Source of the DNA: Octopus sinensis
Lineage: Eukaryota
Direction of reading: 5' to 3'
Length of the DNA stretch: 64,000 bases
Assembly: GCF_006345805.1 (NCBI RefSeq)
Contig: NC_043008.1
Coordinates: 34,038,001 to 34,102,000, forward strand
The translations under genes were made by a program, and so were the position numbers. The notes beneath the pieces were generated by a model. It did not search any database and was not told the DNA's origin. It was given only the letters and a program-made list of their open reading frames with translations. Positions 1 to 64,000 of the stretch are shown here, piece by piece; the first letter of the stretch is position 1, and each line of letters opens with the position of its first letter.

Positions 1-138
1 TGTAGTTGTGATGCATGTGTCCGGTGTATTCTTATCATATGGGTAGTCATGATGGGTATATTGGGCTTTGTACCCCAGTGTCACTTTGATATCATGCACT
101 GCTCTCTCACTCACTCAATAAAAATAATAATAATAATG

Positions 139-190
<52 letters not shown>

Positions 191-201
191 TAATAATAAT
201 A
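1..201 (+). mobile_element. 3' tail of the same LINE-tail family plus (AAT)n
   Basis: taccccagtgtcactttgat..catgcactgctctctcactca matches about 1770-1820. Confidence 0.75.
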
Positions 202-471
202 ACAAGAGCACTCAGAGAGTGCAAACCTTCAATGAGGCAACACCAATGTCCTCTTGACAATTAGCCAGAGATGATTATTAAAATGAGAATATCTGAAATA
301 AAGTCGACTGCTTTCACAAATGAGAATACTAAAAATGAACCCGACTGCTTTCAAAAATTAAGTAAAAAAGAACCTGAAAAATAATCTAGTATTTTTGTCC
401 GGTCCCAATGGTAGTCATGGAATGTAAAGGTGGGTGTGTAGGCCGTGTTTGTAACACTGTGTGTGTGTGTT

Positions 472-1820
472 CTCTGCAGTGAGAAGAGACAGTTTTCTCT
501 ATGAAGGCCTATTCATATTCTTTCCAACTGTTCATTAGCATTGAAGAGGTATACATGGAGACACAACTTGGTCCTTAAGGTTATCTTCAATGCTATAAAG
601 AGCCAAATTCATCTCAACAACACTGAGAAAAAACCGTCTAGAGATTTCGTTACCTTTGTGTGATCAGGCCAGCGGGGCCGTTTCAAGAAGAAGATCAAGA
701 AATTTCCTGTGAGAGATGAAAAGTGGAATGGCTATTGGGAGGTGACTGCAGATTTGCCTGGGTGCCAGGGATTCTTTCCCATCCCAATTATGAAGAAACC
801 AGACATTTTGATGTGGTGTGAAAGAAGGAAAGTTGTAAATCTAGTCGAATTAAGGGTTCCTCATGAAGATAATATGGACGCCACTCGGGCTCAAAAGATT
901 GACCATTATGTAAATCTCCTCGAGGAATGTGAAGACACAGGCTGGAAAGCGGAACATTTTCCAATCGAAGTCGGATGTAGAGGGTTCGTTGGACACAGTG
1001 TGAGACGACTGTTGTTATCATTAGGCCTAACTCATCGTAAAGTCAATACCACCATGACTGATATCCAAACTACAGTGGAGAAGGCTAGCCACTGGATTTG
1101 GTTAAAAAGAGACGATGAGCGATGGCTAGAAGAATATTGAGCTTTATTTGATAACCAGCTGATCTAGCAAGCAGGGTCTCATATCAGTGAGGGGGTGGGG
1201 GCGGTGCGTGTTGATGCTGTTGAGAGGAAGGTCCCGAAATGGCATGCATTCTCTCCTGATCACCCCATACACTTGCTGGCTTCTGATATGCAGAGTTTTT
1301 GACTGGTAGCACTTGCATGTGCAAGTTGTTTGCAAGACATGATTGGAAGTGTTATCATGTACATGTTTCGTCTTGGTATAAAAGATGGGCTACAGCAAAT
1401 ATTCTGCTCAATACCACAGATTCGCTTGTCAGTTGCTTGACCATAACCAGTTGAGCATGTTCTTTAATGGCTGACAGTATGTACATCTTTGGTCACAAGC
1501 AGAAGCAGTTGGTGAGCATCATAGCTATGTGTTGAAAGGAATTCTTTGGGGTTTGAATAATTCATCCCTGGAAACATGGGTGTCTTGTTCATCATCCTTC
1601 AACAAACCCTATTCAAGGACTTTTGAGCAGGATGGGGCTACTCAACCTGAAGAAAGACACCACCTGGTCATGCACTGTTTATCTTGATATGAAATCACAT
1701 GTCATGCATATATGGTTGTGATGCACCCTTATCAGACAGGTAGTCATGATATGTATATTGAGCTTCATATATTTGTACCCCAGTGTCACTTTGATGGCAT
1801 GCACTACTCTCTCACTCAAT
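472..1820 (+). mobile_element. 5'-truncated HERO-like RLE non-LTR retrotransposon: C-terminal zinc-knuckle/endonuclease plus long 3' tail ending in (AAT)n
   Basis: In frame from 472: HILSNC..ALKRYTWRHNLVL, KPDILMW, VELRVPHEDN, FPIEVGCRGF, with two internal stops; tail runs into (AAT)n at about 1820-1920. Confidence 0.8.
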
Positions 1821-1850
1821 AATAATAACAATAATAATGATAATAATAAC

Positions 1851-1892
<42 letters not shown>

Positions 1893-2413
1893 TAATAATA
1901 ATAATAATGATAATAATAATAGCAACAACAATTAAATTTGATTAATTTATATTTTATTGGCTAAAGACAAAGATAGCGCCCATGACTAAACAGATCCTCC
2001 AAGACTGAAGAGCATTTTGTTGCTAATGTTCCTTTGAAACAGTTGCACATCAACACCACAAGGAAAATCTAAGCTGAAGAAGATTCCAGAAAGGCCAATG
2101 GTCAAGAGCAAAAGGACTGAGCATAGTTCTTAGGGCAGGGTCAGATGAGGGTTGGGGCGATAAGATATAACAAAGGTGATAAGAGCTGAAGAAACATGTG
2201 AGTAGGACGACAGAAGTGCCTTAGGGATGAATGTATGCATTGTGTGTGCACAAGCATGTGTGTGGGTGTGCATGTGTACGTGTGTGTGTGTGTGTGAGTG
2301 TGTGTGTGCATGTTTGTGCGTGTCTATTATAGATACACATGTCGTTGCTATTTACCTCAGTTTGGCCATGTCTGAGCAAACCTGTGATCAAAGGTATTCC
2401 ATTCATAACCATA

Positions 2414-2573
2414 GGCACAGGCATGGCTGCATGGTAAGAAACCTGCTTCCTAACCACATGGTTCCAGGTTCAGTCCCACCATGTGCCATCTTGAACAAAT
2501 GTCTTCTACTATAGCCTCAGGCCAAAAAAGCCTGTGACTGGATTTAGTAGATGGAAACTAAAAGAAGCCTGTC

Positions 2574-2608
<35 letters not shown>

Positions 2609-2815
2609 TTTGTGTCTGTGTTTGTCCCCCCCCCCCATAACTGCTTGACAAATGGTGTTGGTGTGTTTAGATACTCATAACTTCAGCAAAAGGAACCAAT
2701 AAATAAATACTAGGCTTAAAAAAAAAAATCGTGGGTCGACTTGTTCGACTAAAATCCTTCAAGGCAGTGCTCCAGCATGGCTGTAGTCAAATAAGTCAAA
2801 CAAGTAAAAGAATAA
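2414..2815 (+). mobile_element. tRNA-derived SINE with a CORE-like body (octopus OR2-like); relatives at 3620-3825(-), 15283-15563(+), 24340-24760(+), 27380-27560(-), 37045-37240(-)
   Basis: A/B-box-like head (tggctgcatggtaaga..ggttcagtccc), ccttgggcaagtgtc-like core, internal (GT)n, shared tail ccagcatggc..gactgaaacaagtaaaag. Confidence 0.75.
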
Positions 2816-2989
2816 AATTTTAAAATCTCATGTTTTTTTAACATAGTGTACCTGAAACAACATAAACCAATGTGCTCTTCCTGTTTTATGATGGTAAGGT
2901 TAGAGATGAGAAAGATTTAACTGCTATTTCTACTCAGTCAGATAAACATGAGGAAGCTCCCTCATTAGCACACAGGTACACATATTTGT

Positions 2990-3205
2990 AAGGTGGCGAG
3001 TTGGCAGTAACATTAGCATACCAGGCAAAATGCTTAGCGGTTTTTTGTCTGTCTTTACATTCTGAGTTCAAATTCCGCCAAGGTTGACTTTACCTATCAT
3101 CTTTTCAGGGTAGATAAATTGAGTACCAGTTGCATACCGGGGTCGATATAATCGACTTACCCCCTCCCTACAAATTTCGGGCCTTGTGTCTAGAGTAGAA
3201 AAGAA
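2990..3205 (+). mobile_element. Second tRNA-derived SINE family; relatives at 15960-16085, 18415-18580, 19760-19985, 20945-21100, 21865-22065, 41975-42160 (all -)
   Basis: ggcgagttggcag..gttcaaattccgcc head; shared taagtaccag..ggggtcgat..atcgac body and gggccttgtg tail. Confidence 0.75.
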
Positions 3206-3329
3206 AAGGTACACATATTTGTAATGGGAAATTTTGAGTACTGAGTGTGACTGATCTGACTTTCAATAAAGTGTGATATATTTTCTCTATTTCCAAAAGT
3301 CATTCAAATATTTTGTTTACTTTCAGATT

Positions 3330-3375
3330 ATGAATCGCATTTTCATTTTACTTTCTCTCCTGCAAATAGTTTATA
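3330..3375 (+). CDS. First coding exon of the secreted PLAT/LH2-domain gene: signal peptide MNRIFILLSLLQIVY(S)
   Basis: Acceptor tttgtttactttcAG at 3325-3326 (implies an upstream UTR exon), ATG at 3330, hydrophobic core IFILLSLLQIV, strong donor GTAAGT at 3376; ends phase 1. Confidence 0.7.
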
Positions 3376-3834
3376 GTAAGTATTCTAACTTATAACTTCT
3401 TTCATGAATTCTTGAAATATTAATTTTCATCTCATCAAAAACATAGACATCGATTCATTTCTGTTTTACATAATGTTACATTCTTATATTTCAGTTGCAT
3501 TATCATAATTGTGTGTGTGATGTGTGTTTGTGTGCATGTGTGTGTGCGTGTATGCATACACACATGCATATATGTGTGTGTGAGTTTGTGTGTAAAATGA
3601 AACAAAATATAAACGAGTGTTTTACCTTTTACTCTTTTAAGTCATTGGATTGTGGCCATGCTGGGGCACTGTCAAACAAATCAACCAGAACACATACTTT
3701 TTTTTAAACCTGGTATTCATTCTATCAGCCTCTTTTGCTGAATCGCTAAGTCATGGTTATGTAAACAAACCAACACTAGTTGCCAAGCAGTGGTAGGGGA
3801 CAAATACAAACACAAAAACAGATCCACAAATCAA

Positions 3835-4000
3835 TATACCATATTTTATAAGGAACCCTCGTGTATAAGGAACTCCCTAATTTTGGGGGCTTAAAATTTG
3901 GGAAAATGGTTTTGTGCTATCCATATATAAGAAACTCCCATATTTTTAACCTAATTTTTGAAAACAAAAGGGTTCCTTATACATGTTATAATAGGGTATA
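3835..4000. mobile_element. Small MITE, pogo/Tc1-like
   Basis: Imperfect inverted ends (tatacc..tataaggaaccct / agggttccttata..gggtata) in TA context. Confidence 0.5.
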
Positions 4001-4002
4001 TA

Positions 4003-4204
4003 TGAGGTGGAGTGCTGAAAAGTCCTGGCTTTAAGGCTTTCCTGAAAAGCCTGGCTGGAGGCCCAAACTTAAAGGTCTTTTGCAGGGTTTAGAAAAACTG
4101 AAGGACCATTGCATGAAAGGGGAATACTTTGAATAAAATTTTAGTTAACTAATCCTCCTGTATTTTCTCTTACCCAAAGCCAGGAACTTTTCAGCACTCC
4201 CTCA
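4003..4204 (+). mobile_element. Mariner-derived MITE
   Basis: TIRs gag..gagtgctgaaaagt.cctggcttt / aaagccaggaacttttcagcactccctc; remnant of the transposase end (ggggaatactttgaataa). Confidence 0.65.
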
Positions 4205-6413
4205 TGTGTGTGTGTGTGTGTATCATCATTACATCATCATCATCATTTAGAGTCTGCTTTCCATGCTAGCATGGGTTAGACAGTTTGACTGAAACTGGTA
4301 AGCTGGAGAGCTGCACTAAGTTCTAGTCATGGCATGGTTTCTAAGGCTGGATGCCCTTCACAACACCAACCACTCCATAAAGTATACTGGGTGCCTTTTA
4401 CATGTCACTGGCATGGGTCCCAGTTACGTGATACTTGCATCAGTCAAAACTCTGATTTCATTTGGTTTGATGAGTTTTCTCATGCACAGCAAATTGCCAA
4501 AGGTCTCGGTCACTTGTCATTGCCTCCATGAGGCCCAATGTTCAGTTATGCATTCCACGTGCATTTTATGTGTCAGTTATGTGACATTAGCATTGGCCAC
4601 AACTACTATTCCACTTGGCTTGATGAATCTTCTCAAGCACAACACATCACTAAAGGTCTTGGTCAATTCTCATTGCCTCAATGAGGCCAACTATTTGAAG
4701 ATTATGCTTCACCACCCTATTCTATGTCTTTCTGGGTGTACCTCTATCACAGGTTCCCTGCACAGTTAGAAATCAACATTTCTTTACCCACCTATCCTCG
4801 TCCATATGCATCGCATAACTATAGCAGTGAAGTTGTCTCTCTTGCACACCACATCTGATGCCTCTTATGCCCAACTTTCCTCTCAAGATGCTTACACTCT
4901 GTCGTACATGCACACTGACATTGCACAGCCAGCAAAGTACATTAACTTCATTTCTTTCAAGCCTATGCATGTCCTCAGTGGTCATCGCCCATGTTTCACT
5001 ACTGTGTAGCATGGCTGTTTATACACAGACATCAAACACACTGCCTTTCATTCTGTAAGAGAGGCCCTATGTTACCAACAGAGGTAGGAGCTCTCCGAAC
5101 TTTGCCCAGCCTATTCTTATTCTATCAGTTATTCCCCAGAGCATCCACTTTGGCTAATGACTTGCTCACATTGATAATGGATGCTATCAACTACTTTTAG
5201 GTGTCCTCCCTGGTATTTGCTGAAGTCCATTTTCTGAACATTTTTAGTGTTTATTGTAATTGTACACCTTCCACATTCAAAATCTATTTCCCCTGTTAAT
5301 CTTCGTCTGATATTGCTGCACTTCTTATGTGTCCATAGCTTGTACATCTTATGGAGTTTCTACTTACGCCTTTTCCACATACTGAGGAGGGCCATCTATA
5401 TGAAGGAATTTGTGATTGGTTCACTTTCCTAGGATCTAGGATCTTGGTTTTTGCTAAATCAACTTTAAGTCTCTTTGATTCTAGATCTTGCTTCCACACC
5501 TAAAATTTCTTCTCTAGTTCTGGTAGTAATTTGGCAATAAGAATAAGGTCATCAGTACAGAGGAGCTCCCAGGGACAGCCCGACTTAAATTCCTCTGTTA
5601 TTGCCTGGAGGACTATGAAGAACAAGAGGGAGCTGAGGATTGATCATTGGTGAACCCTTACTCATACCCTGAATTCATCGTAGTAATTGTTGCCAACTCA
5701 CACCTTACTGAGAGCCTCTCTGTACATGGCTTGTACAGCTCTAATTACTCCACATTGACCACCAGATAAGAGAGTGGGAGACCCTGTCAAAGGCTTTCTC
5801 CATATCAACAAAAACCAAGTATAGAGGTTTATTTTTGGCTCAGTATTCCTCCTTCAGCTTCCTTACCAGAAATATAGCACAGGTGGTGCTTCTCCCTGGC
5901 ACAAAACCAAACTGTGTCTCATTTAGACTAACTCTCTTCCTAATTAGTTGGGCTACAACCCTCTCTATAACTTTCATTGCCTGATGCAACAATTTGATAC
6001 CTCTGTAATTATTTCTGTCTAAGCTGTTGCCTTTACCTTTGAGCAGCTGACAATAGTGTTGCCATACCAGTCATTTGGTATAACTTCCTCAGGTATAACC
6101 TGAGTAACTAGACTATAACCAACACTGTCAGGTATTTTAAACATCTCAGCAGTGATTCCTGATAGGTTGGGGGCTTTCCTAGTCTTCATATTCTTCATGG
6201 CTTTATCTACCATGCTACTGTCTGTTCTGATTGGTAGGCAGACTTTCCTTCTCCCATGAGTTCATTACATTTAGTAGCCTTTCATAATGGCACTTCCAAG
6301 CCTCTTGTTTTGCGGTGTCACTAATTACCAGTGAATCATCATCCATGTGAATACACTTTTTCCCAACAACATCACAGTTTTCCGTGGCCCACTGTTTTGC
6401 AAACCAAAACACT

Positions 6414-8479
6414 TGTAGGGTTAAACGACCGTATGTAAGGAGTTGGCGACAAATGTCTCCTTTAGAATGCCGCACGGTCGTTCCCTAACATAAATAAGAA
6501 AGCCAAATACATGGATATAAAAAACAGTGCCAAAGGAATGAATGATGACAACAAGCCGTTCTACTGTTTGAGAGAGAAGAGGACTTTATTTACAATGTGT
6601 ACAATGAGAGTGTGTGTGAGTGTTAGCGAGGTGTTGTGTATGTGAGCATGCGACAAGTGTTTGTGTCTGTGTGTCCGTGTGTGCGACAGAAGGTACAAAT
6701 AAAGGTGCATGCATATAACAGAGAACAGAGCATAAGATACATCTCAGCATATTGAGTTAAGATAGAGTTAGTTTACCAGTTCATGAGTTACACAATAGTA
6801 AGTTCTATAACAAGATGTTGTGGCTCATGTGGCAGAGCCGGTTACTACACATGTAGAAGTTGTGGCTATCATGCCGTACCGAGTCTCTTGATATAGATAG
6901 TTCTTTTGGTAGACTGACTGTTTCTTCTCGGTGAAAGATTCACACAAACAGCGTGAGTTAAACTTGGTCGAGTCGTTGATGTATACATGTTGAAATTGAC
7001 GGAGATGTAGACGACGATGGTGGAGACAACGTAAAGCTGTGGGTGTACATTAGCGTTGTCGTAGCTGAAGCAGGAGCATGGCTGGCAGGCTGGTCGTCTG
7101 TCGTTGGAACTGGAACATGGCTGAGTAGCGCTGTGATCAGTGGCTAGACCTTAAAAGGTCTAAATCCGAAAGACGTGGGCGATGTAAGTACCGGATACAT
7201 TCAAAACAGTGTTTTTTTTTATATATGGAGGGGTTAGAGTTAGGGTTTCTATTAGGGTTAGGGTGGGAAAAAAGGGGGATCTTTTCCTTTTGAACGGCAG
7301 TTTTCAACACAATTTCCAGTTAACTAATCACTTTTAAACTTCGTATACTGGTAGAATGTGTCAAAATAAAACATTTTTTTCTCTTGGTTTTCTTGAGAAA
7401 ATTGTAATTTGTAAGTTTAATGTAGTTTAATTTTTCGAATTTTAACCAATCCTGTGCCCTCTTTTGAGCTAAAATCATTTGCTGCGTCTAAAACTGAGAC
7501 AACATCCTGTCACTAACCCTAACCCTCACCCTAACCCAAACCCTAAATTTTAGCCTTTCGTTTTTTTGTCTTAATTGTTAAATTAATTTAATTGTTACGT
7601 GTGTGTCTAAAATTATTCGTTTTGTTTTTGTTTTGAGTTTTTGCTTTCGTTTTAGCCTTTTGTTTTTTTTTTTTCTTAATTGTTAAATTAAAATTATCTT
7701 CCATTGATTTCGTTTTAGCCTTTCGTTTTTTTTTCTTAATTGTCATCCTTAAATTAATTTAACAAATAAAAAAAAAACAAAAAATGAAAGGCTAAAATTT
7801 AGGGTTACGATTAGTGACAGGATGTTGTCTGTTTTAGACACAGCAAATGATTTTAGCTCGATAGAGGGCATAGGATTGGTTAAAATTCGAAAAAGTAAAC
7901 TACGTTAAACAAACGAATTACAATTTTCTCAAGAAAGCCAAGAGAAAAAAATGTTTTATTTTGACACATTCTACCAGTATACGAAGTTTTAAAGTGTTTA
8001 GTTAACTAGAAATTGTGTTGAAAACTGCCATTCAAAAGGAAAAGATCCGACAAGGGTTTCTGTTATCTTCAGAAATGTAAACAAAGTCACCCTAACACAA
8101 ACCCTAACCCTAACCTTAACCCTAACCTTAACCCTAACCCTAACCCCCATATATATAAAAAAAACACTTTTTTGAAATGTATCTGGTACTTCCGGAAGTA
8201 CACCAGTACTTATATCGTAACATCGCCGAATAGGGTGTAGTGAAAATGCTAGCCTATTTAAGGAGTTAAACTGGCTCAAAGAAGGGCATCTTATCCGAAG
8301 GTCATGATTGGTTGGCTTTACACCCTGGCGCAAAATAAGTAGAGAGACAACTCGCGCTAGATGCCAACCAGTCAGAGCAGTGGACACAACAGGGTCAAAC
8401 TAGCCAAAGATGGTTGTAATCTCAAACAAAATCATTCTTATTGTGTCTCCCAAAGAGTGAGGATATCAATATCGCTACA
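6414..8479. mobile_element. Solo LTR, Gypsy-type, interrupted by a fold-back element
   Basis: Ends TGTAG...CTACA; 4-bp TSD CACT at 6410-6413 and 8480-8483; AATAAA on the - strand near 6585. Confidence 0.75.
7178..8227. mobile_element. Fold-back/MITE with long inverted arms and TTAGGG-like arrays; inner MITE 7277-8048 has GGATCTTTTCCTTTTGAA termini
   Basis: ggcgatgt...acatcgcc outer ends; 7277-7560 is the inverse of about 7790-8048; (CCCTAA)-like runs at 7515-7545 and 8100-8146. Confidence 0.85.
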
Positions 8480-9139
8480 CACTTCAAGTCACTGGTCTTC
8501 ATGCTGCAGAACATTGGCAAACTTGTTCCCTTTTGCTTTACCCCTGGCTTCCCTTTTAGTTGTCTAATATAGACAACTTGCTACTGCCACACTTCCTGTC
8601 CTTCCAAGTCTATTTCTTTACTTTAATGGTCCTGTCAGCTACACTGTTCCACCACCACATCAATCTTGGCCTAGTTGGGACTTTGCACCTAGTTATTCCT
8701 CTACTGCATTCTTCACATCTTCACCAAACTGTAGCCATTAACATTCAGACTTTCTGCAAGCATTTCATTGATATTGTGCTTCAAAGCTTCAATACGGTTG
8801 TGTCAGGCATTCCAAGAAAAATACATACATGATGCAAAACGCTTCAAGTAAGGTATAAAATCCCTAATGCCTACTCCAATTGCGATCTCATTTCATGGAC
8901 TTTCATTTATTACTAACTGCCAAAGTTGTGTTCAAAAAGATTTATTCATTACTCAAGTTCTTAATATCATATCATAAACTGCTAACGAAAATGGTAATTA
9001 TACATTTTACGCTTATCAACTTGAAGCGACTTCCTAATGCGGGCTAATTCAACTTAAACCATCCATACTATTATATATCCAACATACAAGGATATAAAAA
9101 AATAATAGGTTTATTAAAAGAAATGGAAAAATAAGCGAT

Positions 9140-9620
9140 GAAATTATTTGGTTTAACCCAAGTTTCAATTCGCAAATAAAATCAAAAATAAGTCAGGAAT
9201 TCTTCTGAGCATTAGATAGACATTTCCCAAAATGTGCCAAATATCGCAAAATTATCAACAGGCATATGTGACATCTCATGGGAACACCGAAATATGTATA
9301 CACTGGTGGTTCAAGAGACACCTTGAAAAATCGTCTGCACCACTATATTACGTCATTTTCCAATGTAAACAAAAGGTACTCCACATTATTATCTAACCTC
9401 ATCTGGAGGTCTAACATAATTGAATGGAGTATTTGACAAACTGATGTACAATAAAAAATGCTGCACCATACACTAGAACATCGCAGGTTTTATGCATAGG
9501 AAAATCCCTGGAGATCCTCACATCCAGTGAAAACATAATTAATAGACACTCCAAAGTAATCAAATCATGTAAGCATAACAGCAAGGTATCATTCCTCGAA
9601 TTCGAGAAAAACACTAACTG
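9140..9620 (+). mobile_element. Degenerate Penelope-like element (RT thumb/linker plus GIY-YIG endonuclease)
   Basis: IWFNPSFNSQIKSKISQEFF*ALDRHFP..RKIINR; YTGGS..LKNR..STLLSNLIW..INRHSKVIKSCKH. Confidence 0.75.
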
Positions 9621-10265
9621 CCTTTAGCATATAATAAAAAACGAGAGGAACATATTAACAACTAAATGAAACAACCATTATCCTTACATGCTATATGATA
9701 TACCATTATACCACCAAAAGTAATTAAAAGGACATTTTAACAGAAAATCTTTTGTCAACTCAGACAAGGAACTCCAACAACTGAATAGTCTTACATATTG
9801 ACTTTACTACATCTGAATTTACCAAGAGGCCGCCTGCTATAACTAAAGTCAAACCAATGAACTATACTACCCATCCTGATATCTGCATACTCCAATATCA
9901 AAATGAGTCTAACATCACCACACACACACCTCTTCTCTGCTTTATAACTACCATTCCTTTCTCTCTCTCCATCATTTTCTATTCCTCCCTGCCAGATACA
10001 CACAGAAATGCCCTCATACCTCAATCAACCTTTACATTGATCAAAATTGATAAACAAACCTCAGTTATACATCTACTGCTTACATCAACAACATAAATGC
10101 TATATCGCCTGAAGTAATGAAAGCATGAATATGATCCACCTGATGTCCATGGATTCTACGGACAGTACTGTGATCATCCCAGGGATACAGACTATGATTG
10201 TAAAAAACGTGATTTGTAGAAACGTGCATAGTGACGCATTAAAATATTTATAAATTCCATCCATG

Positions 10266-10266
10266 G

Positions 10267-10313
<47 letters not shown>

Positions 10314-10327
10314 CATTATCATCATCA

Positions 10328-10403
<76 letters not shown>

Positions 10404-10410
10404 TATCAGT

Positions 10411-10499
<89 letters not shown>

Positions 10500-11030
10500 T
10501 GAGTGAGTGAGAGAGCAGCGTATGCAATCAAAGTGACACTGGGATAAAATATACCAAGCCCAATATACCTATCATGACTATCAATCTGATAAGGGTACAC
10601 TGGGTACATTACATTACAATCATTCCCCTTTGTATTCTACATTACAATCATATGTGCATGACATTGTGATCTTATATCAAGAGAAACAGGACATAACCTT
10701 GCAGGTGGGCTCAGTTAGAATTTTCTTCAGGTTGAGTAGCCCATCCTGCTCAAAAGGTCCCTGAATAGGTTTGTTGAAGGATGATGCACAAAACACCCAT
10801 GTTTCCAGAGGTGAATTATTCAAATCCCAAATAATTCCTTTCAACACATGGCTATGATGCTCCCCCACTACTTCTGCTCACGACCAGAAATTCACATATC
10901 GTCAGCCACCAAGGGATATGCTCAACTGGTTAAGATCAAACAACTGAAAGCAAATCTGTGGTATTGAGCAGTAGCCCATCATTTATACCAAGACATAACA
11001 ATGTACATGATAATACTTCCAATCAGTTAA
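10266..11030 (-). mobile_element. Third copy of the LINE-tail family with a compound (ATT)n/(ATC)n microsatellite at 10266-10498
   Basis: Reverse complement matches about 1330-1820; microsatellite sits at the 3' end. Confidence 0.75.
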
Positions 11031-11076
11031 GATCAAAAGCCATGAGAGCCACTTCCTGGTACTGTATCAGGGCATT

Positions 11077-11830
11077 TATTATTATTATTATTTCTTCGTA
11101 ACACAGTGAAGATAAAAATTTACCGGAGTCTTTATTTATCTGTCAAGTCACGACAAGGACTTCAGATAGATAATACTTTCCTTAAAATGTGCACTGTGCC
11201 CAATAAGGCTGCTTTTTGCAAAACATCAATTTTGTATGGGATTTCCAGTTACCTTAAGAAGTTTTGAAGTTTCAATGAGATTGAGCCCGATGCTCCGATC
11301 ACCACTGGTTTCACTTTTACATTATCCTTTCGCATTCAATATAGTCTTGCCATTTCCACTTTCAATTCGGAGTACTTGGTGATTTTAAAAATTTCTTTAC
11401 TTACAACATTCATGTCGTTTTTATGGCTACATCAATAATCTAACAGTATTAGTTTCTATTATTGAATATGATAATATCCGACCGACGGTGTTCGATTACA
11501 CGATTCGACTGAAAATCACAGTCCCAGAGTATCGTTAATTTTCCATTCTCCTGCATAACTTTACTTGGTACATGCTCATACCAGTTCTCTTTTGATTTGC
11601 ATAATCTGCATTGGGAATCTATTTGGATTTTGTCTACCTTGACTTTTATCCGATTAGTCCTTAATGCTTGATCTTGTGCAACTGCTTTCTGTCTCCCTCT
11701 TCAGCTTTCCGTTCTGCAACCATAACCATGTTTCACTACTACTGTTTGCTGCAATTATCTTTGGGAATCTATCATGCAATGCCTTCTCCTGCCAGTCAGA
11801 AAATTTCTGTTCTTCTTCTTGGTTTTTAAC
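11077..11830 (-). mobile_element. Old R4/Dong-clade RLE LINE 3' fragment ending in (AAT)n
   Basis: AQDQALRTN, CRLCK, ILWDCDFQSNRVIEHRRSDI, VVIGASG, LGTVHILRKVLSI. Confidence 0.75.
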
Positions 11831-12260
11831 TTGTGGTAGAGGTAGAACCTGTGGTAGAGGTAGACCCAGGAAGATATGGGATAAGGTGGAGAAGCACGAT
11901 CTTCACACTTTGGGCATCACTGAGGCAATGACTAGTGACTGAGACCTTTAGTGATATGCTGTGCTTGAGAAGACCTGTCAAGCGAAATGAAATCGTAGCC
12001 ATGGCTGATGCTGGTGTCACATAACTGGCCCCCATGCCAGTGGCATGTAAAAAAGCACCTTTTAAGCATGGCATATGGAAAGCTCTTTCCAAGTATTAGG
12101 CCTCATGGAGGCAATGATGACTGACCGAAACCTTTGGAATTATGTTGTTCTTGAGAAGAAGACCCATCAAGCCAAGTAAAATCAGACTGGAGTGTAGTGT
12201 AGCCTTCCAGCTTGCCAGCCCTGGTTAAACAGTCCAACCCATGCCAACATGGGCATGATT
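11830..12260 (+). mobile_element. RTE LINE 3' fragments; further RTE 3' tails at 17075-17310, 21270-21490, 47855-48098, 59050-59378
   Basis: GRGRPRKIW motif; shared gcacgtaaaaagca..ccaacccatgccagcatgg..(GAT)n tail. Confidence 0.75.
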
Positions 12261-12284
12261 ATATATATATATATATATATATGT

Positions 12285-12720
12285 TAGAACTTACTGTGGA
12301 CAAGGTTGCATGGCGTTTGATTATAAATAAATAAAAAGTATTCATGAAGTACAGGACATCACCAATGAGTGAAAAATATGTAAACAAACTAGAGACAAGT
12401 ACAGGACAAAATACCAAAAGAAGGTAACACTCCTCATCAGTTGCTGACTGTTTTACTACTCCCTATTTCGTGCTTTCAATGACAAGATAGGAAAACTTTA
12501 TGCTCAGCAGCATCCAGAAATATTTAAAATATAAAATTTGTGAAGAGTTAGGGTTTTGAACGAACGAACAACAACAAAGAGGATGTACAGAGTAAACAAT
12601 CAACAAAGACAACCATTAAGGGCCAGTAGTTAAAATGTACAGAAAACAAAAGACAAAGACAAGTGACAGCACAACAAGTATTATTATGATGCTTGGGAAA
12701 ATTGTGTGCATATGAGAGTA
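12285..12720 (-). mobile_element. Non-autonomous Penelope-like (pLTR-type) repeat; related copy at about 30975-31700(+)
   Basis: Shared cgaaa.atag..gta..aaacag.c..caactga.ga.g block next to (TA)n. Confidence 0.45.
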
Positions 12721-12796
12721 TGTGTGTGTATGTGTATAAGTAACACAGTGCATGCACTATGTGGAGTGGTGTTTGTTCTGTGTATTTATGTATACA

Positions 12797-15282
12797 TAAA
12801 GACCGTCTAAAAACAACTTGGATGCATCCCCGGTCCAAACATTGGCATCTACTTGACTATGTTCTTGTACGCCAGCGGGACCTGAAAGACGTTTTACACA
12901 CAAGAGTGATGCCCAGTGCAGAGTGCCACACCGACCATCGCCTTGTCCATTGCAAGCTCAAACTGCAGTTCAAACCCAAACCCAAGAAGAAAGGTAACCC
13001 CATAAAGAAACTCAATGTCCACAGCTTGTTCCGGGAGGAAGTGAAAATCAAGTTCCAAGCAAACCTGCAGCAAAGATTAGATGAATCCCCCTGCACTGAT
13101 GACACCACACCAGACACCTTGTGGGAGAACCTGAAATCAGCCATTCTTAAGACATCTATGGAAGTTCTCGGGCACACAAAGAAGAAAATCAAGGACTGGT
13201 TTGATGAAAATGACAAGGAGATCCAGGAATTACTAGCAAGGAAGAGGGCTACCTGGCGTGGAGAACCCAGCTGTGCGCTGACCTCGGAGACTATAGAGGC
13301 TTCTATGAGGCTCTGAAAGCAGTGTATGGCCCCACCCACCTGGCCCAGAGTCCCCTACGCAGTTCAGATGGACAAGACCTCCTCACCGATAACAGCTCCA
13401 TCTTCGCTAGCTGGTCCGAGCACTTCCAAAGCCTTCACATTCCTCAACTTCCACTCAAAGAGGAGCTCAACGAACCACCCACCCTCGAAGAAACGATTGA
13501 AGCCATAGGACAACTCAAGAGTGCAAAGCAGCAGGAGTTGACGGCATCCCACCAGAAATCTGGAAAAATGGAGGTCCGATGCTCCATGACAAGCTCCATG
13601 ATTTTCTTGTCTGCTGCTGGGAGCAGAGCAAGCTGTCACAGGATGTTTTTGATGTCGTCATCATAACCCTGTACAAGAACAAGGGTGAAAAGTCTGACTG
13701 CTCCAACTACCGGGGAATCACCCTACTCTCCATCGCCGGCAAAGTACTTGCCAGGATCTTGCTCAACAGGCTAGTACCAACCATCACTGAAGAAAACCTC
13801 CCCGAGAGGCAGTGTGGCTTGAGAGCCAACAGAGGCACCACGGATATGGTGTTCGTCCTCCGCCAACTCCAGGAGAAGTGCCAAGAACAAAACAGGGGAC
13901 TCTATGCTACTTTCATCGACCTTACAAAAGCATTTGACACAGTGAGCAGGACAGGACTATGGCTCATCCTGGAACGACTTGGCTGTCCCACCAAGTTTCT
14001 ACAGATGGTGATCCAGCTGCATGAGAATCAGCGTGGTCAGATCAGACTCAATGCTGACCTGTCAGAGCCCTTCCTCATTTCCAACGGCGTGAAGCAGGGT
14101 TGTGTCCTGGCACCGACTCTCTTCAGCATCTTCTTCAGCATGATGATCAAGCATGCAACTGAAGATATGTAGGATGAGGATGGGGTGTATGTTAGGTATC
14201 GTCTGGATGGCAGTCTCTTCAATCTACGGCGCCTCCAATCCCACACCAAGACCCAGAAGAGGGTGATCCGAGACCTTCTCTTCGCAGACGACGCTGTCCT
14301 TGTCACCCACACAGAGCGAGCTCTGCAGCGCATCACGTCCTGCTTTGCAGACGCCTCGCGGCTCTTTGGCCTGGAGGTCAGCCTCAAGAAGACGGAGGCA
14401 CTTCACGAACCTACACCCCAAGAGGAATACCGCCCACCCCACGTCACTATCTGCAGTACTGAACTGAAATCAATAGAGCAGTTTACATACCTGGGCTGCA
14501 TCATCTCATCCGATGCAAGGATTGACAGGGAAATTGACAATAGACTTTCTAAGGCAAATAGCTCCTTTGGCAGATTCTACAATCGTGTTTGGCACAATGG
14601 TGGCCTGAAGAACAAAACAAAGATCAGTGTCTACAGGGCCGTGGTTCTCACCACTCTTCTCTACGGCTCAGAGACCTGGATCACTTACCGCAGTCACATC
14701 TGTCTCCTTGAGTGCTTCCACCAGCGATGTCTCCGCACCATCCTCAACATTCACTGGAGTGACTTCGTCACAAACATTGAAGTCTTGGAGTGGTCCGAGA
14801 TACCCAGCACTGAAGCCATGCTACTAATGTACCACCTCCGATGGGCAGGGCATGTCTCCAGAATGGAGGACCATCACCTTCCAAAGATTGCCCTGTTTGG
14901 TGAACTCTCCACCGGCCACCAACCGAGAGGAGCTCCGAGGAAGCACTACAAAGACTGCCTCAAGAAGTCTCTAACAGCATGTCAAATTAACCCCCAATGC
15001 TGGTCAGACCTGGCTGCGGACCATGATGTCTGGCGCCACATGATCTTCAACGCAGTCAGCAAGTTTGAGGAACAAAGAAGAGATGCACTTAAAGACAAGA
15101 GACGCAGGAGGAAGGCGTGAGCTGCATCTGACACCACACTGGATATTACCTTCATCTGTGGACACTGTTCAAGGACCTGCCTTTCCCATATCAGACTTGT
15201 CAGTCATGAGCATGCATGCATGCGACATGGACAGCCTTTCTGATCTTCGTTCGCAAAGCCAAGCCATGAGATGAGATGAGAT
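12797..15282 (+). mobile_element. 5'-truncated RTE-BovB-like LINE (end of APE domain, RT, C-terminal zinc finger), frameshifted
   Basis: TTWMHPRSKHWHLLDY..TDHRL, NYRGITLLS, FIDLTKAFD, GVKQGCVLAP, LLFADD; C..C..H..H-type finger after the stop at 15118-15120; (ATGAG)n tail. Confidence 0.92.
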
Positions 15283-15584
15283 GTGTGTGTGTGGATGTGT
15301 GTATATGTGTGTGAGTGTGAGAGGCTGTGTATAACAACGTGTGTGTGTGTCTGTATTTGTCCCCATCACCACTTGATAACACATGTTGGTGTGTTTATGT
15401 CCCCATACCTTACCAATTCAGCAGAAGAAACTTATAAAGTAAGTAATAGGCTTAAAAAGCAAAAAAATACTGGAGTTCATTCCTTTGACCAAAATTCTCC
15501 AAAGAAGTGCCCCAGTATGGCTGCAGTTTAAAGACTGAAACAAGTAACATATGAAAGATAAAAATTCTGTTTAAATATCTAGAT

Positions 15585-15848
15585 CAGAAGTTCTCAAACT
15601 TTGTGGGCCACTGCCCCACCTCATGGCCACATAATACCCTCAGCATCCCCACCCCTATTTTTACGTAAAAATAAAAACTTTATATATTAAGAATCATTTG
15701 ATATTTAATATTATTATAAGAGTCCCCCAATCCACTGCCTTTCTCCCAATGCCTCCTTTTCCTCTACCACACCCTCAGATACCAGCGCCTACCTGGACCC
15801 TCTCAATGCCAACCTGTTGGGTGGTAGCACCCACTTTGAGAACCTATG
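15585..15848. mobile_element. hAT/Charlie-type MITE
   Basis: TIRs cagaagttctcaaac / tttgagaacctatg; exact 8-bp TSD ATCTAGAT at 15577-15584 and 15849-15856. Confidence 0.85.
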
Positions 15849-16161
15849 ATCTAGATCATTAGCATAATACTACAGGTAAAAACAACCATTGACATGAAAG
15901 ATACAACTAATATTCAGAAAATCTTTGAAATAATATTGATTTTTAATTTTGATTTCTAATATTGGCACAAGGCCAGCAATTTTGGTGGAGAGTATATGTC
16001 CATTTCATTCAACCCAATATTCAACTAGTGCTTATTTTGTTGACCCTGAAAGAATGAATGGCAAAGTTGACCTTGGCAGTCATTTGAATAGTATCAATTT
16101 TTCATCAAATTAATTTAAGTTTTTTTTCCAATTTCTGACACTAATTATAATAATTCTTCAG

Positions 16162-16233
16162 GCTCTGTGGATTGGAATAAAAGTTACAAAAGCGCAAAAG
16201 ATCTACAAATACAGAACAATACAACGTCAAAAG
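16162..16233 (+). CDS. Stalk exon copy 1, (S)SVDWNKSYKSAKDLQIQNNTTSK
   Basis: ttcttcAG acceptor, GTATGT donor, 72 nt, open in phase 1-1; lies in copy 1 of a triplicated unit. Confidence 0.65.
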
Positions 16234-17552
16234 GTATGTTTCAAAATAATATATATATTAAGCATATTTGTAGTGTGCTACCAAATCAGATATTTATTTG
16301 TTTAAATTTGTGCCATTATCTATTTCAATCTTAGTAAAATATTAATAAACATATGGAGACAGCAAATTCAGGAAATTACACTTCCATTGTTTTTCGAAAA
16401 TTGCAGTTACTATCAATTGGTTACAACTCCTGACCGATGTGTCATCATTTTTTTCTCATGAGTTAGAATTTGGGCTCAAAATGTACAATGCTGGAACAGC
16501 TACATCAAGGCAGCCTATCCTATTCTCGAATAATTCTGCCAAACTCCTAATTGAGACTTGTAACATTCTTTTATGAACCCCAAACAAATGAGAGTCAAGA
16601 CTGATTCCAATGGGATTTGAATTCAAAGAGCAAAGATTTGCAACAAATACTAGAAAGCTTCAGACTAGTACCCTGTTGAATCTGACAGTTCAGTATGTAA
16701 TAAGCACTCCATTTGTCTCTATCTGGTTGAGGCAATTAAGAAATTTCCTTTCCATGCAGGTCGATTAATCTACTGGTAGCAGTAATAAAATAATCAATTT
16801 GTATCAAATTCATTTTATGCAATTATCAATCATGTTTTATATATCAGAGACATGTCCATCATTGCAAGTGATCAAGATAATGTGACCTGCCAACCTCAAA
16901 ACACGGTATTTGTATTGGGAATCATGTGTTGGAATATCTACAGATGGGGTACCTCTACAGTAGGCCCTATTAAATGTTTCATATCGCATAAAAGCAAAAT
17001 CCAAATTTTGTATATCATTCAAGTGTTGTCGTTGCCAGTGCCGCCAGACTGGCTCCCATGCAGGTAACACATAAAAAACACCTATTGAGTGTGGTCATTG
17101 CCAGAACTGAGTGTTGTCATTGCCCCTGTGTCAGTGGCACGTAAAAGCACTTACTACACTCTTGGAGTGGTTGGCATTAGGAAGGGCATCCAGCTGTAGA
17201 AACTTTGCCAGATCAGATTGAGCCTGGAGCAGCCTTCTGGCTCACCAGTCCTTAGTCAAACCATCCAACCCATGCCAGCATGGAAAGCGGACGTTAAACG
17301 ACAATGACAATCTATTGCTTTTTACATAGAGAGGGACTAGTTTTAAAAACATTACGAGTTAAAGCAAGTTTTAAACAAAATCCAAAAACGAAATTAAACC
17401 AAACAGTTAAATTTATACTACACTTAATTACAGCCATTGATATGAAAGACAAGATTTAATATTCTGAAAATCTTTGGACATATATTAATTTTTCCTGTAA
17501 TGAATTTAAGTTTTTCTCCAGTTTCTGAAAGTAATTATCTACAATCTTTTAG

Positions 17553-17627
17553 GCTCTATGGATAGGAATTATCCAAGTGCCACCAGCACAATGGATTCAC
17601 AAATACAGAATGAACTAAAGCCAAATA
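17553..17627 (+). CDS. Stalk exon copy 2, (G)SMDRNYPSATSTMDSQIQNELKPN
   Basis: tcttttAG acceptor, GTATGT donor, 75 nt; open in phase 1-1, stop in phase 0. Confidence 0.65.
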
Positions 17628-20223
17628 GTATGTATTAAAATAATATATGTTTTAGGCATATTTGCAGTATGCTTCTGAATTGAATGTTGTTTATTTTTTT
17701 AAAATCTTGTGCCATCATCTACTTCAATTTTAGCAACATATTGATAAACATATGGCAACATCAAATTCAGGAAATTACATTTCTATTGTTTTCCCAAAAT
17801 TGCAGTTACTATCTATTGGCAACAAATCCTGACAAAAGTGTCACCATTTTTCTGTGATGAGGCAGAAATTGAGTGCATGGGACATCCCATTCTATTCTCT
17901 AACAATTCTCCCAATCAACTACTCCAGATTAGTAACTTTCTTATATTCACCCCAAACAGATAAAAATTAAGGTCAAGTTTGATCTCAATAGGATTTAAAT
18001 TCAAAGAGCAGAGAATTAGAACAAATACTGCCAAGCTTTCAGTCTGGTACCCTATTAAATCTGACACTTCAGTGTGTAATACGTACACTGAGCTGCTTAA
18101 TAAGTTTCCATTCCATGTAAGCTGATGAAGGTGTTTTTAACATTTTAAAATGGAATAGTATTGGTAATCATGGTATTTGTATTGGTAAAACATGGAATTT
18201 GTATTGGTAATCATGTGTTGGAATATCTACACAAGGGGTATCTCTACAGTAGGATCCATTAAACATTTCATACCACTTGCATAAAAGCAAAATCCAAATT
18301 TTGTGTACATCCATTGCTTTTTACATAGAGAGGTACTAGCTTTAGAAGCATTACAAATTGAGTTAATATAAGTATTAAACCAAACAGTGAAAATTATCAG
18401 TTATAATTGGTGTCCAATTTTGGCACAATCCAGCAATTTCAAGGGAAGGACTAAATTGATTTGAACAACCTAAGGGCTCAACTGGTACTTATTTTATTAA
18501 TCCTAAAACAATGAAAGTCAAAGTTAACCTTGCCACCATTTGAACTCAAATGTGAATATGAGTGAAATACTTCAAAGCACTTTGTCCAGGGTCATAATGA
18601 TTATACTGGTTCACCACACTTTATTAAAAGTACAGCATTAAAGTCACAAATGTTTAAGCAAATCTCCCTTAAAATTCATGTTAAGGGAGGTTACTTTTAC
18701 AGACAGAAGTCAGATTGCTTTTAAAAGGTAAGGTGCTAATCCACAGAATTAAAATGCAGAAAAAATTACTTGCGTTTTTAAAGAAAAATGTATGAAAGAT
18801 TTAGTGAATATCTTTGATGAGAATGCATTAGTAAGTTAGACAAAAATATAAGCTCAACTAAATATTGGAAACACAATCATTCAAGGTAGAAATGAAAATA
18901 TTTTCAATAATTTTAATTGCAGTTGATTATTTTGGTAAGCTGTAAGTAAAAATTGATTTCTATTTTCCATACCTGATTGGATAATGGTATGATATGGTTA
19001 GACCTTCTTTCATACATATTCCATCTGATACTGGTTTGAAATTAGGTGAAAATTAAAATAAAGTACATTTGGAATCATTTGGGATTGCTGTTCAGATTTG
19101 TTGCAAGTTTTTATTTCATAATTAAGTGAATTGTGATTTTCAACTTTCAATAACACTAAAAATCTGAGATCAAAGAGAATTAGTTGCATTGAAGATTGAA
19201 TGAATATCTCATTATAACAAATAAATCCAAACAAAAACATTGAAAACAGCAAAAAGTTACCTAATATGTGTTCTGCCTCTGACAGATTGCTTCAGTTGTT
19301 GAATAAAGAAAGGTAAGTACATGCAAATATACATCAGAGCCTTTATACCTTGCTGTTAATCATAAATGCTTCTTTTGGATATAATTACTTTATTTATGCA
19401 CAACATGTAGCACAGTTTATATTTAAATGTTGTTAAGTGTGCTACATGTAGGAAGTTTTGGGAAGTGCTACATTAAGTCTGCTTCAGTCCATTCAGCCGT
19501 AAAGAAGTGCCAGTAGCAAGTGGGATCAGTTAACCTTGCAATGGACTGGCAACATATTAAAGGAAGAGTTTTCTACTTTCACTCACATGAACTTTATGGA
19601 AATAAGGATCAATTTAGGCCTAATGGGCTTGTGAGATTGAGAAGAATAAAAGTTCATATCACTTGACAACTTGCATTATGACCTTAAATTTTATTCAGTT
19701 TGTTGAGATTTGTGAAGAAATGTACAAAATTTTTCTGTAATCTAGGAGAATGATGCTCTTTTCTTTACTGTCCACAAGGGGCTACACACAGAGGGGACAA
19801 ACAAGGACAGACAAAGGATTTAAGTCGATTATATCGACCTCAGTGCATAACTGGTACTTCTTTAATCAACCCCAAAAGGATGAAAGGCAAAGTCAACCTC
19901 AGCGGAATTTGAATCAGAACATAGCGGCAGACAAAATACCGCTAAGCATTTCACCTGGCATGCTAACGATTCTGCCAGCTCACATACTCTAAATAATATC
20001 AATCATTTCATTAAGATGATATTGATCTTAGACTGGAATACAAATTTTATTCCCAGGAATAACTCTGTTTTAATATCTACATTAGGGGTATAATACTACA
20101 GTTAATAACAGCCATTGATTTGAAAGGTAAGATTAATATTCAGAAAATCTTTGGACTAATATTAATTTTTCATCAAATGAATTGAAGTTTTTTCTCTAAT
20201 TTCTGACACTTATTATCTTTTAG

Positions 20224-20280
20224 GTTCTGTGGGTCAGAATTATCAGAATAAGACCAACTCAAAGTTTTCACAGCCAATGA
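20224..20280 (+). CDS. Stalk exon copy 3, (S)SVGQNYQNKTNSKFSQPM
   Basis: tcttttAG acceptor, GTACGT donor, 57 nt, open in phase 1-1. Confidence 0.6.
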   Translation, partial: VLWVRIIRIRPTQSFHSQ

Positions 20281-22182
20281 GTACGTATCAGAATAATATA
20301 TGCTTTAAACATATTTGTAGTGTGCTACTGAATCAAATGTTATTCATTTCTGTAATCTCGTATCACCATCTACTTCAGTCTTAGCAAAATATTAATAAAC
20401 AAATGGTAACAACAAATTCAGGAAATTGCATTTCCGTTGTTTTTCCCAAAATTGCAGTTACTATCTATTGGTCACAGATCCTGACCAAAGTATCACCATT
20501 TTTCTGTGATGAGGTACAAATTGAGTGTAGAATGCACAGTGCTGCAACAGATACATCAAGACAGAACATCCAATTCTGAAAAAATTATGCCATCTCCTAA
20601 TCTAGACTAGTAATTTTCTCTTATCAGCCCCAAACAAATGAAAAGTAAGGTTAATCTCAATGAATAAAACATCAAAAAAAGCAAATGTTATGTAGCAATA
20701 TCACATGTATTCTAGAAACGTTTCTGCTATCTAATTCAGTCTTAGAAAAGAATTAAAGGCATCCCAACTCTCTCTGTCTGTTTCTCCCCCCACCTCCCTC
20801 TCACAATTGCTATCTGCCCACTCTTCTTGATCTTCTCACTCCAGAGCCCAACCTGACACCTTGTTACCACTGTTTTTATCTCTTTTTCTAGATCCACCTT
20901 AATTACTTTCACCCACTCTTCTACGATCCTTTCTACCAAAGTCACAGAGCCTGAAATTTTAGGGGTTGGAACAAATCTATTACATCAGCCCTCAATGCTT
21001 AACTAGTACTTATTTCATTGACCCTTGAAAAGTAAGTCTGCTTCTGCTAAATTTGAACTCAGATCATAAAAACAACCAAAATACCACTAAGCAATTATGT
21101 TTTGCTTACCACCTTCTAACTCTTGTATAATGTGAACAGATTTGTATCTCCTTAACAACAAGAGACCTGTTCCAATTCCCTCTGTTGTACTCAAATGTTT
21201 CCTTACTTAGTATAGAACTGCCTCATTTTCTACTGTAGTTCCATTCAGCCTATGAAGATCATAGTCTTGTAGTCCACATGGCAAATGCAAGGACTCTGGT
21301 GCAATGAAAAAGCATCCAGTGCACTTTGGAAAGTGGTTGACACTAACAAGGACATCCAGACACAGAAACCATGCAAAAGCTGACACTGAAGCAGAAAGTG
21401 GTCCTCTGATACATCAGATTCTCTCAAACTATCCAACCCTTGCCAGCATGGAAGATTGATGTTAAAAGATGATGATGATGATAATGATGAAATCTCTGTG
21501 TGTGTGCGTGCACGTGCAGTGTGTAGCGTGCAGCGTGTGTGTGTATGCATGTATGTGCATGTGCATGTATGCATGTGTTTATGTGTTCACGTGCATGTGT
21601 GCATATTTTCTACTAGCTTATTAAATCCTTTTAATATCAATTAGATAATATTGTACAACTGGGGTACTACAGATGGTTCACCTCACTTAGCAACCAGTAG
21701 GAATAATATATAAATAAACTAACGTCATGGCTTTAAATCTTATCGTGCCAATGGCAACTTTGAAGAAAAATACTAGATTTGTCAAGATTTTACGAGAGTA
21801 GAACTCCAAAGAATATTAATTAATCAATTTTTAATACCTTATTTATCTTAGATTCTTTTATAATCTAGGCACATGGCCTGAAGTTTTGGGGAGGGGGCCG
21901 GTCGATTAGATCGACCCCAGTACATAATTGGTACTTAATTTATTGAGCCCGAAAGGATAAAAGCAAAATCGACCTTGGTGGAATTTGAACTCAGAATGTA
22001 AAGAAAGACGAAATACTGCTAAGCATTTTGCCTGGTGTGCTAACGTTTCTGCCAGCTCGCCACCTTCTTATTTATCTAAGATTGAAATATGAATTTTATT
22101 TCCAGTCATAACTCTATTTGAATATCTAATCCAGCAGAATAATACTATCATTTGCTTGAGGCTTAGAAAACAATAAATAAGC

Positions 22183-22213
<31 letters not shown>

Positions 22214-22660
22214 TGTATGTATGTATGTATGTATGTATGCTTGTAAGGATGGATGGATGCATGCATGTATGTACATACAAAGTGCTGGAAAGTCTTCAAT
22301 GTTGCACTGAAGGCTATTACATCAAAGGCTTTACCAGTGATTCTGAAGTTAATATGCTCCAAATGCATAAACTCACGCACTCATAAAGCAGGTATACTCC
22401 AACACACATGCGCGCGTGTATGTGTACCACCACTTCGTTTCTCTTAAGATTCTCACCCACATCACCCATCGATGTGCCACAAACATTCTATCCAACTATG
22501 TGGTCCAAGAAATACGGAATTGAGGCTTCTAGTTGATGTATGTGATGTCACTAATTGTTCGGTACTTATGGCGAGAACACCATGTGACCCACCTTGACCA
22601 ATAAGAGCCCGATCTTCAGTAGTCATGTTGCATTTCTTCCATCTCTCCATTCGGTCGCCT

Positions 22661-22716
22661 AAACCTGAAGAGCTAGGTTCGTGTGAAGCGACTACGAAAC
22701 TTTAAGTTGTGTTGAG
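22661..22716 (+). ncRNA. Minimal type I hammerhead ribozyme-like motif in a Penelope-type repeat
   Basis: CTGAAGA 22665-22671, G22672-C22695 closing stem II, GAAA 22696-22699, palindromic stem III ACTTTAAGT, triplet GTT; stems I and II imperfect. Confidence 0.5.
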
Positions 22717-22899
22717 CTGAATCAGAGAGTTATTAAATACCAATATATGTACTCCTAGGAAACGTGTTGAGTAACTCTTTCTTACTTTTGTCCATTCAGT
22801 CGTATAAATATGAATGTGATAGGAGTGTGATTTAATAATAATATTATTAATAATAATAATAATGATAATAATGATAATAATAATAATAATAATAATAAT

Positions 22900-23626
22900 G
22901 ACCAAAGCCTCCCCACCAGAAATTACCAAAAACATGTAATGAAAAGAAATATTACAAGTAACTGCAGAATATGTGGAGATGGACAAGAAACAATAAATCA
23001 TATTATCTCTAGCTGCCCAGTCCTGGCTAAGAAGGAATATATTCACAGACATGACAGAGTTGGAACCTACATACATTGGAAGCTATGCCAACATTATGGA
23101 ATAACAACAGAAAAAAGATGGTATAGTCACACACCAGAAAAGGTCACAGAAAACGAGAAAGCAACCATACTCTGGGATATGCCGATACACACAGATAGAG
23201 AAATTAAGGCCAACAGACCAGATATAGTTGTCAGAGATCATGAAGAAAAAAAATGCTTTCTAATTGATGTATCAATACCGGCAGATGACAACGTGTCTCT
23301 AAAAGAAATGGAGAAACTCTCAAAATACAAAGACCTGGAAATAGAGGTAACTAGAATGTGGAACCTGAAAACAGAAACAATTCCTATCATAGTAGGTGCA
23401 TTAGGCATGATAAAAAAATATTCAGACAAATACATAACAAAAACACCAGGACTTACAAACACATATAACATACAGAAAATTGCACTACTAGGCACTGCGC
23501 ACATCCTACGCAGAACACTTTCCATACAATAACCATCAGAGCATCACAACAAATCACAGCACATACCCAAGGCACACAGAGCTGCGCTCGGTAGTGAAGT
23601 GAAAGCACGCTACAAAAATAAAACTA

Positions 23627-23629
<3 letters not shown>
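22900..23629 (+). mobile_element. Young 5'-truncated R4/Dong-like LINE inserted in (AAT)n
   Basis: Uninterrupted ORF 22900-23532 with CRIC..ETINHIISSC, RHD, NRPDIV, EKLSKYKDL; short 3' UTR; (AAT)n on both sides. Confidence 0.92.
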
Positions 23630-23689
<60 letters not shown>

Positions 23690-23691
<2 letters not shown>

Positions 23692-23880
23692 AATTATTGT
23701 ATACAGTGCTCAGGTGCACCACAACTTGTCAAAACTGCGTATAAAGCATGTACCTTAATGTACAAATGCCTGGGAAGTTAGGTACATGCTTGCGTGTGTA
23801 TGGAGTGGAGAAAATCAGGTGTGGTGTTGGCTAATCTCAGGAAGCATGGAAGTTTTGAAGGATGCAGTGAAGGAGTAGTA
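23690..23880 (-). mobile_element. Possible CR1/L2-type LINE 3' end whose (ATT)n tail forms the tract hit by the Dong element
   Basis: SFKTSMLPEI-like remnant on the - strand followed by the tail tract. Confidence 0.35.
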
Positions 23881-24832
23881 TACATATAAACACTGTTAAT
23901 TTATCCATATTTCGGAGACTGAAAAAGAATGACAAACAGCTTTAATCCATTTTCGAACCTTATTGGATTCTCATCAGAAGTGTCTACATCACTTGACCAA
24001 TCCCAGAGAAATGAATAGACAATCTGTTTTTATACACAACAGATCTAGTAGCTTCAGAGAACTGGAGCTATTCATTTGTAAGCTGTAGGTATTTAACACT
24101 TTATTTGACACCAATAGATTGTCAATGGAGATTCGTACAAATATATGATGAGCTATTTTCAGGTTCTCTCTACCAAATCCACACACAATGCTTTTGTCAA
24201 TTTGGGGTTATAACAGAAGACACTTGTCCAATTTGCTGTGCAGTGGGATGGAACATAAGCCCACATGTTTTGGAAGTAAGCTTCACAACCACGGAGTCAC
24301 ACCAGTGCCTCAACAATATTATTGAGTAGTTTTAAATATGGATGCAAACGTGGTTGTGCAATAGGAAATTTACTTCCCTGGCACACACATGGCTCCTAGT
24401 TCAATCCTACAGCTTGATACCTAAGGAAAGTGCTTTTTGCTATAGCCCCAGAGCAACCAAAGCTTTGTGAGTAGATTTAACAGACAAAATCTCAAAGAAG
24501 CTTATCCTATATGTATGTGTGTGTGTCTTTGCATTTGTGTTTGTGTGTCTTTACGTTTGTGTTTGCTCTACCACCACTACTCGGCCACCAGTGTTGGTTT
24601 GTTCACATTCCTGTAATGTAGCAGTTTGGCAAAAGAGATTGATTTAATAAGTACCAGGTTTTAAACAATAAGTACTGGAGTCGATTCGTTCAACTAAAAT
24701 CCTTCGAGGTGGTGCCCCAACATGGCCGTAGTTCAATGACTGAAAGAAGTGAAAGATAAAATGTATATAAACAGTATTATTACAATCAGTCAATCTATGT
24801 AATAAACATTATCTTATGGTGTTTCGTTTCAG

Positions 24833-25089
24833 ATTACTGCTGGAGAATCACATTTCATATTTCAAACAGTTTTGGGGCTGGAACCTCAAATTATATCACT
24901 GTTCAATTAATCAATGATGAAACACATGTTTTCTCAAATACGTTATCTTGTGCAGATAAATGTGGAATGGGATCTCGACCAAGCTTTGATTTTCACACTC
25001 CACAAATTGATCCAGTAAAAGAATTAAAATTAAATGAAACAGTAAAAAATATCTTTAGGGAAATAGTATCTGCTTGGACATTGGAAAGT
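24833..25089 (+). CDS. PLAT/LH2-like domain, N-terminal exon (YCWRITFHISNSFGAGTSNYITVQL...SAWTLES)
   Basis: gtttcgtttcAG acceptor, GTAAGT donor, 257 nt with no stop, phase 1-0; the GAGT motif, alternating hydrophobic strand and W-x-L-E strand match the PLAT pattern (recognised by eye). Confidence 0.8.
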
Positions 25090-25583
25090 GTAAGTATTTG
25101 GATAGAATTCTCATTTTTAATCTGTGTGTTTGTGTGTACATATTAGTGTGGCTGTGTGTGTGCATGTGTGTGCGTAATGCGCGTGTGTGTGTGTGAATGT
25201 GCGTGATTTTGCTGCATTATCATGTTACTTAAAAGTTCCCGTTTTCAATTCAGGTAATAACATATTAGTATCGAGATCTTTGACTACTTTCTTACGTTAC
25301 TTTCAATCCAGGTAATGAAACAGGTACATAAATATAAGGATATAAAGATATCTCCTTTTAATGTGGAACACAGTCATCTCTCTCTCCCTCCCATTCACTC
25401 TTTCTTTTTCTCTCATTCTCTCTCTCTCTCAAACACACACTAATACACATACATATACATACAAACACATGCATACACACACACACACACTCATACATAG
25501 ATAGACAGATATACATACATACACTCATACATACATACACACATACATACATACACACACACATACAGACATACAGTCATACA

Positions 25584-25614
<31 letters not shown>

Positions 25615-25899
25615 GTATACATACATCACTACACATTGCTATGGTACCAGCTGCTACAGTGAATGCCACTGAAAGACTGACCACAATATGCTCCACACAG
25701 TTATCACTAACAACCGCTAAAGCAACCCCTGGTGTTACAGAGTTAAGCTATCAACAGACATATTCCAGTGTGATATTTTTTTTCATCTGTAATACTGTTT
25801 GTATTGGCAGTGAATCCCTTGTTGGCCCTGTTCACAGAATGCGAAGGCTACATGTTGGGATATGCAGGAAAGAAAAAAGTTAATGTCATCCACACATTG

Positions 25900-27150
25900 T
25901 GAGTAAAGCCAGAAAAACAACAGAGTATTTCTGTAGACTCTGGAAAATATGGAAGTCAGGGCTGTCTGCATTTAACAAGACCGTATCTCACAATACTTTT
26001 GCAGCACCATTGCTAATACCAACATTTGGGATATTGGATTGGACATTTGATGAGATATGCAGTTTGGACATCAAAACCAGAAAGGTACTGACCACCACTG
26101 GCAACTTCCACATTAACAACAACACCAATAGGATATATGTGAGGTGAAATGATGATGGTAGAGGCATAGGGTCAGTCCAAACAACCTTTGGAATTTGCAT
26201 TGTTTCACTCAGACAACACCTGCTGAACAGTAAAGAAAGAGATGAGTACATTCTATGCATACTCAAAAGGGAGAGCAACAACATCGTCAGAGTATACAGC
26301 TATCTTATGCAACCCAATGGAGACTGGACTGGCCATCTTAAGCAGAAGCTTGAAAAGGAGAAGCAGGCATCATAATACCAGCAAAAAGCAATGCATGGGG
26401 TACATATCCCATAAGCTAGAGGGCAACAACAGTATTGACAGGAAGAGCAGTCTCTCCTGGGCCCACGATAGATACATTACATCCCACCTAGAAGGATATA
26501 CCTTCGCTATTCAGAAAGATGAGATAGCTATTAAATACCTGCTAAACAAGTGAGACAAAGATACTACAAAACCTCCATAACGTGTTAAAAAAATGGGTAG
26601 TATTGTTATACCAGTGTGAAGGATATCAGCCACATCATTAGCAGCTGCTCCAAAATGTCTATGAGATACTACCTGTCCCTGAGGCATGATATAGTTACAA
26701 AGGCTATTTACAATGCTATCTGCAAGAAAGACTGCTCTGATGTATATATTAAAGGCATGTTAGAACCAGAAGGTATTCACACCTTCAAGAGCAAGAAATA
26801 CTCGTGGAACACTTCAATAAAAGCATAATTTCAGTGCAAACATAACAGACCTGATATTGTTATATGGGACAGGGAACAAAAGTCATTTACTGTTGTAGAT
26901 GTCAGCTGCCCAGTGGATGTGAATATACAATCAAATGTCCAGGAAAGAGGGAACAGTAATGGCGAATTAATGCGGAACTTACAACTCTTGTACACTGACT
27001 ATAAATTCTCATTTTTACCTGTTATCAAAGGTGCATGAAGTTATGTACCAACAATTTTGCACAAAAACATAGAAACACTTGGTTTCAGAGAAAAAACTGA
27101 TGTGAATTCTCCAAATCCAATCCATTAGAGGCACAGAGTAGATTTATAAG
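25900..27150 (+). mobile_element. Old R4/Dong-clade LINE fragment (RT thumb to RLE)
   Basis: NKTVSHNTFAAP..LDIKTRKVLT..RIYVR*NDDGRGI, SHIISSC..RHD, HNRPDIVIWD..DVSCPVD; many stops. Confidence 0.75.
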
Positions 27151-27915
27151 ACACTCCCAAAATTCTCCATCTACGATTCTTATGTAAATAAATGCACACA
27201 CTTGGGTGTATGCATCGACAGTTTGATTAACTCACTGATTCAACCACATATTTATAAATACTGGAGCTCTCTTAAACTCAAAGAGCTTTGTCACTTTGTC
27301 AGTGACCAGCTTGGGATCACTTTCTCAAGGGAAACACACACACACACACACATGCACACACACATACACACACACACACTCTTTTACATGTTTCAGTCAT
27401 TTGACTTTGGTCATGCTGAGTACTGCCTTTAGCTGAAGAAACTGACTCCAGGACTTCTACTTTGTAAGCCTAGTACTAATTCAATCAGTCTCTTTTGCTG
27501 AACTGGTAAGTTTCGGGAACATAAACACACCAACATCAGTTGTCAAGTGATAGTAGCGTGACTAACACAGACGCAAAGACAAACTTACATAAATGTATAC
27601 CTGCGCGCATGCGTGTGACTGCAAACATGTGTGCGCCTGCGCGTACGCACGTATGTACGTGTATGCGCACGCATATGCATGCATGAATAAATATATCGAT
27701 GCGCATGAGCATGCATGTATATATATGTATGTGTATGTAAAAACGTATGTATATGTCTGTATATATACATATGTGTGCGTGTGTGTGTGTTTGTATACAT
27801 ATTTGCACATGTATATGTATTTGTGTGCATGCGTACGTATGTCATTATACCTGCTTTCCTCCTCTCTGATTCCTACCTGTCATTAACCTATCACATACGT
27901 CTAACTTATATATAA

Positions 27916-28150
27916 CTAGAAGACAAACCCGGCCTTGCTCGGGATTAAAATAGTTTATTATTGTTTTACTTGTTTCGGTATTATAACCCGGTTTCATTCG
28001 GGTCGACGCTGGCCACATTTTAAGAGTTGACGAATGTAGCTCTGGAGGCCACGCGTTTCAAATGAGCAAACTCAAAATTGCTATGCAAACTCACCAGCAC
28101 TTTTAATATAGGTGTGCAAATTTTCAGCTCAATCCAACCACATATGCACA
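27916..28150 (-). mobile_element. Non-autonomous Helitron, 3' end at 27916
   Basis: On -: cccgagcaaggccggg hairpin then CTAG|T; body matches about 59995-60165. Confidence 0.75.
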
Positions 28151-28217
28151 CATTATATATATGCATACGCATTAAATATATATGCACATATATACGCATT
28201 ATATACATACATACACT

Positions 28218-28249
<32 letters not shown>

Positions 28250-28399
28250 CGCATTATGTATACATATGTATACACATATATATATATACACATACATATA
28301 TATTCAAATATCGATATATACTCTTTATATATATATAAATTATATATATATATATTTATATTTATACACACACACACACATATATATATATAAATTAAC

Positions 28400-28614
28400 A
28401 TAGTAAATATCTGATTAATAATATCTGTTATTATTGTGCGGTGGTGGTGGTGGGCGATAATAATTCACCGTTGTAAAAGCCCTGTAGCAGGAATATTTAA
28501 ACTTCAAGGGAGTGAAATATATTCCGACACAATATAATTATTTACTATTTTATTCCTCTCCATTAATCCCACTTGCGTCTGTCAACGTTTTCTGTCTATA
28601 GATACAGAAAGACG

Positions 28615-28648
<34 letters not shown>

Positions 28649-29630
28649 CTGAGAGAGAGGCTGGGAGAGAAAGAGCGACAGAGAGACAGCGAATACGGAG
28701 AGAGAAAGAGAAAACCGAACGCGAGAGTCTGAAGAGAGAAGCAAGATGAGATTTTCTCAAGATCAACAAAGGCATGTTGTAGCACTTAATCCTGGATCAT
28801 TAAATCAATGTTTTAACGATTAGAGTTCCAATAGAATAGCTCTCAGTAATAGACTACGTACAAATTCGTTCTTCACAACTCCTAAAGTTGTTTTCAGATA
28901 TGATCCATCCCATTCGTATAAAAATGATAACTCTCTCTAAATTGGTGTGCTAAACACAAATTGTCGTTTCTGTAGAGCTTTAAAATTTCCAAATGAAACA
29001 AATGGTATGTGCTGCTCAGGCGGTCAGGTAACATTGCCAGCACTACCAGCTCCTTCTCAACGTTTTATGGATCCTCTACAAGGCACTTCCATCCACTCAA
29101 AGGATTTTCTGAACAATATCAGACACTATAACTCTGCATTTCAAATAACATTGATTGCTGCATCTTAGAAGAGAGTTAAACATGAATTTACGCCGACGTC
29201 AAAGTTCAAGGACAAGTCTATCACCTCATTGGTTTCCTGTTACTCACAAATGGACAAATACAGTTCCTCCAAATTTACTTTATGAGTGATGGAGGACAAC
29301 AAACCCGAAAGAGGTGTCGAAATTTCAGATGATGAGCCGTGTTAGATATAGCGCCAACTGCTGCAAAAGAGAGTATATTCACTGACAGCTTTTCGGTGCG
29401 TTAAAAAATCACATAACACCCACCCCCAATTTTCCGTGACAGGTTGGGGCCTGAAATACTCTAAATGGACGCATAGCATGCTGCCTAGATGAATTAGCTC
29501 ATCATTTACTCCACAAATGTTTTGTTGTCAATGCTGCACTTTCCCATATCACCTGTTTCAACATAACTGTAATATATTATATAAAACTATACCATTTTAA
29601 TTTCGAGAAACACCAGGTATCTCTACTACT
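28400..29630 (+). mobile_element. Internally deleted Helitron retaining the RepHel N-terminus (coiled region plus zinc finger)
   Basis: IGVLNTNCRFCRALKFPNETNGMCCSGGQV, FLNNIRHYNSAFQ, KVQGQVYHLIG..FLQIYF; degenerate hairpin/CTAG-like end near 29605-29630. Confidence 0.8.
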
Positions 29631-30417
29631 TTATAGTAATTTGAAATCCTTGTATTTTTCCCTCCACTCAAAATTTACTACCAAAACCACTACTCACTTC
29701 TGTATCACCCCACCCATACATTTTCTATACCTATCCCTTAAAACACCCCTACTCACATATCTCACATTTTTGCACTCCTTACCTTCTCATCTTTTCCTAT
29801 CCTTCTCTCATCCTCCTATCACTTTATCTTAACCACCAACTTACACTCCTTTTCTCACTTCTTCCACCCTTTCTTCACTTTTTCACTCTATTCACTTTTT
29901 GTTCTTTCTCACCCTCTTTTTTTCTCTTTTCTCCCTTTCTTCCTCTCATTTTCTCTTCCTGTTTTCACTTTGAACTATCTTCTCATTCTAATCATATATA
30001 TCTCCTTCCCCATATATCCACAAATACTACCGATACATTCTCAAATTTTCATTCACTCCACAAAACCCTTTCGAACGAGCAACACTGAATTCATGGCTCC
30101 ATACTTTGAAATGACTGAACATGAACTGCTATTAGAACATACATACAATGTACAGGAAATTCTTTACCACTTCTATACACCATTTCCTCGAATAATGGAA
30201 CTGCAACTACAATATCTTTATACATCTTATTTCTCCTTTCATTCCCTTATTTCCCCTCTATATTCTCTATCTCCTCATTTTCCATAATTCGAACTCAAAT
30301 ATTCTCACACCGTCTCTGATTAAGGGATATCCGTAATATCCCACAAACAGCTGTAAGTCTATTTCCTTATAAATGTCCTGAAAACTCCTCTCAGCCTTGG
30401 CTTTCTTATCACATTTG

Positions 30418-30469
<52 letters not shown>

Positions 30470-30905
30470 CAAAGTGAAGTTGTAAGGTACCACACGAGCG
30501 GAAATATATATGAAAGAAGGTTTGAAAATGCAATTTTAAAGATGTTGATTCACTTGACCTTTTTCACTTTTTTAGAAAAATATTGTCAAAAGTAAAATGT
30601 AGAGCTTTGTATAAGCTTTGTTGTGTTAAGTACTGGTTGTCAGAAAAGTATTGAAATACATGTATACATACTTTGATAATAATAAGAAAATGTTAAAAAC
30701 AGTTTACAAGGAAATATCTTGAGAATATATTAAACAAGAAGTATTAGGAGCTCAAGATAAATGTTAGGAGTTCAATAAAAGTCATGTTTGGTAGTATATA
30801 TATACACAGAAGGAGATATAAGATATATTTGGGAGCTTACAAAGATGAACTGACCTGTTAGGACAATTCATCTGAAATTCTTTGTAAACTCCCAAATATA
30901 TTTCC

Positions 30906-30977
<72 letters not shown>

Positions 30978-31700
30978 ACAGTATTTAAACGTTCTAACAG
31001 AACGCGTTCTAAAAATAATCCGATGTAACTCTATCCTGTACTGTTCCTACTCTCTCCTAATGTCTCTCTCTCTCCCCCTTTTTTCCTCCCTCTTCTTTCC
31101 ACTTATTCTTTTCATCTTCCCTTCTCCTCCTTTCGTTTTTCTCACTCATCCTGTCTCTAATTCTTTTTTCTCCTCTTCACCATTTTTTATCTGTCTCTCT
31201 CTCTTTCTCACTATTCCTCCTTTACTCTGTCGTTGCTCACACGTGATCATCGGCCATCTTTCTTTTCTTAACTTGGGCTTCTTACTTTCCTTCTGGTGTG
31301 TTGCACAGATCAGACACATTTTTGTCTGTCTCCTCTCCTATCTTTTCTCCCGTCATAAATTGTCGCTCCACCGTTCGCCAGCTCACCTCGTCATTGCTTA
31401 GCAACCGTCACTATTTTGTTTTCACTGTCCTGTTTTTGTTAGCAGCTTTCACATTCTGCAAATCACACACTTTATTTCGGGTTGAAAGAGCAACTGTTTC
31501 CTCGAAGGCACTTCTTGTCATAATTGCTCGAAACATAGAGTAAATAAACAGCCGACAACTGACGAAGGGTCGTTCTTTATGTTACTTGTCTTGCTTTTTT
31601 CAGTTGGTTCTTTCGTTGTTCGCAAAAAAGTTCGTATTCCATGTTTTCGTATTTTCGTATTTCATGTTGCTTACGTTTTGTGACATCCTGTACCCATATA

Positions 31701-31765
<65 letters not shown>

Positions 31766-31923
31766 TATATATAGATCAATAAATGGTGGGTTGTGTTGAC
31801 CGCACGTGGAGAAATGATAAGCAAGGAAAAATTGTAAAAATGCAGAATGCTCGATTGAAAGAAAATTTTAATGAATTGATATATATATTCTTATATGATT
31901 GAACGCCACGCATCCATTTCCAA

Positions 31924-31966
<43 letters not shown>

Positions 31967-32090
31967 CATACATACATACATACATACATACATACATACA
32001 TACATACATACATGCATACATATATATATGTGTGTATGTGTGTGTTACATGCAATGTGTTTTACATTTTTATTCCAATTTTTTTTTGCAG

Positions 32091-32184
32091 ATTCATTTGA
32101 AGAACTTGAATACTTCAGCTACTTATAAATGCAAACTCGATTACCCTGATGCCGACAATAAAGACTGTAAACTAAAGCCCGAAG
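32091..32184 (+). CDS. PLAT/LH2-like domain, C-terminal exon ([31 protein letters not shown])
   Basis: Strong T-tract gcAG acceptor, AG|GTAAAT donor, 94 nt, phase 0-1; joins WTLES to give WTLESIHLKN...YKC, which completes the PLAT strands. Confidence 0.75.
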
Positions 32185-32422
32185 GTAAATGACATCATAT
32201 GTCTATGTAGTTAGCGAGCAATGAATATAAATATATATATATACAGAGAGAGAGAGAGAGAGAGAGAGAGGAGAAATTAGTGAAGTTGAAGATGCTTGCA
32301 GAATATATGAAGTTATTTGAATTTTAAAACATACATAATACATCACCATCATCATCATCATCGTCGTGTAACATTCATCTTCCATGTATGCATCAGTAGG
32401 ACACACATTCCCCCCTCTCTCT

Positions 32423-32454
<32 letters not shown>

Positions 32455-32518
32455 TCATACATATATGCATATACACATACATATACATATATACACACAT
32501 ATATATATCTATATGGCG

Positions 32519-33457
32519 ATCTTTCGTTTGTAGTAGCACGTTTCCGTCGATGATTTCCGTAAAAAACTTTTATTTTTTTACATATGGGCTTGCGGGAACA
32601 TTTGAAGTAATGAGAGCGAAAGAAACTAAGAGGAAGCGATTTTATGACGAGGGAATTTCTTTTGAAGTTACCGAAGCACATATACACATACACCGAGTAA
32701 AAAATTACACTGAATCGGCCATACATACATACATACATACATACATACATACATACATACATACATACATACACACATACACACACATACTTACACACAC
32801 ACACACATACATAGATACATACACACACACACATACATGCAGACATACATATACACATACACCGAGTAAAAAATTACACTGAATCGGCCATACATACATA
32901 CATACACACATACACACACACACACATACATTTACACATACATACACCGAGTAAAAGATTACACATATCGGCCATACATACATACATACACACACATACA
33001 TAGATACATACACACATACATACACACACACATACATAGATACATACACACACACATACATGCATACATACATATACACATACACCGAGTAAAAAATTTC
33101 AGTTATCTCTCTCTTCCACACATTACTCTCTCTGTCTCTTCACACACACTAACAGAAGCACTTCACTTACACAACATACTGTCTGTCTCCCACACCCCAT
33201 CAAACACACACACACGCGCGCGCGCACACACACACATGTACATCAATGCTTCGGTAACTTCAAAAGAAATTCCCTCGTCATAAAATCGCTTCCTCTTAGT
33301 CTCTTTCGCTCTCATTACTTCAAATGTTTCCGCAAGCCCATATGTAAAAAAATAAAAGTTTTTTACGGAAATCATCGACGGAAATGTGCTACTACAAACG
33401 AAATGTGCTACTACAAACGAAATCATCGACGGAAATGTGCTACTACAAACGAAAGAT
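32519..33457. mobile_element. MITE with TIRs of about 160 bp and four internal copies of a catacaccgagtaaaa motif
   Basis: 32519-32680 is the inverse of 33245-33457; motif at about 32687, 32856, 32941, 33079. Confidence 0.85.
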
Positions 33458-33473
33458 ACATATATATATATAT

Positions 33474-33903
33474 ATAATTATAATATTAAGGTTTTTTTGC
33501 AACAAGTTGCTTAAACCACATACCGAAAATATTAGAAATAGCAGCCAAAGGACTACTATGTCTTTTACTATAAACATAAGTCTCCACAGATATGTGTAAC
33601 TCACATATGGCAAAAGAAGAAGAAAAACAACGAAACCACACAGTCTTCGGATTAATTATGGACGTACGTTTCTGGATTAGAATCGTAAAGTTCATTTCCT
33701 TATCAACATAATATTTCCCATAAATCTAGAATTGCTAGGAAAAACTTAGCTCTTATATTTTCGATCAAGCGACATCGAAAGATCGATACAAAAGTCCACT
33801 AGCATATCCACGTTTATATATTTATATTGGCTGCTATTTCTAATATTTTCGGTATGTGGTTTAAGCAACTTGTTGCAAAAAAACCCTTATTATTATAATT
33901 ATA
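33474..33903. mobile_element. MITE with TIRs of about 75 bp in (TA)n
   Basis: aaggtttttttgcaacaagttgcttaaaccacataccgaaaatattagaaatagcagccaa and its inverse at 33828-33890. Confidence 0.85.
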
Positions 33904-34076
33904 TAAATTTTTACCGAATATGGTCCTTTTCCATACCGAAATACTACTAGGTGAAATTTATTTATTTTATTAAATTAATTATATTCCACCCTTATCTGTA
34001 TTGTATATATACATATATATACATATATCTATATATCTATATATACACATACATACATACACACACAAACACACTT

Positions 34077-34681
34077 ATGGTAACGAAGCCAAAGTTCACC
34101 GAGTAAAGTCACTTATCACAGGTCAACATTGAACTCTGATTTCTTGCTCACTTTTGCTGTTTATAGCAGTGCTTGGAAGGAAGGGTGTGTAGCGTGTGAT
34201 CATCACATTAACAATGACAGAGAACGTTATTATGGTGACACCTCCTCAGAAGCCTACATAGTGTTGCTAAAGTGTATAGATAACAGCGCATGAGCCGCAC
34301 ACAAGTGTACAAGTAGTTCAGATGTTTCCAAGATGGCCGAAAATGTGTGATATTGACGACTGTTCTGGGAGACACGCAACCAGCAGAATTGAGAAAATCA
34401 TCCCTGATGCAGCAGTGAGGGGGAAATCGCCGAATCACATCCTTGAATTATCAGACGATGTGCAGATTAGTTACGGTTCAGTTCCGTCTATTGTCACTGA
34501 AGATTTGGACGTGAGATACGTGTCTGCCAAGTTTGAGCCAAAAAATCGGAAGTGAGCTATAACGTTATATCTTAGTGCGCATGTGAGGCAGAGTTCATGG
34601 TCAATCTGATCCAAGCAGCTTCACTTTCCATACTTTAGCTTCGTTACTATAGCAACAGTCCGGATACTTATTGATCAGACT
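34077..34681 (+). mobile_element. Internally deleted mariner (HTH region only)
   Basis: DDCSGRHATS..ELSDDVQISYGSV..VSAKFEPK; inverted atggtaacgaagccaaagt / actttagcttcgttactat; mariner-like right end agtccggatacttattgatcagac. Confidence 0.7.
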
Positions 34682-35591
34682 ATGTATACATATATACATA
34701 CATATACATACATACATATGTATGTATATGTGTGTATATATGCATGTATTATATATGGGTATGTATATGTATATTTGTATGTATGTATATTTGTGTATAT
34801 ATATGTGTATGTGTATGTGTGTGTATTATGTGCCTGTATCATGTGTATGTGTATGTGTGACTGTCTGTCTGTGTGTGCATGTGTGTTGTGTGTGTATCAG
34901 TATAAAAACGTTGTATAAGATATAGATTCAGTGAATTGTGTGACTGTCATAGAAAGCTCCTCTACCAGACTCAGCTAGCAGACAACATGATAATCCAAAA
35001 CAAAACAGTGTAATGCAAAGTGCTCATGTAGCTGAAATACATAAAATCCAATCAATGAAATTATTTTAATTAGTAGTATATAAGACGCAAAACATCAGAC
35101 AATATCAGAATTGAATATATTTATTTAACGTTTAACATCTACAGGGTTACAGTTGTTTCGCAGCCTATTTCATGTAGAAAGAATTTCAGTGTGCAGCAAG
35201 TCATGTTTACATCTCTTCATTAATATGCATGCTATGCATTATACAATTCCTGTTCACAAATGAATGCAAGTAAAGTAAGCTAATCATCAGATCACCAGAA
35301 CATCGAAGTAATACCAACAATTAATGATTTGTGAATATACAATTGTATTGCATAATATACAGCATGCATATGGATTTAATCATGTGAACATAATTTATTG
35401 CACACTGAAATTATTACTGCATAAAGAATGTTTCAAAACAGCTGTAATCCTATAGATGTCAAGTGGTTAAATAAAACTTATTCACCTCATACCTCCTGGT
35501 TCTTTATGGTTTATACATATACCTACCTACCTACATATATACATACATATATATATATAATAATACATACCACACACACACACACACACAC

Positions 35592-35645
<54 letters not shown>

Positions 35646-35890
35646 GGTGACACCTCATCAGAAGCCTATATATATATGATGGGTTCTCTTGTGTGTAAAC
35701 TACAAATGAGGGTTCAGTAAAATAAAGCATTAATCATGTCCCATGGACATGAATGTGTCTCTTGAAGTCTGCTAGTGCTTTGCAGACCTTTTGGTGAATG
35801 GAACAAGTTGAGGACTTGGTTTTCTTGAGTGTATATGGATCAATCACACTGTATTTTCTTGAGTGGATGGCAAGACCTGCTTTGCTTTGA

Positions 35891-36988
35891 GCTATAAATT
35901 ATAATGACAGTTAAGGTTTCCATTTAGAGGAGCAACATTTTGCCAGTGTGCCTTCGTGCTTGCACAAATTTGCTTCTGATGTTGGAGTTTACTTTGCTCA
36001 AATCTTTGAACTGGACAAAAGAAGGCCTGGTGCCAGGTCCTGCGTTCTGATGCTTGTTTTCCCAGGAAGAAAAGGGAATGTTGCATTGCTCCAGATGGAA
36101 TAATAATATTAGAAAGCTTCTACCCCTACTGGTGACAAAGGGCCTCTCACCCAGAGTGAAAAGCAGATTGTACGATGCATGTGTGCGAACTGCCATGCTT
36201 CACGACAATGACTGCGGAGGACATGTGTTGGCTCGAAAGAAATGAAGCTAGCACGATCCGCTGGATGTGTAATATCAATATGCACACACGACAGAGTGTA
36301 AACGCCCTGAGAGAAATGTTGGACATATGAAGCATCGGATGTGGCTTGCAAGAAAGTCGTTTGCGCTGGTGTGGCCATGCACTACGGATGGATGAGGAGA
36401 CCTGTGTGAAGAAGTGCCACTTCCAAACAGTTGAAAGAATCCGGGGTAGAGGTAGACCCAGGAAGACATGGGGTGAGGTGGCGAAGCATGACCTTGGAAC
36501 GTTGGGCCTAACAGAGGCAATGACGAAAGACCGCGACCTCTGAAGATATGCGTGACTGCAAAGAAACGGTAAATAAAGTTAGTTCACAGCTGTATCCTAC
36601 ATCAGTTTCGCATAACCAACCCCAGCACATTTAAACGTACCTTGAATCGTAGGGCAACCTGCTGTGCTTGAGGAGATCTATTGAGCCAAGTACATCAACA
36701 TCAAAACGAAAATCAAATGGAAATTGTAGTTGTGCCGGTGGCACGTAAAAAGCAACATCCAAATGTGGCTGATGTCAGCGCCGCCTTGACTGGTTTTCGT
36801 GCTGGTGGCACGTAAAAAGCATCCACTACACTCATGGAGTGGTTGGCGTTAGGAAAGGCATCCAGCTATAGAAACACTACCAAATCAGACTGAAGCTTGT
36901 TGCAGCCTCCTAGCTTCCCAGACCCCAGCCGAACCGTCCAACCATACTAGCATGGAAAACGAACGTTAAACAATGATGATGATGATGA
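35891..36988 (+). mobile_element. Composite non-autonomous retroelement: unknown head of about 200 bp plus RTE 3' end; second copy at 61512-62422(-)
   Basis: Both copies start at gctataaa(a)ttataatgacag, then carry RKLLPLLVTKGL..GRGRPRKTW; (GAT)n tail on this copy. Confidence 0.8.
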
Positions 36989-37325
36989 CATGCAGAAACA
37001 CCCGCCTTAGTCGGGATTAAAATGGTATAGAGTTTTTATCGTTTTACTTATTTCGGTCATGTGACTGTGGCCATGCTGGAGCACTGCCTTTAGTCGAAGA
37101 AATCGATCCCAGGATATATTCTTTGTAAGCCTAGTACTTTTTCTATCGGTGTGTTTTGCGAAACGGCTAAGTTATGGGGACGTAAACACAGCAACATCGG
37201 TTGTGAAGCGATGAAGGGGGTACAAATACAGGGGACACACACACATATATGTATATATACATATATATAGGTATATTTACATATATATAGATGTATATAT
37301 ACATCTATATATACATATGTGTATA

Positions 37326-39640
37326 CTAGCAAAGCATCTGGCGTTGCCCAGGTGTATGGCCTATAGCCACATTGTATTATTTGTGTGTTTCTTACGGGCA
37401 GAATCGGCACACAAGGAGTGTAAGGCAAACAACACTTCTTTATAAACATGATCTTCGGTCGTTTGTGATGAAAAACGCTGAAATTGTTGACACCAAAAAC
37501 AGGTAGAATGGCAGCTTAGACTAGAATGAAATCCTAACATTGCCCCCAAAATGACTTACGGATTTAAAGAATTGGATGACGTAAAGGTATCCGTCTTGCA
37601 GAAAGTAAAGTACAAGGAAAGAAAGCTGCTTCACTGTGAAAAGCATCAGACTGCACACTTCAAGATAAGTTATGTGAAACCGACAATGCTTCTGGGTAAA
37701 CTATGTTTTGTGTAAGCCTCGTGTTGATAGAATAAATATACAAGTCATCTGCACTGCTAACTCGAGAGCATTTGACATATAGTTGTCAGTGCGAAAAGCA
37801 GGGTATTTGTAAATTGAGACCTACAGTTTTTAAAGTTTGGCCCTGGGAAGTGGAGGCGCTTGAATTGAAATGACACATGTGAGGGAACAAGGAGCATGCG
37901 TGGAATGTATGCGATCTCTCCTCAATGACAGCCGACAATAATGGTTGCTTGTTATTGTAGTTAGTCAATTTTGTACCATTGCATAGTGGTGGTGGGTCGA
38001 AATTCCTCAAGAGCAAGATAGGTGTACCTTTCTTTAGGAACAACTAATGGGGTGGCAGACCTCTGGGTTGTAGAAAGTTGAGAAATTCAACTGGAGACTC
38101 AACAGTGGCATGTTCGTCGATGGTAGTATCAATGGAGACAAACGTTGAAGTATCTCCAGGTAGAATGTGGAGGAGTTCATGGATTACCTTATCAACGCTT
38201 TCCTTCCGAGGTGCTCTCTCTGCTTTTTTGAAGTTGTCTTACAATATGGGAAATACCTTTTCTTTAAGCTCGGCCAATGTAGACACCATATGCCAACAGT
38301 GCAGTACATGCTGTTGCAGGGTGTTATTCAGAGGTAAGGAGCCATTTCCACTTTATAGAAGTTGATGAAAGAATTCCTCAGCTAAGGGGTCGTTGTAGAG
38401 ATGAGCTCGCATATTGTTGCTTAATGAAAGCAGACAAACAAACCTTCACAGAAGTGAAAACTTTAGATAGATAGATGTCGTCAGCTCGCGTACCCCGTGC
38501 TATGACTGGTAATATTTGACGGAAATCCCCAGCGAGGACAACAATTAAGCCCCCACCCCCATAATGGCAGTATTATTTCTAATGTCACTTAGTGACCTAT
38601 CTAGGGCTTCTAGTACACCACGGTGTGCCATTGTGCATTCATCCTAGACAATTAGTGCAGTTTAGAGCAGAACTTCTGCCGTCGGAGATCGTTTTGAAAT
38701 ATTACACATTCGGGCATGGCTGAAGTGAGTTTTCTTGAGCACAAATAGAGGTGGGTTTTTTAGCGGCCCTTGTTTGTGGAGATAAATGAGAATGTTTTCG
38801 TTTTGGTGGCATGGATGAAAAGAGCGAGCGATTAAGGAATATATGAGATGGAAGACAGAGGAATTCGAAGTTGTGCACCGTATTATTTAAGTTTTTAGTA
38901 ATGAATGAAATGATGTAGAAAAATTCATACATCAATTTGTATCCCGTTATTATGAGAAGAAGCTGTAAACCCTGAATGATTTGGCTATGTTCTGTCTTGA
39001 TAAGCGTAATACATTCAGTTAACTGATACATGGTGGAGTGGATTACTGGCGTAATGGAAGTTATTGTTTGTCCAGAAGTGAAGTGGGGAGGGTACACTTT
39101 GCATGAAAGTGAATTATGTTCTTGAGAAGGATCACAAACTATGTACTGTTTCATAGAATAAAAAGGGGTTAATATGATTTTGCCCAGAAATCATGTTTTC
39201 AAAATTATAATTTGCCACCTCCTCGCAGAAATTTCCTAAATTTTAACTGTCTTCCGAATTTTGTTTTTTATGCACGTGGAAAAATACAGAGATTACGAAA
39301 GTGGGAAATATAACTTGTTATTGAAAATTAATTTTTTCTGAAAGAAATACTTAATGCCCCTTCCCCCACCTCGGCCACCCAACAGCTACCTGCTTTCGGG
39401 TGAAATGCAAATCTCCTGTATGGAAAACATAGGGATGTGAGTAAATTGAGGAAGGGTATAAGTGGTGGGTGGGATACGCAAATGTCATGTCGGACATGCT
39501 AGAAACAAGAGAACAGGTAAAGGACAGGATTTCTGAGGTAACTTCCTTATAAGATTTAATGGAAGATCAAGCTTGAAATACGCTCATCACAAACAGGGAT
39601 GACAGAATAGGAAATTATATAATTCATACGAACTTTAACT
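37326..39640 (-). mobile_element. Internally deleted Helitron: N-terminal MPPKRK start (38812) joined to a PIF1-like helicase; 3' hairpin and CTAG at 37326
   Basis: DECTMAHR, LAGDFRQILPV, PVEFLN..GLPPH*L.LKKGTPILLLRN..LCNGT, QGQTL..CFSH*QLYV..SRV; ctgggcaacgccag hairpin then CTAG|T; 5' limit approximate. Confidence 0.85.
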
Positions 39641-39650
39641 CTGTGTGTGT

Positions 39651-39689
<39 letters not shown>

Positions 39690-40630
39690 GAGAGAGGAGA
39701 GAGAGTGTGAGTGTGTATATGGGTGAATGTGAAGAGAGAGTGTGGGCTGTGTGTGTGTGTGTGTGTGCCAAAAGGACGTTATTTTTGCATACCTTTCTTA
39801 ATTCCAAAAGAAAGAAATGTAGTGAAGTTGTAATATGTTAACAGCAAAAGGTCTCTGCATTATAATGAGAAACTGAAAGAGAAAGCTAATGCCTTATTCT
39901 ACACACGCATGAAACATGGGACGAAAGTGAAAGTGACCTTAAAATTGTAAGACACATCATTTCTGGGGTTCTCAGCGTCCCCTTCTCTCCCGCTTTCCTC
40001 CCCTCTTTGTGCCGGCTTTCTTTCACTTTCACCTATACAAGATACATAGGGTATGATGCATCAGCGTCCGTCTCTCACCCGCCATCCGTCTTTCAACTTC
40101 TCCTTTAGAAACTTGTTTTCTGTCTCTGTTTTTTTCCGTTGTTTCTCTATCTTTTGTCTCATTCTGCGTTCCACTCAGTCATTCCGTTATAATTACTGTA
40201 TTTGATGGCCTATAAGAAGCACCATTATTACCCAAAAATGGCTTTAAAAAATCCCCTTTCAGCCAATGCACTAAATGTAAGCTCAAAAGTCACTCAAAAC
40301 GGTATGTATGTTTATAAAACGTGTGCTGGCATGTATTGATGAACGATCGCCTAAGGTATGTTTATATCGAATGTGGGAACAGTAAATTGCTTATAATTAC
40401 CGGTAATAACATAAAGTTATACAGGTAAATAGAGGAATTAAAACATTATTTTAGTGGTAATTTACTTCACAAAAGTATAGCCTAGACTAGGGTGTGTCCT
40501 TTGCAGTCGTGCGTCTAATAGATCATCAAATACGGTAATTACTTTATGCTTTGAAGAGAGCAGAGATTGAAAGAAAAGGGAAAGCGAAAAGGGGACAGAA
40601 AGCAGAAAGTGAAAGATATATGTGTGTACA

Positions 40631-40664
<34 letters not shown>

Positions 40665-41070
40665 AAGAGAGATAGAGAGATAGAGTGAGTGAAGGTGTGT
40701 ATCGTGATGATGGATGTCTTTTAAGGTAAACACTTATATAGAAAATGTGACGTCATCGTCGTCTTATAAAATGTTTATGATAGTTCACTTATGGAAAAGA
40801 TTATGATCTTAAAATTTTGTAATACAATTATGTCAATTAAAATTAAGTTTAATTGGTAGCGGAAATAGTACTGAACCTTTTGATACCCATACGTCAAAAT
40901 CGGCAACTCGGTTTTGGAATGCATAAGGTACATACGCTGGCGGGCGCACACATACAAACACACACATACACACACACACCTCTCTCTCTCTTTTTAGATA
41001 GATATACACATGTATATATAATATATGTATATATATATCTATATATATATATATATATATATATAATTAT

Positions 41071-41105
<35 letters not shown>

Positions 41106-41390
41106 TTACATATATATAAACCTATATATGTACATCTATACATATACATCCATATATTCATATATATACATACATTTATATGTATACATATTACACATAT
41201 ATGCATGCATACATATATTTATACATATATATACATAGATGTATATATATATATATATATATACATATATATATTACATAGATAAATATCTATACATACA
41301 TTATATATATATAAATATGTATACATACATATATAAACATATATATCTATACATACGCATGTATATCTATCTATCTATCTATCTATCTAC

Positions 41391-41437
<47 letters not shown>

Positions 41438-41463
41438 CTCTCTCTCTCTCTCTCTCCTCTCTC

Positions 41464-41503
<40 letters not shown>

Positions 41504-42238
41504 AATATAGTAAAATGTGAAAGATTTATCCACTCGATTTTTTTAATGCCCAGCTCATGTTAGAGAACCAACTATTCCATATACTTATATGACAGTACCC
41601 AGAACATAATGACTGATTCAGAAGAAAATACATCAGCATCAGTTCTTGGTATGTATTTCTTTGATTTTTAGTGTATATGGAATGCTAGTTCCGCCTTCTA
41701 TAAACTTCTTCATCCATCTCTCCATTCTGTCCATATACATCCATCAGGCCATACATAGGATAGGACTTGTTTAGTTCAACCTTCTGATAATATTGTATGT
41801 TTCCCTTTTTTATTCTTTCACTAATCTCTCTGTGAATTGTGTCATCGCTGTCAACAACCTGTAGCTGTCTCAGCCTGCAGCCCCTCTTTGTCAAGAACTC
41901 AGTAACAGTACACTATTTCTCCTTGAAACCTATTATTTGTTTACAATGAAGAAGAAGAATCCTTTCTATTATAGATACAATGCCTGAGATTTTGGGGGAG
42001 GGGGCTAGTTGATTTCATTGATTCCAGAGCTGGTACTTATTTCATTGACCAAAAAAGACAAAGTCAACTCATGCAGCATTTAAACTCAGAACATAAGATG
42101 GACAAAATGCTGCTGAGTATTTTGTCCATCCAGCTAACAATCCTTCCAGTTTGCTGCCTTAATGAAGAGGAATAATACAAGGAAGAAGCATTACTATGGA
42201 AGTGTTATTGTACCAACATATACAATTTGAATGACCTA

Positions 42239-43528
42239 CGAGGGGCGTTCAATAAGTAATGACCCCTGACCCCACTTCCCATAGCAGTAGAGCAACGAAA
42301 AACTTGGCACAGTAATTTGTCTTTTTCTATAGGAACCACCCAGAGTTACGCATTTCTCCCATCGTTTGATGCGGCTCTGGAGACCGTTTTTGTAGAAGAA
42401 CCCAGCTTGGTCCTCCAACCTCAACGTGACTTCAGAAATCAAGGCTGCATCATCTGGGAAACGTTTTCCTTTCAAAAACAACTTCATGATGATTGGAAGA
42501 GGTGAAAATCAGAGGGTGCATGGTCAGGAAAGTAGGGGGGATGGGGAGGAGTTCATAGCCATACGCCTGTGCTTCTGATCTGGCGACAAGCGAGTTGTGG
42601 ACCGGAGCGTTGTCCTGCAGGAGGAGGATGCCTTGCTGATCTTGCCCGCCTCTTGATTTTGATAACTTCTCTTAATTTCCTCAAAAGTGAAGCATAATAG
42701 GCTCCTGCAATTGTGGTACCCTTTGCCAGGAAATCTGTCATCACTACTCCGTCCTGGTCTCAGAAGACTGTGAGCATGACCTTGACAGCGGAGGGCTGCA
42801 CCCTTGCCTTCTTTGGAGGGGGTGAGTCACAGTGCTTCCACTGCATTGACTGGGCTTTGGTCTCTGGATCATCGTGATGGACCCAGGTTTCATCCTGTGT
42901 AATCAGTCTTTTGAAAAATTTTGACTCATCTTCTTGGCACATCTCCAAATTCACCCTCGAGCACTCGACGCGTTCTTGCTTCTGGAAAGGCGTGAGCAAC
43001 CTGGGAATCCATCTGGCAGACACCTTTTGCATATGCAAATGGTCATGAATGATAGTTTCCACAGACCCGGTACTAATCTTGACCTCATGGGCTATTTGGC
43101 GAATAATTATGCGTATCTTCCAAAATGGCAGCCTCAACTTGACGAACAGATGCCTCATCAATGGCAGGAGGGGTCGACCAGATCTGGGAGCTGTTTCCAC
43201 AGAGTTCCGACCATGTTTGAATTCACGATGCCCAGTTTTTACAAGGTCATATGATGGGCATCATCACCATAAGTTTACTTTCATTTCATCAAAAGTCTCC
43301 CGTGGTGTGCGTCCTTTCAAATACAAAAACGGATCACTGCTCGACACTCAACAGGCTCCATTTCACACTTGACTCGGTTCAAACACCTGTAAATCATAAA
43401 CCACAATTAATTCAGAGCTGTAATTTGCCACTTACTCTATAGAGATATAAATGATTGCACATGCAAAATTTCAGCTAGATCAAACAACTGCAAGTGAGTC
43501 AGAGGCATTACTTATTGAACGTCCCTCG
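42239..43528 (-). mobile_element. Full-length (1290 bp) mariner, irritans/Hsmar2-like, with a frameshifted transposase
   Basis: TIR CGAGGG(G)CGTTCAATAAGTAATG, TA TSD on both sides; MEPVECRAVI start at 43361, WIPRLL, DETW, QDNAP, FPDHAPSD. Confidence 0.93.
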
Positions 43529-43559
43529 TATGTCAGTTACTTAAAAAGTTACGCCTACT

Positions 43560-43894
43560 TTTGCTTTATTTTAGTTAGTTAGAGTTAGGGTTAGGGTCGG
43601 GGGAAGGGTATCTTTTTTTCTTCGCAAATGTAAATAAACCCAATCTGTTTTAATCGAGGGACATATTCATACAGCACGGAATGTTGTTTACCTAAATGGA
43701 GGTCAGCGATTGGTTAAAATTGCCGAAATGCTTGAAATAAAGTGGAAAATATGTTACGACATATAGAATTTCTCAATAAACCAAGAAAAAATGATGTTTA
43801 TATAAACACATTCTACCAGTATACGAAGTTTAAAAGTGTTTAGTTAACTAGAAATTGTGTGACATGTGCTGCTGTTGCCAAAAGGAAAAGATCC
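43560..43894 (-). mobile_element. Arm of the GGATCTTTTCC/TTAGGG MITE family; further copies at 46463-46552(+) and 60986-61510(+)
   Basis: Shared gttaactaa..aaacttcgtatactggtagaatgtgt block; 61290-61510 is internally palindromic with ttaggg-like repeats. Confidence 0.8.
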
Positions 43895-43897
43895 AGT

Positions 43898-43994
43898 AGA
43901 TGTTTGTAAGCCATTCAACAACGCGCACACACACACACACACACACACACCAACACACCACACACACACACCACACACACACACACACACACAA

Positions 43995-44031
<37 letters not shown>

Positions 44032-44230
44032 GAAAGAGAAACGGTTGGTTCACTGCAACATTTAAATCTCATTTCAATCTCGATATTTTTGTCGGTTGAA
44101 ACCGAGATTTGTTCACTGATGAAACAGAAGCAGCGCGACACAAACTAAAGTCAGATTAGACACAAACGAAAGTTAAATTTTGCAGGGCAAGTAACGGCTT
44201 TTGTTGTTCTGGAATTGCTTACAAACATCT
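43898..44230. mobile_element. Small MITE with 14-bp TIRs; partial inverted copy at 46555-46762
   Basis: agatgtttgtaagc...gcttacaaacatct. Confidence 0.6.
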
Positions 44231-45104
44231 TACACGCTGCAAATGCTTTAAAATATTCAACCTTACCTGCCCCTATTTACTAAACTTTCCACTTTTTCAT
44301 TTTTAAATTCTTTATACAGACAATTCAAGTTATTAAAATAAATTCTCTTTAACATGCCTTTAAATTATGTTATAGAAATAATTATAACCTGAAATATATA
44401 TATATATATATATAGGAATATAATATATATTGTATATATAAGGAATATATATATATATATATATAATATATATATATATATAATAATATATATATATATA
44501 TGTATGTATATGTGTATGTATATGTATGTATAGAGCAGACCTCTTTCAAACTGAAAGTATTATCTCACATTACAATAGAGACGTAATACTGAAATAGTGG
44601 GCGAGGAGATTGCTCTGGGCTCGCAATAGGCATGAAGTTGGAAAATTTTGGGGCTCTTGACACTGCATGGACCTTGGCTTGAAGCCTGTTACTTTAAGTA
44701 TTTTTTTTGTGTTTATGTATATATTGTATATATAAGCCAATGGGGGACCCCCACATGGCAGGTAGACGTAGCTAGACCTGGTAGAAATAGTAGCCAAGTC
44801 TCCCTCAAACACACCCTACTGTCATAATCCGACATTCTGCCTATTATTTAGTTTAAATGATAGACTGTAACTAAAGAATAAGATTATTAACGCCAAACAT
44901 TTTAAGCGTTTAAATAGCAATAACATTTTTTGCTCTTACTTAAAATGGTTGCCTTTTAACTCGTAGTTTTTCATGTCAGCTCTAAAGGTGAAGAGGGTTA
45001 ATTTGGCGCTGTTATGTAGTGGAGATGTTCGGTGATTGTATGTGGTTGTTACTTTTCACTGGTTCTCTGAATAAGGATAATTGATTGATGACAAATCTTA
45101 CACA

Positions 45105-45135
<31 letters not shown>

Positions 45136-45277
45136 CAACTTCAGTGGTGGAATCGGACATCATAAGAGAGACAGAGAGAGTAAAGAAGAGAGACAGCATA
45201 GCGACAGTTCTGGCTGATTGTCATCCTGCACTTCCTTGGTGCTAGCAAATGCTATGTGCCATATATATATATATATG

Positions 45278-45342
<65 letters not shown>

Positions 45343-45486
45343 TCATTTTATAACCTAAATTTATCTTTTGAGAACCTGAATTGCTCATACTGGTGTAATA
45401 TAAGCATCCATTTATTGATTTAATATTAATTAGTGTATGTGATACACCATATAGTATATGTTTTTGATCATTAACTGCTTAGAAGA

Positions 45487-45616
45487 ATGGAGAAAATACT
45501 GATCAATTCATCAATGAAGGATGTACCTATCCCTACCAAGGACCATTACACTAAAGAACTAATTTATAGAATGAATGAATTCATCCACAGGATCAGATGA
45601 GGATTTTTCCACCATG
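45487..45616 (+). mobile_element. Start of a Penelope-like ORF, running into the gap
   Basis: MEKILINSSMKDVPIPTKDHYTKELIYRMNEFIHRIR*GFF matches the S.KNIPIP..Y...LI....FI.R.RW pattern of PLE N-termini. Confidence 0.65.
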
Positions 45617-45716
45617 NNNNNNNNNNNNNNNNNNNNNNNNNNNNNNNNNNNNNNNNNNNNNNNNNNNNNNNNNNNNNNNNNNNNNNNNNNNNNNNNNNNN
45701 NNNNNNNNNNNNNNNN
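45617..45716. other. Assembly gap (100 N)
   Basis: Run of N. Confidence 1.
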
Positions 45717-46235
45717 CATAATAATATAAATAATAAAATCAATATAAATCAATAAACATAATGATGTTCTATATTGAATGTTACCAGTTCCTCAACTAAT
45801 ATTAAGAAATTACAACGTAGAGAACATAGATATATCATACTTAATGCAGACATATATAGTAAACAGTGCATTATATTAATTTGTGTTACTTTACAAAAAG
45901 TCGATAATGTTAATACCAATACCGTTATCAATAACAATAATGTTATCAATATCAATATTCTTACTACTAATATCATCATTACTAATAAAACAATACATAT
46001 ATCACACAATTAACAATATAGTAGCAACACTGAAGACCAATACATACCACCATAGTATTATTCAAGGCAAATAGATATCTGCATATATATGGTAAAATAA
46101 TTTTACCTTTGCCCACCTAATACAGTAAATGAATTAATTGCATCGCAATTCTTATGTATTAGCTTTGTTGGGTACTCTAGCAGTATATTGGATATATGTT
46201 ACCCCCATGGAGGGTTGAATTTACAACCCCTATCT

Positions 46236-46296
<61 letters not shown>

Positions 46297-46329
46297 TATG
46301 TATATATATACACATACACATATACATAC

Positions 46330-46403
<74 letters not shown>

Positions 46404-46700
46404 TCCTTATATATACATATATACATATATTCCAGGTTATAATTATTTCTATAACATAATTTGGATCTTTTCCTTTTGAACGGCAGACAATTTCTAGTTA
46501 ACTAAACATTTTAAAACTTCGTATACTGGTAGAATGTGTCAAAATAAAACATTTAACTTTCGTTTGTGTCTAATCTAACTTTCGTTTGTGTCTTGCTGCA
46601 TGTGTTTTATCAGAGAACAAGTCTCGGTTTCAAAACCACAAAAATATCGAGATTGAAATGAGATTTAAATGTTGCAGTGAACCAACCGTTTCTCTTTGTG

Positions 46701-46738
<38 letters not shown>

Positions 46739-47295
46739 CTTGAATGCTTACAAACATCTACTCTTCAACTTGTTTTACACCAATTACACTATTTCTTTTC
46801 TTTTTTTTTTCTGACTCGGGTCAAACACTAGTTTACAGGCCATGGTTTGACGATGTGAATTTTCCGAGTCCTCTCCCCCACTCCCCTTTCGCGAGCGCGC
46901 ATTTTTTTCTCATATTCGTTTTGGGCCAGTGGTTTTACACCTATTACACTAATCATGCTGGTGAAATGATCAATGGGGTTGAGGTGAAATTTCCGAGGTT
47001 TCCATCTCACCCCAGCCTGTTTTCCGAACCCCTAAATAGGTTTTTATAGCATATTAGGAGGTCACCGGAATTCAATCAACGAAAAAATAAAAGAAATTCT
47101 AATGATTCCGAATATGGGGGAGGGGATTCGCTTCCCCCACTTTTTCCCGAACATAAATAAGGAGTTTGCAGCATATAGAAGGTCAGGTACTTGATTTCAC
47201 GCAAAAAATCCTTTTTTTCTTTTCTCAGTGAAAATCGTGCAGGTGAAAGGATCAAATTTTACCATATATATATATATATATATATATATATCATA

Positions 47296-47391
<96 letters not shown>

Positions 47392-47396
47392 AATGT

Positions 47397-47733
47397 GAAC
47401 GCTCATGACTCAGTGGTTAGAGCGTCGAGCTTACGATCGAGAGGTTGTGAGCTCGAATCCCGGACCGGGCTGCGTGTTCTCGAGCAAGGCACTTTATTTC
47501 ACGTGCTCCAGTTCACTCAGCTGTAGAAATGAGTTGCGACGTCACTGGTGCCAAGCTGTATCGACCTTTGTCTTTCCCTTGGATAACACTGGTGGCGTGG
47601 AGAGGGGAGGCTGGTATGCATGGGCGACTGCTGGCCTTCCATAAACAACCTTGCCCGGACTTGTATCTAGGAAGGTAACTTTCTAGGTGCAATCCCATGG
47701 TTATTCATGACCGAAGGGGGTCTTTTACCCCTT
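47397..47733 (+). mobile_element. Third tRNA-derived SINE (CORE/Meta-like body), apparently full length
   Basis: A box tcagtggttagagc, B box ctcgaatccc, gagcaaggcacttt core; flanked by (TA)n. Confidence 0.7.
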
Positions 47734-47753
47734 TATCTATAATATATATATAT

Positions 47754-47789
<36 letters not shown>

Positions 47790-48270
47790 CTGGCTGAAGG
47801 TGACCCGCTCTACGCGCGGGTAAGAGTGTGGTTGTACTTTCTGTTGCTTCCTTTCAGCACGTAAAAACACCAACCGATCGTGGCCGCTGCCAGCCCCCCT
47901 GGTACCTGTGCCGGCGGCACGAAAAATGCACCCACTACACTCACAGAATGGTTGGCGTTTGGAAGGTCACCCACCTGTAGAAACACTGCCAGATCAGACT
48001 GGAGCCAGGTGCAGCCTCCTGGCTTCACAGAGCCCGGTCAAACTGTTCAACCCGTGCTAGCACGGAAAACGGACATTAAACGATGATGATGATGATGATT
48101 CTCCCTCTTTGTTTCTCTCTCACTTTCCCACTCTCTTACTTTTCTTTCTCTCGGACTCTCCCTCGCTTTCTCTTACACTCTATCTTTATTTATCTCTCTC
48201 CCATTTATAAACAACAAAAGATCTTAAGTAAGTTGAGAAATAAAATATTTAGAAAGATGGAAATAAACAG
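47790..48270 (-). mobile_element. Helitron-type 3' end carrying an RTE tail (segment P); longer copy P' at 58988-60170
   Basis: On -: cccgc-gcgtaga-gcggg hairpin then a degenerate CTAG next to (TA)n; same RTE insertion and same CT-rich continuation in both copies. Confidence 0.65.
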
Positions 48271-48384
48271 TCTCTGACTGCTATTTCTATTTCTTTCGGT
48301 ATGCGGCAAAGCAACCTGTTGCCTGCCCTTTTACTTATACTACCATATATATATACATACATATATATTATATATATATATGCA

Positions 48385-48451
<67 letters not shown>

Positions 48452-48477
48452 TATATATATATATATGTATGTATATA

Positions 48478-48521
<44 letters not shown>

Positions 48522-48527
<6 letters not shown>

Positions 48528-49825
48528 AATATTACATTTCTAAATATCTCAAAGAGATATAAGCAGTGGTGGTACGATAGAGCAGTTGTATACTGTCAAC
48601 GTGACAGTCCCATGAAGTTGACAGTATACAACTGCTCTATATATGTGTGTGAGTGTCTGTATGTTTATATGTATGAACATATGCCACACACACATCTATA
48701 ATATAATATATATATATATATTAAGGTATGTAGAAAAATACAACATGGACAAGAACGTATAACTCTTAGAAGCGATACAATAAACATGGACAGACATTCG
48801 AAACCCTCAGTCTTCAGTCAAGAACCGGATCATCGTAGTAATTTCGGCTGATTAATCTTGAGATTACTAGATCACGGCCAGCCCTCCAGAAAAACTAAGC
48901 AACGAGCATTAGAAAACTAAGCTGGGAGCGTAGATTTCCTGGAGAAGGATCAATGCATACGAACACCGGTACAGCAAAAGGGACGAATATAAAAGGCAAA
49001 AAACAATAATGGAATACAGAAACATGAAATACAGAAGCATTAACGGTGAAAACAACAAGTGTCTTACGACTGATAACAAGCAAACAAATTTTCTCTGGCG
49101 CATTTTGGAAAGGAGCCTTATCGGCGATGCCTTGGCGGCGGACGAAAAACAACGATGTTAACACGTCGCTGGTGGGAAGCTGAGAGGCAGATTTCGGCCA
49201 GCGTCACGTGACAGAGGAGAGAAAAGAAAAGAAAGAGAGAAGCAAAGGAAGGAAGAGAGAGAGAGAAGAGAGAGAGAGAGAGGGACAAACGCACAACAAG
49301 GGGAGAGAAGAGAGAGAAAGAAGGAATCAGAGAGGAGAAGGGATGGGTGTCGAAGTTGACCTGTGAGTGCAAAGCGAGACAAAGAAATGGAAGGGTAGGG
49401 GAAGAGTAGAAGACCCAAGAATCAGAGGAAAGAGAAGAGAAAAAGAGGATGAGTAGAGAGAAAAGAGAGAGAAGGGGACAGATCAAGTAAAGTGAGAGAG
49501 AGAGAGACAAACAGAGAGTCGTACCAATTTTTAAGAATATGTGCTCACATTAATGTTAGAGGGTACGTAGCGCCTGGAATATATATTAAGGTATGTAAAA
49601 AATACAACATGGACAAGAACGTATAACTCTTAGAAGACGATACATAAACACGGACAGGACATTCGAAACCCTCAGTCTTCAGTCAAGATGTAATATATAT
49701 AATATATATATATATATATTATATATATATATACCGATCATACGTATCTATCTATCTATCTATCAATAAGTGTTTGAGCATATATGCTGATATGCATATA
49801 AATATGCTTATGTATATATGTGGGC

Positions 49826-49856
<31 letters not shown>

Positions 49857-51205
49857 TGTATGCATGTATGTATGTATGTGTGTATGTATGTATGTATAAG
49901 CCTAACTAAGAATATGAGAGCCCAATTGTTTTGGGGCAATTCTTTTGCTAAAGAAATCACTCAGAATTTACAGGAACACGGAGAAGATAAGGTACTCCTT
50001 GATAAAGATGACCATTTAAATACATCTCTTATTAGTACATCAGTTTCATCATTCAATGAACTTATTAGCAAGAGTGTTTCCAAATTTTCAGAACCATCAG
50101 CAAAATCACAAGTATTTACGTGAAAGGGCTAGACTTGCATTGAGAAATACCACTGTCAATAACATAAATAGTAAGTTAGTGTATCGTATTTCAGGAAATA
50201 TACAGGTATGTAAAACCATATATATCTATAGATTTAGTTTCAGATCCTGCAGAGGCTGTCAAATATTTCGTTGAATTCTTAAATACTTTAGAACATTCTA
50301 CGCTTCCACTATTCTGGCTTCGGTTGGTGTTTAACAATTTAATGCTTCATATTATTGAGGTTGCAATTTAGACCGGTTGTTCGATGGGAGAAGATGTTTT
50401 TATATCCCTCTCTTTCACTCTTTCTCTCTCTCTCTCTCTTTCTCTCTTACTCTCTCTCTCTCTAACACAGAGACTCTTTTTCTTTTTCTTTCTCTCTCTC
50501 TTCTCTCTATCTCCTTTCTTACTCTCTCTTTAACACAGACTCTTTTTCACTCTCTATCTTCTATCTTTCTCTCCCTCTCTTCTATCTCCCTCTCTCTTCT
50601 CTCTCTCTCTCACTCTCTCTCCCTCTCTCTCACGCACACATATACACACGCTCACTCACTCACTCACAGTTATTTCACAAAACATGTTCAAACCGGAATT
50701 ATCCGGAAACAACCGAATTTTCCGTTCTTCCAGTTATAGCAGACGATAACTTTCTAAGCTAAGCTATCGTCTGCCAATTGATTTGAGTCATATCAGTTGG
50801 TTCCTGCACTCTCAACGAAGGAGACGTTTCATGTCAGCATTGAAGGTAAAGTTCCTTATTAACTTCATTGAAAAATATTCATTGCATCTTTATAAAACTG
50901 TAATTAGCCAGTCATCTATCATAAAGTAAGAAAAGACAGCATTCTAAAGAGGAAACTGGTATTGTTCAATCGCTTATCAGTCTTTGGTGTTGATATTTGG
51001 AGATGAGAATTTCTGTTCTGTTAGCGAAGACATCTAGATTGAAGTGAATGTAGAATATCTTATTAAATTCGTTTAAAAATGTGAAAGAAAATTAAATTAT
51101 TTCTTAAAAAGTGTCTTTCAGGTCACTCCTGCACTTCTCTATATTTCTTCTCTCCTTATGTCTAGCTTTGATTCACATGCATACACGCGTGGGTACAGTT
51201 ATTGC
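48522..51205 (+). repeat. Local duplication unit Q; second copy Q' at 51828-52897 plus 58333-58935; contains a Helitron helicase fragment
   Basis: Colinear near-identity; LTKNMRAQL..FPNFQN..YLRERARLALRNTTVNNINSKL at about 49890-50220 and 52200-52520. Confidence 0.88.
48715..49690 (-). mobile_element. Non-autonomous Penelope-like insertion with direct terminal repeats of about 100 bp, present only in copy Q
   Basis: ttaaggtatgta..aaccctcagtcttcagtcaaga at 48721-48822 and about 49586-49687; absent from Q'. Confidence 0.65.
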
Positions 51206-51252
51206 TATACACACACACACACACACACATACACACACACACACACACACAC

Positions 51253-51309
<57 letters not shown>

Positions 51310-51318
<9 letters not shown>

Positions 51319-51819
51319 TGTAGTTGTGTGATTGTCTGTCTCCTACGATTTAGATTCCTAACTCCTCCCACATTTTGCGGTGCAGTTTAACCAAATTCGG
51401 GTATCTTATAGTCGTGATTAATATCGAGCCCGTCTGGCTATTAGCGCGCGTCTACGATGAGTCTACAATTTAAAAAATAATTTAACATCATTTTTTATTC
51501 CATTTTAATCCATATTTTTTCGTGTGTCGATGGCGGCGGAGTTGGCGTCCACGCTCAAACACCTGCACCTGTGTTTGCTTCTCCCCCTTCTTCCCTCCCT
51601 CGTGAAGCTGTGGGGAAGGGAGTTTAAGGAAATCAACGTCGTAAAGCGTTATCAAGGAGACCAGCGTTCTTTTAGAACAACGACTTCATGGTTTGAAGAC
51701 ACCAAAACAGAAATGGCTAAGAAAGCCTGAATTGGCATCTATAAAGGAAGTAACTCTCTAAAAATGCTTATATAGTTATTTCCCTTACAAACCCGAGCAA
51801 GGCCGGGCGATACTGCTAG
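51310..51819 (+). mobile_element. Complete short non-autonomous Helitron
   Basis: Starts in (TA)n, ends with the cccgagcaaggccggg hairpin and CTAG|T at 51816-51820. Confidence 0.85.
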
Positions 51820-52021
51820 TATATATATAGAAATATTACATTTCTAAATATCGCAAAGAGATATAAGCAGTGGTGGTACGATAGAGCAGTTGTATACTGT
51901 CAACGTGACAGTCCCATGAAGTTGACAGTATACAACTGCTCTATATATGTGTGTGTGTGTGTGTGTTTATATGTATGAACATATGCACACACACGTCTAT
52001 GTCTATATATAACTATCATAG

Positions 52022-52081
<60 letters not shown>

Positions 52082-52849
52082 AATAAGTGTTTGAGCATAT
52101 ATGCTTATATGCATATAAATATGCTTATGTATATATGTGGGCATATGTATGTATGCATGTATGTATGTATGTATGTATGTATGTATGTATGTATGTATAA
52201 GCCTAACTAAGAATATGAGAGCCCAATTGTTTTGGGGCAATTATTTTGCTAAAGAAATTACTCAGAATTTACAGGAAGACGGAGAAGATAAGGTACTCCT
52301 TGATAAAGATGACCATTTAGATACATCTCTTATTAGTACATCAGTTTCATCATTCGATGAACTTATTAGCAAGAGTGTTTCCAAATTTTCAGAACCACCA
52401 GCAAAATCACAAGTATTTACGTGAAAGGGCTAGACTTGCATTGAGAAATACCACTGTCAATAACATAAATAGTAAGTTAGTGTATCGTATTTCAGGAAAT
52501 ATACAGGTATGTAAAACCATATATATCTATAGATTTAGTTCTAGATCCTGCAGAGGCTGTCAAATATTTCGTTGAATTCTTAAATTCTTTTGAACATTCT
52601 GCGCCTCCACTATTCTAGCTTCGGTTGGTGTTTAACAATTTAATGCTTCATATTATTGAAGCTACATTTTAGACCGGTTTTTCGATGGGAGATGTTTTTA
52701 TATCTCTCTCTTTCACTCTTTCTCTCTCTCCCTCTCCTTTCTTTCTCTCTCTTTCTCTTTTACTCTCTCTCTCTCTAACACAGGGACTCTTTTTCTCTAT
52801 CTATCTCTCTCTCTCTTTCTTCTTCTCTATCACTTCTATCTCCCTCTCT

Positions 52850-52895
<46 letters not shown>

Positions 52896-52897
52896 CT

Positions 52898-55800
52898 GAT
52901 CGGTCGTGTTATTCTTTGCTCCGCAGTGAATGAAAGATTGTTTTGTGCTGAGAAAGTTTGAAAATTTGCTGTTTTGTCGTCGAGGCCACTTCTTTTCTGC
53001 TGTTGCAGCAGAGCTTTGCTGTTCTTTCCCCCTTGTTTCAAGGGGGAAGTGACGAAAAGACATGAATTTGCAACCAGTCTCCTCCGAGTCGGAGGAAAAC
53101 GTTGAAAATTGTTTGAAGGCATGAAGGCGAAAATGCGGGAGGAGGAAGGTAGAAGTAAAGAGACGTCTCACGCGAGTGTCACAAAAGCAGACGACAATAT
53201 GTCTGGCGAAGTTAGTAAACGACAAGAAAAGGCAAAAATAAATTTTGCGAGTGCAGCAACTCGCCCCTGTGAAAATATAGTCATCAACAAGGAAGAATTA
53301 AAGAAATACCAAGAACAACTAAAAAAAGAAGGTGATAATGTGAAGTTGTTCCCTCCCAGTGAATTGATTTACGCGACGGAGAGAAAAACTGTCATATACA
53401 AGACGTATAATGTCAAAAATAAGAAAATTGACTTCGTACAGAGAGAAGCCATTGAAAAATGTTTGAGGCCGATATGGCAACAAACTACATTTATAAAGGG
53501 GTAGTCGCTTCGGCACGGTAGAGGTGCGTTTCCCTAGCGAAGAAATAGCTAGGGAACATTCAACAAGAACGTTGAAGTCGGAAGAGGTAGTTCTTTTACC
53601 ATTTTATTTAGGAATGAGAACTAGTAGAATAACGGTTACGGACATTCCGCCCGAAATCGAGGTGGATTTTATAACAGCAGCGATTCTCTTAGGCAAAGAG
53701 GAAGAAATTGCCATTCTTCAGTCTAAAAGATATCGCCCCACAACCTGGTATGGACAGGACTTAGAGCTTGTGATCCAAGCGAACCCCTCGGACTTGGAAA
53801 AATTGCCAAGCTCCCTCACCATTGGAGATACCACCTTGATGGTAATAGTCGAGGGAAGAAAACCGAGATGCTATAAATGTGGCGAGAAAGGCCACATACG
53901 GTCGAGCTGCAAGAAGACAGCGAAAGAAAATACTACAGAGGCAAGCACGACGCCGAAAACAACTTCACCGCTAGAAATAGCAGCCACGTCGCGCACCCCA
54001 ATTGCCGAAATTCAGCCGACAACGGGAGAAAACAACGACAAAAACGATGACAACAACATCAACAACATCCAGGAGTGGGTCAACGTGGAAGCTTCAAAAA
54101 GAAGACGGAAACGGAAAAATCCACCCTCTTCGGATACACAGGACTATACTCTGACACAGACAAGCACACCCACACCCACAAATACAGTCGCAAACACACA
54201 CGTAGCCAAAAAAACACACACACTGGAAAAAGCACACACAAACACTCACACACCTACCACAAGCACGCACACACCTACAACACCCACGCTTCTACAAGCA
54301 CATACACACCCACAAAACACACACCACAGCCCCCTCCACAATCACCTAACAAAAAAAAAAAGAAACACCTTCACGGCGATAAATAAAAACAATAACCCAT
54401 TAAGGGAAAAAATTAATTTACTGAAATCGGCGAAAAAATATATCGCAACAGATATAAATAGTATTATATCCGAAAATGTAGAATTTTATACGATAGATAA
54501 CGAGGATTATTTTGAAATTAAAAAATCTTTTGCGAAGGACGTAGGCCCGTTACAGATGAACTTTTCAAGCCATCTGTACAAGCAATTCGCAAAAAAACTG
54601 ACCTCGCAAAACAAACACTCACAGACAGAAAAGATGAGGGTGAAACTACACCCTCTCTTCTTTAAAACAGTAAGTTTTAAACATTCAACTAAATTTTCAC
54701 ATTCTCGTTTAAACTCGGTTGTATAAATATTCGCGGTGGTCGTATTGGAGCAAGGCTACCTCGTATTGGAAGCAAGGCTACCTCCTTAACGACCTTAGGT
54801 CGCATCGTTTGGATGTAGTGGTAATTACCGAATCCAGACTGAGTGGGCTGCAGGCTTTTTCGCCCCTTCTAAACGGCTACGAGAAATACATTTCTCCCTG
54901 TCGACCTGGAGGGGGAGGAGGAGTGGCAGTGCTAGTCAGGAAAAACCTGGATTTAGAGATTAGAACTGTCTTTATAGATCCGGGAGGCAGGTTGGTCGTT
55001 TTGGATGTGACGCACAGCAGTGGTAAAGTGTTCAGGCTGGTCGAAGTCTATGCTCCCTGCGAAGGAAAAGCCGGGCAGAAAGAGTATTTCAAAAGCCTAG
55101 AGAATTTTCTTGGCACGTCGAACACGTTAGTATTGCTAGGTGACTTCAACATAATTTGCGATGCAAGCGTAGATTATGTTGGCTCAAGAAAAAATACGAG
55201 GGGATTACCTCACCTCAACGATATGCTAAGTCGTTTCGAATTGGCAGATAGATTCAGACTGGACCATCCAGACATTCCAGAGTGGACCTGGGCAAGAAAC
55301 GACGGGTCGTCCAGATCTTATATCGATAGAATCATAACTAGAAGGAAAGATAAGAAAATACTTAGCTGTCCACAACACCATATCGTCAGCAACAGCGATC
55401 ACAAATTAGTGACCTGTACGTTCGACATAGATAGCATGTAGACGTGGAGGTACCGGCTACTGGAAGCTAAACAAGTCACTATTGGACTGTGAAGCCTACA
55501 GGAATCGGATTAAACAATAGTAATGAGGGCGTTAACGGATCCATATCAACAATAAATGGTGGTACGCCCTGAAAAGAGCCATCAAATTTGAGTCAATTAG
55601 GTTTAGCAAAGAACTAGCTAGTGCTAGAAACAAAGTAGAAAAGGAACTAGTTAAGGCTATAGAGGAGGCAATGAGGTCAGGCTGTGCATCGAAAGTGTTA
55701 GCGGCGAGGTTAGCACTAGACCAACATCTCCAAGCTAAACATGAAGGGTGCATTATTAGGGCTAAGATCCGTGCAATGAGACAGGAAGGAATCAACGCAG

Positions 55801-58332
55801 CCGGATGGGCCCGGTGGTAGAGGGCCAGCGTGGCAACAACTCAACCATTCGATCCTTGACGGGCCCAAATGGTCGATTAGTAAACGAACCCGAGGAGATG
55901 TGCAAGGTGTTTCATGATCATTTCCCCAGCTATTCGGGAGGAGCGGCGAGCTGGAGCGCGGGGAGAAGCTCGCAGACTTCCTAGCCGGTTCGCCGCGTCT
56001 ATCGGGGCCGGACGCGGAATCTTGTGAGGCGCCGATCACAGCCAAAGAAGTCGAGGATATGTTGGCAGAATGCGGCGGGGACAAATCGCCGGGACTCGAT
56101 GGTCTGCCTTACGAACTCTATAGTAGCATGCCAGACTTGTTTGGGCACCTACTTGCATGCGTGTACACCAACTGGCAGCAGAACGGGAGAATTCCTAAGT
56201 CTGTGAGCCGAGGGGTGGTAGCTGTTAAGAAAGGACCCAAACAAGGGGGATTTAATTGATAATTTCCGGCCTATCACTCTGCTTAACGCAGAGTTGAAGA
56301 TCTTGGCCAAGGTCTTAGCAAAAAGGTTGGCGAGGGTCGTGGGTGAACTTGTTGGCGAGGCGCAAACTTGCGCCATCCCTGGAAGGACCATCCACGACAA
56401 TCTCCACTTTCTACGCTATGCCTTAGAAAGGGTAAATAGGATTCCTGGCAAGGGTGGGGCTATGGTCCACTTGGACCAATCGAAAGCGTTTGATAGGGTG
56501 GACCATCAGTATCTGGCGGCGGCTGGCTTCGGCCCGACCGTCCGCGGATGGATCATCGCTTTATACAGCAACATCGAATCGGTAGTTCGGATAAATGGTT
56601 TCCTTTCGGAGCCGTTCAGCATTGAACGTTCGGTACGTCAAGGGTGTGTCCTCTCCCCGCTTCTCTACGTTTTGGCCCTCGAGCCGTTGCTGAGGAGGTT
56701 GGAAACTATGAGAGGCACCCGCAAGATCTAGGGTGCGGAAAGTCAGCTTCGGCGTATGCGGACGACATCACCGTCATCGTTTCCCGAGTCGAGCACCTAC
56801 AGTGGGTGGGTGAGGCCTTAAGGGACTACGAAGCGGTGGCAGGAGCGAAAGTCAACGGGATAAATCGGTCGGCTTGCAACTCGGCACCTGGAGGGGCAAG
56901 TCGATGTCTTCCGACAGCGTCGTAGGACGTTGGACGGAAGGACCGGTGAAAATGCTTGGGATCTGGTTAGGTCCAGATCTCCAGATAGAGAAGAATTGGA
57001 GCGAGAGGTGGCGAGAAAGGTGGCTCTCCTAACTCAGACATGGTCTGAACGGAATCTGTCCTTGAAAGGAAGGCGGAGGTTGCAGAAGTGTTTATCGCCT
57101 CTGTAATCACTTACCGCCTAACCGTAGTGCCTTGCCCCGATTCGTGGCTGAACAAACTGGAACGCATGCTCTTTCACTTTTTGTGGAGGGGCAGCAGACC
57201 TCTTGTAAGGCGCTCTATTTGCTGCCAAAAGCCGCTGAACGGTGGGTTAGGGATGCCGTGGCTAAAAATGCGCAGACATGCGCTCAGGCTTAGGCACCTC
57301 TGGATTTACCTGGACGGTGAGCAGGTGTGGTCTCCGTTTGTCAAGCTGTTATTTCCACAGTTCACATCGTTTAACGAACTGAACCCATGGATCAAGTGTA
57401 GACCGAGGTTGGGCATGTGGCATGCAGAGTGCTATCAGGCACTCGTGCTTCTCTCCCAGTCGGGCAACGCCGGTGGCGGGGCTACTACCGCGTTCTTCTA
57501 TAGAGGGTTAGTAGAGTTTAAGTGTGACGACGTCCTAGGAGAAACTCTGGGCTTCGACGAAAATCAACTGGCCAGCCTGTTCCAAAGAACATTCGGTCCG
57601 GGGCCTATGGATAATTACCAAAAGTCCCTGGCCTGGCAATGTTACAGAGGAGCTTTACCGGTTCGAGATAAGCTCTTTAGACATGGGTGTGCACCTTCGC
57701 CGGTTTGTGCAAGATGTGCAAGATGTAAGAGGGACAGTGAAACTGTCCTGCACGCGATTGTGCAATGCCCCAAGGTGACTGAACTCTGGACTTATGTCGA
57801 ACACCTGCTGTCGCATTCGAGAAGAGTACAACTGTCGAGCGAATCTGTAATTAAGATAGTTCCGCCGACCTTCCTGAATAGGGAGGAGCGAGCCTGTTTT
57901 CTTTCGGTAGTTGCTATGGCGAAAGAAAGTGTGGAAGACGAGAGTAAAAGGAATTGCAACAGGCATGTTTATCTCCAGTCTCGAGCTAATCGGCTTTTTC
58001 GTTTTCCACATGAAACGGAAAATAAGGCTGGAGAAGAAATGCCTGTCGCAAAGTGTGTTTCGTAAAAGATGGAAGTCTATAGCAAGTATGTTGCGAGTGA
58101 AAGAACCTATTTAATCGAGAATGTAAAAAGGATAAAGCAAAGTCTTCAGTGTGAGTATGTGGTTTGTGGGGTCGACCGCGTCCTCCGCTTCATTTTTTGT
58201 TAATCACTCATTCTCATTTAATTGTATATATATTAATTGTTTGTTTATTCATGTTTCGTCTCATTCGATACCCTGACCCCAACGTTTGTTTTGTCCCCTC
58301 TTTTTCTCAACCTTATGGTGAATAAAGAAATA
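52898..58332 (+). mobile_element. Near full-length Tx1/L1-clade LINE inserted in (TC)n
   Basis: ORF1 53109-54726 with CYKCGEKGHIRSSC knuckle; ORF2 54719-58113 with APE (LGDFN, IDRI..SDHK), RT (KSPGLDGLPYE, LDQSKAFDRVDH, VRQGCVLSP, YADD) and C-terminal CARC..ETVLHAIVQC; AATAAA at 58321; several frameshifts. Confidence 0.95.
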
Positions 58333-58934
58333 CTCTCTTGTCTCTCTCTCTTTCCCTCTCTCACGCACACATATACACACGCTCACTCACTCACTCACAG
58401 TTATTTCACAAACAAAGTTCAAACCGGAATTATCCGGAAACAACCGAATTTTCCGTTCTTCAAGTTTTAGCAGACGATAACTTTCTAAGCCAAGCTATCG
58501 TCTGCCAATTGATTTGAGTCATATCAGTTGGTTCCTGCACTCTCAACGAAGGAGACGTCTCATGTCAGCATTGAAGGTAAAGTTCCTTATTAACTTCATT
58601 AAAAAATACTCATTACATCTTTATAAAACTGTAATTAGCCAGTCATCTATCATAAAGTAAGAAAACACAGCATTCTAAAGAGGAAACTGGTATTGTTCAA
58701 TCGCTTATCAGTCTTTGGTGTTGATATTTGGAGATGAGAATTTCTGTTCTGTTCGCGAAGACATCTAGTTTGAAGTGAATGTAGAATATCTTATTAAATT
58801 CGTTTAAAAATGTGAAAGAAAATTAAATTATTTCTTAAAAAGTGTCTTTCAGGTCACTCCTGCACTTCTCTATATTTCTTCTCTCCTTATGTCTAGCTTA
58901 GATTCACATGCATACACGCGTGGGTAGAGTTATG

Positions 58935-58988
<54 letters not shown>

Positions 58989-59348
58989 TGTCTGAAGGTG
59001 ACCCGCTCTACGTGCGGGTAAGAGTGTGGTTGTTACTTTCTCTTGCTTCCTTTCAGCACGTAAAAAGCACCATCCGAACGTGGCCGATTGCAGCGCCGCC
59101 TTGACTGGCTTCTGTGCCGGTGGCACGTAAAAAGCACCAACCGATCGTGGCCGCTGCCAGCCCCTCTGGCACATGTCCCGGCGGTACGAAAAAAGCACCC
59201 ACTACACTCACAGAGTGGTTGGCGTTAGGAAAGTCATCCACCTGTAGAAACACTGCCAGAGCAGACTGGAGCCTGGTGCAGCCTCCTGGCTTCCCAGACC
59301 CCGGTCAAACTGTCCAACCCGTGCTAGCATGGAAAACGGACGTTAAAC

Positions 59349-59379
<31 letters not shown>

Positions 59380-60167
59380 CTCCCTGTTTGTTTCTCTCTC
59401 CTTTCTCTCTCACTTTCCCACTCTCTTACTCTTCCTTTCTCTCGGACTCTCCCTCGCTTTCCCTTACTCTCTATCTTTATCTATCTCTCTCCCATTTATA
59501 AACAACAAAAGATCTTGAGTAAGTTGAGAAATAAAATATTTAGAAAGATCAATCATGAATATCCGGCAGTAACAACGGAAAGGTCTGCTTCAAGGCAGAC
59601 AGTAAAACACTAACATTTAAAAGGGACAGACGAACTTGCGAGCTGAATAAAAATAATAAAATATTGGAAACCAAAGTTTGAAGGGATAGAATCTGAGGAT
59701 AGTAGAGTCACCATGGCTGGCATCTCTTAACGACGGACAGCAACGTTTTGACAGTTTAATGGCTGGCGTAAAATTTTGAACTTGATGTAAAAGAAAATCC
59801 CTAAACACCAAGTTTTGAAGTGATTCTTTCTCACGATGGCAAGCATTCAAAACTTCTTCATCATGGACTGCAACACATTGACGATTAAAAGGCTGGCGCA
59901 AATTTTTTAGCTTGATGTAACAGAGAATTGCTAAACACTCGCTCCTTTAAATTTTAATCCCCTTTCAGCCCCATTTAGACCCCTTTTTACATTTTGGTTA
60001 ATATAACCCGATTTCATTCGGGTCTACTGGGGCCACATTTTATAAGATGAGGAATTTTGTCCTAGAGGTCACGCCTTTCATTTGAGGAAAAAAATAGTTG
60101 TCATGCAAACTTGCCAGCACTTTTAACATAGGTGTGCATATTTTCAGCTCAACCACATAGTGCACAC

Positions 60168-60201
<34 letters not shown>

Positions 60202-60861
60202 TGTGTGTGTGTTGGAGTCTCTCTCATACGTGAGCGTTGACGCTGAATTCGACTGGTAAGCAGGTAACCTTGTCTTTGTTGAAATAGTTGTGACGGGTAA
60301 TAGGAATTTCCATATCCTCCGAGGAAACCAACTGTTGACCCAGACAATTAGAATTAATTTTAATAAAAGCATCAATTTAAGAAAAAATAATAAAGTAGTA
60401 AAAAATGAAAATTTAGCACGAAAAATTTGCAGGGTTCTAAATAAATGTTAAAATATAATAGATACAAAAAAACCTACGTTATCACCAGAACACGAATGTT
60501 TGTTGGTGTGTTCGGTTTGTATTTGCCCCATCGGCGCGTTGACAGGCAGACAATAGAATGTGATGACGAGATTCATAATATTTGTTGTCATGTGTTGGTC
60601 ATACATAAAAGAAGGCCGTTTGAGGAAGTGCCCACACGGAGTCCATAGTGATAATCACTATGGACTCTGTGTGGGCAGTCATCTAAAAGTTTTTGTTCGT
60701 CATGATGCTGACATAAGTTCCTTGTCTTTCCTGATGAGAAGGCGGCATAATGCACCATTTATTCCTTCGGAATTAAGAATATGCAGTCTTCGAAACATAT
60801 GTCGAGAATAAAGGAATTTTGTTAAATCGTCGTTCAACTCCATTCTTTCATTGAGATATAT

Positions 60862-60927
<66 letters not shown>

Positions 60928-60942
60928 TATATATATATTATA

Positions 60943-60985
<43 letters not shown>

Positions 60986-62474
60986 GGATCTTTTCCTTTT
61001 GAACGGCACATGTCAACACAGTTAACTAAACACTTTTAAACTCGTATACTGGTAGAATGTGTTTATAAAACATCATTTTTTCTTGGCTTATTGAGAAAAT
61101 TCTACATATTTCCATATATTTCCACTTTAATTTCAAGCATTTCGGCAATTTTAACCAATCGCTGACCTCCATTTGGGGTGAAAACATTCCGTGCTGTATG
61201 AATATGTCCCTTGTTTAAGAAACAGATTGGGTTTATTTACATTTGCGAAGAAAAAAGATACCCTTCCCCCACCCCTAGCCCCAATCCTAACCCTAACTCT
61301 AAGCCTAAATCTAAAATAGATTGAAATGCAATAGATCGATACTAGGGTTATAAGTATCGGTGACAATTTCATAAAACACCGCTACGGAAAATGGGATTTT
61401 TTCTAGCGGTGTCAAATGAAAATGTCACCCATAATTATAACCCTAGTATCGATCTATTGCATTTCAATCTATTTTAGATTTAGGGTTAGAGTTTGGGTTA
61501 GGGTTAGGCATGTGGGAAGCCACGAAAGCCAGTCAAGGCGGCGCTGGCACCAGCCACATTCGGATGGTGCTTTTTACGTGCCACCGGCACAACTACAATT
61601 TCCATTTGATTTTCAATTTGATGTTGATGTACTTGGCTCAATAGGTCTCCTCAAGCACAGCAGGTTGCCCTACGATCCAAGGTACGTTTAAATGTGCTGG
61701 GGATGGTTATGCGAAACTGGTGTAGGATACAGCCGTGAACTAACTTTATTTACCGGGTCTTTGCAGTCACGCATATCTCCAGAGGTCTCGGTCTTTCGTC
61801 ATTGCCTCTGTTAGGCCAAAACGTTCGAAGGTCATGCTTCACCACCTCACCCCATGTCTTCCTGGGTCTACCTCCACCCCGGATTCTTTCAACAGCTCTC
61901 CTCATCCATCCGTAGTGCATGGCCATACCAGCGCAAACGACTCTCTTGCACGCCACATCCGATGCTTCTTATGTCCAACATTTCTCTCAGGGCGTTTACA
62001 CTCTGTCGTGTGTGCATACTGACATTACACATCCAGCGGATCGTGCTAGCTTCATTTCTTTCGAGCCAACACATGTCCTCCGCAGTCATTGTCGTGAAGC
62101 ATGGCAAGTTCGCACACATGCATCGTACAATCTGCCTTTCACTCTGAGCGAGCGGCCCTTTGTCACCAGTAGGGGTGGAAGCTTTCTAAACTTTGCTCAG
62201 GCTATTCTTATTCTATCTGAAGCAATGCAACATTCCCTTTTCTTCCTGGGAAAACAAAGCATCAGAACGCAGGGCCTGGCACCACGCCTCCTTTTGCCCA
62301 GTTCAAAGATTTGAGCAAAGTAAACTCCAACATCAGAAGCAAATTTGTCCAAGCACGAAGACACACTGGCAAAATGCTGCTCCTCTAAATGGAAACCTTA
62401 ACTGTCATTATAATTTTATAGCACGTCTGCTCTAGTGTCTGTTGGCTTGTGTACGTGCATACATTAATATACAT

Positions 62475-62516
62475 TGTATGTATGTATGTATGTATGTATA
62501 TATGTATGTATGTATG

Positions 62517-62550
<34 letters not shown>

Positions 62551-62644
62551 TGTATGTATGTATGTTTGTATGTATGTATGTATGTATGTATGTATGTTTG
62601 TATGTGTGTATGTATGTACGTATGTATGTATATATGTATGTATG

Positions 62645-62678
<34 letters not shown>

Positions 62679-62720
62679 TGTATGTGCGCATGTAAATAGG
62701 TATGTATGTATGTATGTATG
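62475..62720. repeat. (TATG)n microsatellite; many other (TA)n, (CA)n, (TC)n, (AAT)n, (TATC)n and (TACA)n tracts across the window
   Basis: Direct reading; these tracts account for most short ORFs in the track. Confidence 0.95.
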
Positions 62721-63249
62721 AGTGTTTGGAGTGCCTGTATGAGTGTGCGCATATGAATATGTCTGGTATACATGAATATGCATATCTCTGTATTTGTATG
62801 TTTATATACGTATGCATGTGTATATTTACATCTGGTGTGTTGTATATGCATACTTCGTGTGTGTGTGTGTGAGTGCATGCATGTGTGCGTTTGAGCATTT
62901 TTTGTGTATGGTCTAGTACGAGCATACATGAGATCAGCGTGTGAGCATGTGTGTGTACGGATGTAATGGTGCATTTTGTTAGGTGACATGTAATGGTAAC
63001 AGCAGCTATACGTGACTAGGTCTGACGTTGGATTAAGATTCGATGATAGTTGGGGAAAGGAAAATGGTAAGGAAAGAAAGGAAAGCGTGTGTGTGTGTGT
63101 AGGCATGTACTTGCATACACATACAAAAACAATCGTGGGAGATTACAGAAAATACATAGGGTTGGAAAGTTAGTCAACGGTCTGAGCAGATAGCAGAGTT
63201 TAAGTACCCAGTGCTAAATTATGGGGCAGCCAGTACTAAGTTGCTATGC

Positions 63250-63530
63250 TCGGGTCGTCAGCTTAAAGTTCCCTATGAGGGCACACCTCTAATGGCTGCG
63301 ATGAGATAATTTGTTTTTCCTGTTGTGGATACTGAAGGTTCATGGAGAATACGTAGATTTCACAGAAGCAAAGCTGGGCTCCTTTCAATGATGGTGCATT
63401 CGATGTTTGGGGAGTCGTTCAGGTAAGTGGGAGGTCTCCAGATGAAGTTAGGTAAGGAGGTGGGTTTTTTTCTATCTCTGCATCTGACAGAATGCATATA
63501 GTGTGTATACCTTCTCTTGAAGTCATAGGC
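63250..63530 (-). mobile_element. Penelope-like GIY-YIG fragment
   Basis: FKRRYTHYMHSVR..KPTSLPNFIW..NIECTIIER. Confidence 0.65.
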
Positions 63531-63656
63531 CATCATGTCCTTGTAGTGCTTGTGATGCCATTGAATAGTGTGAAGAAGGCTCATTAGCCCACAGTCCTCG
63601 AGAGTCATATATATTCGTATATATATATGGGGGGTGGATGGTTGGATGGATGTATG

Positions 63657-63713
<57 letters not shown>

Positions 63714-64000
63714 CATGCATATATATATATGTTTACATGCATGTTGGGTCGTGATTGTTTTGTATTATGATAATATTTTGGTGGGTCTAGAAATGCTTGG
63801 CAGAACCCATCACCTCTCCATGCATTGAGTCCCACAATAAGGTTAGCCTACTAGCAGACACAATTATCAAGTTGTGGCCAAGTATGGTCTCAGCAACAAT
63901 AGTGAGAGTCAGATGAGAACCAATGTACCTGTTCATACCTAATGATGCTGCTACCAAAAACCAAGGTATTCTCCCTACTTGAGTGCTTCATTGCAGCAGA

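What the first reader, a model, noticed from the sequence alone, without database searches (positions are those of the whole stretch)
3330..32184. Hidden multi-exon gene for a secreted protein with an N-terminal PLAT/LH2 domain
Seen: six AG/GT-bounded exons with matching phases (1,1,1,1,0,1) splice into a stop-free 200-codon frame, not assembled by the ORF track: signal peptide, glycosylation-rich stalk, then a PLAT-like domain with five Cys (YCW, SCADKC, YKC..DC). Established: in animals PLAT usually sits on cytosolic lipoxygenases and LOXHD1, at the C-terminus of pancreatic-type lipases, or in an intracellular loop of polycystins. Inference: signal peptide plus N-terminal extracellular, probably disulfide-bonded PLAT is an unusual layout and may define a lineage-specific family of secreted lipid/membrane-binding proteins (mucus, salivary or defence roles are speculation). 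The PLAT pair is bounded by phase-1 introns, so it is a shufflable module. The 3' end was not found.
Basis: partly seen in the sequence, partly recalled or inferred. Interest (0 to 1): 0.72.

Follow-up and report, generated by a model that had tools for sequence, protein, structure and literature searches.

The report
Octopus surface protein with extracellular PLAT domain
The six exons are real and belong to a fast-evolving gene family, seen only in octopuses, that places a lipid-binding-type PLAT domain outside the cell; relatives are membrane-anchored or secreted, and this copy may be cut short by a frameshift.

Summary
Six + strand exons (3330-3375, 16162-16233, 17553-17627, 20224-20280, 24833-25089, 32091-32184) have AG/GT borders and phases 1,1,1,1,0,1. 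They splice into a 200-codon open frame. Five of the six match predicted Octopus proteins.

The window is collinear, at 92-98% identity over 45 kb, with the O. vulgaris gene for CAI9731026.

The fold call holds by structure, not by sequence. Pfam PLAT is sub-threshold. Two AlphaFold models (pLDDT 74-76) hit only PLAT/LH2 domains in their top 50 PDB matches (TM 0.57-0.79). The UniProt label "Ig-like" is not supported.

Two corrections:
- The orthologue continues through a Ser/Thr stalk, a transmembrane helix and a Tyr-rich tail. An O. bimaculoides paralogue has three PLAT domains and a short terminal exon, with no anchor. So the family has anchored and secreted forms.
- I found a seventh exon (41554-41648). 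It carries a 1-nt deletion that gives a stop at 41607-41609, so this copy would be a 218-aa secreted protein, a pseudogene, or an assembly error.

Variation concentrates on one tip of the sandwich while the core stays conserved, which suggests a recognition surface. No function has been shown.

The parts
3330..3375 (+). Exon 1 of the coding sequence: ATG plus the signal-peptide-like MNRIFILLSLLQIVY. It ends in phase 1. An acceptor (ttcag) sits 3 nt before the ATG, so a 5' UTR exon lies upstream, outside the window.
   Evidence: It matches the N-termini of P0001 and P0003. It differs by 1 nt from the O. vulgaris orthologue. The P0003 model splices an upstream exon onto this acceptor.
16162..16233 (+). 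Exon 2, stalk unit 1 (SVDWNKSYKSAKDLQIQNNTTSK), phase 1 to 1.
   Evidence: tblastn to P0001 gives E 0.002. The exon is identical in O. vulgaris, where the donor is GT>TT.
17553..17627 (+). Exon 3, stalk unit 2 (SMDRNYPSATSTMDSQIQNELKPN), phase 1 to 1. It is the least supported exon.
   Evidence: It is a paralogous copy of exons 2 and 4 in a tandem triplication, with splice sites and frame retained. No homologous protein includes it.
20224..20280 (+). Exon 4, stalk unit 3 (SVGQNYQNKTNSKFSQPM), phase 1 to 1.
   Evidence: tblastn to P0003 gives E 2e-5. It has a 6-nt in-frame indel relative to O. vulgaris.
24833..25089 (+). Exon 5: PLAT-fold domain, strands 1-5 and the start of strand 6. Phase 1 in, phase 0 out.
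   Evidence: E 2e-38. Structure.
32091..32184 (+). Exon 6: PLAT-fold domain, the rest of strand 6 and strands 7-8. Phase 0 in, phase 1 out.
   Evidence: E 2e-9. Structure.
41554..41648 (+). Exon 7 (new here): linker exon AHVREPTIPYT / YDSTQNIMTDSEENTSASVL. Relative to O. vulgaris it has a 1-nt deletion in a T run near 41585 and a 24-nt in-frame deletion. Read from exon 6, the frame stops at TAA 41607-41609.
   Evidence: tblastn gives two HSPs in different frames. Sequence. Alignment to L001. Translation.
41822..41835 (+). Decayed homologue of the short terminal exon ('VIAM*') that ends the anchor-less O. bimaculoides paralogue. The acceptor here is cac instead of cag, as it also is in O. vulgaris.
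15850..20650 (+). Three tandem copies of a genomic unit spaced about 1.4-2.7 kb apart, each carrying one stalk exon. The flanks are 75-84% alike and the exons only 57-71% alike. Exon indels are 3 and 18 nt, so they preserve the frame.

Best explanation
The window carries one member of an Octopus-restricted, tandemly clustered gene family. The family's ectodomain is built from a divergent, Cys-rich, N-glycosylated PLAT/LH2 beta-sandwich.

Shown:
- Seven exons encode a signal peptide, up to three duplicated stalk exons, one PLAT-fold domain split by a phase-0 intron and bounded by phase-1 introns, and a linker.
- In the O. vulgaris orthologue the transcript model continues into a Ser/Thr-rich stalk, a single transmembrane helix and a Tyr-motif-rich cytoplasmic tail. 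That makes it a type I surface protein.
- An O. bimaculoides paralogue strings three PLAT modules together and ends on a short terminal exon without an anchor, so it would be secreted.
- In this window exon 7 is frameshifted. As assembled, the product is a 218-aa anchor-less glycoprotein.

Inferred:
- The domain works as an extracellular binding module.
- It contacts a lipid or membrane surface, or a protein partner, through the four loops at one tip of the sandwich. By strand topology these are the loops that carry the membrane-inserting Trp residues and the Ca2+ ligands in 5-lipoxygenase.
- That tip is hypervariable between family members while the core and the opposite tip are conserved. 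This is the pattern expected of a diversifying recognition protein (immune, gamete or chemotactile). The ligand and the tissue are unknown.
For: Gene structure.

Orthology: the window's 180-45130 is collinear with O. vulgaris OX597825.1 (L001) at 92-98% identity.

Family and cluster:
- Only Octopus proteins were found.
- The O. vulgaris accessions CAI9731026-29 are consecutive, and there are two neighbouring O. bimaculoides LOC numbers.
- In L002 a tail exon of the previous gene lies upstream and the next gene's signal-peptide exon lies downstream.

Fold:
- Two AlphaFold2 models have pLDDT 76 and 74, pTM 0.69, and eight strands.
- The top 50 Foldseek PDB hits for both are all PLAT-bearing proteins: 12-, 5-, 8R- and 15-lipoxygenases, lipoprotein and pancreatic lipases, and Rab6IP1. 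E values are 4e-5 to 9e-4 and TMq is 0.57-0.79.

Membrane anchor in relatives: sequences, exon map.

Anchor-less paralogue.

Module duplication: isoforms and paralogues with 1-3 domains.

Selection pattern:
- The window and its orthologue differ by 22 nonsynonymous and 2 synonymous changes in the domain (dN/dS 2.9, Fisher p 0.19, not significant).
- Family-wide dN/dS is 0.7-2.9.
- The 19 amino-acid differences avoid the 58 paralogue-invariant positions: 4 observed against 9.6 expected, P 0.005.
- Loops on the 'top' tip are 28% invariant and those on the 'bottom' tip 71%, P 0.006.

5-LOX residues: Trp13, Trp75 and Trp102 for membrane binding and Asn43, Asp44 and Glu46 for Ca2+ (PMC5113960). Their placement on the odd-numbered loops is my own knowledge of the fold.
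Against: - No transcript evidence could be consulted. None of ten candidate splice isoforms is present as an exact protein in the 15-billion-sequence collection.
- By sequence, the Pfam PLAT match is sub-threshold and limited to 1 of 8 domains. A profile search finds no PDB sequence. The PLAT assignment therefore rests on predicted structures built from a shallow alignment (7-8 sequences, about 70-80% identical).
- The window copy shows possible decay: the exon 7 frameshift, loss of the conserved Cys at domain position 55, and no transmembrane or tail exons in the remaining 22 kb, where collinearity with O. vulgaris is lost.
- dN/dS at or above 1 is also what a pseudogene shows.
- The O. vulgaris gene models are automated and partly chimaeric. 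P0006 and P0010 start in a LINE fragment and fuse two genes.
- Binding function and ligand are pure inference.
Confidence: 0.72

Rival explanations
1. The window's copy is a dying or dead member (pseudogene) of the family. The exons are recognisable, but no functional protein is made in this genome.
For: - A 1-nt deletion in exon 7 gives a premature stop.
- A conserved Cys is lost (His at domain position 55).
- There are 22 nonsynonymous against 2 synonymous differences from the orthologue.
- Downstream exons 8-12 are absent from the window, and collinearity is lost after 45.1 kb, where a LINE sits.
- The orthologue itself has lost Cys3 and the exon 2 donor.
- No exact protein is on record.
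Against: - All seven exons keep their AG/GT borders, and exons 1-6 keep an open frame.
- Indels inside the stalk exons and exon 4 are multiples of 3.
- Substitutions since the split avoid family-invariant positions (P 0.005), which free drift would not do.
- The stop lies 39 nt before the exon 7 donor. By the usual 50-55-nt rule (my knowledge) this would escape nonsense-mediated decay and could give a stable secreted form.
- The deletion is in a TTT run and could be an assembly error.
Confidence: 0.25
2. The domain is an immunoglobulin-like domain, as UniProt's automatic names for the O. bimaculoides relatives say. On this view the gene is an ordinary Ig-superfamily surface protein.
For: UniRef names P0001, P0007, P0008 and P0009 'Ig-like domain-containing protein'. 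The segment [10 protein letters not shown] resembles the Ig E-F strand motif (sequence).
Against: - No Ig-family Pfam hit appears at E <= 1 on any full-length relative.
- None of the top 50 Foldseek hits of either model is an Ig domain; all are PLAT.
- The first-to-last Cys spacing (97 residues) and the eight-strand order fit PLAT, not Ig.
Confidence: 0.03
3. The exons are the N-terminal part of a conventional PLAT-bearing enzyme or channel (pancreatic-type lipase, lipoxygenase, polycystin or LOXHD1), and the rest of that gene lies outside the window.
For: The 3' end of the gene is not in the window.
Against: - The full-length orthologue and paralogues (265-434 aa) contain no lipase, lipoxygenase, REJ/GPS or multi-pass membrane domain.
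- The O. vulgaris gene ends 26 kb after exon 7, with a single transmembrane helix and a short tail.
- Nothing else in the window encodes such domains; all other long ORFs are transposon-derived.
Confidence: 0.02

Closest known systems
Octopus vulgaris CAI9731026.1 (hypothetical protein) and its neighbours CAI9731027-29; Octopus bimaculoides LOC106876762 and LOC106876757
   Same: The O. vulgaris gene is the orthologue, collinear over 45 kb at 92-98% nt identity with the same exons, and the rest are paralogues. They share the signal peptide, the stalk exon, the two-exon domain with identical intron phases, and the linker exon. Domain identity is 68-82%.
   Different: - The window copy has three intact stalk exons. 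The O. vulgaris exon 2 donor is broken and its model uses only exon 4.
- The window copy lacks Cys55 and has a frameshifted exon 7.
- The relatives carry either transmembrane and tail exons or 2-3 PLAT modules plus a terminal 'VIAM' exon.
- None of the relatives has a described function or a recognised domain in public annotation.
PLAT/LH2 domains of animal lipoxygenases and pancreatic-type and lipoprotein lipases (Pfam PF01477)
   Same: An eight-stranded beta-sandwich of about 115 residues. The best structural matches have TMq 0.57-0.79. The GxGT motif after strand 1 and the Trp at the start of strand 6 align with the Pfam profile. In lipases the domain is also extracellular.
   Different: - Sequence identity is only 8-18%, and the Pfam score is below threshold.
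- The domain stands alone or in tandem, with no catalytic domain.
- It has six conserved Cys and two conserved N-glycosylation sequons.
- It is displayed on a mucin-like stalk with a transmembrane anchor.
- The Ca2+-ligand loop is replaced by a CxxxC loop.
Plant PLAT-plant-stress proteins (AtPLAT1) and Medicago nodule-specific PLAT domain proteins (NPDs)
   Same: They have a signal peptide followed by a single PLAT domain and no catalytic partner, and they travel through the secretory pathway (PMC4232524). The NPDs are a lineage-specific expansion (references listed in PMC12612560).
   Different: - The HMMER search returned no plant protein, so there is no detectable sequence relationship.
- The plant proteins are localised to the ER or the symbiosome.
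- They are not described with transmembrane tails or tandem PLAT arrays. This last point is my reading, not an exhaustive check.
Apicomplexan LCCL/CCp adhesive proteins with an LH2/PLAT module
   Same: They are extracellular or secreted multi-domain proteins that include a PLAT/LH2 module (PMC10892792 turned up in the search; the domain content is from my own knowledge).
   Different: In those proteins PLAT is one of many different adhesive modules. Here PLAT is the only folded module and it is duplicated. No sequence relationship was detected.

Membership tests
PLAT/LH2 domain (Pfam PF01477) | Sequence match to the Pfam profile at or above the gathering score (23 bits) | tested here: not met
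   The window domain scores 17.5-17.6 bits, E 0.007, covering profile positions 6-96 of 117. The other 7 family domains give no hit at E <= 1.
PLAT/LH2 domain (Pfam PF01477) | Eight-stranded beta-sandwich superimposable on solved PLAT domains | tested here: met
   Two AlphaFold2 models have eight strands each and pLDDT 76 and 74. The top 50 Foldseek PDB hits for both are all PLAT-bearing proteins, with TMq 0.57-0.79 and probability 1.00. This rests on predicted models, not solved structures.
PLAT/LH2 domain (Pfam PF01477) | Binding of membranes, lipids or a protein partner through the loops at one tip | not testable with these tools
   The only evidence is indirect. The four loops on that tip are the variable ones (28% invariant against 71% on the other tip, P 0.006).
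Octopus CAI9731026 / LOC106876762 family (unnamed) | Shared signal peptide, stalk exon, two-exon domain with phases 1/0/1, linker exon, and at least 65% domain identity | tested here: met
   Phmmer E values run from 8e-101 to 4e-5.
Octopus CAI9731026 / LOC106876762 family (unnamed) | Six conserved cysteines in the domain | tested here: not met
   The window has five, with His at domain position 55. Other members also lack single Cys: the O. vulgaris orthologue lacks Cys3, P0002 lacks Cys55, and domain 2 of P0006 lacks Cys44.
Octopus CAI9731026 / LOC106876762 family (unnamed) | C-terminal transmembrane helix plus cytoplasmic tail, or else the short terminal exon | tested here: inconclusive
   No transmembrane or tail exons are in the window. 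The terminal-exon homologue has lost its acceptor. Exon 7 is frameshifted. The gene may continue beyond base 64000.
Immunoglobulin-like domain (UniProt automatic name of relatives) | Match to Ig-family profiles, or Ig fold | tested here: not met
   There are no Ig Pfam hits at E <= 1 and no Ig structure among the top 50 Foldseek hits.
Pancreatic-type lipase, lipoxygenase, polycystin-1 or LOXHD1 | PLAT joined to a catalytic domain, an 11-TM/REJ-GPS body, or a long PLAT array without a signal peptide | tested here: not met
   Full-length relatives of 242-434 aa have no such domains. The orthologous gene ends after a single transmembrane helix and a tail.
Plant PLAT-plant-stress family (cd01754) | Sequence relationship to plant single-PLAT proteins | tested here: not met
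   Phmmer against 1.84 billion representatives returned only Octopus proteins and one spurious bacterial repeat protein. The shared architecture (signal peptide plus PLAT) is a resemblance only.

The most novel reading that the evidence does not exclude
Octopuses have evolved a private family of recognition receptors built on the PLAT fold instead of Ig, LRR or fibrinogen folds. The family sits in tandem gene arrays. Modules are multiplied by duplication of the exon pair. The binding tip is hypervariable and under diversifying selection. Alternative 3' exons give membrane-bound forms (with a Tyr-motif signalling tail) and secreted forms, used for recognition of microbial or foreign membranes, gametes, or contact chemosensation.
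Probability: 0.25. Interest if true: 0.8.

Novelty: new variant of a known kind. Interest (0 to 1): 0.55.

Why it matters
In animals, PLAT/LH2 is known as an accessory domain. It steers lipoxygenases, lipases and polycystins to membranes or partners. Here it is the only folded module of a cell-surface or secreted protein. It is stabilised by extra cysteines and glycans, multiplied by exon-pair duplication, and clustered in tandem. It evolves fast on exactly the tip that binds membranes in lipoxygenases.

This gives a fold assignment to a set of Octopus 'hypothetical' or 'Ig-like' proteins that carry no domain annotation. It corrects that automatic label. It also offers a testable candidate for a lineage-specific recognition system in cephalopods, whose immune and contact-sensing receptors are poorly known.

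In addition, it shows concrete annotation errors in the O. vulgaris models: LINE-derived N-termini, fused neighbouring genes, and an internal acceptor that truncates the domain.

Tried and rejected
- **Word-indexed homology search with the window domain:** it found nothing. With the family alignment it also found nothing at E <= 0.01. Both are uninformative, because the same database does hold the relatives.
- **Profile search of PDB sequences:** no hit.
- **Further PLAT copies in the window:** tblastn found none.
- **Transmembrane, tail and Ser/Thr exons of the orthologue in the window:** neither tblastn (word size 2) nor blastn (word size 7) found any.
- **Rescue of the exon 7 frame by an alternative acceptor or donor:** none is in the right phase (read from the sequence).
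- **Exact look-up of ten possible splice isoforms:** none is on record.
- **P0004, a 2582-aa bacterial repeat protein:** rejected as a low-complexity chance match.
- **The O. vulgaris P0010 locus:** too long to fetch. P0006 is not on record as a gene.
- **Literature:** no paper mentions LOC106876762 or links PLAT domains with octopus biology.
- **Disulfide pairing:** it could not be read, because model coordinates are not returned.
Full report
**1. What the window is**

The sequence is AT-rich (32-46% GC). It is full of microsatellites and retrotransposon ORFs, and it has no long cellular ORFs. It is therefore animal genomic DNA. Positions 180-45130 are collinear, at 92-98% nucleotide identity, with Octopus vulgaris chromosome OX597825.1:33.82-33.93 Mb (locus L001). 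The window is thus the orthologous locus of a very close relative or a divergent haplotype.

**2. The observation**

- The six + strand exons are 3330-3375, 16162-16233, 17553-17627, 20224-20280, 24833-25089 and 32091-32184.
- Each has a pyrimidine-rich AG acceptor and a GTAAGT-like donor.
- They total 601 nt, have phases 1,1,1,1,0,1, contain no stop, and encode 200 codons.
- The product starts MNRIFILLSLLQIVY|SS, with a small residue at -1 and Val at -3.
- The full model has seven N-x-S/T sequons and five Cys.

**3. Is it more than chance?**

Yes. A phmmer search of the 118-aa domain against 1.84 billion representative proteins returned four real hits, all from Octopus. It also returned one spurious bacterial repeat protein.

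Mapping those proteins back to the window by tblastn supports most exons.

| Exon | E-value |
|---|---|
| 5 | 2e-38 |
| 6 | 2e-9 |
| 4 | 2e-5 |
| 2 | 0.002 |
| 1 | 0.001 |

It also revealed a seventh exon at 41554-41648.

Exon 3 has no protein support.
- Exons 2, 3 and 4 lie in three tandem copies of one genomic unit.
- The flanking intron is 75-84% alike between copies, but the exons are only 57-71% alike.
- Exon indels are 3 and 18 nt, so they preserve the frame.
- All copies keep their splice sites.

That is how coding exons under weak or diversifying constraint behave.

**4. The family**

The relatives fall into two groups.
- In O. vulgaris they are CAI9731026-29, four consecutive gene models on one chromosome.
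- In O. bimaculoides they are LOC106876757 and LOC106876762 (isoforms XP_014780935 and XP_014780936).

Public names are 'hypothetical', 'uncharacterized', 'development 2-like' or 'Ig-like domain-containing'. None has a precomputed Pfam domain.

CAI9731026 (P0003) is the orthologue. Its exon map on L001 shows exons 1, 4, part of 5, 6 and 7. These are followed by two short Ser/Thr-rich exons, a transmembrane exon (ITIILCSVLIPTIVLLCMLCIIVT), and two tail exons with repeated ND.Y..[VI] motifs. P0005 and the 5' half of P0010 show the same linker, transmembrane and tail arrangement.

LOC106876762 (locus L002) has the same signal-peptide and stalk exons. It then has three PLAT exon pairs with identical phases, a linker exon, and a short terminal exon (ttctttcag|TGATCGCTATGTGA, 'VIAM*'). 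It has no anchor. Isoforms with two or three modules exist.

The family therefore has both anchored and secreted layouts.

**5. The fold**

By sequence the PLAT call is weak.
- Pfam PF01477 gives 17.5 bits (cut-off 23), E 0.007, and only for the window's own domain, 1 of 8 scanned.
- A family profile finds no PDB sequence.

By structure it is clear.
- AlphaFold2 on the window domain with 6 relatives gives pLDDT 76, pTM 0.69 and eight strands.
- An O. bimaculoides domain that has no Pfam hit gives pLDDT 74, pTM 0.69 and the same strands.
- Against the PDB, the top 50 Foldseek matches of both models are exclusively PLAT-bearing proteins. They are 12-, 5-, 8R-, 11R- and 15-lipoxygenases, lipoprotein lipase, pancreatic lipases and related proteins, and Rab6IP1. 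E values are 4e-5 to 9e-4 and TMq is 0.57-0.79.
- No Ig domain appears, and no Ig Pfam family hits the full-length relatives. The UniProt 'Ig-like' label is not supported.

One caveat applies. The alignments are shallow, and the two lowest-confidence segments (residues 15-19 and 72-79) are loops.

**6. The window's copy compared with its orthologue**

- Exon 1 has one nonsynonymous change.
- Exon 2 is identical, but the O. vulgaris donor is TT rather than GT.
- Exon 3 has two nonsynonymous changes.
- Exon 4 has a 6-nt in-frame indel.
- Exons 5 and 6 together have 22 nonsynonymous and 2 synonymous differences. This gives dN 0.084, dS 0.029 and a ratio of 2.9, with Fisher p 0.19, so it is not significant. 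Flanking introns are 82-96% identical.
- Exon 7 in the window has a 24-nt in-frame deletion and a 1-nt deletion in a TTT run. Read from exon 6, this gives ...KLKPEAHVREPTIPYTYMTVPRT and a stop at 41607-41609, 39 nt before the donor.

About 170 nt further on lies the homologue of the O. bimaculoides terminal exon. Its acceptor is cac in both the window and O. vulgaris.

The orthologue's exons 8-12 are not in the window. Collinearity ends at 45.1 kb, and a near-complete LINE occupies 53-58 kb.

As assembled, the copy therefore encodes a 218-aa anchor-less glycoprotein. It could also be a recent pseudogene, or the single-base gap could be an assembly error. In the last case the gene would continue beyond base 64000.

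**7. Functional or decaying?**

Two tests argue that the domain has been under selection.
- Of the 19 amino-acid differences between the window and its orthologue, only 4 fall on the 58 positions that are invariant in seven paralogous domains. The expected number is 9.6 (hypergeometric P 0.005).
- Using the predicted strand order, I compared the two ends of the sandwich. The loops at one end (b1-2, b3-4, b5-6, b7-8) are 28% invariant with mean entropy 0.80. The loops at the other end (b2-3 NDET, b4-5 IDPVK, b6-7 NLNTS) are 71% invariant with entropy 0.24 (Fisher P 0.006).

Family-wide dN/dS of 0.7-2.9, combined with a conserved core, implies fast change focused on one surface.

**8. Mechanism proposed**

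- Shown: a secretory signal, sequons, extra cysteines, a PLAT fold, a mucin-like stalk and an anchor in relatives.
- Inferred: the domain is displayed outside the cell. It binds its target through the variable tip.
- In 5-lipoxygenase, membrane binding uses Trp13, Trp75 and Trp102, and Ca2+ binding uses Asn43, Asp44 and Glu46 (PMC5113960). To my knowledge of the fold, these sit on the same odd-numbered loops.
- In the octopus family these loops are aromatic-rich and variable (for example SNSFGA / SRKLLS / SSNYFS, and NIFREIV / HFWNGLT / NFFKKFT). The Ca2+ loop is replaced by a CxxxC loop.
- A membrane or lipid surface is the default guess for the target. A protein partner is equally possible, as with colipase or GPIHBP1 for the lipases.
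- The Tyr motifs of the tail suggest signalling or endocytosis. They do not fit canonical ITAM spacing.
- Tissue and ligand are unknown.

**9. Comparison with known systems**

The gene is not a lipase, lipoxygenase, polycystin or LOXHD1 gene.

The architecture 'signal peptide plus a single PLAT' is known in plant PLAT-plant-stress proteins, and in Medicago nodule-specific PLAT proteins, which are also a lineage-specific expansion (PMC4232524, PMC12612560). No sequence relationship to them was detected.

In animals I found no description of stand-alone or tandem extracellular PLAT modules on a type I membrane protein. That is absence in a limited library, not proof.

I rate the finding a new variant of a known kind.

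**10. Verdict**

This is a real gene and a real, divergent PLAT fold. The family is lineage-restricted and fast-evolving. It needs correcting on membrane anchoring, on prior annotation of relatives, and on the state of this particular copy.

Interest is 0.55. It is a useful fold assignment and a good candidate recognition family, but there are no expression or binding data.

Noticed in passing
window 12702-15281 (+): A LINE reverse-transcriptase fragment (RVT_1, E 7e-25) is present here but replaced by about 410 bp in the O. vulgaris orthologous intron (L001 27043-27452). The same LINE peptide (MEVLGHTKKKIKDWF...) is fused as a false N-terminus onto the O. vulgaris gene models CAI9731027 and CAI9731028. 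Those models also fuse two neighbouring family genes.
   Followed up: partly
window 53109-58065 (+): A near-complete non-LTR retrotransposon, with a zinc-knuckle ORF1, an AP-type endonuclease, a reverse transcriptase and zf-RVT, in several frames. It lies in the 45.1-60.8 kb stretch that has no collinear counterpart in O. vulgaris L001.
   Followed up: partly
window 42760-43200 (-): A mariner-type transposase fragment (Pfam Transposase_1, E 1e-4), just downstream of exon 7.
   Followed up: no
window 22939-23532 (+): A 197-aa ORF with a zf-RVT motif, the C-terminal part of a retrotransposon ORF2. Copies at 98-99% identity lie elsewhere in L001 (12.4-15.3 kb), so the element was recently active.
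   Followed up: no
window 60883-63990: This stretch matches O. vulgaris L001 segments 72.6, 61.0 and 37.8-35.8 kb in reverse orientation at 85-92% identity. Part of it corresponds to a 2.8-kb piece missing from the window near 22.3 kb. It could be dispersed repeats or a local rearrangement.
   Followed up: no
window 24950-24958, and L001 about 39660: An internal AG (gtgcag|ATAAATG) inside exon 5 is used by the O. vulgaris model CAI9731026 and removes the first three strands of the domain. The O. bimaculoides RefSeq models use the full exon, so this is probably an annotation artefact.
   Followed up: partly
L001 92637-92972: The cytoplasmic-tail region of the O. vulgaris orthologue contains further tandem copies of an 'ND.H.V..GAC..END.YS' unit beyond those in the annotated protein. 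This suggests a repeat-expanding tail.
   Followed up: no
window 10192-10527, 27536-28403, 31776-33121 and 62385-63106: Long microsatellite and low-complexity tracts (AAT/ATC-type, TATG/CATA-type, CA/TA). They generate the spurious poly-N/D, poly-I/M and 'YIHT' ORFs in the mechanical ORF list.
   Followed up: no
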